From Microthyrium microscopicum (taxonomy: Eukaryota), in NCBI GenBank assembly GCA_010405405.1, contig MU004230.1:3707119-3771118 (forward strand): 64,000 nt of DNA. The letters run 5' to 3'. Of the stretch, positions 1 through 64,000 are shown piece after piece. Positions within the stretch are counted from its first letter, which is position 1. Each line of letters opens with the position of its first letter. Both the position numbers and the translations under genes were made by a program. The notes under the pieces were generated by a model that searched no databases, was not told the DNA's origin, and was given only the letters and a program-made list of their open reading frames with translations.

Positions 1-1320
1 TTATTATTCTATAGTAGACTAAGGCTAACGCTAATAGTACTAAGTATTTTATAAAATAATATAAATCTATAATCTATATAATAGTAAAGACTAAGTAGCT
101 ATTAATAGTTAATTTCTTTTAATATATAAATTATAATAGAGATAAAAGCTAGATAGATAATAGTAAAGAAAGGCTAGTAAATAGAATTATAAAACGTAAC
201 TATACTAAGTGTAAAAGAATAGTATAGAGCAAACTATATAGCCTTTATTATTAAATATATATTAAGCTACTATAGAGACTAGAAAAAGATATTATTAAAT
301 AAGAGAAGAGTTTAAGATGCTAATAGGTATTCTAAACGAGTATTATTATAAAGTAAAGAAGAAAAGGAAGTTAAAGAAAAGAAGTACTATTTTATACCCC
401 TCTAAGGTACTAAGGTATTACTAATAGCTTATAGTTACTTATAAATAATACTAAGTACTCTAGTAATAATATTATTAAGAGCATTCTCCTCTTTTAGAAA
501 CTAAAGCTATTCTAATCTTCTATAAAAAAGTAAATATAAGTCTCTTATACTTCTAATAACGACTATTATTAATAGATAATATAGCTTATATTAAGTTAGT
601 AAGTAATTATAAAGTAAATAAATTAAATAAAGCTACTATATATAGTAAGATAACTCTTAGATAGAATACTATAGATAAGAGTAACGCTTATCGTTTTAAG
701 TTAAAAGATTAAGCCTAGTAAAGTTAAATAATAGAGACTATTTAACCTATATAGCTATTATTAGTATAATTTTAGATACGATTTACTAATAATTAAATAA
801 GACTTAAACCTATATAGTAGCTTAATTCTACTACTAATATATAAACATAATATTTCTTAATATTATTCTACTTAAGTTACTCTCTCTTTTAATTATAACT
901 TATTAGTACTACTATTAAGAATATACCTTATAATAAACTATATAGAATAATTAAAGATACTTAAAGTAATAGATAGAAATACTAACTATAAGTAATACTT
1001 TATATATAAAGGGTTATATAGATAGTATAGTAAGAATAAATAGAATAATATAAAGAAGAAAGAGTAAGCCTATAGTATTAATAAATTACAATAGACTTAA
1101 AACATTAATCTTTTCTTATTACGAAATATATTAGCTAAAATATATATATAGTTATTAAATATAACTACTCTTCTAAAAAAGGGAATCTATATAATTATAT
1201 TTAAAGTTAGTTAAGAAGTAGTATAAAAGAAAATAATGAAGGCCTTTAACTAAGAATATAAATAAGGATAATTATAAGGTTATATATAATAACGTAAAGC
1301 AAAAATCTATAAAAGGCTTT

Positions 1321-1420
1321 AAAAACTATTAAAAGGTGTTAAACGTTATTAGATATTATTAAAAATTGTTAAAAGTTATTAAACGTTATTAAAAGTTATT
1401 AAAAGTTATTAAATATTATT
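1321..1420. repeat. 10-bp tandem minisatellite (consensus aaa(c/a)gttatt), ~10 copies
   Basis: Consecutive units aaaaactatt/aaaaggtgtt/aaacgttatt/agatattatt/aaaaattgtt/aaaagttatt/aaacgttatt/aaaagttatt/aaaagttatt/aaatattatt. Confidence 0.85.
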
Positions 1421-1851
1421 ATATATTTCTAAACGTTAAGATATAGGCTCTTAAATAAAGTAAATAGTAATAAATACTACTAGACGCCTATATAAAGGAA
1501 AGTCTCTTAAAGCTACTATAAGAAATATAAGATTAAGATATAAAAGTATATAATATAGTTAGGATTTAAAAAAGGTAGGTAAACTAATTTAGAGCTATAT
1601 AGGTATCTATAGTAAAATGTTTAAAACGTTTAATATTCTTTGTAGTATATTTGCTAGTATACTAGCTATAATAGGACTTAGCTTTATTAATAATTATAAT
1701 ATAGCCTTATAAATAAGAGATCTAAGTATTTAATTACTTCTAGCTTAACCTTACTAAGAAATAATAATATAGCTACTTACTATAAATACTTAGTTACCTA
1801 TATTTAATAAATTAAGTTTTATACCTTAATATTACTAAACTCCTTTATTAG

Positions 1852-2056
1852 TATTATTTATCTTTCTACTAAATCTTTTATACTACTATTATAACTTAAG
1901 ATAATAAAATTATAAACTAGAGTATTATAAATAAATCTACTCTTAGCTATAATATATTATTTATCTTTCTTTTAAACCTTTCTATACTACTATTAAGACT
2001 TAGAATAGCAAAAGTATAAATTAGAGTATTATAGATAACTCTACTTTTAGCTATAA
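1852..2056. repeat. two-copy ~103-104 bp degenerate direct repeat
   Basis: tattatttatctttct at 1852 and 1955; tactactatt at 1881 and 1985; tagagtattata at 1918 and 2022. Confidence 0.75.
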
Positions 2057-3094
2057 AGATTCTTTATACTATTATTCTCTAAAAGTTCTAGGTTTAATAG
2101 TACTAGTCTACTAAAACTATAATAATAAAAAACGTTATTAGAGGACTAGAAGAGCTTACTATTAAATATAATAGATATATAGAATACGTAAGTAATATAT
2201 TAGTAAAAGTAAAGAAAGCTATAAAAATATAAATATAGAGAATCTTAGACTAAGAGCTAGAAGGAAGTAATATAAAATTTATAATAACAAAGTATATAGA
2301 CTATATCCTTTATAGTAATAATTAGATTATATAATTTAGGCACTATATAATTTAGATTTAAATAGGATTTAATAGAAATATAATTATAACTATATAATAA
2401 GATCTATAATAACTATAATTTAAACTTAACTATTAATATAAGGAGAGAAATTAAACTTCTATTACTAGTCCTAGTAAAGGTAGTAAAGAAGGCTTTTAAT
2501 ACTTAGGCCTATAGCGATTAGAGATAAGGGTTTTAAGAGGCGTAACTTACTAACTATTATTATCCTTATTCTAATCTTTATTACTAAATTATTATTAGTA
2601 AGACTACTAAGCTTTTTTTTTATTAGCCTACTTCTAAGCCTCTTTACTTACTAAATACTTCTTAGTTTCCTTATTTTAAACCTTAATATAGCGTCCTTTA
2701 TTAGAAACGTAATCTACTAATAAGTAGCTATCCTTTTAGGATTTAAAGTAATACTAAGTATAACTATTAGTTATACTCTTAATAACTTTATAACCCTATT
2801 TAGTATAAACCTAATATTTATAATTACTTTCCTTATAATATGTATATTAATTATTACTATAAACCTAATAGCTAAGATTAGTCTCTATAATAGTTATAAT
2901 ACCTTAAAATTTATATTACTTAGTATTATCTTTATATATAGCTAAATCTTTATAATACTACTAGCTAAATTAAGTAGAGTTATACTAAGACAAACTATTT
3001 AGAGTCCCTACCTAAGGAATCCTACTTTAAAAGCTTTATTTAGACTCTTTAAATAATATAGTAATTAAAGTAGAAAGAATACTATCTATAAAAT

Positions 3095-3262
3095 AAGATA
3101 GAGGAAGAAGTAGATATATAAGACTATAATTACTAATAATATAAGTATTATTAATAGAAGGAGTAGAAGTTAAGATATAAAATAGATAAGGAGATAGAAG
3201 TATAAGACTATAATTACTAGTAACTTAGATATTACTAATAAAAAGAGTAGAAGTTAAGATAG
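3095..3262. repeat. two-copy 84-bp degenerate direct repeat
   Basis: agactataattacta...gagtagaagttaagata recurs at 3121 and 3205. Confidence 0.7.
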
Positions 3263-6200
3263 AGGTAATTAGATAAAAAGGGTTAATAAATATTAAGGAA
3301 ACTAGAGATAAAGTATTTATTACTAGTTAATTACTAGGCGCAATAAAGGTAACTAAAGCTTAGAAAGAAGGTAGATAATAAGCTATAAAAGAAGGATAAT
3401 AATTATTATTATTTATATATAGACTAATTAGCTTAACTAGACTTAATATATATTAAACTAATATAGGAGAATTAGACTATAAATTTAGAAATAGCTAAGA
3501 AAGAATTAGTATAAGTATATAACGTAGCTAAGCTAGTAGTTAAAAAATAGATATAGCTCTAACTTATAATTCTTCCTTAAGTTTAGTTATAATATAGTTT
3601 TTAGCTTTAGTCTATAGATATATAATTAGCTATAAAGGAGTAATAATCTAAGTTTTAATATTACTATCTTATTTATTACGCCTATTATTAATAAATAGAC
3701 TATTTATTTCCTAATTATTACTAAATAAGTTAAAATCCTTATTATTACTATCCTTATCTAAGGATCTAAATAAAAAAGATCTTATTAGTAGAGATAAAGA
3801 CGCTCTTAGTATAGTATTAATAGCTAGAATAGATAAAAAACTTTCTACTAATAAGATAATAGTAAGAAATAAGGAAATTAATATAAATATAGACGTAGCC
3901 TATAAAGAAGCTAAAGATTAATAATATAAAGAAGAACCTATAAGCTAAGAAGATAAGAAAGAAGAATAAGTTAGAGCTATAGAAGTAATAATAATATAAA
4001 CTACTAGTCTTTACTACTATAGCTAAGGTATATTTATAGTAATATTAGTATTAATAGCTTACTATATAGTAGTAGCAAATTATATATACTTAGCTTAAGT
4101 ATCTAATAACTAATATATATACTAAGTATTAGTAAATTTATGCTACTTTCTCTATACCTCTTCTATCTCTAACTAATACTATTAAGCTTAGTAGCAATAG
4201 TAAGCATTAATAGCTATATCTTAATAAGTATAAAGTATAAGAATAAGAATAGCCTCTAAACGACCTAATGCTTATTAACTAGTAATGCTTAAATAATCTA
4301 AAAGTATACTAATACTTATTAAACTTAGTAAAAGATAAAGATAGTAATAATACTCTAGTATATTAGAATACTAGTAAGCTTCTTTAATAAGGTATAACTT
4401 ATAATAATTAAAGTTAGTATAATTATACTAATTAACTTTAAAGATAATATAAATAGCCTTATAAACTATAGAAGCTAAATATAGTATAGATATAATATTT
4501 AATACTATAAACTCTAGATTATAAACTAGAGGTCCTCTAAATCTTAAAGTAAATATCTATAGTAAATATATAATACTTAGAAACTTAGGTAGGAAAGTAA
4601 TAAGTCTATACTAAGTAAAACTAAAGATACTATAATCTATTAGAGTAAAGAAAATATAAACTATATATAATTATACTAGTAAAAGAAGCTAATTAGTTAC
4701 TAAATTATAAGTAAGGTACTACTAGGTCTAATTCTCTCTAAGTAATAAAAGTTAAGAAATAAAAATAGACGTTATAGTTATTATAGGCTATAGAAGAAAG
4801 AAATATTAAGGTATAGAGAGATAAGGAACGTAATAAAAGAATATTTTATCTTTATCTAAATCTAAAATAGAAGACTTAGTTTTATAAAATATCTAAAGCT
4901 ATAGTTAACTATTTAGATATAGCTACTTATTACTATTATACTTAGAAAGGTCCTAATATAGAGTAAGAGCTATATCTAAAGTTAGCCTATTTTTAACTAT
5001 ATATTAGATAACCTTATTATTATTTAGTTAACTCTCTTACTTAGATAATATATTATTATTTTTACCTAATTTTATAGATATAGCTATATCTAATAGCTCT
5101 TAGGTAAAAGGTAAAAAACTATTATAATATAAACCTAGCAATCTTAATAGCGAAGTAATAAAAGAAGCTAAAATATTAATATAACCTAGCTTTTTATTTA
5201 AAGAAAATAAAGGATCTAGATTAAGTAGTATAAGTTTAAAAATTAATAAAAGTATCTTAATAGAAATAGTAAAGCTTAGAAGCAACAAAAAAATAAGTTA
5301 TAGGAAAAGTAGTAAAAGAAGTTAGGAAGCAAATAGTATATTTAGTTCTTAACTATATAAATATAGATTAGATAAGTTTAAAATAAAAGGTTAATTATAA
5401 CGCTAATAAAGAATAGTGTAAGAAATATAGCTACTATAAAGGCTAAAATTAGGCCTATAACCTAATAAGATTAACTAAGGTATAATAATATTAGAACTAT
5501 AAATTATTACTTAGATACTTAATAAAAAACCTTAAAAGATAACTTATAAAGAGTTTTAAAGGCAAAAGTAACTAGATTATAGCCTATAATAATAATAAAC
5601 GTTTAAGTAGAGAAACGTATAGATAGTACTCTTTTTAAAATACTTATTAATAAGTAAATAAACTAAGGATATAATAGAGGCTACTTAGAGGCTAAATAAT
5701 AAGACTTAAAGGTATAATAAGTACTAAATAACTTATAAAAATAAGTTAAAGCTAAAAGAGTAATACTTAAAAGAGAGAGAAAAGATATAGAGGGCAAGAG
5801 ATTTTATAGATAGTAGATTATATAGACTAAAGATATTTATATAAATAATACTATCTATTTAATTAATAATAGTTACTATTAACTACTTATAATAGTAACT
5901 CTTAAACGTTCCTACTATTTAAAAGGTTAGTAAACTTTAAAAATAATTTAATAGTAAATTTAGACTAATAAGAAGTTAAGTTTTAAAAGAAAAGGTAATA
6001 AGAGATATAATCTAATAAGAGTTCTAATCTTATTAATAGAATACCTTATAACGTACCTTCTAAGATCTATTAATTAAAATATTTAATAACGTTTAACTAT
6101 TAAATTATTTTAAAAAAGAAAGTACGTAACTAAATATTTAAAGATAAAATTTAATATATAATAAGGATAATAATAATATATAAATAATTAAGAATAAGAT

Positions 6201-8379
6201 AAAGTAATAGAGAGTAGTACTATCTAAGATAACTAAGGTAAAAGAAGGATATAGAGAATATTATAGAATTATAGTTTAAAATCTATTAAGATAAATATAC
6301 TATTAGTACTATATAAATAGCGTTAAAAGCATATATAAGGAAATATAGTTAATATTAATAACCTTTAATACTAATAAATAGGATTTATATAACTCTATAG
6401 ATAATAATATAATAATTAGTAATAGCTATATTATTCTAAGTATAAATATATAAAAAGTTCTTAAAATCTTAACTATTCTTTATAAAACCTAGTATATACC
6501 TAATACTATAAGATAAATAACCTAATAATAATTAAGGCTATTTAACAATATATAAAATATAGAAATATTATTAAATATATTAATAAGGAAATAAATTCTC
6601 TAGCGCGTGCCTAAACTAGTATACCTTTTAGCTACTTTTAGTTATCTCTTAATATACTAGTTTATTAATAAAAGTATCTAAATTAGAGGAATAGGATAAG
6701 TATATAGAAAGTAACCTATTTCTTAATATAGTAGTCTCTCCTAAACTATAAGGAAGTATTAGGAATAGATTAGTTACTTAGGTTTATTATAGAATAGCTA
6801 AGCTATATTATATCCTTTTATATAGTATAATATCTAGACTATTTATAAGAGGTAGGAATAAGAAAAGGTAGTAATTAAGATTATTATATAGAGACTAACG
6901 TTTAGTTTCTAATTCTTATTATTATTTTCTACTATAACTATTAGTTACTAAAGGGTAAGATAGTAAGCTTAATTAACTATTTTTAGTATTATAGAGTAAA
7001 AGGCTACTTAGATAGTTTAGTAGCTAATACTTTATAAGCTTATTTAGTAATAGTATATATAATAAGGATAAGTCTAGAAATATATTAAGTAAAAAAGAAT
7101 ATAAAGTACTATTATTATACTAAGAAGTAGTTAGTATTATAAGTAAAGGTTAAAAAAGATTATTATTAACTAAAAGTTTAAAAGCTAATCTAGGTTTATA
7201 AAGATAACCTCTTTCTTATTTCTTCTTTAGATTAAGAGATACCTTAGTTCTAGTTTAAGATAACGAACTAAGTATAGATAATACTACTAAGGGCTAAGAT
7301 AATAATAATAAAGGAAATACTAATTAAGAGGCTAAGATAGAGATAGCTAGATATATAATAGATAATAATTACTTAAACCTTAAAGTAATCTAACTTAGTA
7401 AATAGTCTACTAGTAAAGAACTAATAAGCTTAACTTTTCTAAAAGAATAGTAATAAGTATTAGAACTTAGAACTATAAGAGATAAATATAATAGTATTAT
7501 AGGACTAGCCTACCTAAAAGGTTTATTATACTTAAATGCTACTATATAGTAAGTTTAATAATTAAAACTAATAAGAAAGGTTAATAACTAGCTATAAGTA
7601 GCTATATTTATAATTCTTTACTTCTATAAAAGAAAATATTTAAGATATATCTAATTCTATATAATATTTAAGTCTATAGAATTATTTATAAGAGGTAGAA
7701 AGTTAGTAGAATCTTAAAAAGTACTTAAAGTAACTAACTTAAGTTAGCTTATATACTAAAACTCTCTAAACGAGAGCTATTAATAAGTAATTAGATACTT
7801 CTTATCTAACTATGTAGTAGCCTACTATTTTAAGCTATTAAAGGCATATTACTTTTACGTTTTTATATAAGAAACTATTAACTTTTTCTTTATAATAGGC
7901 TAAGGTAGTAACGTAATAAATTTATCTAGCTAGTATATATTATAATATTAATTATAATTAATAAGAGTACCTTAATAATATTTAACGTCTCTTAAGTAGT
8001 CTAGGATAACTTAATAATAATAGTAAAGCTAACTAAGGTTAGAATCTAATAATAATATACTATTAACTAACTTTAACTAGATAGAATTAACTATAGCCCT
8101 ATACCTAATTTCTATATATATCTAATCTAGTAGTCTATTACTTTTTAGGTTATAACTAGTAGAGGCTATAGTAGCTAGACTACTAAGTAGATTAATAAAC
8201 GCCTAAGCTTTCTAAGTAGCGACTAAAATACTTAGTTAAGTAGTAAAATTAATATTTTATATTATATAGAGTAACTTAAGAGCTAATAGTAAATAGCCCT
8301 TAGTATTAACCTTACTAATACTAGCCTAAAGAGTAGTTACTACTATATATATATTATCTACTTTCTTATAAAGAAACTT

Positions 8380-10310
8380 TAGTACTAGATACTACTTTTA
8401 AGTATTAAATAATTAGTATAGTAGAAAAATAATAACTAATAAATAAAGAGAAATATAATTAAATAGCCTAACTCTAAAGAAAGTTCTATTATCTAGATTA
8501 AGTAAGATAAATAGTAGTAAGTTTAAACCTATTTTTAGTAAAAAAGGAAGAATATAACTAGCTTTAGGATAACTAACCTAACTAATTTTCTAAACTAAAT
8601 TAGCTAATGCTTTACTTTATAGAAGACCTTATATTATAACGCAATATATATTTAGAATATTAATACCTATACTAAGGGTAGTTATAGTAACTATAATATA
8701 GTAAAATAAATTAAACTACTTAAGCTAAATATACTATAAATCTTAATTAAAATTCTAAGTTAGTCTAGTATACTATTAGATAATAGTATAAATACTAGCT
8801 AAGAAAAGCTAATTACTCTAAGTAAAGTTAGAATATAACTTTACTAAAGCTTATTATAAGTAATTAAGAATAAATATTATATCTAATAGCTTATCTAAGA
8901 AAATTATAGTTAATAATATAAACTTAAGTATTATAAACGAATCTCTATTAGTAGGATTCTAAATAGCCTAACTAAGGGCTATGTCTAATCTTAACTAATT
9001 GCTAAGCTTTCCTTTTAGAATATATAAGAATTAAAGACCTAAATCTAGCTTATTAATAGTAGTATAGATAAACCTAGTAGTATAAGTAATATCTTAGTAT
9101 TCCTTATATAGCTAAAATCCTTCTTTATTAAGTAAAAACTTCTTAGCTTCTACTATTAAAGTCTTTAAGTAATTAAACTAGATAATAAAATAAGGAATAA
9201 TATCTTAAAGTGTATAAAGCTAAGAATATTCCTTCTAAAAGGATTTTCCTTAGTTCTTAATAAAATGTCCCTTGTTAATAGTAACTAGACTAAGTCTATT
9301 TTAGAATTAAGGATCTTAAAGTAGTTTTTATATATACTTACTAATTAATTATTTAGGAGAAAGTAGATAATATATAATAGTACTATTAAGTAACCTATAA
9401 TAGACTTAAGTATATTTGTTAGGTATTAACCCTAAATAAATAACGGCTAGGTTTATATTAAAGAGCTATATAATATCTTTATACTACTCTAAATTTAATA
9501 AAGTAAGGAGAATAGCCTAGAGAGTAACCTTACTAGTAAGAATACTAAAAGCTTAGAAAATAATGCTTTTACTATATCTAATCTTAGTAATAAGCATAAT
9601 ATCTTATTATTTAAAAATTATATAATATAGAGATTCTACCTAACTTAGCTTAGTTTCTAATCTCTTACCTTCTTATATATATAGTAATCTTTTAAATAAA
9701 GCTTTTATGAGATCTTTATAATATTATTAGCCTAGAGAAGTAATATAAATACTAGCTTTATTATCCTTTTAGGTAAGTATATTAGTAAAGATAGCTAAAA
9801 GTATAGAAACTTTAATTATAATATTAAAATCTTATAAGTACTCTATCTACTTATTTAGTATAATAGTATACTATAAACTAAGTAGATATATAATAGGATT
9901 AATACTAATAGCATTACTACTACTAATAAGATTATTATTAGTTTTATTATTATAAGTACTAGTACTAATACTACTAGCTATATTACTAACTATATTCCTA
10001 CTAATATAACTACTAGTATTACTATCTCTATTACTATTGCTATTACTATAGATAGTACTACTATAATTACTAGCTATATTATTACCCTAACTACTAGTAG
10101 CAAATTTATTAGATTTAGCGGCTATAGATAGTATAAGGCTATAAAGAGCAGAATAAGTACGTCTATTAATAAAGCTAAGGAAAGATATATCCTACTTAGG
10201 ACTATTAGATAAATCTATCTAAGTTACCTTTATATTATAATAACGTTAATCCTTAGTCTAGCCTTTAGACTAACCTACACCCTTCTTACGCCCTACTTTA
10301 TATTTATGCT
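8380..10310 (-). pseudogene. RIP-inactivated RecQ-family (SF2, DExH) helicase gene relic
   Basis: One minus-strand frame over 9660-8560, read with only A>G/T>C reversions, gives motifs in the expected order: Q-motif (KPGQVESL), Walker A LIAKTGYGKSIIFQ (~9590), Ia TGKVTLQAIPLT, Ib SPEQ, II LVAIDEGH...WGKSFRKEY (~9270), III SGTL, IV TIIF, V RIVVATTALGMGIDIPD (~8690), VI QKIGRAGR (~8585). Outer limits approximate. Confidence 0.85.
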
Positions 10311-10500
10311 TAGTACTAAGTATAATAATAACGCGTAAGTCTCTAATTAACTATATCTATATTAGTAATGCTAATATATAGTATTTATATATAGAGTAGT
10401 AAATAAAGGTTAATATCTAATACTTTTATCTAGTATAGACGTTATAAAACGTTTAGAATATATAAAATATCTAATAAATAACTAGCTAAAGTTTTAATAC

Positions 10501-10735
10501 TTTAGAAACGTTTAACACGTTATAGAAACATTTAATACGTTATAGAAACGTTTAATACATTATAATAAACGTTTAATAAAATATAACTAACGTTTAGTAA
10601 GATATAATAAACGTTTAATATATTATAAGAAATATTTAATACGTCTTTAGATATATTTAATACGTCTTTAAATATATTTAATACATCTTTAAATACGTTT
10701 AATATATCTTTAAATATATTTAATATATCTTTAGT
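10501..10735. repeat. 20-21 bp tandem minisatellite with ACGTT cores
   Basis: tagaaacgtttaa(c/t)acgtta x3, then 21-bp atttaatacgtctttaaatat-like units x5. Confidence 0.85.
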
Positions 10736-11312
10736 AATATCTAGCGCGTTATTTAGAATAGCTTATATATAGTTAAAATAGTTTAATATATTATATAATA
10801 TAATTAACGCGTATTTATATAATATAGACCTTAAGATTAAGATAAATACGTAAAGGGAATAATAAGAGTATAAAACTATAACTAACGCGAACTTACTAGC
10901 AGTATTACTACTAAAAGTAATAATAGAAAAGCTAATAGTATTACTAGCTAATAATATAGAATAAGGCGTTATAAATATATTTTATAAATATACTAAGTAT
11001 AGGAGAAGAGATAAAAAGATAGTATAAGTAGTAATAGTAGATAGTAGTTATATATATATATATAAAAGATTATATAATTATTAACTTTTGCTAAGCTAAA
11101 CCCTCTAGAGCAAGATAAAATAAAAAGATTTCTAGAGAATATAGTTAGTATTAAATCTTAAAATAAACCTAATTTTTATATATATAATTACTTACCTAGT
11201 AGCCTTTTATAAGAATATTTAATAATTTATACGTAGTAGTAGTATAGTTAAAAGATAAATAGAAATCTAAAAATCTATTAAGGCTAATATAGTATAAATG
11301 GCGAAAGTGTCT

Positions 11313-11387
11313 CTTAGGCTCTAATTCAGGGTTAGGGAGCGTAGCGACCGTTAATAATTAGACGCTAAACCTGAATCAGAGTCTAAG
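11313..11387. repeat. imperfect 23-bp inverted repeat (hairpin) at the RIP boundary
   Basis: cttaggctctaattcagggttag (11313-11335) and ctaaacctgaatcagagtctaag (11365-11387) match at 20/23 as reverse complements. Confidence 0.75.
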
Positions 11388-12922
11388 CACGCTGAGGTAA
11401 GGCGAAATGGAGCCGCTCTCCTAACTCCATTTTATATGCAGCATCTTAATCATAACCACGGCGCCTCAATATGGCTGGTTAAGCATTGCGAAAAGCTTGG
11501 TGAGCGTCGTTAGCATTGCCAAGTCTTTTTTGACATACCGTTCCTATGGCCAGGAGGACGGTAAAGAGATGATACTTGATGCCTGTCTCTGTCGGGAATC
11601 CTCCCGTCTTCTCCCAGGACCCATGTGTCGGTCGAGAAGACTGCTAGCAGACGTACGTTCATGCTTGTTTAACAATACGAGTTTGTCAAGGCAGGCCTGG
11701 CCTGCCGTCTCCTTTTGAGGCGGCAGAAAGGTGGTTGTGGAAGCGTCGTGCATTTGGAGTCCAAACAATCGAAGTCATTTCCATCCACCCCTGCCAGAAC
11801 GCTCTGAAACTAGTCGGGAATGATCGGCTTCTACTCTACGTTGTTGATCACCCGAGTATATGTATAGACAAGTATATCTTTGTACACACGACGCGATTAA
11901 AATCTATATTGCGTAGATCTTGCGATCCTGGTAAATGCAAGAAGATTTGGATCCTTTGCCAGATGTAGGAAACACTTGAGTTATATTGCTGCTTGCTATA
12001 ATTTCATGAACCAGTGAAGCATATCAGCAAGGTAATGAGTGATATCCTCAAAGATAATCAAAATCGAAAATGTCGTAAAAATAGACTGTCCCTTTTTGAC
12101 CGATGGAAACCAATCTTGACTTTGTCGCCCGAGGGGGCGGAGCGCTTCCGTCTGGGGTGTAGATCTATACAGATGTCTAAACAATGAATTACTTCAGACC
12201 CTTGTTTAAATTTCTGCTTACTTGTCCAATCTAAATGTGAGGTAACATCACAAAAGGGACCACATATCATAGGTATCAGAATTTTCTTGCGGATTGTCGC
12301 ATGTGGAATCTTCCTTATTATCGATATAGACATATCGTTGTGGGATCAAATACCGGTGTTATCAGCAACAGGATAGCATGAAATTTCCGCGGTGGTTGAT
12401 ATTTTATAGAACTCAAAAGATGGAGTAAAGAAAAAACACAGGATGAATCTGGGCCGTCATGTACGGGGATGAACAACAGTTCGAGGATGACTGGAAGAGT
12501 CAAGGTTTGACAGTTAACACAATAAAATATGGTATTCAAAAACCCCATGTCTTCTTCATGCAGGGGTAATGTGGAATACGAAGGAAGAAATAGTATAAGG
12601 TACCACAGCGTTTAACTATATTTAGAGCGCTATTACATACCGCAGATCTGTTATGGAACTAAAGTTATTGATTGATCGTAGCAGGCTGTTCCATGTCTTC
12701 TGTCTTCATACACTTCGGTATTCAAGTACCTAGAACTTAGGTAAATGGTTGTTCCTTAGATTAAACACCGAACCAAGTTTTCTGCTCACAAGATATATAT
12801 TTGACGGAAACCGGAATTAAACTGAACACTTATCAGCAAACGGACTTTTCACGGGCTGATGAAGTTCATGATCTATCTGACTCGAAAATCATATCTGAAT
12901 AGACAATCTGGACTGAGCGCAT

Positions 12923-14137
12923 CTATTGAATGTAATAGTCGACTACTTCGTCTCCATACCATTTACGCCCAACATCTTTGTGGCTTCGTATCCATTTCCT
13001 AAGTTGTGACTCGCCCAAATTATCCCATCGCGGATCCAAGAAACTGGAAACTGCATTCTCGGTAGCTTCCTGGCCATCTTCGTCTCGTCTCATTTTCCGA
13101 ACTGCTTCTGGCACACAGCTTCTGATTTCTGAGACGGTGAGGTTGGGAGGCAATCCCATGAAGAATGGAATAGAGTAACGATCTCTTTCTGTCGGTGCCA
13201 CTACACGATGCACAGTTGCTTTGACTGCCCCATCAGTCGCCGCTTCAAATGGATTTGCGAAATTCACGACGAAGGTACCAGGGATTGGGTTAGCTGCAAT
13301 CCAGTTTCCATCCTTGTCCAATACCTCAAGACCCTTTTCTTGTCCAACCTGATGTAGAAAAGTGAGAAGTCCACTGGAGTCCTTGTGAGGACCAACTCCC
13401 TGTCCAACTTCATCATTGGTGGCGGGGTATTTTACCAACTTGATACGATGTTGTGATGGTAGATATGTCTTTCGAGAAGAAGTCTGAGAATATGAGGTGC
13501 TTGATGTGATAGAGTCAGAGACCTGTCGAGAGGTGTCAATTCCGAAGATTTGGTCGAAGGTGCCCAATGGGATATCGAAGGCTTCTTCTACAAGGTGTAG
13601 AAAACGATAAGATAGGTCAGCCAGAGCGTTGTGATAACTGTTTGAACGTGTTATTTCCTATCACTATCACAACTTTTCAAGTCATACAGCTAATTACCTC
13701 TCCAAAGCAGATCTGAAGCCCGGGAGCTCCTCCTCAGTTGGCCATTGGTTTGGACCTCGCAACCACCAGTAAAGTTTGGAGAAATCTTTGCCCTCATGGA
13801 TTTCATTATCGTCCTTGTCATATATGACGGGCAATTCAGTTGCATAATCGAACTGTTCTCTGAGGTCTTGTTGGCCCAAAGTCACCTCTTCCGCAAAGCC
13901 ACTGTAGCCCAGAAAGTGCGGCGAATTTGATTTTGATAGCCTTGACTTGCTAGAGTTGGCAATATCGAAAAGAGAAGGAAGCTTTTCTGACAAATCTGAG
14001 ATGGTCTCTTCCGGTACACCATGACCTTTGATGTATAGGAACCCGACGTTGAAGAGACAATCCTTCAGCAGATCCAGAAGGGCTTGCTTCTGATTTGGAT
14101 CACTTGCCAATCGGAGATCTAGGAGCGGAATAGTCAT
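12923..14137 (-). CDS. 2-oxoglutarate/Fe(II)-dependent dioxygenase (IPNS/DIOX_N family)
   Basis: IPLLDL...GFLYIKGHGV N-terminus, GVGPHKD (HxD), HRV distal His, RYSIPFF; one intron 13638-13697. Confidence 0.92.
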
Positions 14138-14839
14138 AATGTAATTTCTTCCGTGTACGTTTCAACGTTGGACTGCCTCTGGGATGGTTGGAGGAAGATG
14201 CAGAAGTTAGGTGAAGGTGAGCCCACAAGGCGAAGATCTAAGAGGTTAGAGCAGTTTCTCTCCGCCCACGAGATCTCAATGGCGTCATTATGGCGAATCA
14301 TTCCATGTTTGAGAAGTCAATGAAGCTTCATAAATCATTCACGATAATAAAAGATCACGTCACAACGACCGGACAAGTGCGACTAAATTTTTTATGTTGA
14401 AGTATTCCAAGGTTGGCAGTGGAGATTGCTCAACCAGAATGAACATTATTCGAATGCAAATCCTATTAACCTGACAATTAAACCAACAAAGACAGGCCTT
14501 GCTGCTTCATATTGATGTATTGTGAAGTCATATCCTTACTTAGTATATTTCATGTTACGATAATGCAAAGAGGCTAAGGAGGACTGAAGTGCTCAGTGAA
14601 CAGTACCCTACGATAGATGTTGACCTCAAGATCACTAAAACGATTGCTCAGTAAGAGACAATGCAATGGACCATTACAGACGTGTAGGCGACAGATCATT
14701 GGGTACATTGATTTTTAATCTATAACAACAAACATCTGCTGCTTTCTTCTGAGGCGAACCCTGTTCCTGCCGCGCAGCTTCCTCGAGACACATTCGAAGA
14801 GAGTCATCGTAACGCCATTCCAAGTAAATCTTTTGCAAA

Positions 14840-15652
14840 TTACTCTGACATTTTAAGGCCTGCCAAACCAGCGAGAGCAGGGCAAGAGTACTCTTTGAAC
14901 AGAGAGACTGGGTCGAACCACGTGTCTAGACGCTTGATGCGGTACTCGTCGTCTAGCTCCGCAACTGACACGCCGAATATCTCGACCAAACCTCCGTGGG
15001 CTGGAATGATAACTTCCTTGCCTTCGCTAGTAAAGTAGTTAGCAGTTATAGAAGGCTCAACACATGGAGCAGTACTCACCGGTTCTTGCCCTTATAGTCG
15101 GCCTTCATTTCTCCCCAGTGTCGCCATTTGAAAGCAGCCTTTGGTGGTCCACTATAGACCTCGATAACCTCCCAAGCAAAGGTAGGCATGCATCGCTTGA
15201 AGAGCTTGTGAGATTCGACAAAGTCGATATGCTCGGGGCTATAGTACTCATTCGGGCTGATTAGAGCATTGTAGGTACCAGTCTTCGTCATGCTCTCAAC
15301 ATCTTGGAGCTTCTTTCCGTTGACGTAGAACTCGTACTCAGTTGGATGAACAGTACGATACTGTTTGGTGTCTGTCTTGAAAGAGGCCTCGATCTCCCAG
15401 TTCTTGACTAGATTCTCGACAAGATTGGGCAGACTTCCGATTTGATGGTCTGCGGTCTTTGCTACTTAGGAATCAGCTTGTGTGCCTGTATAAACTGAGC
15501 TTAAACTTACTGCGTGATTGGTATTTGCGAGTGTTGGAATAGTCTGGGGCGCGACCAATGCGCCATGTCGCTGTATCTTTGCAGACTGCATCAGGATCAG
15601 TCATGAAGTCGGGTAAGGCTGGAGAAGCCTGAGCTTTGTTTCCGCTGGTCAT
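14840..15652 (-). CDS. pathogen-related protein (PRP) homolog, SnoaL/NTF2-like fold
   Basis: Spliced ORF (2 introns): LPDFMTDPDAV..WRIGRAPDYS, LVENLVKNWEIEASFK, GTYNAL, FAWEVIEVYSGPP..AFKWRHWG, TWFDP. Confidence 0.8.
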
Positions 15653-16808
15653 GGTGATTGATTGTGGTTTGTTCTTCGTGGAGTTGGAGTTGGGTTTGCT
15701 TGTTACACAATCGGGCTAGGTTGTGTCTATGTGGAATGTTGGTTCGAGAGTTGTTTGTGGGTCAAGCAGTCAGCTACAAGAACTTAAATACTTTAGCTTA
15801 ACGAATTGGGTGGAAAGAGTAGCACGGTTTCAGTGAATGTTTGCCTAGAAGTCACCAGTAGAGCTGTCACCTTAGCGGCATCACTGTGGTTGTTGAGGTA
15901 GCTAACCTTCAAGTTACATGGCAAGTGCTTATAGCACTACCTAAAAGACTAAAAGAGAAGTTGAAGATTATGTCACCCTAGCATTAACAGATATCTGGTT
16001 GGAGCCTAGCTCATGCACGCTCTTTCATAGAAGTGAAGGTTTTGCTTTGCCTTCCAGTTACATATGAGGAACTATATATTCTTAGAGACTTGGTAGTGCC
16101 ATGAGTGAAGTGATGGTCTATATGAGCTGCAAGAATTGTCAAGCAGGTAGTAGAGGCGGCATTGTCGAATACAATATTTGCAAACATTTTGATATGCCAA
16201 TCCAAAGTCACTTGCAAACGAGCATTTGATTGCTTCAATCGATTCTGTTGTAAATTTCAAAGAGATCTGTATTCAAGTCAGTGAACTTTCGAAATCTCCA
16301 GAAGCTTGTTTAATCTGTTTCGTTGGAGCTATTCTGTGACTTTAGTTTCGTTCTTGGCGGGAGTAACTAGAATCATCTATCTTACGCCAAAGTATACCTC
16401 TTGACTGCTGCAGGAGGGCGAACGTGGCGAGTTGTAATGCGAAGATGTTATTATGGCGTCTAAAAAACTCAAGAACTGTAGAGATATATCTCAAACAAGC
16501 TTCAAAAAGAAGCTTTCAGAGCTTTGTGCAGTAGTTTATCGATCTATACCACAAGTGGATAAAGTCATTGATATGATTTGTTGGAAGGATGAGACCAAAA
16601 ATAGCCAAAAGGACCTGCATGAGATGTGCATGATCGTCCTTCCGACAGTACATCTATGCTGCTTTTGGAGTTCCCAAAGGAGGAATCCGCTGCCATGATA
16701 TTCATACGGCGCAATCTTGTGGGTTTTGCGCGTCGATTTCATTGCCGTTAAAGCCGTCATGGCGACGTCGTTTTCTTTGAAGCATTACACGCCACATACA
16801 GTGTCGAG

Positions 16809-18832
16809 ATGCGGCTTTTTCTATTGCTCTGGCAGACTATGCTGGCCTACTCAGTCGCGAGTGAAAATGTATCTTTTACAGTCAACTTAACATGGGAAGA
16901 TGCCGCCCCAGACGGCGTTAGTAGGAAAATGATACTTGTGAATGGTACTTCACCCGGTCCAACTCTCTTCATAAACCAAGGAGACAGCGTCAAGGTACGA
17001 GAGCTGCTGAATACTCGCGACTCCAGAGTTGTAGGTAGCGATTCCATGGCTGACAAGATCTGTAGTTTCTAGTTTACAACAATCTGCCAACCAACACCAC
17101 AATACATTTTCATGGCATCACCCAGCTCAGAACGCCTTGGTCTGATGGTGTCCCTGGTATTAGTCAAAAGCCCATCCTACCTGGGGAATCGTTTCTCTAC
17201 CAATGGACAGCTGATGACTATGGCACGGTAACTTGCATGCCAAGCTCATCTACATGCTTTCACTAAAACTTCTCAGTACTGGTATCATGGCCATTTCCTC
17301 TCCGACATAAGCGATGGCTTGTTTGGTCCGATACATATCGATCCTGATCCCAAACAACTCCTTCCATATAATATCATCGACGAGTCAGAGACCGAAGTTG
17401 CGGCCATGACAAAAGCAGCAACTCATCCTCAACTCGTCACGATTTCAGACTGGAGCCACGTAACTTCAGAGGATATCTTTCGAGCGGAACTGGACACCAA
17501 TCTGGATCTGTACTGCAGAAACTCGATTCTGATCAATGGACGAGGCAATGTCAATTGCCTGCCTATATCGACGTATATGTCTCTCGCAGCGCCCGCAACA
17601 CTGCAGGCTCTGATTGGGCAGAACATCACTGCGCAAGGCTGCTCACCCCCTGGCATCTCCCTAATCGAAGGTGACTTTAAATTCAATCTGAGTGCTTTAC
17701 CGCCCGAACTATCATACTCGTGTGACGCGACCACTGTCGCTCCGTCTATATTCCATGTCCGCAGCGCCGATCGTTGGGCCAGCTTCAATTTCATCCTGAG
17801 CGCGTCAGTGCAGACGCCCATGATATCAATCGATGATCACGAGATGTGGGTCTACGCCGCGGACGGGTCTTTCGTAGAACCTCAACGCGTCGATGGTATG
17901 CTAATCTTCAGCGGGCAGCGTTACTCGGCCCTGGTTAGACTGAAGGATAATCCTGCTTTCGACACGTACACTATGCGCTTCTCCAATGTGGGCGGCAACC
18001 AAATTATCTTCGCTACGGCTTTGCTCTCCTACAATTCAAACAGTACAAATCTAGTTGTTGCGCCAGACTCTTATGCCCTCTATGACCAGGCTGGAAACGC
18101 AACCAACAGCTCAGCCGTCACCCTCGACCCGAGCACTCTTGTACCATATCCTGCAATCACGCCGGCGCAGCAAGCCGACGCAACGCACATATTCAAAGCC
18201 GGCCGCGCCGGAGCTGCCTGGCGCTGGACCATAAGTGCAAGTCCCCATTCCGTCTACTCTACCGTAAACAAAACGCTCAAGCTGACCAAATAACCAGGGA
18301 AATGCCTCATATCCAACCACCATATCAACTGACAATCCCTTGCTCTTTAATCCCAATGGTTCCACAGCTATGAACTCAAATCTCACGATCCGCAGCATCA
18401 ACGGCTCCTGGGTAGACATCATCGTGCTCACCGACCCAGGGAGTCAAAATCCCACTCAGCCACCACATTCATTCCATAAGCATAGCAACAAGCTCTTTAT
18501 CATCGGCAGCGGAACAGGCGACTTCAACTATACATCCGTCGCGGAAGGGATGCAAGTACAGCCCGAGTCCTTTAACCTAGTCAACCCTCCCTATCGCGAT
18601 AGCTTCATATCCAGTCCAGCCTGTAAGTCCAGACATTTTATTTCTCGAATGAAGCTAATGAATACAAGCTCCCGATGCACCTACCTGGATCGCTATCCGC
18701 TACCAAAGCATGAATCCAGGAGCCTTTCTCTTGCACTGCCACATCCAGCCGCATCTTGCAGGTGGAATGGCGATGGTCATGCTTGATGGCGTGGACAAGT
18801 GGCCAACAATTCCTGCCGAGTATGGCGGGTAG
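16809..18832 (+). CDS. multicopper oxidase/laccase (Abr2/GIP1-like pigment, phenol-coupling type)
   Basis: Signal-peptide-like N-terminus; Cu motifs [27 protein letters not shown]; 4 introns; stop TAG 18830-18832. Confidence 0.92.
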
Positions 18833-19051
18833 ATAGTCTTTTTCCATGTATAATAGCATGATGCAGCCACTCACTGTGGTATCATGAGTGGTGTTGAACC
18901 TTGAGAAGCAATCAAAATTATTCATTAGTCTAAGCGCCTGTGCGCTGTGGTATCGTCTGTACATAATCCATTGATTCGTTCGACGTCATGGCTTGAGTTT
19001 GTTTAGCTCTCCATATTTCCTTTCTCATGCGCGTGTAGACCAACCAATATT

Positions 19052-21355
19052 TCACGAGTCCCCAAAGCCCATGGTCATTGCATGTAGATCGGGTGTGTTG
19101 ATATGGGAGGAAGAGGTCAAGAATGGTGAGATGAGAGACCCGCTATAGAGATCATCGGAAGAGGGGACGCTCGAGAGAACAGTCGGCGATGTCTGCTGCT
19201 CTTCTAGCATTGACCCGAAGACATCCCAGTTCATAGGATCGTTGTTGACCACTGTGCATGGGGGCTGGGCCATCATACTCTGCAGATTGTTGGTGAGTGA
19301 CTGGGAAATATCCTTTGCAGCAATAGATGTTGAGGAAAAAGATTCAAAGACAGCCTGGGCACGTGTGAGGGATTCTAGTGCCCGTGGAACCTTGGAGCCC
19401 AGATTGTCGGAATGGATGTAAGCCATGATTGTCACGGTAGCGTTCCACAGTGGCTGTAGAATCTCTGACCAGCCAAAGAGTACGTCGGATACTGAGCAGA
19501 CGGTGTGGGCTGTGTCGACAATGATTATTGCGTGGTGGAGAGCGCTTGATATGTGTACTTCTACGTGTGGCTGTTTAGAGTCTGGAGGAGTGATCATGCC
19601 GCAGTTATCGCCGGCATTAGGATAGCGTAGACGAATGAATGGGCGTTGGATGAGCGTGTACACATTATGGAAATGTAGCTCCAAGAGCACCGCTTGTCGC
19701 TGCAACCAAGCCGGTTTGGTGAGGTCACGACCAAATTCGAGACTCTCACTGTTGTCAGAGGCATTGCCAGCACGGCTTAGCAATAATTCTGGAGGCAGCT
19801 GGTCGTGCCAGACCTCTAGATCTCCGAGAGCTGAGGAAATGTCAAGGGCGTGATGTTCGATAGCAACCGGACTACTGCCGCCGTCGTCCACAAGGTCTGC
19901 AGTGGAAGCGCATGCGCCAAGATCTGACACAATGACAGCTAGTTTGGCCAAATGGTTGGAATATGTGCAAGCATTCACACCTTCTTCACGGTGGCTGGCA
20001 GAGGAGACATAGCGGGCAAGTGCATCCTCGGCAGGAAACGGACATCTGATGAGGCTCTTCTGGCTGGCCGCCGGCATATCGAGCTGTAGCGAGCACTGAA
20101 TGTCCAGGGAGAAGAGCATCCACCACAATTGCATATGAGCAGTCCTTTCGGCCTCGCTTAGGTGACTCGCTGGCGGTCGATGAAGTTTGGCAATGTAAGC
20201 CTTGCGGACAGTGATGCCAAGGAGATTGTAGGCTTCCCTAAAAGCATTACCTTTCATAAGATAAAGTGCCATAAGAGCGTGGCATCGTAGAGCCTCTAAT
20301 GTTACGTCTGTGTTGGTCCTCATGCGCTGACGACAGCGATGGAAATATTCAAGGCCAGGCCATGTGGCTTCCACTGGTGATGCTAAAGCGGAGTACTGCT
20401 GGGTGGATGGCTGAAGACCTAGTATTCTCGTAGCCATACCAGTGGCATGGCTATGCTGCATCCCTAGAGCAATCATAGAATCAGCTAGGGGGCTTCCGTT
20501 CATATATCCATCAAACATTGCGGGTGGTGGCAAGGTATCGAGCTCTACGAATTCTGATTCGCTAATGATTTGCAGAAATGGGTGGCAAGCATCCCAGAAG
20601 ATCCGAAGATAATAGCTCCGCTGGCTCTGGGACAGAGGGTTTGAGGCGAGAAAGCGACCTTCCGAGGGAATAGCAGGATGTGGGAGCTGCGCGAAGAGAC
20701 TGCCAGAAAGAGTTGAGGTGCTTGAGTGCGAGAAGGCTGGCAACCCACTGGCAAAGAAGCTCTGCGCGTGAGAGGCAAGATTAAAGGGCTCCTTGTGATT
20801 ACTTTCTGGTGGGAGTACTGTGGCCCACCAGTTCTCCTGGTCCATGGTCATGCCAGAGGGAACAGTAGATGAACTATTCGGGCTAATACTGGCTATGGAG
20901 CTGCTGTTGCTGGCGCTATTGCAGCCGCTCGAGTCATTGATTGACTGAGGGCAGTTAGGGGAGCCGGCATGCTCGGTAGAGCGAGTTGGTGATGGCGAAG
21001 GCGATGTTGAGGGGACCTTTGACGACGATTCAGCGGTGGTATATTCGGGATCGCCATTGTGTGCTTGAGAAAAGCGACGAGTAGCGTAGGACACAATGCA
21101 TTTTGCTTGGATGCCGACGCAGTTCGCGCAGGGTTTCTGCTCGTCACACTTGATACGATGCAGACGACACCTGTCACAGGCCCTGGCTGTCTTGTGCCGT
21201 TTGGAAAGGGGTAGAACTGTGTGTTCTGGACTAGAGTTGGAGTTGGAGATGGAGGTGGTATGTGCGTTGCTATTTTTCCGAGAGGCCTTGGAACGAGCCG
21301 ACCCGGAGCCGGAGCCTCTAGACTTTGCAGGCGTGGCAGGAAACCTGTGAAACAT
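19052..21355 (-). CDS. Zn(II)2Cys6 transcription factor with fungal TF middle-homology domain
   Basis: ACDRCRLHRIKCDEQKPCANCVGIQAKC binuclear cluster; LWWMLFSLD region; intronless, 767 aa. Confidence 0.93.
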   Translation of the reverse strand: MFHRFPATPAKSRGSGSGSARSKASRKNSNAHTTSISNSNSSPEHTVLPLSKRHKTARACDRCRLHRIKCDEQKPCANCVGIQAKCIVSYATRRFSQAHNGDPEYTTAESSSKVPSTSPSPSPTRSTEHAGSPNCPQSINDSSGCNSASNSSSIASISPNSSSTVPSGMTMDQENWWATVLPPESNHKEPFNLASHAQSFFASGLPAFSHSSTSTLSGSLFAQLPHPAIPSEGRFLASNPLSQSQRSYYLRIFWDACHPFLQIISESEFVELDTLPPPAMFDGYMNGSPLADSMIALGMQHSHATGMATRILGLQPSTQQYSALASPVEATWPGLEYFHRCRQRMRTNTDVTLEALRCHALMALYLMKGNAFREAYNLLGITVRKAYIAKLHRPPASHLSEAERTAHMQLWWMLFSLDIQCSLQLDMPAASQKSLIRCPFPAEDALARYVSSASHREEGVNACTYSNHLAKLAVIVSDLGACASTADLVDDGGSSPVAIEHHALDISSALGDLEVWHDQLPPELLLSRAGNASDNSESLEFGRDLTKPAWLQRQAVLLELHFHNVYTLIQRPFIRLRYPNAGDNCGMITPPDSKQPHVEVHISSALHHAIIIVDTAHTVCSVSDVLFGWSEILQPLWNATVTIMAYIHSDNLGSKVPRALESLTRAQAVFESFSSTSIAAKDISQSLTNNLQSMMAQPPCTVVNNDPMNWDVFGSMLEEQQTSPTVLSSVPSSDDLYSGSLISPFLTSSSHINTPDLHAMTMGFGDS

Positions 21356-23157
21356 AGTGGATCAAAGTTTGGACGTGTTTGAGATGCTGGAAAAATCCCA
21401 AAGGAGCCGCCGGAGCAATTGTTATACGCGTAAAGGGATTTGGCGTGGCAGTGATCGTGGCGATGAACTCAAGGCATATACAAGGTTGTAAGCTCAAGCA
21501 ATTAGCAGCAGCGCCAATCGAACTTTGAGATAGGTACAGGTGGGTAAGATGGAGGCCACGACCTGTATGCGTAAGATGGGATATGAGGTCAGACCAGCTA
21601 CGGTGCCGGTAGAAGATACAGAAGTTAGCGAGAAAGATCGGCGGTGCAGGGCCAGCACGGGACAAAAAGGTGCCTTCATATCATTCTATTGTTTGCCGTT
21701 GGCAGAATGGCATTGAACCCCTAGAGTAGGAGTTATATAGGGACACTTTCGGGCTCATAGCTTAAATGCTTGGACAGTTCCGACAGTAAAGCTGCGTACT
21801 ACGTAGTACAAGATATTCCTGGTCAGCCTTGAGGCGTACTGCAACGGCTGATGCACCGGTAAGAGATTGCTGTGATCATCCAAGGGCCAAGGGTGGTGGG
21901 TACACATTCACGAACAGGGGATCTGATGCTTATCATGGGTTGCTAAACTAGTATTGGTGTTTAGGCTGTAGTTAGGAAGCGGGAGGACGGGAGGATTCTG
22001 GTAAAGAGCCCCAACGGCAAAACCCAATTACCTGGGATCTCGAAAGCATCGATGATCTAGCAAGGTATATGCCGCTACGGAGTATCTCCTAAGGTTATCA
22101 GCTGTCAATATTATGTATGATCAGCATCCTTCTCAGTTTATCTTTAGATGCACATCAGACCTACAAGGCGCGACGAAGTTCAAGACTTGCATTCTTTCAT
22201 CTCCTGCCAAAGGACCTCGTAGTTACAGAGCCATTGCCGGATCTTCTTCGATAGTATAGTCGCAGCCAGTGATGAATCAGTTAGGAATGGACACCGTGTG
22301 AATAGTAAGGTACAAAACCAACACTAGTACAGTATGGTTATACTAGAAATGTAGGGATACTGCAGATAGATTTGCGAGCTCCCGTTCGTCCTGCCCGTTT
22401 CATATTCGTAGATGCCCGGTACAAGGTCGCTGCTGCATATGCCAACTTTGTTGTTGGTATGAGATGTACAACTTTTTGGATGGCAGGGCTCGTAAGGAAC
22501 CTGCTCGATGGAACCTGGAAGCAGGAGAGTGTTTTGGAGTAAGACAAACACATCTCGTACCTCCCCCACGCCCGCATCTTGATCTCCCCCACGTTTACCA
22601 CGCCCCCTTTCAGATCGACCAGGATCGACTTGAATTGTTCGTACAACACCACAGACACTTGCCATGTACCTGCTGTTTACAGCATCTCCGGCATCAACCT
22701 TTCTACATAGTGTACTCACACAAAAGCAATCGACTCAGATCTACTCTGCACCTCGGGGCCCGACTCTCCTTTTGAAATTTGAACGCTCCTTATGCACTGA
22801 GGCCGAGGCCTAACTTGCTGGACTGCTAGTCATCAGCACTACGCAAAAGTGACATCACAATGCATTCAATGCTCTCTGAACATACAAAGTGCTCCTCTTG
22901 GTTTCTCAGACTAGCCCGGAAGCATTATGCGGTTGCCTTGCTTGAATTACCCAAAGGAGGTCAACCTCCTGCACCTCCATCTGCTCAGCTTGTTCATTGT
23001 CTGCACAGTGCAACTCCCCAAACCGTAGAGGTAGGTACTGCCTGTCTAAGCAGTACTCAAGTGCGTCTCAAGCATTGATAGACAATGCTTGTATCCTCTA
23101 ATATCTTGGTTGAGCCCGATTCACTTTCGATTTTTCCCGCCGCTATCAGAAGCAAGT

Positions 23158-24849
23158 ATGGCTGACCTGCACGCAGCCGACGGGGACCTGAGCAAAGTCA
23201 GCAGCTCTGTCAGTCCATACCAACTTCATCTCGTTATCATTGGAGCCGGTCTCGCTGGTCTTTCAGCTGCCATCACTACCAGTCTCGAGGGCCACCGCGT
23301 CACCGTGCTTGAGAAGGTTTCGCAGCTCCAGGAAGTGGGTGCTGGTCTCCAAGTCACGCCAAATGCTACCCGCCTTCTGAAGCGTTGGGGGCTTTTTGAT
23401 GGCTTACGGAAACGAGCTGCTGAGCCTTCGTCCTTGACTGTCCGCAGGTACGATGGCACTGCTGTGCTCGCTCAAGAGCATAACTTCCAAGAGAAGATGC
23501 AAGAACGATACGACGCGCCGTTTTGGGATCTCCATCGGGCGGACTTGCAGAGGGCTCTAGTTTGTCGAGCGATCGAGCTTGGCGTTGAAATGCGACTCGA
23601 TTCTGAAGTAGTTGACATCGACTTCGCAAAGACGAACGTCAGGCTGAAGGGAGGAGAGTTGGTGCATGGAGACGTACTGCTGGCTGCAGACGGCCTATGG
23701 TCGCGCAGCCGAAGTCTTTTCATGCAGAAAGATCTCCTCCCGAATCCAACCGGCGATTTGGCTTGGCGTATCATTCTCGATCTTGATGATCTGAAGGACC
23801 CAGAGCTTGTGGAGTGGGTGTCGAAGCCAACCGTAAATTTCTGGATCGGTCCTTATGCGCACGTTGTGGGTTATTCTGTCAAGGGGGGGAAGCAATTCAA
23901 CTTGGTACTTCTCTCACCTGATGATCTTGGAAAAGATTTGAGCAGAGCGCAGGGTAATCTCGATGAGATGAAAAAATTATTTGCAGCATGGGACCCAATG
24001 TAAACAAACCCCTTTTAACTTGTTCCAGGAGAGAAGGAGCTGACCGCCCTAGATTAATAAAATTTCTTGACTGCGTACAAAGTGTGGACAAATGGAAATT
24101 AATGCACAGTAAGTCGCTGCTCAAATGCTACAAAGCTACATTTTAACAATTTTAAAGGTCCCACGCTTGACAATTGGAGAAACGAGGAGAGTAACTTTGT
24201 CATGGCGTGAGTCAACATGTCTTCGTTCCCGACGCAATTGACAACTCTCCAGAGGCGACGCCTGTCACCCAATGCTTCCTTATCTTGCTCAAGGGGCCAA
24301 TTCTTCTCTCGAAGATGGTGCTGTACTCGGACGACTCCTTGGCCATGTCAAAGTAGCCGCCGATATTCCAAACGCCATTAAATTGTATGAGGACTTGCGT
24401 AAAGAGAGAAGCCGCTCCATCGCCCTCGAAACATTCAAGCAGGTCTGTCCTTCCATTGACCTTTGATAATCGCATGGCATGCTGACATAACCATAGCGCG
24501 AAGCCTTTCACATGCCTGACGGGGAGGAGCAACAACAACGAGACGCCATTTTCGCCGCTGCGTTAGAGAGTGGGCCGGTACCTTCCTTCAGTAGTCGCTG
24601 GTATGTGCAAGATAATTCCCTAGTTGCTTGGTAACTCACATTCGTGGAAAATCGTAATGCTAACCAACAACTGTCAACAGGACGTGTCCGACCTTTCAGC
24701 CGTGGCTGTACGGTTACGATGCGTATGCTGATGCTGACCGAGCGGTCAGCGCGGTCAAGCCTGCAGTGGAAGGTTTAATGGGCCAACTGGCATCTATGAT
24801 GAGGCGACTGATCGAAGGATGGCACGGTTTTCTACGCAGACTATGGTAG
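23158..24849 (+). CDS. FAD-dependent monooxygenase (salicylate hydroxylase/OpS4-like)
   Basis: GAGLAG, EVGAGLQ, ADGLWS, GDACHPMLPYLAQGANSSLEDG and C-terminal QPWLYGYDAY; 5 introns; ATG 23158, TAG 24847-24849. Confidence 0.92.
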
Positions 24850-25272
24850 ATAAAGCTACGCGGCCATATCACTTAATATAGCGGCAGAATGGACCCAGTT
24901 ATTGTCCACATGATTTTAATGAGTCAAATACTTTGCGCATAAATAATAGAGCAGCTGGCCTACAGCTTTGATATTAGATCATCACAGACTCCAAACGGTT
25001 TGCTGATAGTCCGCCTGATGGCCCAAAACTCGTAGGAGAAATCTAAGTACTCTTGTTCTCTTGAAAGTACCGAGCAGTGTTCAATACTATGGAAGTGTCA
25101 ATATCAACTTGCGTTGATGGTCAAGTTACATTGCACCATGAAAAGAGCACGACAGAGCACAATTCGTACGCTAGAGAAATGCATTTTTATCGTCAACATT
25201 ATACACAGAGTTTTCTCAGAATCTTCCTTTAGGTATATACACCAAAAGCACTCCACGGTCAACTCCTCCAAA

Positions 25273-27409
25273 TCAAATACCCGAGTCCTCCTCCTCAAAT
25301 GTCCCTGGCCCAGGCCAAAATTTATTCCACTTATTACACGTATCGCGCACATAAGCCTCATCCTGATGTATGGAAGACATCTGTCCCGGCTGTTCAATAA
25401 ACTGAATTCCCAAACTCTCGCTCGAATGCCACATAATATGACAATGAGCCAACCACGTTCCTGGATTATCCGTCTTGAAGGCCATCACCATATATCCACT
25501 CTCCGGCCACGTCCCCGTATCCCTACGTGGCGGATTCTTCAAATTGAGTTGAGACGTTGACGTAAAGTTTCCGGGCCCTGTACCGACAATCCAGTAGTCG
25601 TGGCCGTGTAAATGCATTGGATGGGAGCGGTTACGTGCTGATTGATCCTGCCAGATAAAGTACACCCATTTGTCTAGCGAGGTGGGATCGTCGTCTTCGA
25701 AGACCATGTATTCATCTGCAAAGCTGGTGACGTTGTCCAGGAGTAAAAGGTTGGTTGGGGCAGACCAGTCGACCCAGAGGTAGTTGTCATTGAGTGTCCA
25801 GAGGAATTCTTTGGGTGCTGGAGGGGTGACGAAGCTGAGATTGAGGAGTTGGACTTGATCTGGTGGGCCAACGTCGAGAGCGAGGTACGGGACTAAGCTC
25901 TCCATGGGCTCGTCGCGGCAGTTGGTTGGGTAGGTGTTGACGATGGTTTGGGTGGTTGGGTCGGCTGTTGAGGCGTTGTTGTAGCGAATTATGCCGAGGG
26001 TGTTGTTGGCTTGTTGGTTATCGCAGCATTTGGATTGCCAATTGCCGCTGCAGGATTATTAGTTGGAAATGTTTTGGAACAGATATGAAGACAGGTCTTA
26101 CCGGAGCCAGTATTGATCGAGATCTCCGTTTGCTTCAACAATGATATCGTATCGTTGGCCCATGCTGATAGCCACCTAGAAAATTGGTGAGTACAGAGCA
26201 TTGAGTGAATTGACATAGAGCCTACATTGTCTGTCTGGTATGGAACTATAGGCACAAAGTCCATGGCAATGACGGTCAAGGTATGATTGTCGATAGAAAA
26301 TCGCATATTTGAGTAGACGCCAGTGTTGATCAGCCGCATACGGTATTTCTTGCCCTTCTCAAAATTCCATTCTGGACGACTCGTGCCACCGACACATCGA
26401 GTGTTATTAGCCGGGCAAGGTATGACATTCTTGCCGTTGATAAGAGCACTATCAAGCGAAGGAGGTAGCTGCGGCGTCGGAGGAAGGAAAACACGATCAT
26501 ACCACCATAAGGCAAAAAATGACGTGTGAGCCCAATCTTGTAGGACAACAGTGCCCAGATCTTCATCATAGTTGGCTGTGGCAGGCCCATGGATGATCAT
26601 TGGACCTTGAAGTCCCACGGAGTACTGCATCGTAAAATGGGAATGATACCAGGTCTGAGAAGTGTGAGCAATGCAACTGCATGGGGAAAATGAAAATTAC
26701 CGTTCCATAGTGCTCGGCATAAAATTTGTAGGTATACGTCTCTCCTGGTGGCTTCAATGGGTTAGAGCAACTCATAAGTGAATGAGAGTGACATACTATG
26801 GGACACTGAGTAACACCGGGCACTCCATCTCCTGCGTTATTGTTGAGTTGTCGAAAGCCATGCCAATGAATAGATGTGCCGTTGTTTTCCATCGTATTTC
26901 TGACGTGAATAACGACTGCGCCATTGTCAGTACATCGTCTCGCTCTCGGAAGCAGGAAATCTTACGTTCATCACCCCAATTGGCCTCTATCAAGGGGCCC
27001 GGGATAGTGCCGTTGAAAGTGAGAGCGCCAATTTCGTAGCCCTGGTCGCTTTTGTCAATACTGTTGTATGTAAAGAAAAGAGAAATAGACATACATCAGG
27101 AGCTACCGTGCCATTAACCACATCAAGCCAGTATTCCCTTGTCACGCCAGTTCGTGGCGAATCCTCGTAGTAATTGGTGTCTATGGAGTAGTTTCCCCAG
27201 CAGCCTCGAGACTGAGGACCATGCTTGCAGCCCTTCGTCAGGTTTGATGGTGCTACATCGGGAGTAGTGAAATTTGAAAGAGGGTAAGGTAGGTAATCAG
27301 TGGCGTTTAGTAAAATATTAGCAGGACCAGGTACGTATGAACCACCTGGATCAACGGCTAGAGCCAACGGTGATAGACTTGCAAGCACGGACACGATTTT
27401 GAGCAACAT
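25273..27409 (-). CDS. secreted ascomycete-type laccase (multicopper oxidase)
   Basis: Signal peptide, CxHGPxSRGCW N-terminus, HWHG, WYHSH, HPMHLHGH, HCHIMWH motifs, C-terminal DSGI plug tetrapeptide; multi-exon. Confidence 0.93.
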
Positions 27410-28338
27410 GATTGAAAAGATGCTTGATTCTCAGCCTTCTCCGATTAGTACTCCGTACAGCCCTTTATGAAGGCTCCATGAACTACATGTACGCGGCATC
27501 GCGACAATGGATGCCATTCTCGCTGAGACTTTTGCGGGGGATTCTAACCGCAAAGGGAAGATTTGAGAGTTGTTGAGGATAATCAAGGATGGTCAATACC
27601 AGTGTCAACCTCATGGAGTTTGAATCTTAGACGATCGCAGATCAGGGTTCCTGAATCCTCCTTATGGCCATTCCGGGCGGACGGTACATGCATTGTGCAT
27701 AACGCAGAATCAAGCTTTTCTTAGTCTCCTTGGCCTACATATCATCGTCATAAGACATGACATTCCAGGACCCCCGGCAAATAATGCCGCATGCTCGAGC
27801 CGTGCCGTGTGCGTGGGTATACGAAGCAATGAGTGTCGATCGATGAATGCAGGGCAGATACAGTAGATAGGGTTCTACCTCTCTCGAAAATGGTTGGGTA
27901 ATGAGAACTTGCTACTGAATTTTAAAAGCTGTTCAACAATCTGACGGCGTTCGAGCTCGAAGCTAGATGTAACAGTTGGTCTGACGGTGTCCTGTCGTTG
28001 AGTTCATGTTGATATCGACTCCTTGAAATTTGTGATTCACATCAAATATCGTCAACGTCGTATAGTCGATAAAGCCCTATCTTTAGAAGCAAAAGTGAGA
28101 GCACACAAAGTAGCGGCACAGTAACTATTAGATGGACAAGAAAAATTGATGAAAGATGGAAATAAAATTATGATCGTGTCTAGTAGCTAATGTTGAGGAG
28201 GTTGCGTGTCCAACGCGCGGGACGCGACTTGACCCACTTTCGAAATCGGATCTGGATCCTTCCAACCACAACGCTTCCTTCTTTCTCTTCATCACCCGCA
28301 CCCACACAATTACTTTGACATCAAATCAAACTGGGACC

Positions 28339-29130
28339 TCAAATCTTCGCGTTCGCTCCGAAAACTTGTAGTCGTTGCTCCAGTGGAAGCTTCTGCGGCT
28401 TCTCTCCAGGTGCGCTTCCCTCCTTGGGAACGCCAAAAACCATCTGCGACTTCAGCGCCCATTGCGATGGTACATTCCACGTCTTTTGAACTTCAGCATC
28501 GATGAGAGGATTATAGTGCTGTAGGTTCACTCCTAGGCCCAAGGCCTCGAGTGCAGTCCACATGTAGTATTGGTGCATGCCGCTGCTGTGCGCGACCCAC
28601 TCATCTGTCTTGTCTTTGTAGATGTCTGGCGCGTGCTCCTTCATTGCTTCAGCGCAGGACAGGTCATCCCAGAACAAGATGGTTCCATAGGCATTGGCGA
28701 AGTTGGTGATCCGATCTTTGGTTCCTCCTAGCCAGCGCTCCTCGCCAATCTTTGCGAGTAGCGCGTCGCCAGTGATGGACCAGAGCTTCTTGTGGTCATC
28801 CCCAAACACAATTGTTAGCCGGGTAGATTGATTGTCAAAAGCGGATGGGACTGTGAGGATTGCAGCCTCTGCAAGCTTGACAATGGTGCTGTCGGGCACC
28901 GTGGTTTTGGCGTCAAGAGCGCGGATAGTGCGACGCTTCTGCGTAGCCTCGCTGAAGCCCATTGTGACGATTGGAGACGCCATCGTGAGATTTCTGAAAC
29001 TTGCGAGACTTGTTGATGGTATCGGTATTTTGGTTGAGGCACGAAATGTGGAATGAATAATGAGAGAGTTGACAACTATCCCAGATGATTTTGGTAGCCG
29101 AGAAACGAGACCAACGAACCTCTTCAACAT
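28339..29130 (-). CDS. nitroreductase-family protein (Frm2/Hbn1-like)
   Basis: RRTIRAL, PSAFDNQSTR, AYGTILFWDD, LGVNLQHYNPLID, QMVFG; second in-frame ATG at 28983. Confidence 0.88.
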   Translation of the reverse strand: MLKRFVGLVSRLPKSSGIVVNSLIIHSTFRASTKIPIPSTSLASFRNLTMASPIVTMGFSEATQKRRTIRALDAKTTVPDSTIVKLAEAAILTVPSAFDNQSTRLTIVFGDDHKKLWSITGDALLAKIGEERWLGGTKDRITNFANAYGTILFWDDLSCAEAMKEHAPDIYKDKTDEWVAHSSGMHQYYMWTALEALGLGVNLQHYNPLIDAEVQKTWNVPSQWALKSQMVFGVPKEGSAPGEKPQKLPLEQRLQVFGANAKI

Positions 29131-29569
29131 ATCAACCTTACGACTTCGCTACCTGCTAGCAGCGAGGTGAAAATGGTTGATAATGGTCCCTACCAGAAGT
29201 ACCTCCTAGGCGTCATCTTATTGGCTCAGTCTGTGCTGAAGGATGCGGAACGATGCCAAGAATTACTCCTTTGGGGAATTCACGCTAAATGATTGGCAGG
29301 GCAATTGCCTAATGCAGTAATATGTCACCGGAATGCTTAGAAAGAATCCAAGATCTTCACTTTTTTTGCTGGGAAATGTTTGTAAGTCCCGGACTCATGA
29401 CTAATGCAGGCACATCACCAACTTGCCTAAGCTGTGCAGCCGCGGAGATAATTCAGCACAAGATCTGTCCAGCAGAAGCCAAAGATCTCCACGAAACAAT
29501 ATGACCTCTATACAACTCGAGACTTATTGAAATCACGACTGTCATCAGCTTTGACAGACAGCAAGAGCA

Positions 29570-31117
29570 ATGAAGTTCGTCAGACGGAACTTTTCGACCT
29601 CCCCATCGACAGCTATCGCAAGGTCAGAGGAGAAGCTCTTTTTCGACAAAGATGGCTATCTAGAATTTGCACCAGACGACCCCGAAAATCCAAAGAACTA
29701 CTCATTTGGGCGCAAATGCTACATCACCGCTATCGCCATTTCCCTCGTCATGAATGCCACTTTCTCCTCATCTGCGCCATCCGGTACTTTCCAGGGTATT
29801 AGCGACGACCTTGACATCTCCGTTGAAGCTGCTGGCCTCGTCACTACACTCTTCCTCCTTGGTTATGTTGCCGGTCCGTTCTTTTGGGCACCATTGTCAG
29901 AATTTTATGGTCGCCGCTGGATCTTCTACGTCTCATTCACTCTCTACCTCGCCTTCGGCTTCCTTTGCGCCTTTACACCTAACTTCGCCGGGCTCGTGGT
30001 CGGCCGTTTTCTGACTGGCACCTTTGCTAGTGCTGCGTTGACAAATGCACCTGGCATCCTCGCAGACATCTGGGGACCTGTGGAGCGAGGCAACGCCATG
30101 ATTCTTTTTGCGACAATGACATTTGTAGGACCCGCACTAGGGCCAGTAGTCAGCGGTTTCCTTCAATTGAAGGAGACATGGCGTTGGACTTTTTACGTAC
30201 TGCTCTGGATGGCGGGAGCTACCGAGCTTCTGCTTGTGACTCTCCCAGAGACCCTCCCAATGATGGTTCTACGTAATAAAGCCCGCCGCATACGCAAAAT
30301 CCCTGGCAATGAGAGCGTCAAAGCCCCAGTCGAAGCATCGGATCGTTCTTTAGGTGGCATTTTCAAAGTTGCGTTGACACGACCTTGGAGACTTCTCATC
30401 GATCCAATCAGCTTCTTCGTCGCAATTTATTATGCAGTTGTCTATACCCTGCTTTACATGCTCTTCAGCATATACCCTATTGTGTTTCAGCAGAAGCGTG
30501 GTTGGAACAGTGGTGTTGGTGAGCTACCACTGATAGGCACTGTTGTTGGCGCGTGTCTAGGTGGCCTAGCACTGTTCATCAATAGCCAAGTACAGCAGAG
30601 AAAAGCCAAACCGGGCCACAAATCAGTCCCAGAAGATCGCCTTCCAGGCGCCATGGTTGGTGGAGTCATGTTTGCAGTGACGATATTCTGGTTTTCTTGG
30701 TCAGCCGAGTTCAACTCAGTGCACTGGGCTGTGCCAACTGTAGCAGGAACCTTCCTGGCAATGTCAATCCTGCTCATCTTCGTCGTCTTCATCAACTACA
30801 TCATCGACTCGTACCTGATGTACGCTGCCTCTGCCGTTGCAGCAAATACTGTTCTACGCTCTGCCTGTGCTGCAGCATCCCCCCTCTTCACGCATTATAT
30901 GTTCGACACGCTTGGTGTGGGTGGAGCTGGTTCACTCATCGGAGGCATAGGTGTGTTGTTGATGCCGATACCCTTCATCTTCTACAAGTATGGTGCTGCG
31001 ATCCGCGCGCGGTCCAAATTTGCGCCAACGGAGGAGACTATCAAGCCTGCTGTAGATGAGGAGAAGGCTATGGACAGCAGATCACACAGCAAGACCTCTG
31101 AGAGAGAGGATAACTAG
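29570..31117 (+). CDS. MFS drug:H+ antiporter (DHA1 family)
   Basis: DDPENPKN, WAPLSEFYGRR, GPALGPVVSG, PETL, PEDRL, SAVAANTVLRS; ~12 hydrophobic segments. Confidence 0.93.
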   Translation: MKFVRRNFSTSPSTAIARSEEKLFFDKDGYLEFAPDDPENPKNYSFGRKCYITAIAISLVMNATFSSSAPSGTFQGISDDLDISVEAAGLVTTLFLLGYVAGPFFWAPLSEFYGRRWIFYVSFTLYLAFGFLCAFTPNFAGLVVGRFLTGTFASAALTNAPGILADIWGPVERGNAMILFATMTFVGPALGPVVSGFLQLKETWRWTFYVLLWMAGATELLLVTLPETLPMMVLRNKARRIRKIPGNESVKAPVEASDRSLGGIFKVALTRPWRLLIDPISFFVAIYYAVVYTLLYMLFSIYPIVFQQKRGWNSGVGELPLIGTVVGACLGGLALFINSQVQQRKAKPGHKSVPEDRLPGAMVGGVMFAVTIFWFSWSAEFNSVHWAVPTVAGTFLAMSILLIFVVFINYIIDSYLMYAASAVAANTVLRSACAAASPLFTHYMFDTLGVGGAGSLIGGIGVLLMPIPFIFYKYGAAIRARSKFAPTEETIKPAVDEEKAMDSRSHSKTSEREDN

Positions 31118-31671
31118 GTGCACGAGGATGCTGGCGGTCGGGAGAGTCATTGACTCGAGAAATTGAGCTGTGCTTGCTTCGTTACATAGGACAATCACGC
31201 CAGTCCATCTACTAAACTGTAATGTGCTAGAATAAATAATATTGGTAATTGAATGCAAACTTCCCAAACATGTCCTGTTTCTATATTCTCAGCCTGTGTC
31301 GATTTTGTGTTATCTTTGTTTACTGTCATGTGATCCCCCTATTTCCCTATGCCCAATATTTTAACGTCTGTATTGATTTTTCTCCTTGAGCAGACAATAC
31401 GTGAATTAATTGTTCTCGATATTGTCTGCTTATATGTGCGGTAAGAGGAGAAAATGGAGAACAAAAACACAAAATGAAAGCTAGTTGAAGGAAATTGCTA
31501 TTCAAAACAGATATACAAAGTCAGGTCATCATGAAAAGTATAACGTAAAATTCGTAAATCGTGCAAAATCTTCCTTCCAATCGAGAAAGCGCCGTGCCCA
31601 AATTCTTCACTGTACAGGAACCGAGTGAAGAAAACAAGTCAAAGTAGCAACAAAGTCACATACTTAACAAC

Positions 31672-34600
31672 TCAAACAGACCCCTCCAAAATAGCACATG
31701 CCTTTACCACACTCTCCGACACCTCGCGAATATTCGCCGCATCAAAGACTTTAAAATGGTTGCCAGGGATATCAAAACAACGCACCGAAGATCCAATCAC
31801 CTCCTCCCAGCCCCACACCGCAGTCCTCGGGTCCGATCTATCCTGCAGCCAAGCATTCTCCACAGACTGGGGATTCATGACAGCCCGCGGATCGCTAGTA
31901 TCCCCATTCCGCCGCCAGCCATCTCTTGAGCGAAGCAAGATGGCAGGCGGTGATGGACGATGCGAAAAGTGCGTGGGCCTATGCGCGCCCAAAAGGTCTG
32001 CGCATGATAAAAAACTTTGACGTGTGAGTTCGCGGATGACATTGCCCATTGCGTTTGGTGAACTTTTCCCATTTCCAGTGACAGCTTCAATGATATCAGG
32101 GGAGAGAGGCTGATGGTCGAGTGGGGGCGGCGAGTCGATTAGAATGACGCCTTTGACGGCCTGTTCCAATGATGTTAGGATCCTTGCTACTTCAAAAGCG
32201 ACGACGCCACCAAAGGACCAGCCGCCGATGAGGCAGGGGCCTTCGGTGGTACGGCGAATTGTGTTTGCGTAGTTGGCAGCCATCTGGCGGAGGCTGGACC
32301 ATGTATCGGCAGTGTCAGTGAATTTGGGATCGTGTAGGGCGTAGGCTTGGCGGTGAAGTGACTGCAAGCGGTGGTATTGCATGCAGACACCGCTGCCATC
32401 GTGAACGAGAAATAGAGGTAGAGCGTTGGAGTCTGCAGCGGTGCTGGTTCTGATAACTTCAGGCTGCTCGGAAAGTTTAAGAGCACGTTCCACCTTTTTC
32501 AGCATTGCGGTATCAAGCTTGATATCGGTTTTTGGTGATTTCGGAATGTCGAAGTCGGCAGAAAGATCTATGCCAGAGTCCTTGCGGGAGCTGTTCTGTA
32601 ATGGAGACTCCGTTACTTCTTTGACTTGTTTTTGTGTGCCGTGCTATATCAAATGAGTGTTAGCCAAGCACGAACCTTTCAAAACAACGGACTCGGCTTA
32701 CACCTAGGAGATCTCTGGCAGAGCACATACCAGTCTTTCGACGTCGCCAACCGTGCGACATATCGAGAGGTTTGCGGCTGATGTAGACTTTCCATCCTTG
32801 TAAATCTCCTCCAGACGAGATGAAAGTTCAAATATCATAAGAGAATCAATTCCGAGATGCTGCAAATCTGAGCTTGAGGAGATAGCATCTGGGCTGATGC
32901 CACAGGTATCGGCGATGATGGCAGAAACGTCGCTCCTGCTGCTAAGGGTGCTGCTTGGGGAGCTTGGGGAGCCTGGGGAACCAGGAGAGCCGGGCGTGCT
33001 AGGGGAGCTTGAAGTCGTGAGGCCTGGAGGCGGAGTGATTGACTCGGATGGAGAGACTGAGGAATCGAAAAGTCGCTCAACGTCCCCAACTGTCTGGCAG
33101 TCCGCCAAATCTGAGATACTGGCCTGGGGAAACTGTGTTGCAAGTTCGGCTTGTAATTCGATCATCATGAGTGAATCAAATCCAAGACTGTCAAGGCTTG
33201 CAGCTTCTGATAGTGCCAATAAATCCATGCTGCAAGTGTTCGCAATCATGGCCCTGACCGATGGACCAGATGCAGCAGGTAGCAATCTCGGGACTGGAGT
33301 CCGAGCCGAAGGAGCATGAGACGATATAGTCACCGCGACTTCCGGCTTGCTGACTGAGCCACCCGAAAGCTTCTTTGCAGCAATGGCGAGAGCTCTGCCA
33401 ATCTTTGTGAGTTCAATTTGCTGAAACTCCATGCCTTTGAATACTGCCAGGACTCCTTGAGAGTCGAATGCATAGGCATCCGCAATTGTCAACCCCTCGC
33501 TTGCAACATTGTTAAGGGTACCTATAATGTTAGACTACTGCATAAACATTGGAAGCCGTGCTACTTACAATGTACTTCAAAGGCGTCCCCAGGAGCGAGA
33601 GACCTCTGAATAACAGTGGCAGACGCGACACCCTTACACATGCACAGAATCTGAGTACCAACTCTGACATTTGCAGCAAAGCCTGCCACATGCAACAAGA
33701 CATCCATGAAAATGGCGTTTGCAGCAGGTAGACTCGTAGTACCTAGGCGATTGTCTGGGTATTGGCATATGGCGTGGGTGTCTCCAGTTGCTTCGTCGAT
33801 GCGAATTGACTGCACGCGCTGATATGGCTCGGAATAAGTGACCACGCGTGTAAAGACCATTTCATACATGGCTCGCTTCATAAAGATCTCCTGCTCGGCT
33901 CTGTTTACATTTGACAGGATTTGCTCTGTTTTCCGAGATAGCATGGGAGCAATACGGGCGTATTTCGTCTGCAACGTCTGGTTTAACTTGCGCTTCAAGA
34001 CTCCCTTGCAGTGAGAAGTGGTGTGATGTGGATCAGATGTGTTGTAAGAGAGTATGTCAAATCCGTAGGATATTCGAGAGTCGTTGAGAGGTTTGAGAAC
34101 AACTCTGACCTGCAAAACTTTTAGTACGAAAGAACTTGTACGACCACAGCGACCAGAGAAAATCGGAACTTACCGTTATAGAAGCATCATGGTACAGCAA
34201 TGGTGCAACGTAGGCAATCTGAGACAGACTCCACACATGACTCTGTTGCGATTCTGGCTCAAGGTCCTTGACTGCCGACAGTGCAATCTCATGGTAAACT
34301 GAAGCGGGACATAGCGCATGTTCCGCAACGAGATGGCCTGTGATAAAATCTTTGAGCAGGTACAACGGTGTGTCGTATATCGCAGACCCATCATCCAAAG
34401 TCGGCTGGCTCACTGTTTCAGCGATGAAGCTATCACGTCGAATATCGGGCTGAGCAGCCTCAAAGTCGACCTTCTTTGTTGTGGCTTCCGACGGATAGTG
34501 AACGCCAAACTCTTGCTTCGAGAATGGGATGCCAGGGAGATCAACCAAGACCGGACTGGATTTGCCAGCAAAGGCATTTCGCCAATCACTACCACTGGAA

Positions 34601-37600
34601 GTTGTGTATAAGTTACACAAGAGCTGTGCCAAGGTGGTAGAAGGTGAAGTGCCTTTTCGGAGAGTAGGTAGGAGGCTAACCGACGCTTTGTCAACGCATT
34701 GGCCCAGCATAGGAAGTAACGAGGGGTGCGGGCCAATCTCAATCCATCTGGTTGCTTCAGATCCAGTGTTGGTAGTGAGAAAGTCTTGAACGCCTTTGTG
34801 AAAGTTTACCGTCTGTCGGCAGTGTAGTGCAAAATACTCTTTTGTAAAGGCAGTTTGACCAGCCTCAACAGCGCGTCCAAGCACGTTCGAGACAACAGGG
34901 ATCTTGGGCAGACCTAATTCAATAGTGGTAACAAACTGAGTAAGCTCATCGAGGATAGGGTCTACTGCCTTGGTGTGATAGGCCATAGGCACATCGAGCA
35001 GCTTGCTCTTGACCTTGAGGCTCTCTCGCAGATGATCCTTGAAAGTTTGGAGTTCCTCAGCTTGGCCACCAACAACGCAGTCATTTACACCATTGTCGCA
35101 TGATATTGATAGACTGGGGAAGAGCTTGGATGTCTGGACCAAGCCTTGTACAGTGGAGGCGCCAGTGTTGACAGCGAGCATGGAAGTCTTCTGAAGCTCA
35201 CATTTCTCCATCATCAATTGCGCACGACGAGCGACAAGACCAAGCCCGCTGAGTATATCGAGAACTCCAGCAGTGACTAGAGCAGCGTATTCGCCAAGGC
35301 TGTGGCATTACAGTTAGCAAAGGACTTGTTACACACCGAAGAGCCTCACCTGTGGCCTACAACGGCAGTGGGAACAATGTTCCAGGAAATGAGAAGCTCC
35401 GCAAGGGCAACCTCCAAAACATATATTGCCGACTGGAAGGCTTGTAGCTTTTCACCCTCTGTTAGATCCTTGAGAGCGTTTTCGGTCTCAGTAGCGGTGA
35501 TAATTTGGACACATCCAGGATAGTTGCGCTCTTTGAGATATGCGTCGCACTTCCAAACGGTTTTGGCGAAGCTTTCGTATGTTTCCATAAGCTCAGCACC
35601 CATTCCCAAGTACTTTGAAGTGTTAGCAATCAGGACTAAGACGAGAGGCAGTTTCCAAACTTACCTGTGATCCCTGTCCAGAAAATGCAAAGACGGCATT
35701 TGGCTCCTTGTTCGCCGACTCGGAGATGTGGTGAGGTATTGCTGCCCTGAGCTTCTCCGCCAAATCATCATAGGAGGTGGCGACTACTGCGATACGCATA
35801 TCGTATATTTGGCGGCGGCTTGTGCTTGTTGCACAAATATCCCGGAGCGAGAGACTTTTTCCATTTTCCATAATATATGAGACGAGGTCATCGCGAAGTT
35901 GTGTTAGAGAAGCGATGCTCTTGGTAGAGCATCCAAACACATAGCTGAGCGGGCTCTTGCTTCCTGCCTCAACGGGTGGTCCTGATGGGATATACTCTTG
36001 TAAAAGTACAGCTCCATTTGATCCTCCAGCACCAAAGTTGTTCAGCATTGCCATGCGTGGCTTACCATCGATTTGTGGCCACGAGGCTCCATCTCGGCTG
36101 ATCACAGCACCATCATCGCCAAGGTTTCGGATGCGTGGGTTCAACACCTTGAGGGAGATTTGAGAGGGGATGTGGCTGTGCTTCATCATCAGGACAAGCT
36201 TCGCCAGGCCGGCAGCGCCAGATGCGGCTTCACAATGACCAATGTTTGCTTTGATGGATGTCAAGTGAAGAAGATTTTCCGGTGATCTGTCCTGACATAG
36301 AACGCGCCGCACACTCTCTAGCTCCACTGGGTCACCAGCTTGGGTACTGTCCAAAATTAGATTAAATGCTCCGCATAGAGATAACGGCAAATACTGACCC
36401 AGTGCCATGTAGCTCAATCGCAGTGACCTAGCGATATGTCAGTAAAGGCGTCTACTTTGAAGGAATTCAATAGAGCTTACCATGTGAGGGTCAATTCTGG
36501 ATTTTCGGAACATGTGCTTGAATAACTCCTCTTGAGTAGGAACATGAGGATGCGTAATAGAGTGCGTGTTGCCGCTCTGATTGATTTCCACCGCCTTGAT
36601 GATTGCATGAATGCGATCGCCATCTGCTATGGCATCACTGACTCTCTTGATAACAAAAGCGCCACAGCCCTCAGCACGACAGTACCCATCAGCAGAGGCA
36701 TCAAACGCTTTGCACTGCCCTGATGGGCTCAGAAAGTGCGCACGGTCAAGGCCTAGATACATGTCGGGGCTGGTAATTGTGTTGACGGCACCAACAAGCG
36801 CAGAACGGCAATCTCCTGCAATAATTGATCTGGCGGCTTGATGTAAGGCGACTACAGAAGATGAACAAGCTGTGTCCAGGGTAATGGACGGACCACTCCA
36901 GCCAAAGACGTAGGAAATGCGTGCACTCTGAAATGTACGCAGTGTACCTGGGCTGTAATAAACATCGATATCGTCTTTCATGTTCGCAGGATAATCTAGC
37001 GTGGCGTTGCCAATCCAGCACCCAAAGGTATCACGGTCAGTGGAAGGCGTCGTGTCCGGCACGTAGCCAGAGTTCTCAAGTGCTCTGAATGCTGTCTGCA
37101 GCATCACGCGCTGTTGCGGGTCCATTGAGCGCGCTTCACGTGGGGATATGTCGAAAAGCGCATTATCAAACTGGAATGGATTCTGAAGAAAGTTGCCATA
37201 TCTGGTACCGAGGGTACGATTAGAGCTGCCCTTTTTCTCGCCCTTGGCGTGATAAAAGTCGTCGATGTGGAATCTTGACTCTGGTATCTATTTGGGTAGC
37301 AGATCAGTGACTGGACAATCAAAAGTGGGACAATATATTGCCATACCTCAGAGCATGAATTCACGCCGCCAACCAAATTTGCCCATAATGACTCAGTATC
37401 TGGTGCGTCTGGCAGATCTACCGCCATGCCAACGATTGCAATATCATCTGCGGCCAGCGTGGAAGCTTCGCTGTATGATTTTCGGGAGCCAGCGAGCGCA
37501 ATTACATCTAGGACTCTTACGTTCCTCGGAAATTTGAATGCAGATGTTGACATGCCATAACCGGGTCCCATGTTTAAAATTTCGATCTCCGCTCCTGCGG

Positions 37601-38636
37601 CAGATGAAGCAGAAGCCTTCTGTACATCAGCGAAGATGGAGTTTTGGACAGACACCCAGTCGACAGGCTCAAGCATGATCATTTCCAAAATGTCACTGAT
37701 TATAGCGCCTGCGTTCTGCATTAGTTTGTGAATAATCAACAATCAAAAGTTGTGCTTACCAAGTGGTTTTGTGTCTTTGTAGTTAATTTGTTTGCCATCA
37801 ATCGTGGATAGTAAAGGAGCAGCAGAAGTAATAGATGTCGACATTGAGGGACATCGCTGCATAAGATCTTCATATATGTTTTGCTTGAGAGGAGCTAGTT
37901 CATCGCGAACATGGTAGAGGGAAAGCACGTTGGTCGATCGTGTGCGGCACTCGGAGGGAACGTGTTTGGAAATGAATTCCTGGAGCTTTTCACCAGTCCC
38001 ACTCAGGGTCACACAGTTCGGCGAATTGATAGCAGTCACGAAGACTGTTTGATCAGACGTCGATGTCGAGGCAGCAATGATGTCTTCAGCACGCTTGGCT
38101 GTAATACCATCAATGACAATGCTCCATGGGCTGCTTGGAATACAGGCGTGGTGGCTCAAGTAAGATTTGCGATAACTTTCGCTGCGGATGCCGAGCCAGA
38201 CGGCAACGTAGAACAGGTCTTGAGCTCTCGAGAGGAGTTCAATCGAATTGCGAGAGGTCGAAACCACGGTGGCAGGGAGGAGTCCAGCGCAAAAGCCAGC
38301 GGCTTCGAGTAATTGGCCATGTTGTTGTGATTGGCCGAGGTATCTTAGGATCTGAGAGAGATAAAGGGTTGAGTGTTGTACCAGCACGTTTTGATAATAG
38401 CATTCCTTGGGGGCGAGGAGTTTTGAGGGAGTATCGAAATCCCGGAGGTCGACATCATGAGAGAGAATGCCGGACTGGATGGCATGGGAGATTTCAGTGT
38501 GGAAGATGTTATGGCAAGCTTGTAAGAGAAGTTGGGACTCTGGCAGCAAGGCATCGCGAGCTGAAGCGTCTAGAGATAGCTTGGAGAAGAGAACATCGGA
38601 GCCAAGGCCGGCAAAGACAGGGACGTGAAAAGACAT
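31672..38636 (-). CDS. non-reducing iterative type I PKS, SAT-KS-AT-PT-ACP-ACP-TE (orsellinic acid synthase-like)
   Basis: [54 protein letters not shown] and DVLLH; ACPs LGFDSL and LGIDSL; TE GWSFGG and PGNHF; no KR, ER or CMeT; about 9 introns. Confidence 0.95.
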
Positions 38637-39655
38637 GGTTCAAATCATTGGATGTAGCAGGCTGAGCTTTGTGCCTGTACCAATAGACAATCTGATGGGA
38701 GAATAAGGCTGGATTAAGACTTCAACTAGAATGTTATTATACTACCTACCTAGCATACATATGTAGCCGCAAAGGTTTGATACTTGCCGACAAGCATACC
38801 GAGTAAGCGCTGGCTTAGCTCAAAGGCATACCATAGTCACTTAGGAGACATTTGCGCTCTTGACAGCGCAAAAGGAACGATATAGAGAATTGCCTAAGAC
38901 GGTTAGATCGAGATCATCCTCAGTCGGGAGAGATCGATTGTGGCGAGAGACATGTTAGCACGCCGTTAAGGCGTTCCCCAAGGAGAAATAGTCCGGGAAG
39001 GTTTGGAATCCTTCTGATCCGTCGCGACGGGCCGGGCCTAACCACGTTGACGTTCAATTTCCATGAAGCTCAACTAACTGATAGGTGGGTGCGGCGTTCT
39101 GCATTTCGGCCTGCTCGAGCTGCGACGATGCGGCCTGATGTCATTTTGCTGGACTGAGATTAGTAATTGCTCGATTCAGACTCCTTGTGGACTCAGTCGT
39201 CTAATTCGGAAGCAGATGGTGATAGAAAGGTACGATATACAGTGAATCATGAAGTTAGGAGGTTGATGTTGTTTAGCCTCCTCCCACGCTACGAATGTGG
39301 GGGTTCCAGGGGGAAGGGGTAGTGACGTCCTGCCATCTTCCCTGGCCTAATTTCCTCCCATCTCCCTACTTTCTCTTGATTTATCGTGTTATTACCTGCG
39401 TATGGACATGAAGATATCGACAGAGCAAAAGCAAAAGCCATATGTCTCTCCAGTTGCTATAGATAGTTCTGAAGTGCTTGGCGCCTCCACTGTCAAATGC
39501 GGCCGTTGTCGGGCCTAGCCTTAACTACTAATAGTGAATTCTATGCACGTTCGAGTCATCTTGTCAAGGTCGGGTAGGGCGCGCCATGATGCGACCATTG
39601 ATACTGCCAATTGTTGCAATGGCTGGAACTTGAACTACAAAAATTCACCGCAAAG

Positions 39656-41369
39656 ATGAGTGTTCAAACGGTAACAGAAAGCGATGTCTACGAACTTCAA
39701 GATATTAGTGCTCATCGAGGCTATTCGAGAGCCAATATCGATGGACCATCGACCCCTGGAAATGAGATACAAAGAAGTAGACGCAGTCTCTCCTACGCAG
39801 AAGGCGACAATGCGGTACTTAATTCTACCTCGACGGCCAATTCTCAGCGAGCGATTGGTGACACCACGCCAACTAACTCAAAGAGGGCGATCTTGATTAT
39901 ACTCCAACTCGCCATGATCACTTCATTGAGCTCACTGTCCTCTGGTATCATTACCGTTGGCCTGCCGCAGATAGCCAAAGACGTGAATCTTGAAGAAAGG
40001 CTATACTTGTGGCCATCGTCTGTCTTTTCCCTGACAGCGGGTAGTACACTCCTGTTAGCTGGCGCTGTCGCTGATATCGTGGATACACGATTGATGGAAC
40101 TTACAGGGTGCACTTTACTCGGGATCTTCACTCTAGCACTTGGATTCAGCCAAACTGGTATCCAGCTTGTCGTCTTTCGAGCTTTGCAAGGCATCGCAAT
40201 AGCTATACACTGGCCGTGTAGCGTTTCGTTGGTAGCTCAATACATACCAAATGGAAAAGCCAGGAATATTGGATTCGCTTGTCTCGGACTGGCTATGCCA
40301 CTAGGATTCTCCGTAGGACTACTCCTCGGCGGCTTTCTTGTCGACTCGATTGGCTGGAGAGTGGGTTTCTACATCACTGGTGCCATTATGCTCGTGCAGT
40401 CGTTCACTGGGTATAGAATCGTCCCGGCAGGACCCAAAGCTCACAATATCATGTCTAGGCTCTTGAAAGAGCTTGATTGGATCGGCGCCATGATTGCCTG
40501 TTCAAGTCTTGCCATGTTCTCATATGTGCTTGCGATCTTGAGCGCAGACAGCGACAATATACGAGAGCCTTCCGCCATTACAATGCTAGTCTTCAGCACT
40601 GTGCTCATGATCAGCTTCCCAGTATGGATGAGATTTCAGGAAGGTAGAGGTCGGCCTGCTTTGGTTCCAAATAAGCTATGGAGGAATCTGCCCTTTACCT
40701 CCATTTGCGTCATGACAATTTTGACAACCGGTGTGCAAAATGCAAACGAACTATTTTCAAGCTTGTAGTAAGTTCGAAATAATGAAAATAACATCAAAGT
40801 ACCTACTAAACAATCGCAGCTTCCAAGAGGTACAAGAGCTCTCTGCTCTTCAAGCATCTCTTCGACTCATGCCTTCAACTGTCATCGCTATTTTCTTGAA
40901 CTTCACAACAGGTTCTCTCATCCATCGGACTCCAGTGTTTTGGCTTATGCTGATTTCCACTATCTTAACCGCTGGCTCTCCACTTCTCATGGCATTGATC
41001 AATCCAGCATGGTCGTACTGGAAAGGTGCATTCTTCGCCCAGTCACTTGCACCACTTGGTGGCGACATATTATTCACTGTCGGCTTACTTATTGTGAGTG
41101 AAGGCTTTCCAGACAAAACACAGGCACTTGCTGGCGCGGTCTACAGTACACTGTCCTTTTTGGGCGTCTCCCTGGGCACCAATCTAATGCAGGTTGTCTC
41201 ACTCTTGGTTACCAAAGGAACGCAATATCGGGACAAGTCTTCACCAGGCGCGCTCCTGCAAGGTTATCAAGCTAGCTTTTGGGCTATGTTTGCACTCACT
41301 ATGGCTTGCTTAGTGATCTGCTTTTGTGGTCTTCGAAATGTTGGGAAGATAGGTCTGAAGCGAGAGTGA
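39656..41369 (+). CDS. MFS efflux transporter (14-TM, DHA2/aminotriazole-resistance-like)
   Basis: ITVGLPQIAKD, LLLAGAVAD, FRALQGI, GWRVGFY, LDWIGA; intron 40765-40819; divergent from the PKS. Confidence 0.9.
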
Positions 41370-41911
41370 AATCAAGTCGACAGCATCACAAGAGTAGGAA
41401 CTCGCATTGTCCTGAGCTTTGCCTCTGAGACCTTCAAAAATTTGCTTTTCGCTAAAGTCTAAGACGCAAAATACTGCGCTTAGCAGTGTGATCAAGCATG
41501 TCAGCCGGCACGTAAGGCTCGAACATTTCAGAGCGCACCATCAAAGCTATAGACAAAATCGGTCTGTCCTTGTTTTGCCGTCTCCTTGACCTAGTGAAAC
41601 TTGTTACGTCCAGTTCATCAGTATTTCTACAATCCAACACTCGACATCCACTTCAGCATTTCTAATTGTTCACGCGTGGTGCACACTTCAAATTTCACCT
41701 GTATATGATCACTCCATGAGTAATAGAAGTATGCGTAAATCGCGAACTTGGAACGACAAATAAGTCACTTCCTGAAAAGTGAAGTGTTGAATCTCATCCA
41801 TCTCCCTACATAAGCTGGTTTATTTAGTCGAACTCCTACTTTCAACGCTCTCCTCCCTCCCTCCACTAAAGCCTTAACTTAAGAATATCTCATCAGAATT
41901 CAGGATCCACC

Positions 41912-42600
41912 ATGACCGACACAGCTGCGCCAAAGAAGGGCAAAGCTCCAATCAACCCGGTAGAAGAAGAAGAAGATACTGAAGAACCTTTCGACATTAC
42001 ATCTCTATATCCTCCTCGGAAAGCTACCCCGGAGCCATTTCGAACAGTAAGATTTCGGCAGCTCTTAGTACAAACACTCGCTGAGCACTTACAGTTTGGC
42101 CCTCTTGATCACAGCTATATCCCAGGCACCATGGTCCCCGCTGAACTTTCGAAGCTTCGAACACAAGCACTTGAAGCCATGAAAGCAGCGTGCGAAGAGT
42201 GGGAACACGAGACCTGGATGGAAAAAGATGTTTTCAAAGGGAGCAGGCTCGGCATCTTTGAAGAGTGCAAGCGCCTCAAGAAAGCTCATGTAAGTATAGT
42301 ATCATGCTATGAGCTTATAATGGGCTAATGAAAAATTCACAGAAAGACATCACCGGTCCAGTTGATTCGTCAAACTCACAAGAGAAACGTATGAGTAAAC
42401 GTATGTATGCTGAGATTCGTGCAGCCGAAAATTGCGCGGGAGTCATGCGTCATCATGTCTATCAAAAACAAGAAGTCGCACAAGACGCGCAAGACGAGTT
42501 GCCTTCCGAGTGGGATCCAGAATTCGACGTATTGTGGAATACGCTTTTTGACTACTGGGCGGAGCAGCGGCGGTTGGAGGTCGCGAAACCGACGAGCTAG
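41912..42600 (+). CDS. hypothetical protein
   Basis: ATG in good context (ccaccATG); intron ~42290-42341 (gtaagt..ctaat..cag) joins two ORFs in frame. Confidence 0.65.
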
Positions 42601-42805
42601 TCACAAGGGATGAGTCTGGAATCAAATATCCTAGGCAGGTGACAGAACAAGAGATTGGTTAGTGAAGGATGATGTATTGGTTCCGAAATGCTGCTTCTGA
42701 TACGGATGCTTGAGACGAAGTCTGTAGTGTACACTAAGTTTTAAGTGTTACGAGTTGCCATAAGACGAAAGTACGCCTCAGTAAGGCAAATCGAAACACA
42801 AATTA

Positions 42806-44100
42806 CTATAATGCAGTATCGATGAATGTGCTCAACTGTGACAGCGTGATCCACAATGCCTCCTCAGTTCTGATGGTTCGACTTCCTTGGTTCGGGCAAA
42901 CATTAACAAAGAAATCGAACAAATCTCCGACATTGGATCTCGTGATACCTTTGCCGGACAGATCTGGATCTGCTTCAACTGCGACTTCTAATCCAGCAAC
43001 TCCTCCAAATACAAGCAAGACATGTGATGCTTCTGAAGGTAAAGAGCTGGAACTATCCTTGTCAAGTATATCTGCAAGTTTCTGGCCTCGTTCCGACGTG
43101 CCAATGCAAACATCATATCCGCCCTCAAATGGACATTCAGTGAACACGGAACTCAAACGGGATACGCAGCGCACTTGGTAGCCCCAGTAATAGCCGCCTT
43201 CGACTCGCGGGAGGGACGAGTCTACTTGTGTTCCGGTCACTTGAGGTTCACTGTATTCATCAACGACTCCTTCCTGCGCAGAGTAATATGGAAAGTCCTT
43301 TGGTTTTTGTGCGGAATCGAATTTAATTGTGACTCTTGTGTAAGGTGCGATATCTCCAGGTACTGACACTGCGAATCCGGCATCTACTAAAGTTGAGGTG
43401 TTGGATTTTGCTTGCGACTGGCTGGGTTTTTGTCTCTTATATGAGCTTGTATGGTCACTTTGCGATTGAATTGGGCCAAATGCGACCCCTTCACGGTATT
43501 GGCACCATTCATCTGGTTTCAAGTGATGTGGGAGATCTAATGATTGTAGGAGTCCACTTTTTCCCAGATCCGGAGTAAACTCGAATAGGTCCTTCCGGAG
43601 GTAGGGAGGGCATTCCGAGTACTTGAGTAATAGTTCCAGCAGTTCATCCGCATTACGCATTTGGGCTTGATCATCATTCCTGTTTTGATATCCGCTGTTG
43701 AATCCATTGGGTCTCCGATTTTGGGATCGTTCACGGGTCATCTCATTTTGGCCATCGTTGAAGATTACGATTTCGTCCACGCAGAATACGGAAGCTGCCC
43801 TTGCGATTCGTCCGGCAAGAATGGTCTTGAGATCAAGGCCGGGCGCACTGTAGGGAATGAGTAACAAGCATTACCTCATGATTGTTCACATACTTTGCAA
43901 TGATGCTTCCGGGTATAGCAATGCTTAATGTACCCTTCCGTCCTTGCTCTTTCCTTCGAAAGACATTGGTTGGTTTCGATGTGTCTGTAGCTTGCTGATG
44001 GAGCACCACAGCAGCACGTTTCCGCTTCTATACTGCTTGTCAGTGAATGCGAATAGCCTTTCCACCAAGAATCAACTACCTTGGAATTTTCAAAAGCCAT
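42806..44100 (-). CDS. SPOUT1: SPOUT-class RNA methyltransferase (C9orf114/SPOUT1 family)
   Basis: TLSIAIPGSII, IARAASVFCVDEIVIF, ECPPYLRK, GYYWGY, IGTSERG, PNQGSRTIRTEEA; 2 introns, start MAFENSKKRKR. Confidence 0.88.
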
Positions 44101-44306
44101 AATGGAGGGGTTTGATAGTTGGCTTGTGTACACAAAAAAGTTATTTTTGTCTCTTCAGGATATATCGCCCCCCTTCGAGTCTCTTCATCCCGGCCCGTTG
44201 CATTGCCGCGCGTGTGACTGAGCCACTTAGTAGCCGCGATCCTCCTTGATCCCAACTTCATCTTATTCCCTCTTGAATAGAGTGAATAGAACAAAATCAT
44301 ACAACT

Positions 44307-44747
44307 ATGTCTTCATCAAATCAATCTACAATGGAAGAAACGATAACTAAACCAGTCGACGAAAAGGCACGTCCACAAGAGACAAGGAAGACCACTACTA
44401 ACGTCGTACAGCACCCCATCGACCATGAAGATACCAACTTAGAACCCTCCGAACCTCCATCTTCACTAAGAGATTCCTGCGTCCGCTTCTTCGTCCTCTA
44501 CTTCACAACACTCTTCTCCCTCGACACCATCACAGCCGCCGCAAACTCGCCCTTCAGCCAACCTGACCACGACTCATCCGCCCGCGCCACGATACGCGCA
44601 GCTCGACGAGTAGACTGGGGAGAAGGTGCTCGAGTGGGCATGAGACTTGATCCTGGCGGGCCCGCGAGGCGGAACGGTGGTATTAGAGGAGGAGGAAATA
44701 TAGACGTACCTACATGTGCAGCTTGCGCTATACCTCGGGTTAGCTAG
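44307..44747 (+). CDS. small membrane protein, possibly SelK/SelG-like
   Basis: Single TM FFVLYFTTLFSLD, Gly/Arg/Pro-rich tail and C-terminal CAAC; family call from recalled pattern only. Confidence 0.55.
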   Translation: MSSSNQSTMEETITKPVDEKARPQETRKTTTNVVQHPIDHEDTNLEPSEPPSSLRDSCVRFFVLYFTTLFSLDTITAAANSPFSQPDHDSSARATIRAARRVDWGEGARVGMRLDPGGPARRNGGIRGGGNIDVPTCAACAIPRVS

Positions 44748-44844
44748 GCGGTCAAAGGGGACGTGGATGTATGATTATGGAACAATTTTGGAACAACTTT
44801 GGCGCGGGCGTTTTGATTCATCTATGGAAGGTTTGGGTATAATG

Positions 44845-47032
44845 CTAAATTAAAGATCCAGAGCTGGTAATATGCTCTGCCGCGGTTGCTGCGATTTCTC
44901 TCATCTCGTCTTTCATCTTTGTTGTGACTTTGCCTGCTTTGACTGCATCTTTCAACAGCTCGAGACGAGCGGCTGTCTCTTCGGTTATGGAAGGTTTCAG
45001 TTGTTTGAGGAGTTTTGGCGCAGACTTTCCCAGCGCATATAAGACTCCTTCATGTGATGATGCTTGAAGGACAATGATGGTGCTCAGAAACAGGCGTGGT
45101 GGATCCTGATCTTTTTGTATCACTCTCACCATGTCCTGTATTTGCGCCTTTTTCTTCTCTTGTAGCTCCGTCTCCGTGAAGTCTGGGATGCCGATCTTTC
45201 TGTTGAATGTTTCCAAGACGTCAAGAAGGCCTCGTAATGAATCGCTCTCCTCTTTTGCTGCGTGGAGCTTGGGTAACCGCGATGACAATTTAAGTTGGGT
45301 GCTTCTTATCAAATGCTTCTTCTTTGCTCGTGCTATGACTCCAGGCAGAAGCTCTGTCGCTATATGTGACCGAAGTACATCCTCCAGTTGTGTTTTTAGG
45401 GCCTCGTCCTTAAGGCTGTCAAGGCCTTGAACGTAAATTCTCGATTTGTCGACAACACGGCTAGTCCACAATGCCACAAACTGCTCATCGCAATCTGTTT
45501 CGAGGCTCTCCAGCCGAGTTGCAAAGGCTTCTTGCATAGCAGAGGAAAGGGACGGAGGTGTTTGTTTCCAGATAGTGTCCACGAGTTTGGGATCTGAAAT
45601 GAGCTTTGCGACCACAAGATCTCGCAGCCTGGTTTTGAGGGCAGAAGTTTTTGGCTTGAGTTGGGTGTCTTGCTCCCAGGTTTGATCCGCAAGATCAGAG
45701 GCTAGCTTGATGGCTTCGACTTCGATACGGGCCGTCCATTGACAATTCACAGCATAGTCCTCAAGAACTGATACTTGGTCTCCCTCTTGCTGAGTCAATC
45801 TGACTTTTAGGAGATCCAAAACGTCTGGTCTCAGAGCTTCAGGGAGTTCGGCAAGTACAGGCTATGATTACTTAGAAAATGCTATGGACAAAAAGGTCAA
45901 GGCTTACTTACTGGTATTGCCACAGCACCTTCTGACGACGAAGAGCGGATGAAGGCCACTTTCGAGTCTAAAAACTTGTTGCTGACAGCATAGCCAGAAA
46001 CTATCGAGATTCTGGGGTCATCTTGGCCTGAGGATATGGTGGAGCCATTGCTTGTAGCTTGATTTTGACCTGGCGATTTCGACAATTCCAGATACGAGTC
46101 GTCTCCACTAGCAACGCGCTCCAGGAGTTGACTTCTCATCTGCTCTGTGTAAGAGTCCGGCACAAAATGCAAGTCATTTCGTTGTATGCTGAAAGTTCCA
46201 TGAATGCTTTCCTTTTCCACAACTGGCTGGAGTATGAGCAAGCAGGTCTCAGGAGAAAGGCCACGAAATTTGTCCTTGGCTATCGTTATTTTCCTTAAAT
46301 ATGTTAGTGACTCGAAAGTATATGTACCACTCAGAACTTGCCGGTTATTTTGCTGCGCATCGCGGAGTTGAGCAGTGAGGTCGGACTCTAGGTTTTGGCG
46401 CAAAGTAGTGGTGAAATAGAACAGACCAAGAGGTTTTGCGCCAAAGTCGCTGGAATTTATGTCGTTGGATAACCTATCGCCCTTATGACGTGCAAGAATC
46501 GTCTCCAAGGTCCTTAAGTTGATGTTCTCTGATGCACTGAAGTCCGTTGCTGACACAAATGCTGATCCAGCTTTGCCCTGCAGTGATTCTATGACTCTCG
46601 CCTGTTCATTTCTGGTTTTCATCAGTGCGTGTGATGTGCAAATGGCGCCACAACTAACAGAGTGAGAAGATCGCTCTCATCGCTTGAATGAACGACCCAG
46701 TCTTGCGATTCAAGAAGCTTTCGGACAGTTTGTGGATCGAGATCAAAGCGGTCTCCCAGCGAGACATACGACAAACGTCCACTCTCTGACAAAAGTTAGT
46801 TCATATCACAAAGTTCACATCTGTACCAACCTGTATCGAGGAGTTGTTTGGCTCCCTGTACAACGCTTGCGGCCTGAAGAAGTCCATCTTTACTTTTGCT
46901 TGGAATCAGGTCATGACCCGCTCCATGTTTGCCGGTGTCTAGGGCAAATCTTTCAAGCAAGTCTTTGAGATCCTCATCAACAAATAATTCTGATTGCTTC
47001 CCAGCAGCTGATCCGGACAGGATATTAAACAT
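44845..47032 (-). CDS. conserved hypothetical protein, apparent UFL1 (E3 UFM1 ligase)-like winged-helix repeat protein
   Basis: Four exons join in frame (introns ~46786-46830, ~46613-46659, ~45862-45910); segments GRLSYVSLGDRFDLD, SRIYVQGLDSLKDEALKTQL and LYALGKSAPKLLKQLK resemble UFL1. Gene existence is well supported, identity tentative. Confidence 0.55.
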
Positions 47033-47309
47033 CGTCACTCATAGCATGTCAGTGCCGCCTTCTCCGTGTTTGTGGTTTCGAGGATTATGAGCAGTTATCG
47101 AAGGATTATTCCAAAAGAATGGATTTGGCAAATATATGATAGCGACCTTGGGAGAGTGACTGTGATTGAGCCAGAAAGTGGTGAACAAATATGTAGGTCA
47201 TGTGACAAGACTTTTGGTGATGATTTTTGGACCTCAAGACTTCAACCTCCGAAGTTGCTACAAAACCACAAGTTTGCGCAAGCCCATCCAGTGCACAGAA
47301 TTCGCCACT

Positions 47310-47777
47310 ATGCCAGTTCAATTCCGCGCGAAAAAACTCGATATCGGCAGTTTCATCAATAAATGGGTCATTCGAGACCACACGAAACGGAAGGTCTACA
47401 AGGAGTATGAACCTGAAAGGTCCGTTGCGCTCTCAACTCAAGCACTTCAATTGTCCACTATCCTCTCAATCTAACACATGGGAACATAGACAAGCACTTC
47501 GATATATCATACGCAATACTTCCCTACCCATGCGAACACGCGCCCAAGCACAATTAGAGCTCAGTCAGATGCACTGCTACACACGATCTACACAAATAAA
47601 CAATCGATGTTTGCTGGGTGGCAGAGGAAAAGGTGTTTTCAGAGCTTTCAGACTTGCTAGAGTGGGTACACTTGCTGACAATTGGGCTATTGAGTTGCTA
47701 ACTGGGTTTTGCAGTTTCAATTTCGAATGAATGCGTTGAAAGGCAATCTGCCTGGTGTAAGGAAAGCCAGCTGGTAG
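47310..47777 (+). CDS. MRP2: mitochondrial small-subunit ribosomal protein uS14m
   Basis: [66 protein letters not shown]; 2 introns. Confidence 0.93.
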
Positions 47778-48358
47778 TTGGTCCGTTTTGGATACCAGGT
47801 TATCGAGATAACCGCTGTACAAATAATGCATCATATGGAGTATTGGGAGCGTGGCATGATACAACGAGACATCATAGCCTTGATGTCGGGAGATTCAGCA
47901 TTTGTCAAAAATGAATAATTGAGTAGAACATTCGGAATCGAGCTGTGCCACTCAGCTTGTTATCGATCATTCGTGAGTGACGTTGTTTAGAATAAGAAAG
48001 AGCCTGGCTATCAGCAACTTCTTTATCGGAACTCAAGAACGCTTTCATTGGAAAGAGCATGCGTGTTGACACCAGAACTGAAATTCCTACCGGCTGTTCT
48101 GCGACCTCGCGAACTACCTCCGTAGGTAGGTAGTGCGTGATCAAGTCAGCGATTGAAGCAATGAAGATTTGGGCTCAACATTTCGGCTCAGCAAATTAAA
48201 TTAGGTAGTGTGATGCTGGCAGCCGCGTTCCTTCCGCATCATTGCAAACCTCTTCGTCACACCAGGTATTTAAATCCTGCCACCCTCCCTTCAATCAACT
48301 TTCCGCAACATCTTCTCCTCTTACAACCTGCACGAAACTAACCAACACACTCAACAAC

Positions 48359-49704
48359 ATGTTTCGCGTACTCCGTGGAGGCCTCTGCCTAGAATCAGAG
48401 TTCCCCGAAACTCTCCAAGGGCTTGGTTATGCCATCAACAAGAAAAATTTCCTGCGACCAGTTGACTCCATCACAAAACAAATAGAGCCAGAAGGCTTTT
48501 TCAAGTACAAAATTTCCAACAACGACAGATTCAATGATCGACACAAATTGAACTTCAACAGTAGGTCCATGCATTGTTCCACGCAGACGTCACCCTAACT
48601 TGCTCTAGGAGCCGTTCGTAAAGAAGTCGTGCAACAAATCGCAGAGAGTGGTCTCCTCGAACCACTGTACTTGCTAGGCAAGCCAGGCCTGACAACCACA
48701 AAGCCCCGCAAAGACACGCCCTTCGTGCCTATCTACTGTTCACCAAAGAAGAAGCTCCTTGCGGCCAAGCGAGTTGTTGTCATTGTCCAAGGCTCCGATG
48801 ACCAGTGGCTTTGGTGGGCTTGGAATGATATCGAGGGTGCCAAAAGTCTTACGGACTCGAGCGTTCTTGGCATCGCCGAAGAGCTTGAGAAGTACCCAGA
48901 TGTGGCCCTTGTGATGCTCAATCCGTGTCAGCTGCGTTACTCGTACAAGTCTCAACAGCCATGCAGTTTCGAAGACTGGGAAGGTCAGATCAGAGAGACT
49001 ACCAGTCACTCGTCTGCCACGGTCTTGGACAAGAATTTGATTGCTGGCCACGAAACTCCAAAGAAACATCTGGAATACATGTTCAACCACTTCATCAACA
49101 ATCCAGAGTACATCAATCCCAAGGCCAAGATCGACATCATCGGAGTGAACAGCGGCACTGACCTAGTTTGCCAATTTCTTAACAAGAATTGTAAGTCTTC
49201 TGTTGCTACATTGACACTTAAAGCCGCTTCTGACGGATCGTAGGGAATGACTACACGCCTGCATACGCTCGACTCTCCGCAGTGGCGATGGCCAACTTCT
49301 ACACGCCATACCCTCTCGATAAACCAGAGTGTGCCAAGTATCTTGGTAGGAAGGGAAGAGCATGGAACAAGACAGAATTCGCCAAAGACGAGATACAGGC
49401 TGTTCCTTGGGATGATCCGAAAAACAAGGATGTTGGTGAAGTTTTGTCTACAATAATCTCTCTTGGGCCCGAACTGAAAGAATCTCAATCAGCATTCGCC
49501 GAAGCTTACAAAGACATGCTGAAGTGGTTGAATAAGGTTGCACAAAATCCCAACTATGACGACTGGGAGAAATCCGAGCTCCAACCAAAGATGACGCGTA
49601 AAGGTGAGGCGGCGAAGGAGGCAGCGGAGCAGAAGGTCCGGGACGAGGAGAACGATGCAGCGGCAGCGGCAGAATGGAAAGTGTGCGATGATAAGAAGAC
49701 GTGA
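48359..49704 (+). CDS. Arb2/FAM172-domain protein (alpha/beta-hydrolase-like fold)
   Basis: MFR..FPETLQGLGYAIN..FFKYKISNNDRFN, VPIYCS..AKRVVVIV, MLNPCQL, IAGHETPKKHLEYMF; 2 introns. Confidence 0.7.
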
Positions 49705-50355
49705 AGGGTGTCTTGGCGTGAGATCAAAGATTGCTTCTCGGTCTTTTTACTTCTGATTCATGGGCGCGGATATGAGCAGAGCAACAGACAGCTCAGCGAG
49801 TTCCATGTTACAAAGAGCACATTTTGGGGATCGGGATGCTAGTTAGTCAATGTTGACTTTGGACTTTGTGCATAGCAAACACTACGGGTTAGTCATCAGA
49901 ATGAATTGCTTCTGTTTGCTGAGAAGGTGTCGCTGTGACCTAAGAATGGTTGGGCCGTCTTTGTACTAACCGTCCCGTCCACCATATCCTGATCGATATC
50001 AATATCTCATGTCACTGGGAGTAATAAAAATGGGGCTGTCGATGTCTGGTTGATATTGAGGCTAAAAGTTAGCTGACCCCCCTGTTGTAACTGCAACTCC
50101 ATCTTAAGTCTCCACCATCAACGTCAGCCCTGCTTGTGCTTCCTTCAAACGAGCGCCATCTTTCCTCTCTACCCCTCCTCAACCCTCTCCACTCAACGCT
50201 TTATTGATATTCTTCCCTGAACCGTGAGAGCTTCATACACACCCGTCGCAGCATGAATCTCCGGTCGTTCCGCCCTCGAACGTAGCTCCTTTGGCTTCAA
50301 GTTCACTCATACAATTCTCATCGCATTCGCGCAACTCAATCCTCAATCCCTCGCC

Positions 50356-52774
50356 ATGGATGCCCACATTGATTCGAGCCCGCCGCTCAAGAAGCGTGGA
50401 CTGCCCATGAATCCGTTTGTTTACGACATAATAGTCTGGATCATAAACATCATTCTGGATCTCTTCTTTCGAGAAGTCCACCCACGAGGCTCATGGCGTA
50501 TACCTCGCGAAGGTCCTGTTATCTTCGTAGCTGCGCCTCATGCAAACCAAGTTCGTGTCTCAGAAAGCTTGATATGTGATGTTATACTGAATATGGCCTT
50601 GTGATAGTTTGTCGATCCCATCCTTCTCATGCGTGTTATAAGACGTGAAGCCAAACGTCGTGTCGCTTTCCTCACCGCCGCCGCATCCATGAATCGACCA
50701 TTCGTGGGCTTTATGGCCAGACAGGTCGGGTCGGTGCCCGTGAGCAGACCCCAAGATATGACTAAACCAATGGTTGGCAAGATTTATCTTCCCGACCCTG
50801 ATAACGATCCGTTACTTGTTCGGGGGTATGGGACGAATTTTGAAGATCCAAAGGTCCAGGAGGGTGGGCTTCTGATGCTCCCTACTGTGCACAACGAAGC
50901 TGCAAACGCGGAAATTGCAGAAGTCAAGGGCCCTGAGGAATTGCGACTTAAGAAGCCATTTTATGGGACCACCGCGATGAACCAACTCACTGGGCGCGAC
51001 AGAGTGATTCCAGATGGAAAGCACGAAGAAGATGTCCCCAAGCAGTTTGAAGGAACCCCGTTCAAGATTGCACCAAAGGTTGATCAGACTGGAGTGTATC
51101 ACTTTGTGACTGAGGTTCTTGGTGCAAACGGTTGTATCGGAATGTTTCCAGAAGGAGGAAGTCATGACCGTTCTGAACTACTGCCACTCAAAGGTATTCA
51201 TTCAGCAACACCCATCAGAATGTGACTAACAAGCATAGCCGGTGTTGCAATTATGGCTCTTGAAGCTCTAGCCAAATATCCTGACTGTGGACTAAAAGTC
51301 GTTCCATGTGGAATGAACTATTTTCATGCCCATAAGTTTCGGTCTCGGGCCGTTCTAGAATTTGGGGCACCTGTGCAAATATCGAGAGAAGACATCGAGT
51401 CCTACAAGAAGGGTGAACGAAGAGGTGCTATTGGCAAGACTCTTCTTATGATCCATGCAGCACTCAAAACAGTCACCATAAACACACCTGATTACGATAC
51501 TCTGATGGTGAGCATGAATTGAACGATGTGTTTATCAATTACTTACTTCTCTCTAGTTCATACAAGCCGTACGTCGATTGTACAAACCCAAAGGATCCAA
51601 GATCACTCTTCCACAAGTCGTCGAATTGAACCGAAGGCTTATCGAGGCTTATGCGGCTTACAAAGATGATGCAAGAATTACCACGCTCAAACGCTCCGTT
51701 GGAGAGTATAACGGACAACTTTTATCTCTCCAGATCAGAGATCACCAAGTCGAATACGCCAAAATGCCTTACCACAAGGCAATCTGGCTTCTAGTTTCAA
51801 GACTCGTAAGGCTAGGTCTTATGTCGATCCTCGTCATCCCTGGATTGGTTCTATTTGCGCCAATATTCATCCTCGGAAAACTGATCAGTCTGAAAAAGGC
51901 CAAAGCAGCTCTCGCAGCATCATCAGTCAAAATAGAGGCAAAAGATGTACTCGCAACCTGGAAGCTGCTTGTATCTCTCGCCGCTGCTCCCGCCTTTTAC
52001 GTTTTCTACACCATCATTCTGTCTACCTGGTACTCCATCAACCAAGTTAACGGCCTAATCTTCCGCGGCATCCCACTCTCAATCTTCATTCCCCTAGCCT
52101 TCTTCTTCTTCGCCTGCATGTCCTACGCCGCTCTCCGTCTAGGCGAAGTAGGAATGGACATGGTCAAATCTCTCCGCCCACTCCTCATAGCCCTCAGCCC
52201 CATGCACGGCTCCCAACTCGCCGCTCTCCGAGAACGTCGCCAAGAACTCGCCAACCAAGTCACAGAACTCATCAACACTCTCGGCCCAGAATTCTACCCC
52301 AACTTTGAAAAGAAGCGCCTCATCCACCCAGACAACTTCACCACCGCCGACGATGAGGACAGCTCAGAGGAATATGGCACCCCCAGTGAGCCCGCGACAC
52401 CAACGTCGCCTGGCTTTAACAGCTACCACATGTTTGGCAATTACTATGGCGACCACAGTCGACATCTGCCCCGCAATGAAAGTCTGCATAACATTTCGAA
52501 TATCGGCATGTTCTCTTCGCGCCCGGTTACGCCCCGTGGTCCGCGAAGTCGCAGCGGTAGTTTCGGCGGCGACAATAACCCCTTCAATGGGTTTTCGCCG
52601 CTCTCTAGCCATGGGAAACAAAAAGAATTCCACAAAAACGTGCAGAATTCGCTGCGGGAGCGTGGTAAGCGCCGTAAGAGTGAAGGTGGTAGTGGTTGGA
52701 ACAGCGGAACTAGTACTCCGAATAGTGAATATGACGGCCTTTCCATGTCACCAATGGGCAAAAAGAAGGCATAG
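50356..52774 (+). CDS. SCT1: glycerol-3-phosphate/DHAP O-acyltransferase (Sct1/Gpt2 family)
   Basis: FVAAPHANQFVDP (HxxxxD), FPEGGSHDR, CGMNYFHAHKFRSRAVLEFG, TM segments, Ser-rich tail; 3 introns. Confidence 0.93.
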
Positions 52775-53315
52775 AAGCAACAAGGAATGGGATATCAAAT
52801 AGCATATGAGGGTTCTTTGTTTCTCGGAGCACACACAACAGGTATTGCGAGGAGTTCAGCGTTCTGCCTTCAATAAATGGGGCGGTATAGCGATATGAAT
52901 TTTTCGGGAACTATGAAGTTTGTGTGTATACGAAATGGTTAAATTCGTTATGAGTAAATCAATGCGTCGTTGCAGTAAAAGTTTGTTACTGTCTTTTCCC
53001 CTACTCATTAATCCCTTGGTGATAAAACGTCACCGGTCGCAAAAATAAAGCTCTCTTAGAGCTTTTCCAAAGCAATACAAAAGCGCTTCACAAAGCGATA
53101 TGCCAAATTGATTAAATCCCACAAACTCCTTTTTCGTCATCTCCGTCATTGCCGCTTGGAGATGTCGGCTCGATTCGCCGTTAGTCGATTCATGCATTAA
53201 GTTCGTTCATATCCTCATGGCCTTGAGTTGCCAAATTATCGCCAACGCCATGATGGAAATGGCAATCAAACCGAGAATTCTACTGCTCTAGTTAGCCCAC
53301 TTGGCACTTTCTCCG

Positions 53316-54118
53316 CTATATCACTATCCAATCTGCAGTTTCTGACATGGAGTGTGAGCCTAGGTGCGCGCTGGGCGTTGGCGATCCTGCTTGGAACTAT
53401 TGAGTCATATTGTCAGCAAATGTACCCTCATTTCCTGTTCATAGCTTCCTTGTAAGGAGTTGTGGCACTTACATCCGAATCTGAACACGCGTCATAGTTG
53501 CTATGTCGCTCGCTCTCTGATGGCGCCCAGTCCGAGACTGAAGGCGCGTCAATCTCCGTGCCTGAATCGTCCTCGTACTGCTGGTGGTCGCGTGGACTCG
53601 CTGCTGGGCTCGGTAGTGCGGTCCGCTGGATCTCCGCGTCCGGGACGCTCGTCATCGCGGGTTCGATGTGCTCTGGCGGGGGTGTAGGAGGTAGTTCGGT
53701 CGGGATATCGAAGCGATTGTTCCAGCCACAAAAGCCATCATTTTCTAAACCATTCTCGTTAACATCTCACTCCCTTTTTCATTAATGCGTTCGGTGTGTA
53801 ATTACCGGTAGGAGCATTAGGATCCCAAGCCCACTGTCCATCACCAACCCGAAACTTGTAAACTATAGCAGACACTCCGCGGGGCACCAGAAGCGTGCAT
53901 TCGTAGATGGTATCGCGTGGATTGCCGTCTGAGCTGGCGCGCATCTCTTCGGGGACCCAATTATGGGCGCTCGACACGACGAAGACGGGCGGAGGCGTGT
54001 CGGTTTTTGGCATGCGGTAGGTTATGTTGACGAGCGTATGGTCTGGGCTCGATTGATGCGGGGCGAGAGATGCCATGACGTCGAAATGGTGGGTTGGTTT
54101 ACTGTCGTCGGGAGACAT
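53316..54118 (-). CDS. small protein with AMPK-beta/CBM48-like glycogen-binding domain
   Basis: PVFVVSS..NWVPEEM..YKFRVGDGQWAWDPNAPTENDGFCGWNN; 2 predicted introns; acidic Ser/Pro tail. Confidence 0.7.
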
Positions 54119-55716
54119 GGAGGGCTAATGATCGATGGTCGATGAGGAGGAGGTAGGTAAGTTTCTTGCTGCGGTGGGAAGGCGCGGTGAGACGTGAGAT
54201 CTGGCAGGCGGTTTGGAGATCGGTTGCCTGTTATCGAGGGTGGATTAGATTGAGGCAGGAATGTCTCAGATGGCGTGGTCAGGCTGTGGTTGATGTGAGA
54301 TGGTGGTTAGGATCGTTGGTCACTACTTCCGGTCAACGACGAAGCCTCCTCCTTTACGATTACGATGACAGGTCTTTGGTGGAGTCCAACTGTGGAGTAG
54401 CGTCTAGAGCGCTCAAAAATATTGAAATCTAGCCGCAGCAACCACTACAGCGCCGACAGGGTCTTGGTAGAGTATAGTTTTCTCTTATCAGAGTAAGAGC
54501 GAGGGTTACTGGTTCAACGGCCGTGGGCTCTACACACCTGCAGAGGCCGGTTGGGGCTCCCAATCGTGCCAATCATCAAGCTACCAGGCCCATGTGGGCT
54601 AAATAGCTATTGATTACTGTGTGGCGCGAGCTTAGGATCAGGCCTTTGACTATTTCCACGGTTGCCAGGTCCAGCTAGGTGTGGTGTTGCAAGTACAACA
54701 TGCGGCAGTAGTTTGCAGCCGCTACGCGCAAGTCGTGCAGAGAGCCCCTGGGGGCCTTGGAGTCTTTATGGCCTGGACTTGGTGATATTCTCGTAATATC
54801 TGAGCAAGATGCCCCGGATGAGAGGCATTGATGGTTGAAAAGAAAAGGTCCAAAAGCACTAGAGTGATGTTCAGGGTCCCAAATGATCGTCACAACGGTC
54901 CTAGTCACGATCCTCCCGAAGATACCCTATCCATAACGGCAACCAGGAGATATCTACACTCGTATCCATTGATTGTTCGAATATCAGACTATCAATCACT
55001 GTACCATACCCCGCAGCATATTTCTCCACTGCTCCCGACTTCCGGCTACCATTTCCAATTTGAGGCTCAACTGTCAAGCATTTCGGAAGCCAAAGGGACT
55101 CTTCGTTCACTCCTTGGAGGATATTGTGCCTGCTTGCTAATTTTGGCGTAATAGTTCTCACTCGGAAGCCAAGGATCTTCCAAGAGGGCACATTCAGTGA
55201 AAGATCGCACGACATCAAGTCATATCTATCAAATTTTTGTAAGGTTATTGAAGTCCTCGCATCAGTAAGAAAAGCCCATCATCATAGTTATCCTTGCAAT
55301 CCATCTCTAACCCACTAAACCATCTGTGAGTCTTGCTATTTCCACTTTTCATTAGCGCTTCGCAAGGCTGACCCGCAAGGCTGAGCATAAGGCTGAATAT
55401 TGCTTTGGAATACACCTTGTTGGTCTGCCTCGGGCTCATCAGTATGCAAACATGACCTACTGCGGATTAGCTGCCGCATATGCAGTATGGTTAAACGACG
55501 CAGAGCTGAAGGTTTGCGGTCCCCAGCCCCCATAATCGTCATGCTGTTGGGCTGGAATTTTAGGCTGCGAGAAACGACCCAGTTTTCACTATAAAGAGAG
55601 ACAGAGCGAGAGCTCACTTCTCTTTTCCTTCGCAGTCTTTCAGTCTGTGATCCTAAACGTATCTCATATGTGCGCTCAACTAAGCACTGTCTGCACTTTC
55701 TTTGCTGAGAACGCTC

Positions 55717-57867
55717 ATGAATCACGAACAGGTGTATCCCGAATTGACGGGAAAACATTCCACCAGAATCCTCAAACTTTACCCCAAATACCGTAATCGT
55801 AACGGTCGCTTGGCTGGAGAACTCATCGTTATCGATCTCGACCATCCACTAGTATTTGATGCTGTGTCTTATGTCTGGGGCAAAAGAATTGACCAAGGCA
55901 AAATCTTCTGCAAGAGAACGAGCGGGGACGGATATGGGGAGATTCGTCTCACTGCCAACGGAGAGGATGCCCTCAAACGCTTTCAATATCGCACCAAAAG
56001 CCGTCTCCTTTGGATAGACGCCGTTACCATAAATCAAAAGAGTGACAAGGAACGCAATCATCAAGTTGCAATCATGTCTCAGGTGTATTCCGTAGCGAGA
56101 AGTGTTCTTGTTTGGCTCCCCAGCGATGATGAATGGGCAAGCGACAGATTTACCTCTCACAACGTTCAAAGACTCCTAGATGACATTGCAAAGGGTTTTT
56201 CTTGGGAGACCACGGGCAGCTCCCACCGGGTAGCTGCGGAGCAAGAGATGGCTGTCTTGAGTCAAGCTCCCTGGTGCTCTCGAGTTTGGACAGTTCCGGA
56301 GTTTGCGTTTGCTCAAGACTGTCTGCTTTATTCTGGTGCAGCGAAGCCTTTGGACGGGCTTTCTGTGTATAGACTCTCATACGAATGGGAAGCTAGCCCT
56401 TTTCACTACAGGACCACTCGATCGGCCGGACGCTCTTGGGTGAAGCACGGTAATTCTTTAGCAATCAAGGAATCCTACAGCGGGTCAAGATGGCAGAACC
56501 TAGAGAACATGATTCTGACAAGTCGAGAGCTTGAGGCGTCGTTACCAGTGGACAAGGTATTTGCTATGTATAGCCTTCTTAAAGCTTCGCCGTCTAGTTC
56601 GGACACGAGTTCGGACCCCCATATTGCGCAGGCCCCTGACTACTCGAAGTCAGAGCATGAGGTATTTCGTCAGATGACAGGAAGCTTCATAAAAACTGTG
56701 AAAAATCTGCTCATCTTGCGGCATGTACCAGGCATTAAACAATCATCAGGGGGCGCATCTTGGGCAATTGACTTTACGAATCCAGGAAGACGCATCGGCA
56801 TCAAGATCGCATCTAAAGCCGCTTTATTGCCACCAAGTACATTTGATATATCAAAAGACTGGAAATTCTTGACAATTTATGGCCAATTTGTTGATACTGT
56901 TCGTTCCGTTGCCGTTGAATCTTTCCGCCCACCAAGCTCAGCAAGTTACACAAAAGAACAGGCAAAAGATGCGCTAAAAGTTGTGCTTAAGTGGTTTCAT
57001 CTAGCTATGCAAACCGATGCATCAATCCACTGTAAGACTCGGCGCTTCTTCTCACTTCCGCTTCTTGATTCAGTCTCATACGAAGAGGAAAATCAGAGCA
57101 CCTACGAAGCGCTTCAGGAGAACGAGACCACCTACGGAACGATTCAGTTGGCCCGGTTAATTCTCGATCTGCTTCCAGCACGGTCAAAAGCCCCGGGAAG
57201 GCGACCGGAAGTCGAAGCCGCAGGTTCCAAAGGACTCAAAAGAGAACTCAGTATCATGTGCTCTGGGTTCAAAGGTCTACCGTTACGTGACGTCGCAGAG
57301 GAGGCAGCTATTATAACTTCTTTTGTACAAGGACGACCTTTTCTTGGTCTTTTGGGCCATCGAAATGTCTTTGAGCCTTGTGGTCTTGTAAACTATGAGG
57401 TCAATCGACGGTTTCTGGACCAACGGGTACGGGACTGCGAATGGTCAGACCGGAACGATGAATCCTACCGGCTTTGTCTTGAAAGATTCTCTGATCGAGA
57501 GTTCTTCACTACTGAAGGTGGCTATATAGGTCTTACCAATGGCCATGTCCAAGAGGGTGATCACGTTGTCCTGGTGCCCGCGCTACACAGTCCAGTCTTA
57601 CTCAGGAAGCACAAAATCAGCAGTGAATACAGCTTTGTGGGCGTGGCGACAGTGCCAGATATGATGCCTCCCCAGAAACCATCTCAGATTATGACATCTA
57701 CTAGATTACCACTTACACGGCCTGGAAATACTGCAGAGAGCACATGGCGGCCAGATGTCACAGAAGGACAGAAAATCAAGGGTATCGAAACCTCTAATTC
57801 AGATCCTTCAATCTGGAATTGGGACCAGTTAAGGCATTTATGCCTGGAAAAATTCATACTTTCTTAA
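55717..57867 (+). CDS. HET-domain (HET-6-like) heterokaryon incompatibility protein
   Basis: TRILKL, FDAVSYVWG, LWIDAVTINQ..ERNHQVAIMSQVYSVARSVLVWL, PWCSRVWTVPE, DKVFAMYSL, PDYSKS, FFTTEGGYIGL..GDHV. Confidence 0.88.
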   Translation: MNHEQVYPELTGKHSTRILKLYPKYRNRNGRLAGELIVIDLDHPLVFDAVSYVWGKRIDQGKIFCKRTSGDGYGEIRLTANGEDALKRFQYRTKSRLLWIDAVTINQKSDKERNHQVAIMSQVYSVARSVLVWLPSDDEWASDRFTSHNVQRLLDDIAKGFSWETTGSSHRVAAEQEMAVLSQAPWCSRVWTVPEFAFAQDCLLYSGAAKPLDGLSVYRLSYEWEASPFHYRTTRSAGRSWVKHGNSLAIKESYSGSRWQNLENMILTSRELEASLPVDKVFAMYSLLKASPSSSDTSSDPHIAQAPDYSKSEHEVFRQMTGSFIKTVKNLLILRHVPGIKQSSGGASWAIDFTNPGRRIGIKIASKAALLPPSTFDISKDWKFLTIYGQFVDTVRSVAVESFRPPSSASYTKEQAKDALKVVLKWFHLAMQTDASIHCKTRRFFSLPLLDSVSYEEENQSTYEALQENETTYGTIQLARLILDLLPARSKAPGRRPEVEAAGSKGLKRELSIMCSGFKGLPLRDVAEEAAIITSFVQGRPFLGLLGHRNVFEPCGLVNYEVNRRFLDQRVRDCEWSDRNDESYRLCLERFSDREFFTTEGGYIGLTNGHVQEGDHVVLVPALHSPVLLRKHKISSEYSFVGVATVPDMMPPQKPSQIMTSTRLPLTRPGNTAESTWRPDVTEGQKIKGIETSNSDPSIWNWDQLRHLCLEKFILS

Positions 57868-58154
57868 CGCCGTCAACGCAATATCTCCACTGCTCAATAA
57901 GAAAGTAGCACTCTCTCTTCAAGCATGATATCGAACCTTTCACTACACTTTTGTATTGATTGCTTTATTTCTTACTTCTGTTTTAAACCACCACGAACCC
58001 CTTGTTCAATACACTAGGATATGAAGTATCTCTCGTCGTAAAGTTCGATGAGAGACATTATAGGTGTTTGCAACCGGCCATTCATTTTGTCCAATCTATG
58101 ACAAGTATTGTAGCAGTAAGCATACTCGAAAGATTATTTCATATACATGAAGGG

Positions 58155-58870
58155 CTATACGTGCTGTTGTTGTTGTTCTCTCACGTACTGCTCTCTCGCT
58201 TGCAGCAATAGGTCCTGTTCTTTCATATACCGCTCTCGTCCCCGAGCAATGACTTGTTGTCGCTCTTCCATTGCCGCATCAACTCTGTCTCGATCCTCCT
58301 CGGAGCCTTCCACACAACCTCCCACCACTCGTTCATAATAGCATGCCCACAAAGCAAAGATGTGTAAGCCCCTAAGTCAAAGTAAGCAAACAATAAGTCA
58401 AAGCATGGAATACCAAAGCTTACGCTAGACATCCGCCGCCCAGGTAGTCCGCAAAGATCGACATCTCCGCTTCTAAATGCTCCAGTTGATGTGCTTTGCT
58501 TGTGAGACTTTCACTTATAGGGATATCCGGCTTCGCTGCGTCTTTGACACGCTCAGAAGCAATCATACTAGAGAGCAAGGCCAGAAAGATTGCGACATCC
58601 GAGAATATTATCAGTGGTGTGCAGGAAGACAAAGCCATGCCGTGTTTCCAGTTTCTTCCTCGGTCGATTAGATCTACTATACTCATGATAGCGGAAGTTG
58701 CGGTCTACCAAACATGTCAATATCAGGGAACTGAAGGTTGGTCAGTGAGTACATACAAGCGCTGTGAGAAAGATCTCCCAATCAGGTACCCAGGTTTGCG
58801 GAATAAAGGCTGCATGTGCGGCACAAAGACTTAATGCAAGACAGATTATGGGTATACGTATTTTCAGCAT
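58155..58870 (-). CDS. hypothetical multi-pass membrane protein
   Basis: Three exons splice in frame (gtatgt..tag, gtaagc..tag): MLKIRIPIICLALSL.., three further hydrophobic segments, charged C-terminal tail. Confidence 0.6.
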
Positions 58871-60065
58871 CGCTCTCTGAGATATTCGAGTAGTTGGTAT
58901 GGCCTAGAGCCAAGAAAGGTAGTCAAGTATGAGGCGATTTGAGAATTGTCTAGCGATATGTGATACTGCTTTCTTTGACTTGTGAATTGATGGAACATAA
59001 GTCATTTCAACCATCGTCCTTCTTCGTTATTATGTTCAAAATTGCTATGCCATAATTAGAAGGCAACTAAAGTTGTTCAACCTGGTCGAGGATCTTGATC
59101 TCAAGGATGCGAAGGAGTAGAAGGATTCTAGCACAGCCCTGTAGCATTCGAACGTTACACATGAGAGTCTCTACGTTCTGAATACCCGAGATAAATTGCA
59201 GAAAAATGAACAAATGACAAAATATCGACGTGTTCCAATTTGCTGACGAGACAATAAGTTGGTCATGACCAGACGGGTATCTCATAAATACACATTTAGG
59301 CTACCATCGGTCGTGTGTCCAACTATCTTTACTGGAGTAGAATGTAAAGCCTCGGTCACTGATAGTATACTTGCTCAAAATTGTCGGTATCGAATTTTCC
59401 AGAAACAATAGTTGGTAGGCTTCGAAAACCGCAAAGCCTCGCGCTAATACCTGATCTACCTACCATCAAGTGGTGACTTCAAGACCATTGACCACTAGAC
59501 GAGTGTTCTGAGGCCACGATCCGGCAGGGGTTATTGACATTGCAATATAAAAGTAATGAAGAGCATTCTGCGCCACAGACAATCTCCTGTCACTACTATA
59601 CATCAACCTTAGAAGGCAGACAAGGCAGACTCACTGTTGGTCACGCCACAAGGAGAGACCGTAAGTGCTATGAAACCATGCGCTTGCAAATGTGACTCCA
59701 AGTCAAATCAGAAACCTTTTCCAGAGCTCAAAAATAAGACCTGAAAAGCGTCAAGCTCGGCTATTCTCTCTGATACTGCTTTGGATAGTTAGAGTATGTT
59801 GCGGAGGCGGATACCTTTCAGCCTTATGACAGCTGGGCTTGCTGACCAATGGACAAACAAGTAAATGAATTCCGAATCTGGTTGAAAGTACTTGATGTAT
59901 CTAACTTCTCTGATTAACTCTACGGGATAGAGCAATAGGCCATACCAAGAACGTTCATAAGATCTGCATTACACTGCCGTCTATTGTAAACTATGTACTC
60001 TTCAACCTACAACTTGTATGCAAGATCGCCCGCAGCCCGCCTATCCAAAAAACCACCTCTCTCAC

Positions 60066-62339
60066 CTACTTCCTCCCAAAAGAGCCAAACAAATCCCCCC
60101 TCCGCACCCCAAACCTCTCCTCCAAAAACTTCAACACCTGATCATCCGGCTCCTCCGCCGTACCCGGCAACCCCATAACCTTCAACCCTTGCAAACTCTT
60201 CGCCCGTGATAACGCTACGTATGCCTGTCCAGCCTCAAAGCTCTTGCTCAAATTCACCACCACTCGACTCAACGTCATACCTTGGCTCTTATGTATGCTC
60301 ATCGCCCACGCTGGGAGCAGCGGGATCTGCGTACGCCAGATGAGGGATGGTGGAGTGCGTGAATCGCCGAGGAGCTCGGTGATGGAGCATTCGGCGGTTA
60401 TGACGCGCTCGGTGCCGTTTTGGAAGCGGACGACGGGCCATTTGCGTTTGGCGGGGAGGCGGGTGTGGGCGAATTCACGGGTGGAGGATGCTTGGAGGTC
60501 GGCGTGGGTGCCGAATTTTTCGGTGGTGAAGCGGAGGCGTTCGGGGGTGGGTTTGGTGGGTTTGATTGTTGGTGGTGGTGGTGGTGGTGGTTTGGGCTGG
60601 GCAAGTGCTAGGGGTGGGTCGAAGAAGAATGATGGATCTGTGTCGTGAGAGACGTGAGAGTCTGGTGCATTGATGGCGGAGGCGGTGAGGGCGGCGGCGG
60701 CTGCTGCTGGATTCAGGCCAGCTGCTGGATTGAACGATGCTGTTGGTTGAAGTTGATGTGGTGGAGGTGGTGCTGGCAAAGGCTCAAAAGCGTCTTCCCA
60801 ACGCATGATTTTGCCTTGGCTGCCGTTGATGAGACCTTCAGCGACACTGATGTTGACAAGCAGAATGACGAGAGCGCCTGTCTTTAATGAGAGTTCGGCC
60901 TCGAAACGGTGGTCTTTGAAGCATGTGAGAAAGCCGCTTTGATCTCGATATGTCTTGGATTGCAGTTCTCTCACATGTTCGTCCTACTCGGCCTTAGCTA
61001 GATGCTCATAGGGGACTCTAGAGGGATGAGGAAGTGCATATGCTTTCTTAGCCGCTGTGTTGAAGCAGAGCCAAGTCCAACATCATATCTCACCACCCTC
61101 GAAAGAACATACCTGAATCCTAAGTCCATCAATCGCCTTGAAGTCCTGCCTCAAACTCCCCAACCGATTAAACTCAAACTCATTCCGCTCCTTAACCTCC
61201 TTCCTTGTAGCAAAAAGCTGCACCGCCCCAAAAGTCTCACACTCATGATCCAACAACAACGCCCTCTCCTTATTCGTAAACGGCACGCCCATCCTACACT
61301 TCTCCAGCAACCCAATAAAGGTCGGATCACTCTGTCTATGAATCGTCTTCAAATTTATACACTTGAAATTCGCCTCCTTCCAACAATCCGCCTGAAACGC
61401 CCACTTATCCTCATCGTAAAACTCGCCATGCTCTTTGCACTCATACACTCTTCCAGGCACTTTCTGGATCGTCGCCTTGCCACAGTCTTTACAATGCTGG
61501 AATGGCTTCACTGGCGGCAACTGGAAGAAATCGCCTAGAAACACACATTGTACGCCACCGAATGGAGTATCGGCCGCATCGCGATATGCATAGCCACGAC
61601 CTGCTTTCATCATCTCACTGACTCTTTCTAGTAGATGATTTTCTACCATACTGATCTCGTCAATGACTAATACATCCGTCTCCCTAAATCTCTTGCTAAT
61701 AACCTTGCCATGCGCGCGCACTCTCAGCTCTTGCAGCGGCAACTTGAGCGAATCTGGCGTAATCCCTGCGTATGCGTGCAACGTTTGTCCGCCAATGTCA
61801 ACAGCTGCGCGGCCCGTGGGCGCAACGATGCGAACATTGAGTTGGCGATCGCGTAGCTCGGCGACGGCAGCTTTCAGAACGGTAGACTTGCCGCAGCCTG
61901 CAGAGCCAGTGAAGAAGACGTTGTCACCGCGGAGGATCGTGTCGACGAGGTCGCGCTGTTCAGCGCAGAGCGTTGGAGGAGGATCGGGGATGGGCGCGCG
62001 GGGCTGTTGGTTGGCGGAGATGGATGTTGGGATCCCGGTGGGGAGGGGCGGGTCGTCTGGTATGTGGATGACATCTTGAGTGTCGGCGATGGTGGAGAGG
62101 GAGATGTATTCAGCGGGCGCAGCGGAGGCGAGCGATGTTATCGAGGTGCGTGAGGCTGGATTGCTGTGGATTTGTGGTTTGGGTTGCGGAGATTGGTCGA
62201 TGAGGTTCTTGGTCTGATTTTCTTGGTCGGGAGTGGGCTCTTGCTTGGTGATGGCGGTGGTGTTGATGCGTTTTGGAGGAGGTGGAGGAGAGCTTGTGAG
62301 GTCGATGACTTCGATGTCATCTCTGGCGCGTTTCGACAT
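60066..62339 (-). CDS. PIF1: Pif1-family SF1B 5'-3' DNA helicase
   Basis: FFTGSAGCGKS, APTGRAA, IDEISMV, PFGGVQ..GDFFQLPPV, IHRQSD, RTQIPLLPAWAMSIHKSQGMTL, GQAYVALSRA; intron ~60984-61112. Symbol is family-level. Confidence 0.92.
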
Positions 62340-63229
62340 ATTTTCTGTGCTCTTTGCGAGTAGAGATCGAGTCTTTTATTGTCCTGTGGAAGGGACGTGT
62401 GGGTGCTATTTTTGGAGTTGATAAAGCTATGTGTGGTGGTGACAATTCTCCGAGTAAAGGAGAACGCGTCGTTAAGACGCGTAGCGCCACCAAACGTTGT
62501 GGGGTAAGAATTTCAGCCTTATAGCAACGCCATTCATACATTATTTTCCGCACCTCATCCAAGACGTGAATATTACATGAAATAGAGCGAAAATAGATCA
62601 ATTCGTTGCAGAGTTCAAGCTAAAAGACATCATCATCAACAAGCGTACAGTAACGGGCAATTTTCACATCACTAAACTCATAGACGATAACTTTGTCAGA
62701 CTTGATGAATTGATTCAAACTACACGTACAAGAACAAGTCTATAACGACCTGTTTCTGCCCATCCAGCGCCAACCCACTGTATACGTAAGACACGAGCTG
62801 CACCAGCAAGAAAATCATGTCCGACATGCACATGAAAAGCAATAGTAGCAAAATACACATTTCCCAATACGCGCTTCATCCCCGCCATACCCCGAGCTAA
62901 GCAGTAGTGCCTAGCGATAGTCGTCTAGGATGAAACGCAGGTATCCGAACAAATGAAAAGAAGACAACAGGCAAGTATAAACAGCCCCCAAGGCGTAGAG
63001 CGCCTCAAAGTTTTCGTCACCGTGCTGAAGCCAATGGGATGTTTCGCAATGACAGAAAGGATGAGAAAATATTTGTGCTGTTTTCGGAAGGTTTTGCGCA
63101 AGACATCCAAAGCTATCGTTGCAAGTCATGGGTCTCATGAGTCAAATCAAAAGGGTAGAAAAGAGTGGTCAGCAGTCAGGGGGGCTTGCTGCAGCACTCT
63201 GTTGGTACAATTGAATCGCAGGCGTTGCT

Positions 63230-64000
63230 CTAGAACTCCCAGAAGCGGCCACCCTGATCAGTCTCTTTTGGCTTTTCCACTCGTCGCGGTGCTGGAGGCT
63301 CAGCAGGCTTGACATCGTCAAATTCCCAGATTGGCTGTGCGCCTTTGCGGCCGCCCATGCCGTCTCCGCCCGTCTTGATGCGGTACTGGTTCTCTTTTCG
63401 TGAGTCAGAGTTTGGGCTCTGGTCGTACATGTTCCAGTTGGGACCCATGCCTTTGACTACACGGGCGCGGTTAGGCTCGACGGGAGCGGTGGTGCGTGCT
63501 GGTAGTGGGGAGTTGTCGGCCATCTCAAAGTGGTGGCCAAAGTCCTTGTTGCGATGATCGAGATCGACATTGGTCACAGTGCGTAGAGGCTGCTTCTTGG
63601 TAGCAGTTGTTGGATCTTCCTCCTCTGTAACTGAGTTGCCCTGGGACACAGTGAGAGCGTCGTTGTGCTTGGATGATGGACGTTTTGGCTCTGGGGTGGC
63701 TTCGTCGGTGATGGAGAAATGGGCATGAGAATCTGGGCGTTCATGATGGACAACTGGACGTTGAACAGGTGACACATCAGCGCCCTCATCATCGCTCCAT
63801 GTCATGGTGCGTTGAGCATGAGGTTGGATCTTGGATGGGGCTTTGGCAGGAGTAGTAAAGTCTTCGAACCCCCATTGTGATGCGTGCTTTGGACGTGGCT
63901 GAACCTTGACCTCTGCAGCAGCCTCGCCGTCACCGAATTCAAAGTGATTATACTTTCTCGGGTTCGCGTTGGTCTTCACAGGAGATTTGGCAGCTTCTTC
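63230..64000 (-). CDS. conserved fungal hypothetical protein, 5'-truncated by window end
   Basis: Open frame to the window edge with repeated HFEF/HFSI/HFEM segments and KTGGDGMGGRKG. Confidence 0.7.
   Translation of the reverse strand, partial: EEAAKSPVKTNANPRKYNHFEFGDGEAAAEVKVQPRPKHASQWGFEDFTTPAKAPSKIQPHAQRTMTWSDDEGADVSPVQRPVVHHERPDSHAHFSITDEATPEPKRPSSKHNDALTVSQGNSVTEEEDPTTATKKQPLRTVTNVDLDHRNKDFGHHFEMADNSPLPARTTAPVEPNRARVVKGMGPNWNMYDQSPNSDSRKENQYRIKTGGDGMGGRKGAQPIWEFDDVKPAEPPAPRRVEKPKETDQGGRFWEF

Follow-up and report, generated by a model that had tools for sequence, protein, structure and literature searches.

The window analysed here, a stretch of 64,000 nucleotides from Microthyrium microscopicum, begins with DNA of about 21% GC and a composite RIP index of 1.3-2.0 (bases 1-11000, against 39-56% GC in the remainder), and this DNA contains, at 7720..10323 on the minus strand, a RecQ-like SF2 helicase gene killed by RIP. 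The gene is delimited by an ATG at about 10323, which is kept in one sister copy and opens the same MPSTK start as in an intact relative, by the helicase core, and by C-terminal homology at 8184-7719, detected in five of the 13 relatives scored (59-76, against noise of at most 57); its 3′ end may extend further left. The core itself, delimited by RIP-aware alignment at 8563..9723 (minus strand), has its Walker A motif at 9585, DExH at 9276, motif V at 8691 and motif VI at 8592. The initial annotation had placed a fossil helicase at 8380..10310, with four codon strings as examples: these are present exactly as quoted, in order, in one minus-strand frame, with their starts at 9585, 9276, 8691 and 8592, and the helicase is where it was said to be, in a gene that is longer, from about 10323 to at least about 7720. 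Motif V, translated there as VATTALGMGID, is likewise present, although it cannot end in GID because two copies keep GTT, and across the copies it reads GV[D/N]. When only G>A and C>T changes are allowed, the four motifs occur in order and with helicase spacing just once in the six frames of a 35-kb sister copy, a single occurrence that argues against chance. The helicase frame carries 77 stops in 867 codons, every one of them TAA or TAG; 12-nt repeats form a low-complexity linker in its N-terminal part (9891..10085), and 21-nt tandem repeats make up a subterminal array upstream of the gene (10493..10740).

The helicase belongs to a RIP-mutated DNA transposon of 35,150 bp and is found 1 kb from one of its ends; the helicase-side 11.4 kb of this element fill window positions 1..11400 (minus strand), colinear with three other copies at 88-94% identity. 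A TIR starting TTACCTCAG occupies 11377..11400 (minus strand), 18 of its 24 positions being identical to the far end, which starts TTATCTCAG, and is followed at 11401..11408 by an 8-bp TSD, ATTTCGCC on the minus strand, repeated exactly past the far end. The whole element lies at G000:C1:3683369-3718518, so that 23.7 kb of it precede the window start, including the second TIR and the DUF6589 gene; about 9.8 kb of this copy, all outside the window, lack readable sequence. Within the window, a second coding-like frame at 2610..5282 (minus strand), found independently in four copies and perhaps representing several genes or exons, joins a Pro-rich part to a Cys-rich domain, and internal tandem arrays at 1319..2067 comprise 10-nt units (1319-1421) and 104-nt units (1852-2067), similar to arrays that fill the middle of an intact element described below. 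Beyond the element, and 1.5 kb from it, lies a likely secondary-metabolite cluster (window 12923-38639) with genes for a 2OG dioxygenase, two multicopper oxidases, a Zn2Cys6 factor, an FAD monooxygenase, a nitroreductase, a transporter, and a polyketide synthase with thioesterase; a HET-domain gene (55684-57867) and an intact host PIF1-type helicase gene (60066-62375) are unrelated to the element.

Direct searches with the mutated helicase were blank: Pfam gave no family at E<=10 for the window frame with stops read as X, a PDB profile search with the RIPed frame gave no match, and a word-index search with the four-copy alignment found no homologue, so that the identity of the gene rests on its relatives. 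A profile built from the four unrepaired copies had 178 matches at E<=1e-3 among 1.84 billion proteins (best 3.3e-29), and DEAD and Helicase_C domains were present in 28 of the 28 matches scanned, which were top-ranked, longer ones among the best 150 of the 178. With the best match, the intact relative P0003, as query, the unrepaired window stretch is found at E 3.4e-28, compared with 2.4e-8 for host Sgs1; a profile built from 16 of the scanned proteins has WRN (E 4e-29) and bacterial RecQ as its best PDB matches. RIP-aware alignment of P0003 with the helicase core gives a score of 379, where shuffled sequences reach at most 47; G>A or C>T changes suffice to account for 208 of the 378 codons aligned (null 18%), and at 44 of the 52 residues invariant in the family a single ancestral codon is consistent with every one of the four copies. 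Element helicases score 335-379 in such alignments, compared with 61 for host Sgs1 and 49 for host Hrq1, both of which are intact elsewhere in the genome; when the alignment is limited to host proteins, Sgs1 remains marginal (61, shuffle maximum 54). A quick tree places the deRIP helicase row with the element helicases and apart from Sgs1, this being a tree of 30 of 43 rows, Hrq1 among those dropped, in which the deRIP row is a long and compositionally odd branch. An Sgs1 orthologue is rejected on these scores and this tree, together with the four copies here and the intact Sgs1 elsewhere, and the reading of the stretch as a RecQ-like SF2 helicase gene degraded by RIP, distinct from the single-copy Sgs1, as originally proposed, is supported by sequence comparison. 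The check suggested for that proposal, a deRIP consensus, served less well: built from four copies, it reaches a GC content of only 28% and retains 78 stops in the helicase frame, which implies that RIP is near saturation and that the consensus is a weak test alone, and it is the profiles of relatives that give the helicase its identity.

The prediction that the helicase was multicopy is borne out by three further genomic copies at 90-92% identity. The four dispersed copies can be aligned colinearly along some 35 kb, break off sharply at shared ends where unrelated, GC-rich and gene-rich flanks begin, and measure 35,150 (the window copy), 35,243, 44,716 and 46,873 bp; across the four empty sites no long host ORF was found (<=105 codons). 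All four are flanked by 8-bp TSDs, perfect in three cases and differing by one C/T change in the fourth, and their ends carry short imperfect TIRs with the terminal motif TTAYCTCA. Of the two settings offered for a multicopy gene, mobile or subtelomeric, the TIRs and TSDs bear out the first, and the second fails on distance, the nearest contig end being 0.56-1.37 Mb away from the copies. The same observations weigh on the reading of this DNA as a family of telomere-linked helicases of TLH type, or as a segmental duplication of a host RecQ gene, RIPed as a repeat: the protein family is RecQ-like, and RIP-degraded subtelomeric RecQ families are known in Dothideomycetes, according to the accessible part of PMC4522978, yet the copies are bounded by TIRs and TSDs far from contig ends and tied to a transposase-like gene, and host Sgs1 and Hrq1 score far below P0003, the deRIP row grouping with element helicases. 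TSDs and positions refute this reading, and we consider it extremely improbable.

The length of the element could be explained otherwise, as an ordinary 8-kb transposon inflated by later, independent nested insertions, the long form itself being immobile. Such insertions do occur: each of the two longer copies bears one independent 7.65-kb LTR-element insertion, at different sites and in opposite orientations, and the relatives measure only 6-13 kb. The inserted retroelements, at G000:C5:1050685-1058338 and C1:582522-590171, have 223-bp LTRs and are themselves RIPed, and one copy holds in addition a 749-bp insertion (G000:C5:1064144-1064892) with an apparent 9-bp duplication, possibly a Mutator-type MITE. 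Once the LTR insertions are removed, however, all four copies have one middle in common, shared across each 2-kb bin at 81-93% and no less conserved than the terminal genes; each copy has its own TSD, and homologues of three genes of the middle recur, in unchanged order, in an intact sister element. Differences between copies are mostly transitions (ts/tv 6.5-23), with transversions in only 201 of 23,634 well-aligned columns. A middle as conserved as the ends, and differences that are nearly all transitions, point to an enlarged form that transposed and was then RIPed, and, with the helicase and DUF6589 genes at opposite ends of colinear copies, to a 29-kb middle that travelled with the element. 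On this comparison, the 35-kb element is shown to have moved as a single unit to four genomic places before RIP. For the 35-kb core these observations refute the inflation of an immobile form by nesting, which we consider very unlikely; nesting older than the four copies is possible, and the enlarged form would then have been mobile anyway.

The gene at the far end, convergent with the helicase, encodes a DUF6589 protein. Profiles of intact relatives give, in each copy, a single helicase match (E 1e-35 to 2e-39) and, at the far end, a match for DUF6589 (E 2e-28 to 5e-54); Pfam itself finds DUF6589 in two copies, below cut-off, and across 24 RIPed frames it reports only DUF6589 (two), retroelement domains (two) and one chance match. 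In intact C-terminal transposase ORFs, DUF6589 is the only Pfam family in eight of eight (E<=0.01), and the absence of KDZ and hAT domains from all eight sets aside a Zisupton/Dileera or hAT element. The predicted structure of a relative's DUF6589 protein has a mean pLDDT of 67, and Foldseek with this model returned no match at E<=0.001. In a wide fold search, DDE transposases or integrases fill all of the top 19 rows, each at Z<8, the tool's threshold being 8, with Hermes (hAT) first (Z 6.7, rmsd 10.0, 243 aligned). The family alignment shows a conserved D, D and E; the putative catalytic D, D and a conserved H are RIP-consistent in four of four copies and the E in the three of three copies that cover it. 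Together with the modelled structure, these residues are suggestive of a DDE-like fold.

Between the terminal pair of genes lies the Cys-rich, zinc-finger-like domain at 2691..3119 (minus strand), RIP-killed; in the intact element, as in relatives of 8-15 kb, its homologue is the third gene. It sits at the end of the coding-like frame seen in all four copies and scores 134 and 168 against shuffle maxima of 58 and 90, with 112-143 for each raw copy. PDB profile searches with two RIPed middle frames gave no match, and since the helicase control was equally blank these searches say nothing about the middle. Gene identity could be given to three genes only of the RIPed middle, most of which has no identified gene, and no cargo of benefit to the host was found.

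A search of the genome with P0003 found at least 19 RIPed helicase loci and one intact gene, and the loci among them that were delimited form two more enlarged RIPed families, one of about 30 kb and one of 20-28 kb (20-31 kb overall; G000:C14:32298-62922, C2:1591772-1621356, C9:381805-409910 and C2:3257397-3277474), both ending in the motif of the 35-kb element and flanked by 8-bp TSDs. When the middles of the three families are compared with one another by Blast, only helicase and transposase prove to be shared, homology between the middles being visible only with intact proteins as queries. These come from an intact sister element of 30,168 bp at G000:C6:1228613-1258780 (hereafter the C6 element), which has a perfect 8-bp TSD, lacks a RIP signature, and has at one end a helicase gene, intact with a 1092-codon frame, and at the other a DUF6589 gene, likewise intact. 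Where three RIPed copies depart from it, 94-97% of the differences are G>A or C>T changes on the side of the copies, and its identity to the dead sisters is down to 72-80%. Long tandem arrays and orphan Cys-rich ORFs occupy its middle, and two of these ORFs have weak, below cut-off matches to DUF3716, one with atlas support of 0.92. Three middle ORFs have homologues in the 35-kb family in the same order and on the same strand (74, 79 and 106 against shuffle maxima of 65, 57 and 55), and the two of these scored per copy are seen in three of the four copies. A 200-bp repeat of one terminus is also present in the C6 element. Contigs of sequencing run X5 contain five joints with intron-type ends over its helicase end, two of them on the helicase strand, all five absent from three DNA runs; X5 is guessed to be RNA, no run being on record as such, and the joints indicate that the element is apparently transcribed, in the sense of spliced transcripts and not of activity. 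Runs X6 and X7, whose labels name a different organism, contain fragments at low depth that match the intact element at 99% identity; the simplest reading is contamination or a mixed sample.

At the other extreme of size, four non-autonomous elements of 0.82-0.84 kb (G000:C3:903610-904431, C5:397526-398350, C5:2293519-2294346 and C7:1318379-1319214) share both ends with the 35-kb element and have their own 8-bp TSDs, sequence features consistent with movement in trans. In metagenomes, 18 of 24 loci of at least 5 kb from the helicase family also contain a DUF6589 gene (10 of the 18 come from one sample), the two genes being nearly always convergent, and 12 of 22 loci examined have a third, Cys-rich gene between helicase and transposase. 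In one locus (L150) the two genes share a strand, with DUF6589 upstream of the helicase, and another (L131) has PNP-domain and ankyrin genes after the helicase and no DUF6589 ORF within 8.4 kb. Nine delimited metagenome copies measure 8.5-8.7 kb, end in the 8-mer of the window element and have TSDs of 8 bp, whereas the elements of the present genome span 20-35 kb; a metagenome scan with an intact DUF6589 protein yielded 46 candidates, none confirmed. TIR identity is 16-18 of 24 in the window family, 11-16 in the sister families and 19-21 in the metagenome relatives, and an 8-bp TSD flanks 22 of 22 delimited elements (16 perfect, six with one mismatch), the best agreement at 9 or 10 bp being five letters. 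A size of 35 kb and several genes might suggest a Starship, a tyrosine-recombinase element with the helicase as cargo. The Starship captain is a DUF3435 tyrosine recombinase and the first gene of its element; here the terminal genes are helicase and DUF6589, the scanned ORFs of the intact sister element gave no match to DUF3435, and the variable 8-bp TSDs with TIRs, like the recurrence of the same ends on 8.6-kb and 0.82-kb elements, also count against a Starship, which we consider extremely improbable.

We conclude, with a probability of roughly 0.87, that the stretch preserves the dead helicase gene of a DNA transposon of the helicase and DUF6589 type, a 35-kb giant of the cut-and-paste kind that would work much as AcademH does. 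The DUF6589 protein would be a DDE transposase with the TTAYCTCA ends as its binding sites; by analogy with DDE enzymology, it would excise the element at its TIRs and insert it with an 8-bp stagger, and gap repair or replication may have raised the copy number; the same enzyme could have mobilised the four 0.82-kb elements in trans. The RecQ-like helicase and the small Cys-rich protein may be transposition accessories, the least certain part of the scheme, the helicase most likely unwinding DNA at the ends or the target or acting in donor-site repair. Growth from about 8 kb would have come about by the gain of orphan Cys-rich (DUF3716-like) genes and tandem arrays between the convergent terminal genes.

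The window copy is dead, and it is an unusually large variant of a little-studied kind; what is new is the movement of the long form as a unit and the intact 30-kb member. Fungal TIR elements of the DDE type, it appears, can reach 30-35 kb and still transpose as a unit, while En/Spm elements of 16-20 kb already count as significantly enlarged in the accessible part of a review (PMC6431247). A fungal survey, as far as its accessible text describes, paired inverted repeats only within 20 kb (PMC5751038), a limit at which elements of 30-35 kb would be missed by that step. No description of giant helicase and DUF6589 elements was found in the titles and abstract openings searched, a coverage that excludes Repbase and most subscription papers. 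DUF6589 gains a likely function, database 'RecQ helicases' of this clade are to be read, as a warning, as transposon genes, and the intact, apparently transcribed C6 element offers a test bed for why AcademH-like elements carry a helicase.

With host Sgs1 and Hrq1 and with telomere-linked helicases the element helicase shares a RecQ-like SF2 core; it differs from them by its separate clade, its place inside a transposon and its position internal on contigs. Kolobok elements target TTAA, whereas the TSDs here are variable 8-mers and the helicase is convergent with a transposase at the opposite end. These traits distinguish the present element from KolobokH, likewise a fungal DDE transposon with a RecQ helicase in the accessible part of its description (PMC9587614). 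Zisupton/Dileera (KDZ) and hAT elements resemble it in their 8-bp TSDs and TIRs (PMC12730594, accessible part), and Hermes is the top fold match; they differ in that the ORFs here have DUF6589 only, no KDZ or hAT Pfam domain, and the element brings a RecQ-like helicase with it. REP9 of Zymoseptoria tritici is a similar fungal TIR transposon with accessory DUF3716 genes, yet it is 7.9 kb long and has an integrase-like IS3EU transposase and a 6-bp TSD, and the accessible text of PMC8232023 does not mention a helicase.

AcademH, which the initial annotation had named among its comparisons, proves the closest known group, of which the element is at most a putative member. As described in the accessible parts of PMC10045372 and PMC10799480, AcademH elements have a DDE-type transposase, to which the putative DDE enzyme DUF6589 would correspond, beside a separate DEAD/Helicase_C helicase, TIRs, long TSDs and a low copy number in ascomycetes, as here; compared by description, a conserved third, Cys-rich gene is particular to the present elements, and so is their TSD of 8 bp in 22 of 22 cases, none at 9 or 10 bp, against 9 or 10 bp in AcademH, a length that PMC10045372, in its accessible part, ties to the helicase as opposed to the nuclease of AcademX. 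This difference, together with the lack of any DUF6589-Academ link in the literature searched, could mean that the elements are not Academ and form a separate DDE lineage defined by DUF6589, TTA..TAA ends and 8-bp TSDs, a matter of classification only. We find that doubtful: TSD length varies within superfamilies (hAT5, hAT6, hAT7), and the published Academ profile, compared by eye in three of about twenty parts (positions 16-40 and 195-245, from the accessible supplement of PMC5751038), reads w-l-v-p-f-l-g-f-f-H-i at positions 214-224, where the family has W-L-L-G-V-P-A-W-F-H-I, with agreement in spacing and in the invariant H. It is possible, if on balance unlikely, that helicase and DUF6589 elements with TTAYCTCA ends and 8-bp TSDs are a lineage of their own apart from AcademH, giant here (three families, 20-35 kb) and still cut-and-paste, with the C6 member as a live example, and would constitute a second, DDE-based class of giant gene-carrying elements beside Starships in ascomycetes. 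The comparison with AcademH, drawn by analogy, favours an element that would work in the same way.

Follow-up and report, generated by a model that had tools for sequence, protein, structure and literature searches.

Ten genes at 12.9–41.4 kb of a 64,000-nucleotide window of Microthyrium microscopicum DNA (the whole stretch analysed) make up an oosporein-like set, as judged by Pfam, frame reading and ESM-Atlas. We consider it fairly likely that they are an intact, transcribed cluster (spliced RNA contigs cover 21.5–41.4 kb) whose product is a hydroxy-(bi)benzoquinone derived from orsellinate and related to oosporein and phoenicin. The end product is probably a red two-ring quinone, phoenicin or a hydroxylated relative, and the pathway is best read as a variant of the oosporein scheme, not a new kind. 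The initial annotation had proposed an oosporein-like but new pathway; the polyketide synthase (PKS), the flavin monooxygenase (FMO) and the missing GST and cupin genes favour the first part of that proposal, whereas its novelty does not hold, the family being present also in phoenicin producers. Directly observed are the genes present and their intact state, their transcripts and splicing, and the neighbourhood of PKS, FMO and the oxidase MCO1 in other fungi; all of the chemistry is inferred.

Every gene named in the initial annotation was found in its place, by Pfam in all cases but one, the PRP label coming only from ESM-Atlas leads:

about 12923..14137, minus strand: 2OG/Fe(II) dioxygenase, two exons (Pfam DIOX_N 3.8e-23, 2OG-FeII_Oxy 8.5e-18)
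14840..15652, minus strand: PRP-like / SnoaL-like small protein, three exons (ESM-Atlas leads)
about 16809..18832, plus strand: MCO1, divergent multicopper oxidase, 607 aa, five exons (KAF2675306.1)
about 19052..21352, minus strand: Zn2Cys6 (Gal4-type) transcription factor, single exon, ~766 aa (Pfam Zn_clus 1.7e-9, Fungal_trans 5.2e-12)
about 23158..24849, plus strand: class A FMO of OpS4 type, 469 aa (Pfam FAD_binding_3; KAF2675308.1)
about 25273..27409, minus strand: LAC2, classical ascomycete laccase (Pfam multicopper oxidase, frames read)
about 28339..29130, minus strand: nitroreductase-family FMN oxidoreductase, Frm2/CinD type (Pfam Nitroreductase 2.6e-18)
about 29570..31117, plus strand: MFS transporter 1, single exon (Pfam MFS_1 5e-38, weak TRI12 match)
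about 31672..38636, minus strand: non-reducing PKS, 2149 aa, ten exons (Pfam domains)
about 39656..41369, plus strand: MFS transporter 2, two exons, intron 40768-40819 (Pfam MFS_1)

By Pfam alone the spans were 12923-14161 (dioxygenase), 16752-18786 (MCO1), 19052-21361 (Zn2Cys6 factor), from 23050 (FMO), 25273-27430 (LAC2), 28339-29148 (nitroreductase), 29555-31117 (MFS transporter 1), 31672-38639 (PKS pieces) and 39602-41369 (MFS transporter 2). The left flank of the cluster is a block of 20% G+C, and the right flank carries housekeeping-type genes (RNA methyltransferase, ribosomal S14/S29, HET, Pif1). Pfam found neither GST nor cupin domains in ORFs of at least 100–110 aa between 11.6 and 64 kb; within that range the lack of OpS6 (GST) and OpS7 equivalents, remarked on initially, is borne out.

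Spliced RNA contigs span 30 of 30 bins of 21500–41400, and one and the same sample has transcripts of every gene between 21.5 and 41.4 kb. Eight of the nine PKS introns match RNA contig joints exactly, four LAC2 introns are backed by RNA joints, and the nitroreductase gene and MFS transporter 1 each lie under an RNA contig. In MFS transporter 2 a GT..AG joint is visible in the RNA and the frame is open. The PKS junction before the thioesterase (TE) agrees with the Trypethelium eluteriae orthologue. The sole RNA contig that spans this intron uses a donor after which the frame runs into a stop codon before it reaches the TE, so that a TE-less PKS product is possible in that sample.

The nine-intron PKS model gives one open frame of 2149 aa with the domain order SAT-KS-AT-PT-ACP-ACP-TE (Pfam SAT, ketoacyl-synt N and C, Acyl_transf_1, PKS_DH_N for PT, two PP-binding, Thioesterase); no methyltransferase (CMeT) or NAD-binding reductase domain was found by Pfam. 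Its active-site motifs are intact in translation (GFCAG, DTACSSS, HGTGT, GHSLGE, two DSL, GWSFGG), and a 29-nt micro-exon (36399-36427) encodes the HGTG motif. The closest matches to the KS exon come from Aspergillus tanneri (73%) and Penicillium macrosclerotiorum (70%), followed by many basidiomycete and ascomycete PKSs at 55–65%, one of them named an orsellinic acid synthase. Names such as 'Orsellinic acid synthase [Pseudocercospora fuligena]' are automatic, the nearest PKS relatives are uncharacterised, and no orsellinic acid synthase characterised by experiment is among the sequences of our PKS and FMO trees. Scores with the KS exon are 220 and 210 bits for CTB1 and norsolorinic acid synthase, both with solved structures, against 474 for the best match. 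The PKS is 79% identical end to end to Viridothelium virens KAF2228892.1, and the closest one from Hypocreales, that of Aphanocladium album, is at only ~49%. Its place among orsellinate-type non-reducing PKSs is supported by KS similarity, source names and partner enzyme, and the initial assignment to this type, with neither CMeT nor reductase, appears sound in domain set and KS similarity.

The partner enzyme is 100% identical to GenBank KAF2675308.1. Its exon 1 has 61% identity to a 90% cluster holding the 'FAD-dependent monooxygenase OpS4' of Beauveria bassiana (KAH8713100.1), and at full length it has 56–57% identity with Beauveria and Lecanicillium proteins, with which it shares an 18-row clade (90/90 support). 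The best PDB matches are 8gsm (4e-111) and the decarboxylative vanillate 1-hydroxylase 8x38; its closest relatives of known structure hydroxylate 4-hydroxybenzoate and vanillate with loss of the carboxyl group. We propose that this OpS4-type FMO is a decarboxylating hydroxylase of orsellinate. The initial annotation had listed it as a salicylate-hydroxylase-type FMO and proposed decarboxylative hydroxylation of orsellinate, a view consistent with a common, well-supported superclade with Beauveria OpS4 and with decarboxylating structural neighbours.

Both oxidases keep all four copper motifs. MCO1 has three Pfam domains (Cu-oxidase_3, Cu-oxidase, Cu-oxidase_2), a signal-peptide-like N-terminus, and the motifs HFHG, WYHGH and HSFHKH plus a fourth with an axial Met; its top PDB match is ascorbate oxidase (1aoz). 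Relatives at E<=1e-20 amount to only 12 database proteins, all of cluster-bearing taxa at 68–76% identity (60% for a short JGI fragment), followed by 39% and 35%. No Beauveria protein is among these 12 matches, and MCO1 is therefore probably not the OpS5 orthologue. LAC2 has the motifs HWHG, WYHSH, HPMHLHGH and HCHIMWHSSESL (axial Leu), a signal peptide and a C-terminal DSGI, and its best PDB matches (3sqr/3v9e) align through their last residue. The C-terminal DSGL/I motif of laccases acts as a plug. By copper motifs, axial Leu, DSGL/I end and secretion signal, LAC2 is an ascomycete laccase sensu stricto.

The dioxygenase has the HxD...H and RxS motifs and a putative intron at about 13638-13697, and its PDB relatives are plant/fungal-type 2OG oxygenases. 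The PRP-like gene has exon junctions with donors GTAAGT and GTGAGT and gave no Pfam match and no PDB relative; its label comes solely from ESM-Atlas leads ('SnoaL' 0.94, 'Pathogen-related protein' 0.91). The nitroreductase matches 8cqv (2.8e-47), CinD (2wqf) and Frm2 (4urp) in the PDB.

Because of the PKS similarity, the FMO clade and the absence of GST and cupin domains from the ORFs scanned, the best reading of the pathway runs from orsellinate through decarboxylative hydroxylation to oxidase coupling. The PKS would make orsellinic acid, as its clade and domain set suggest. By homology, the OpS4-type FMO would swap the carboxyl for a hydroxyl to give 6-methyl-1,2,4-benzenetriol. A multicopper oxidase may then turn the triol into radicals that undergo C–C coupling and further oxidation to a bibenzoquinone. 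MCO1, being specific to the cluster, is the likely catalyst, and the secreted LAC2 may assist it or take its place. Phoenicin is dideoxy-oosporein, the compound expected if methylbenzenetriol dimerises without the OpS7 step, according to the available text of PMC13450407. In Microthyrium it would be the default product if no OpS7-type hydroxylase acts, and the 2OG dioxygenase, if in the pathway, could put more hydroxyls on the ring. The Frm2/CinD-type flavin reductase might shuttle the pigment between quinone and hydroquinone, either protecting the fungus itself or providing the reduced form; export would fall to the two MFS proteins, and the Zn2Cys6 factor would turn the genes on. The parts assigned in the pathway to the 2OG dioxygenase, the PRP-like gene, the nitroreductase and LAC2 are putative.

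The cluster is not unique; it is one of a conserved family in which PKS, FMO and MCO1 are neighbours elsewhere. Trypetheliales lichen fungi, Chaetothyriales and four species of Penicillium have FMO orthologues of full length and 74–85% identity, and MCO1 relatives in these taxa are at 69–75%. The FMO is 85% identical in P. manginii and P. atrosanguineum; the other two Penicillium species with the FMO are P. chermesinum and P. psychrosexuale. The initial annotation had looked to synteny in other fungi as a check, and the three genes do recur near each other. In V. virens one 52,278-bp contig carries MCO KAF2228885, FMO KAF2228887 and PKS KAF2228892; FMO g6103 and MCO g6105 share a 19,232-bp contig of Chaetothyriales CBS 134916; and in A. 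tanneri PKS EYZ11_010885 adjoins FMO EYZ11_010884. The spacing in accession numbers between MCO1 and FMO is 2 in Microthyrium and V. virens, 3 in P. chermesinum and 9–10 in P. atrosanguineum. The main groupings of the PKS and FMO trees agree, and in the FMO tree Penicillium is nested among Dothideomycetes to the exclusion of Chaetothyriales.

For two of these species, P. manginii and P. atrosanguineum, phoenicin production is on record (available portions of PMC3233908 and PMC7426331); for P. chermesinum and P. psychrosexuale no record of phoenicin production was found in the parts of the producer literature examined. Since the family is conserved in phoenicin producers and phoenicin is dideoxy-oosporein, the product is likely to be a compound long known. 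No published description of a phoenicin gene cluster was found in the literature searched, and no report of M. microscopicum metabolites among 15 of the 22 titles indexed under the species name. We put forward, tentatively and at somewhat less than even confidence, that this is the Microthyrium copy of the undescribed phoenicin cluster, that its hallmark, a rare and dedicated MCO1 clade, does the biaryl coupling, and that the whole cluster moved horizontally among Dothideomycetes, including this leaf saprobe and the lichen fungi of Trypetheliales, Chaetothyriales and several Penicillium lineages. Horizontal transfer would account for 74–85% FMO identity across classes and for Penicillium nested in Dothideomycetes.

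The same two first steps could lead to a product that is not a dimer, either a monomeric hydroxytoluquinone (fumigatin- or spinulosin-like, 2OG-hydroxylated) or a melanin-like polymer of the triol. We regard this as unlikely. Two oxidases, one of them (LAC2) a secreted classical laccase, would suit polymerisation, a 2OG dioxygenase is present, and P. maclennaniae, in a neighbouring PKS clade, is a recorded spinulosin producer (available portions of PMC7426331). However, the PKS of P. maclennaniae, at only 46% identity, belongs to that different clade, whereas the close FMO and MCO1 orthologues belong to recorded phoenicin producers; and an O-methyltransferase, needed for fumigatin and spinulosin, was not seen in Pfam scans.

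It is considerably less probable that what leaves the PKS is a depside of lecanoric-acid type or some other orsellinate derivative and that the oxidases tailor this compound, not the benzenetriol. The SAT...ACP-ACP-TE architecture is common to the depside-forming Preu6 and AN7909 (available text of PMC13476535). Orthologues are present in lichen-forming fungi, but the PKS is tightly co-inherited with a decarboxylating OpS4-type FMO. Depsidone formation requires a P450, and none was seen in the cluster by Pfam.

We give very little credence to a chance neighbourhood of genes from separate pathways: linkage elsewhere is shown for PKS, FMO and MCO1 only, with all three on one contig only in V. 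virens and pairs in the others (MCO1 with FMO in Chaetothyriales, P. chermesinum and P. atrosanguineum, PKS with FMO in A. tanneri), yet this linkage recurs in several taxa of two fungal classes, MCO1 is found almost only where an FMO orthologue exists, and the genes from 21.5 to 41.4 kb share one sample of transcripts. A DHN-type conidial pigment cluster, suggested by the name that MCO1 bears in GenBank ('conidial pigment biosynthesis oxidase Arb2/brown2'), by an Aspergillus Abr-like oxidase as its 35% relative and by a PKS domain order that is also that of melanin PKSs, is scarcely credible, given that Pfam scans of the window found no scytalone dehydratase, THN reductase or Ayg1-type hydrolase, that the KS is nearest to orsellinate-type enzymes and that the partner FMO is of OpS4 type.

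The orsellinate-derived bibenzoquinone remains our preferred product, and it carries some wider interest. Phoenicin and oosporein are redox-active fungal bibenzoquinones; uses of fungal quinones include battery electrolytes, and wild-type Penicillium species made phoenicin at g/L levels (both from the available text of PMC9405642). A candidate cluster of PKS, OpS4-type FMO and family-specific oxidase, with kin in recorded producers, would offer a route to the biosynthesis of the dideoxy compound in the absence of OpS7 and would reveal which oxidase couples. Its patchy, high-identity spread over two fungal classes, lichen fungi included, lends itself to a test of cluster transfer. In the context of the M. 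microscopicum genome the find is ordinary, another polyketide pigment cluster.

Like the conidial-pigment oxidases Abr1/Abr2 of Aspergillus fumigatus, from which its GenBank name derives, MCO1 is a three-domain multicopper oxidase encoded beside a non-reducing PKS; unlike them, it stands without the other melanin pathway genes and is only ~35% identical to an Aspergillus Abr-like protein. The splicing before the TE recalls Preu6 of Preussia isomera, where an alternative 5' splice site yields a TE-less orsellinate-type PKS (available text of PMC13476535). In both, an alternative donor in the last intron before the TE gives a premature stop and a TE-less frame, here in one RNA contig. In Microthyrium, unlike Preu6, truncation goes with the shorter intron and full length with the longer one, and Preu6 itself is a depside synthase. 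With the clusters of P. manginii, P. atrosanguineum, Trypetheliales and Chaetothyriales the Microthyrium cluster shares a close FMO and MCO1 and, with V. virens, a PKS at 79% identity, and it differs from those of P. chermesinum and P. atrosanguineum in its tighter MCO1–FMO spacing.

The oosporein cluster OpS1–OpS7 of B. bassiana (Feng et al. 2015, as given in the available portions of PMC13450407 and PMC10334655) has in common with it, by gene type except for the FMO (56–61% identity), an orsellinate-type non-reducing PKS, an OpS4-type FMO, a Zn2Cys6 factor, an MFS transporter and a laccase-type oxidase. Beauveria has the GST OpS6 and the cupin hydroxylase OpS7, neither found in the Microthyrium ORFs scanned, whereas Microthyrium has in addition MCO1, the 2OG dioxygenase, the SnoaL/PRP-like gene, the Frm2/CinD-type nitroreductase and a second MFS gene. 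The two clusters would nevertheless follow one logic, from orsellinate through methylbenzenetriol to an oxidatively coupled bibenzoquinone.

The cluster contains every gene type that the initial annotation had listed between 12.9 and 41.4 kb. Pfam scans of stop-to-stop frames across this interval recovered a 2OG/Fe(II) dioxygenase, two multicopper oxidases, a Zn2Cys6 factor, an FAD_binding_3 monooxygenase, a nitroreductase-family protein, two MFS transporters (MFS1 and MFS2) and a polyketide synthase with SAT, KS, AT, PT (PKS_DH_N), two PP-binding and thioesterase (TE) domains. Pfam detected neither a methyltransferase nor a reductase domain in the synthase. The tenth, PRP-like gene had no Pfam match at all; the ESM-Atlas clusters that it hits (SnoaL-like and 'Pathogen-related protein') are leads only. 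The reported lack of a GST (OpS6) or OpS7 equivalent also held: in frames of at least 100–110 aa, including those to the right of 41.4 kb, Pfam found no GST and no cupin. Four of the genes are referred to by name:

16809–18832 (+): MCO1, a divergent multicopper oxidase
23158–24849 (+): FMO, an OpS4-type flavin monooxygenase
25273–27409 (-): LAC2, a second multicopper oxidase and classical laccase
31672–38636 (-): PKS, the non-reducing polyketide synthase

The surroundings of the cluster differ on its two sides. G+C is about 20% up to about 11 kb, and gene-dense DNA at 43–52% follows. This G+C-poor, RIP-like stretch (1–11000) lies directly left of the cluster, and G+C climbs to 43–45% across the 2OG dioxygenase and PRP-like genes. 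Beyond 41.4 kb are an RNA methyltransferase, a ribosomal S14/S29 piece, an Arb2-domain gene, an acyltransferase piece, a HET-domain gene (a 727-aa frame, 55684–57867) and a Pif1-type helicase (two frames, 60066–62375); Pfam matched nothing in several 110–400-aa frames at 44–55 kb.

The FMO has the sequence of KAF2675308.1 from Microthyrium microscopicum (100% identity). Among solved structures it comes nearest to 8gsm (4e-111), an enzyme that decarboxylates 4-hydroxybenzoate, and to 8x38, a decarboxylative vanillate 1-hydroxylase.

Identity to the window's FMO over the full length
P. manginii (90% cluster also includes P. atrosanguineum): 85%
P. chermesinum: 78–82%
P. psychrosexuale: 81%
Lichen fungus Bogoriella: 82%
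Two Chaetothyriales: 85% and 74%
A. tanneri and Xylariales: 59–62%
Beauveria and Lecanicillium: 56–57%

One member of the 90% cluster of the Beauveria match bears the name FAD-dependent monooxygenase OpS4. When 31 FMOs, chosen to span 120 hits and cluster members, were placed in a maximum-likelihood tree, the window's protein fell in a 10-row clade (100/100) with Chaetothyriales, Trypetheliales and Penicillium. This clade is nested in an 18-row clade (90/90) with Beauveria OpS4 and Lecanicillium, and with the Xylariales and A. tanneri. A metagenome scan with the FMO returned 26 loci (best about 53–56% identity), none of which had another cluster gene; a separate metagenome scan matched nothing.

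In a search for PKS relatives among proteins of 495–2000 aa, the KS exon gave 474 bits with the PKS of A. tanneri and about 340–445 bits with many PKSs of asco- and basidiomycetes, including one called orsellinic acid synthase. Against CTB1 and norsolorinic acid synthase the same exon scores 220 and 210 bits. The top PDB match of the KS, 7zma, is uninformative, being a bacterial trans-AT bimodule whose score comes from two KS copies. The AT–PT exon matches the Trypetheliales orthologue best (77%); next come full-length PKSs from Aphanocladium album (49% across the entire protein), Nemania sp. FL0031 (47%) and A. tanneri (52%). In Nemania sp. FL0031 the PKS and an FMO homologue share one contig. 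The strains sequenced under the name A. album MX95 probably belong to Lecanicillium aphanocladii, a reported oosporein maker (PMC13071199); we infer that the A. album PKS is an OpS1 orthologue. The groupings of the FMO tree recur among 26 PKSs in a FastTree phylogeny, which has no support values, and this argues that PKS and FMO are a co-inherited pair; both trees were built without a characterised orsellinate synthase.

The PKS frame is interrupted nine times, and read unspliced the KS contains two in-frame stops. A pseudogene is rejected, however, because the stops fall in two short introns flanking a 29-nt micro-exon (36399–36427, -) that encodes the catalytic HGTG of the KS. The micro-exon and its flanking introns, of 53 and 52 nt, lie at 36347–36480, and both joints are present in RNA contigs. 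A longest-ORF intron search gave an incorrect PKS model; with homology-guided junctions, removal of nine introns leaves one uninterrupted reading frame (2149 aa) in which every active-site motif is present.

The RNA evidence comes from contigs of the public run X1 over 21500–41400. The RNA label of this run is a guess, and we take the contigs to be cDNA because of their GT..AG / CT..AC joints and a loose end that resembles an adapter; their depth is unfit for ranking genes. They span all 30 bins of the interval and, among the joints listed, match eight of the nine PKS introns to the base, support four LAC2 introns and the MFS2 intron, and place a 58-nt intron in the PKS leader (38692–38749). 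A single 13.5-kb contig (28157–40820) crosses the nitroreductase, MFS1, spliced PKS and MFS2 genes on differing strands, reflecting either overlapping neighbour transcripts or a merge by the assembler.

The ninth and last PKS intron (32644–32730, -) has two candidate donors. The RNA contig uses a donor at 32701, removing 58 nt and retaining an in-frame TAG (32704–32706) before the TE domain. The alternative donor at 32730 would remove 87 nt, giving the full-length reading ...ERL/HGTQKQ..., a junction that the Trypethelium eluteriae orthologue shares. Over its whole length the model aligns with the Viridothelium virens PKS (79% identity); we therefore regard the full-length enzyme as the conserved form. 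A TE-less isoform also occurs in the X1 sample. Preu6, an orsellinate-type PKS, was recently reported to use this type of alternative 5' splice site before the TE, which likewise gives a TE-less isoform (PMC13476535).

Both oxidases have four complete copper motifs. LAC2 combines an axial Leu with a C-terminal DSGI and a signal peptide, and its alignment reaches the very end of solved ascomycete laccases. MCO1, which matches KAF2675306.1 of M. microscopicum, carries an axial Met together with an unusual HSFHKH motif, and belongs to a rare oxidase clade. At E≤1e-20 it has only 12 relatives in 5.8 billion clusters, the window's own protein included; the others belong to Chaetothyriales, V. virens, P. 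atrosanguineum, P. chermesinum and metagenome pieces, at 68–76% identity (60% for one short JGI fragment), after which the next matches drop to 39% and 35%. GenBank names the gene 'conidial pigment biosynthesis oxidase Arb2/brown2', a name that goes back to a similarity of about 35% to Aspergillus Abr-type oxidases. Because other melanin genes are absent, this name is probably a misnomer for a cluster-specific clade.

The genes are also neighbours in other fungi. Proximity was read from locus tags and accession numbers, on the assumption that accession order is gene order.

Linkage of cluster genes
V. virens: MCO ...885, FMO ...887 and PKS ...892, on one 52-kb contig
Chaetothyriales: g6103 and g6105, on one 19-kb contig
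P. chermesinum: MCO and FMO 3 accessions apart
P. atrosanguineum: MCO and FMO 9–10 accessions apart
A. tanneri: PKS and FMO adjacent; no MCO1 relative found
Window: MCO1 ...306 and FMO ...308

FMO identity is 74–85% over the full length across a Dothideomycete, lichen-forming Trypetheliales, Chaetothyriales and Penicillium, and in the FMO tree Penicillium groups with the Dothideomycetes, apart from the Chaetothyriales (96/91 and 98/92, short branches). This high identity across classes, together with the placement of Penicillium, hints at possible horizontal spread of the cluster.

What might the cluster make? In the published oosporein pathway, OpS1 makes orsellinic acid, which OpS4 converts by decarboxylative hydroxylation to 6-methyl-1,2,4-benzenetriol; OpS7 then hydroxylates and OpS5 (laccase 2) dimerises, whereas the triol, if dimerised directly, yields the dideoxy form, phenicin (PMC13450407, PMC10334655). 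OpS1- and OpS4-type enzymes with two oxidases, in the absence of OpS7 and OpS6, point to a phoenicin-type product, as do the close orthologues in P. manginii and P. atrosanguineum, both recorded as phoenicin producers (PMC3233908, PMC7426331). Orsellinate would be converted to a methylbenzenetriol and then coupled by an oxidase to a phoenicin-type bibenzoquinone; the coupling is likely the work of MCO1, the partner specific to this family. The Frm2/CinD-type reductase may adjust the quinone/hydroquinone state, and a hydroxyl may come from the 2OG dioxygenase; export would fall to the two MFS proteins and regulation to the Zn2Cys6 factor. Weighing against this reading are the TE-less transcript, the lack of a characterised orsellinate synthase in the trees, and the absence of P. 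chermesinum and P. psychrosexuale from the phoenicin producers recorded in the literature consulted.

The chemistry proposed in the initial annotation, an orsellinate-derived (bi)benzoquinone, appears right. Its suggestion of a new pathway fares less well, since conserved orthologues in recorded phoenicin producers indicate that the pathway is probably not new. The openly searchable literature yielded no paper on a phoenicin gene cluster; subscription journals and supplements may contain one.

The closest known system is the oosporein cluster of Beauveria bassiana (OpS1–OpS7). Five of its seven gene types are common to the window's cluster, and the two are alike in their overall working. By contrast, the window's cluster lacks two defining features of the oosporein cluster, the GST and the cupin, and has five added genes, one of which belongs to a rare oxidase clade.
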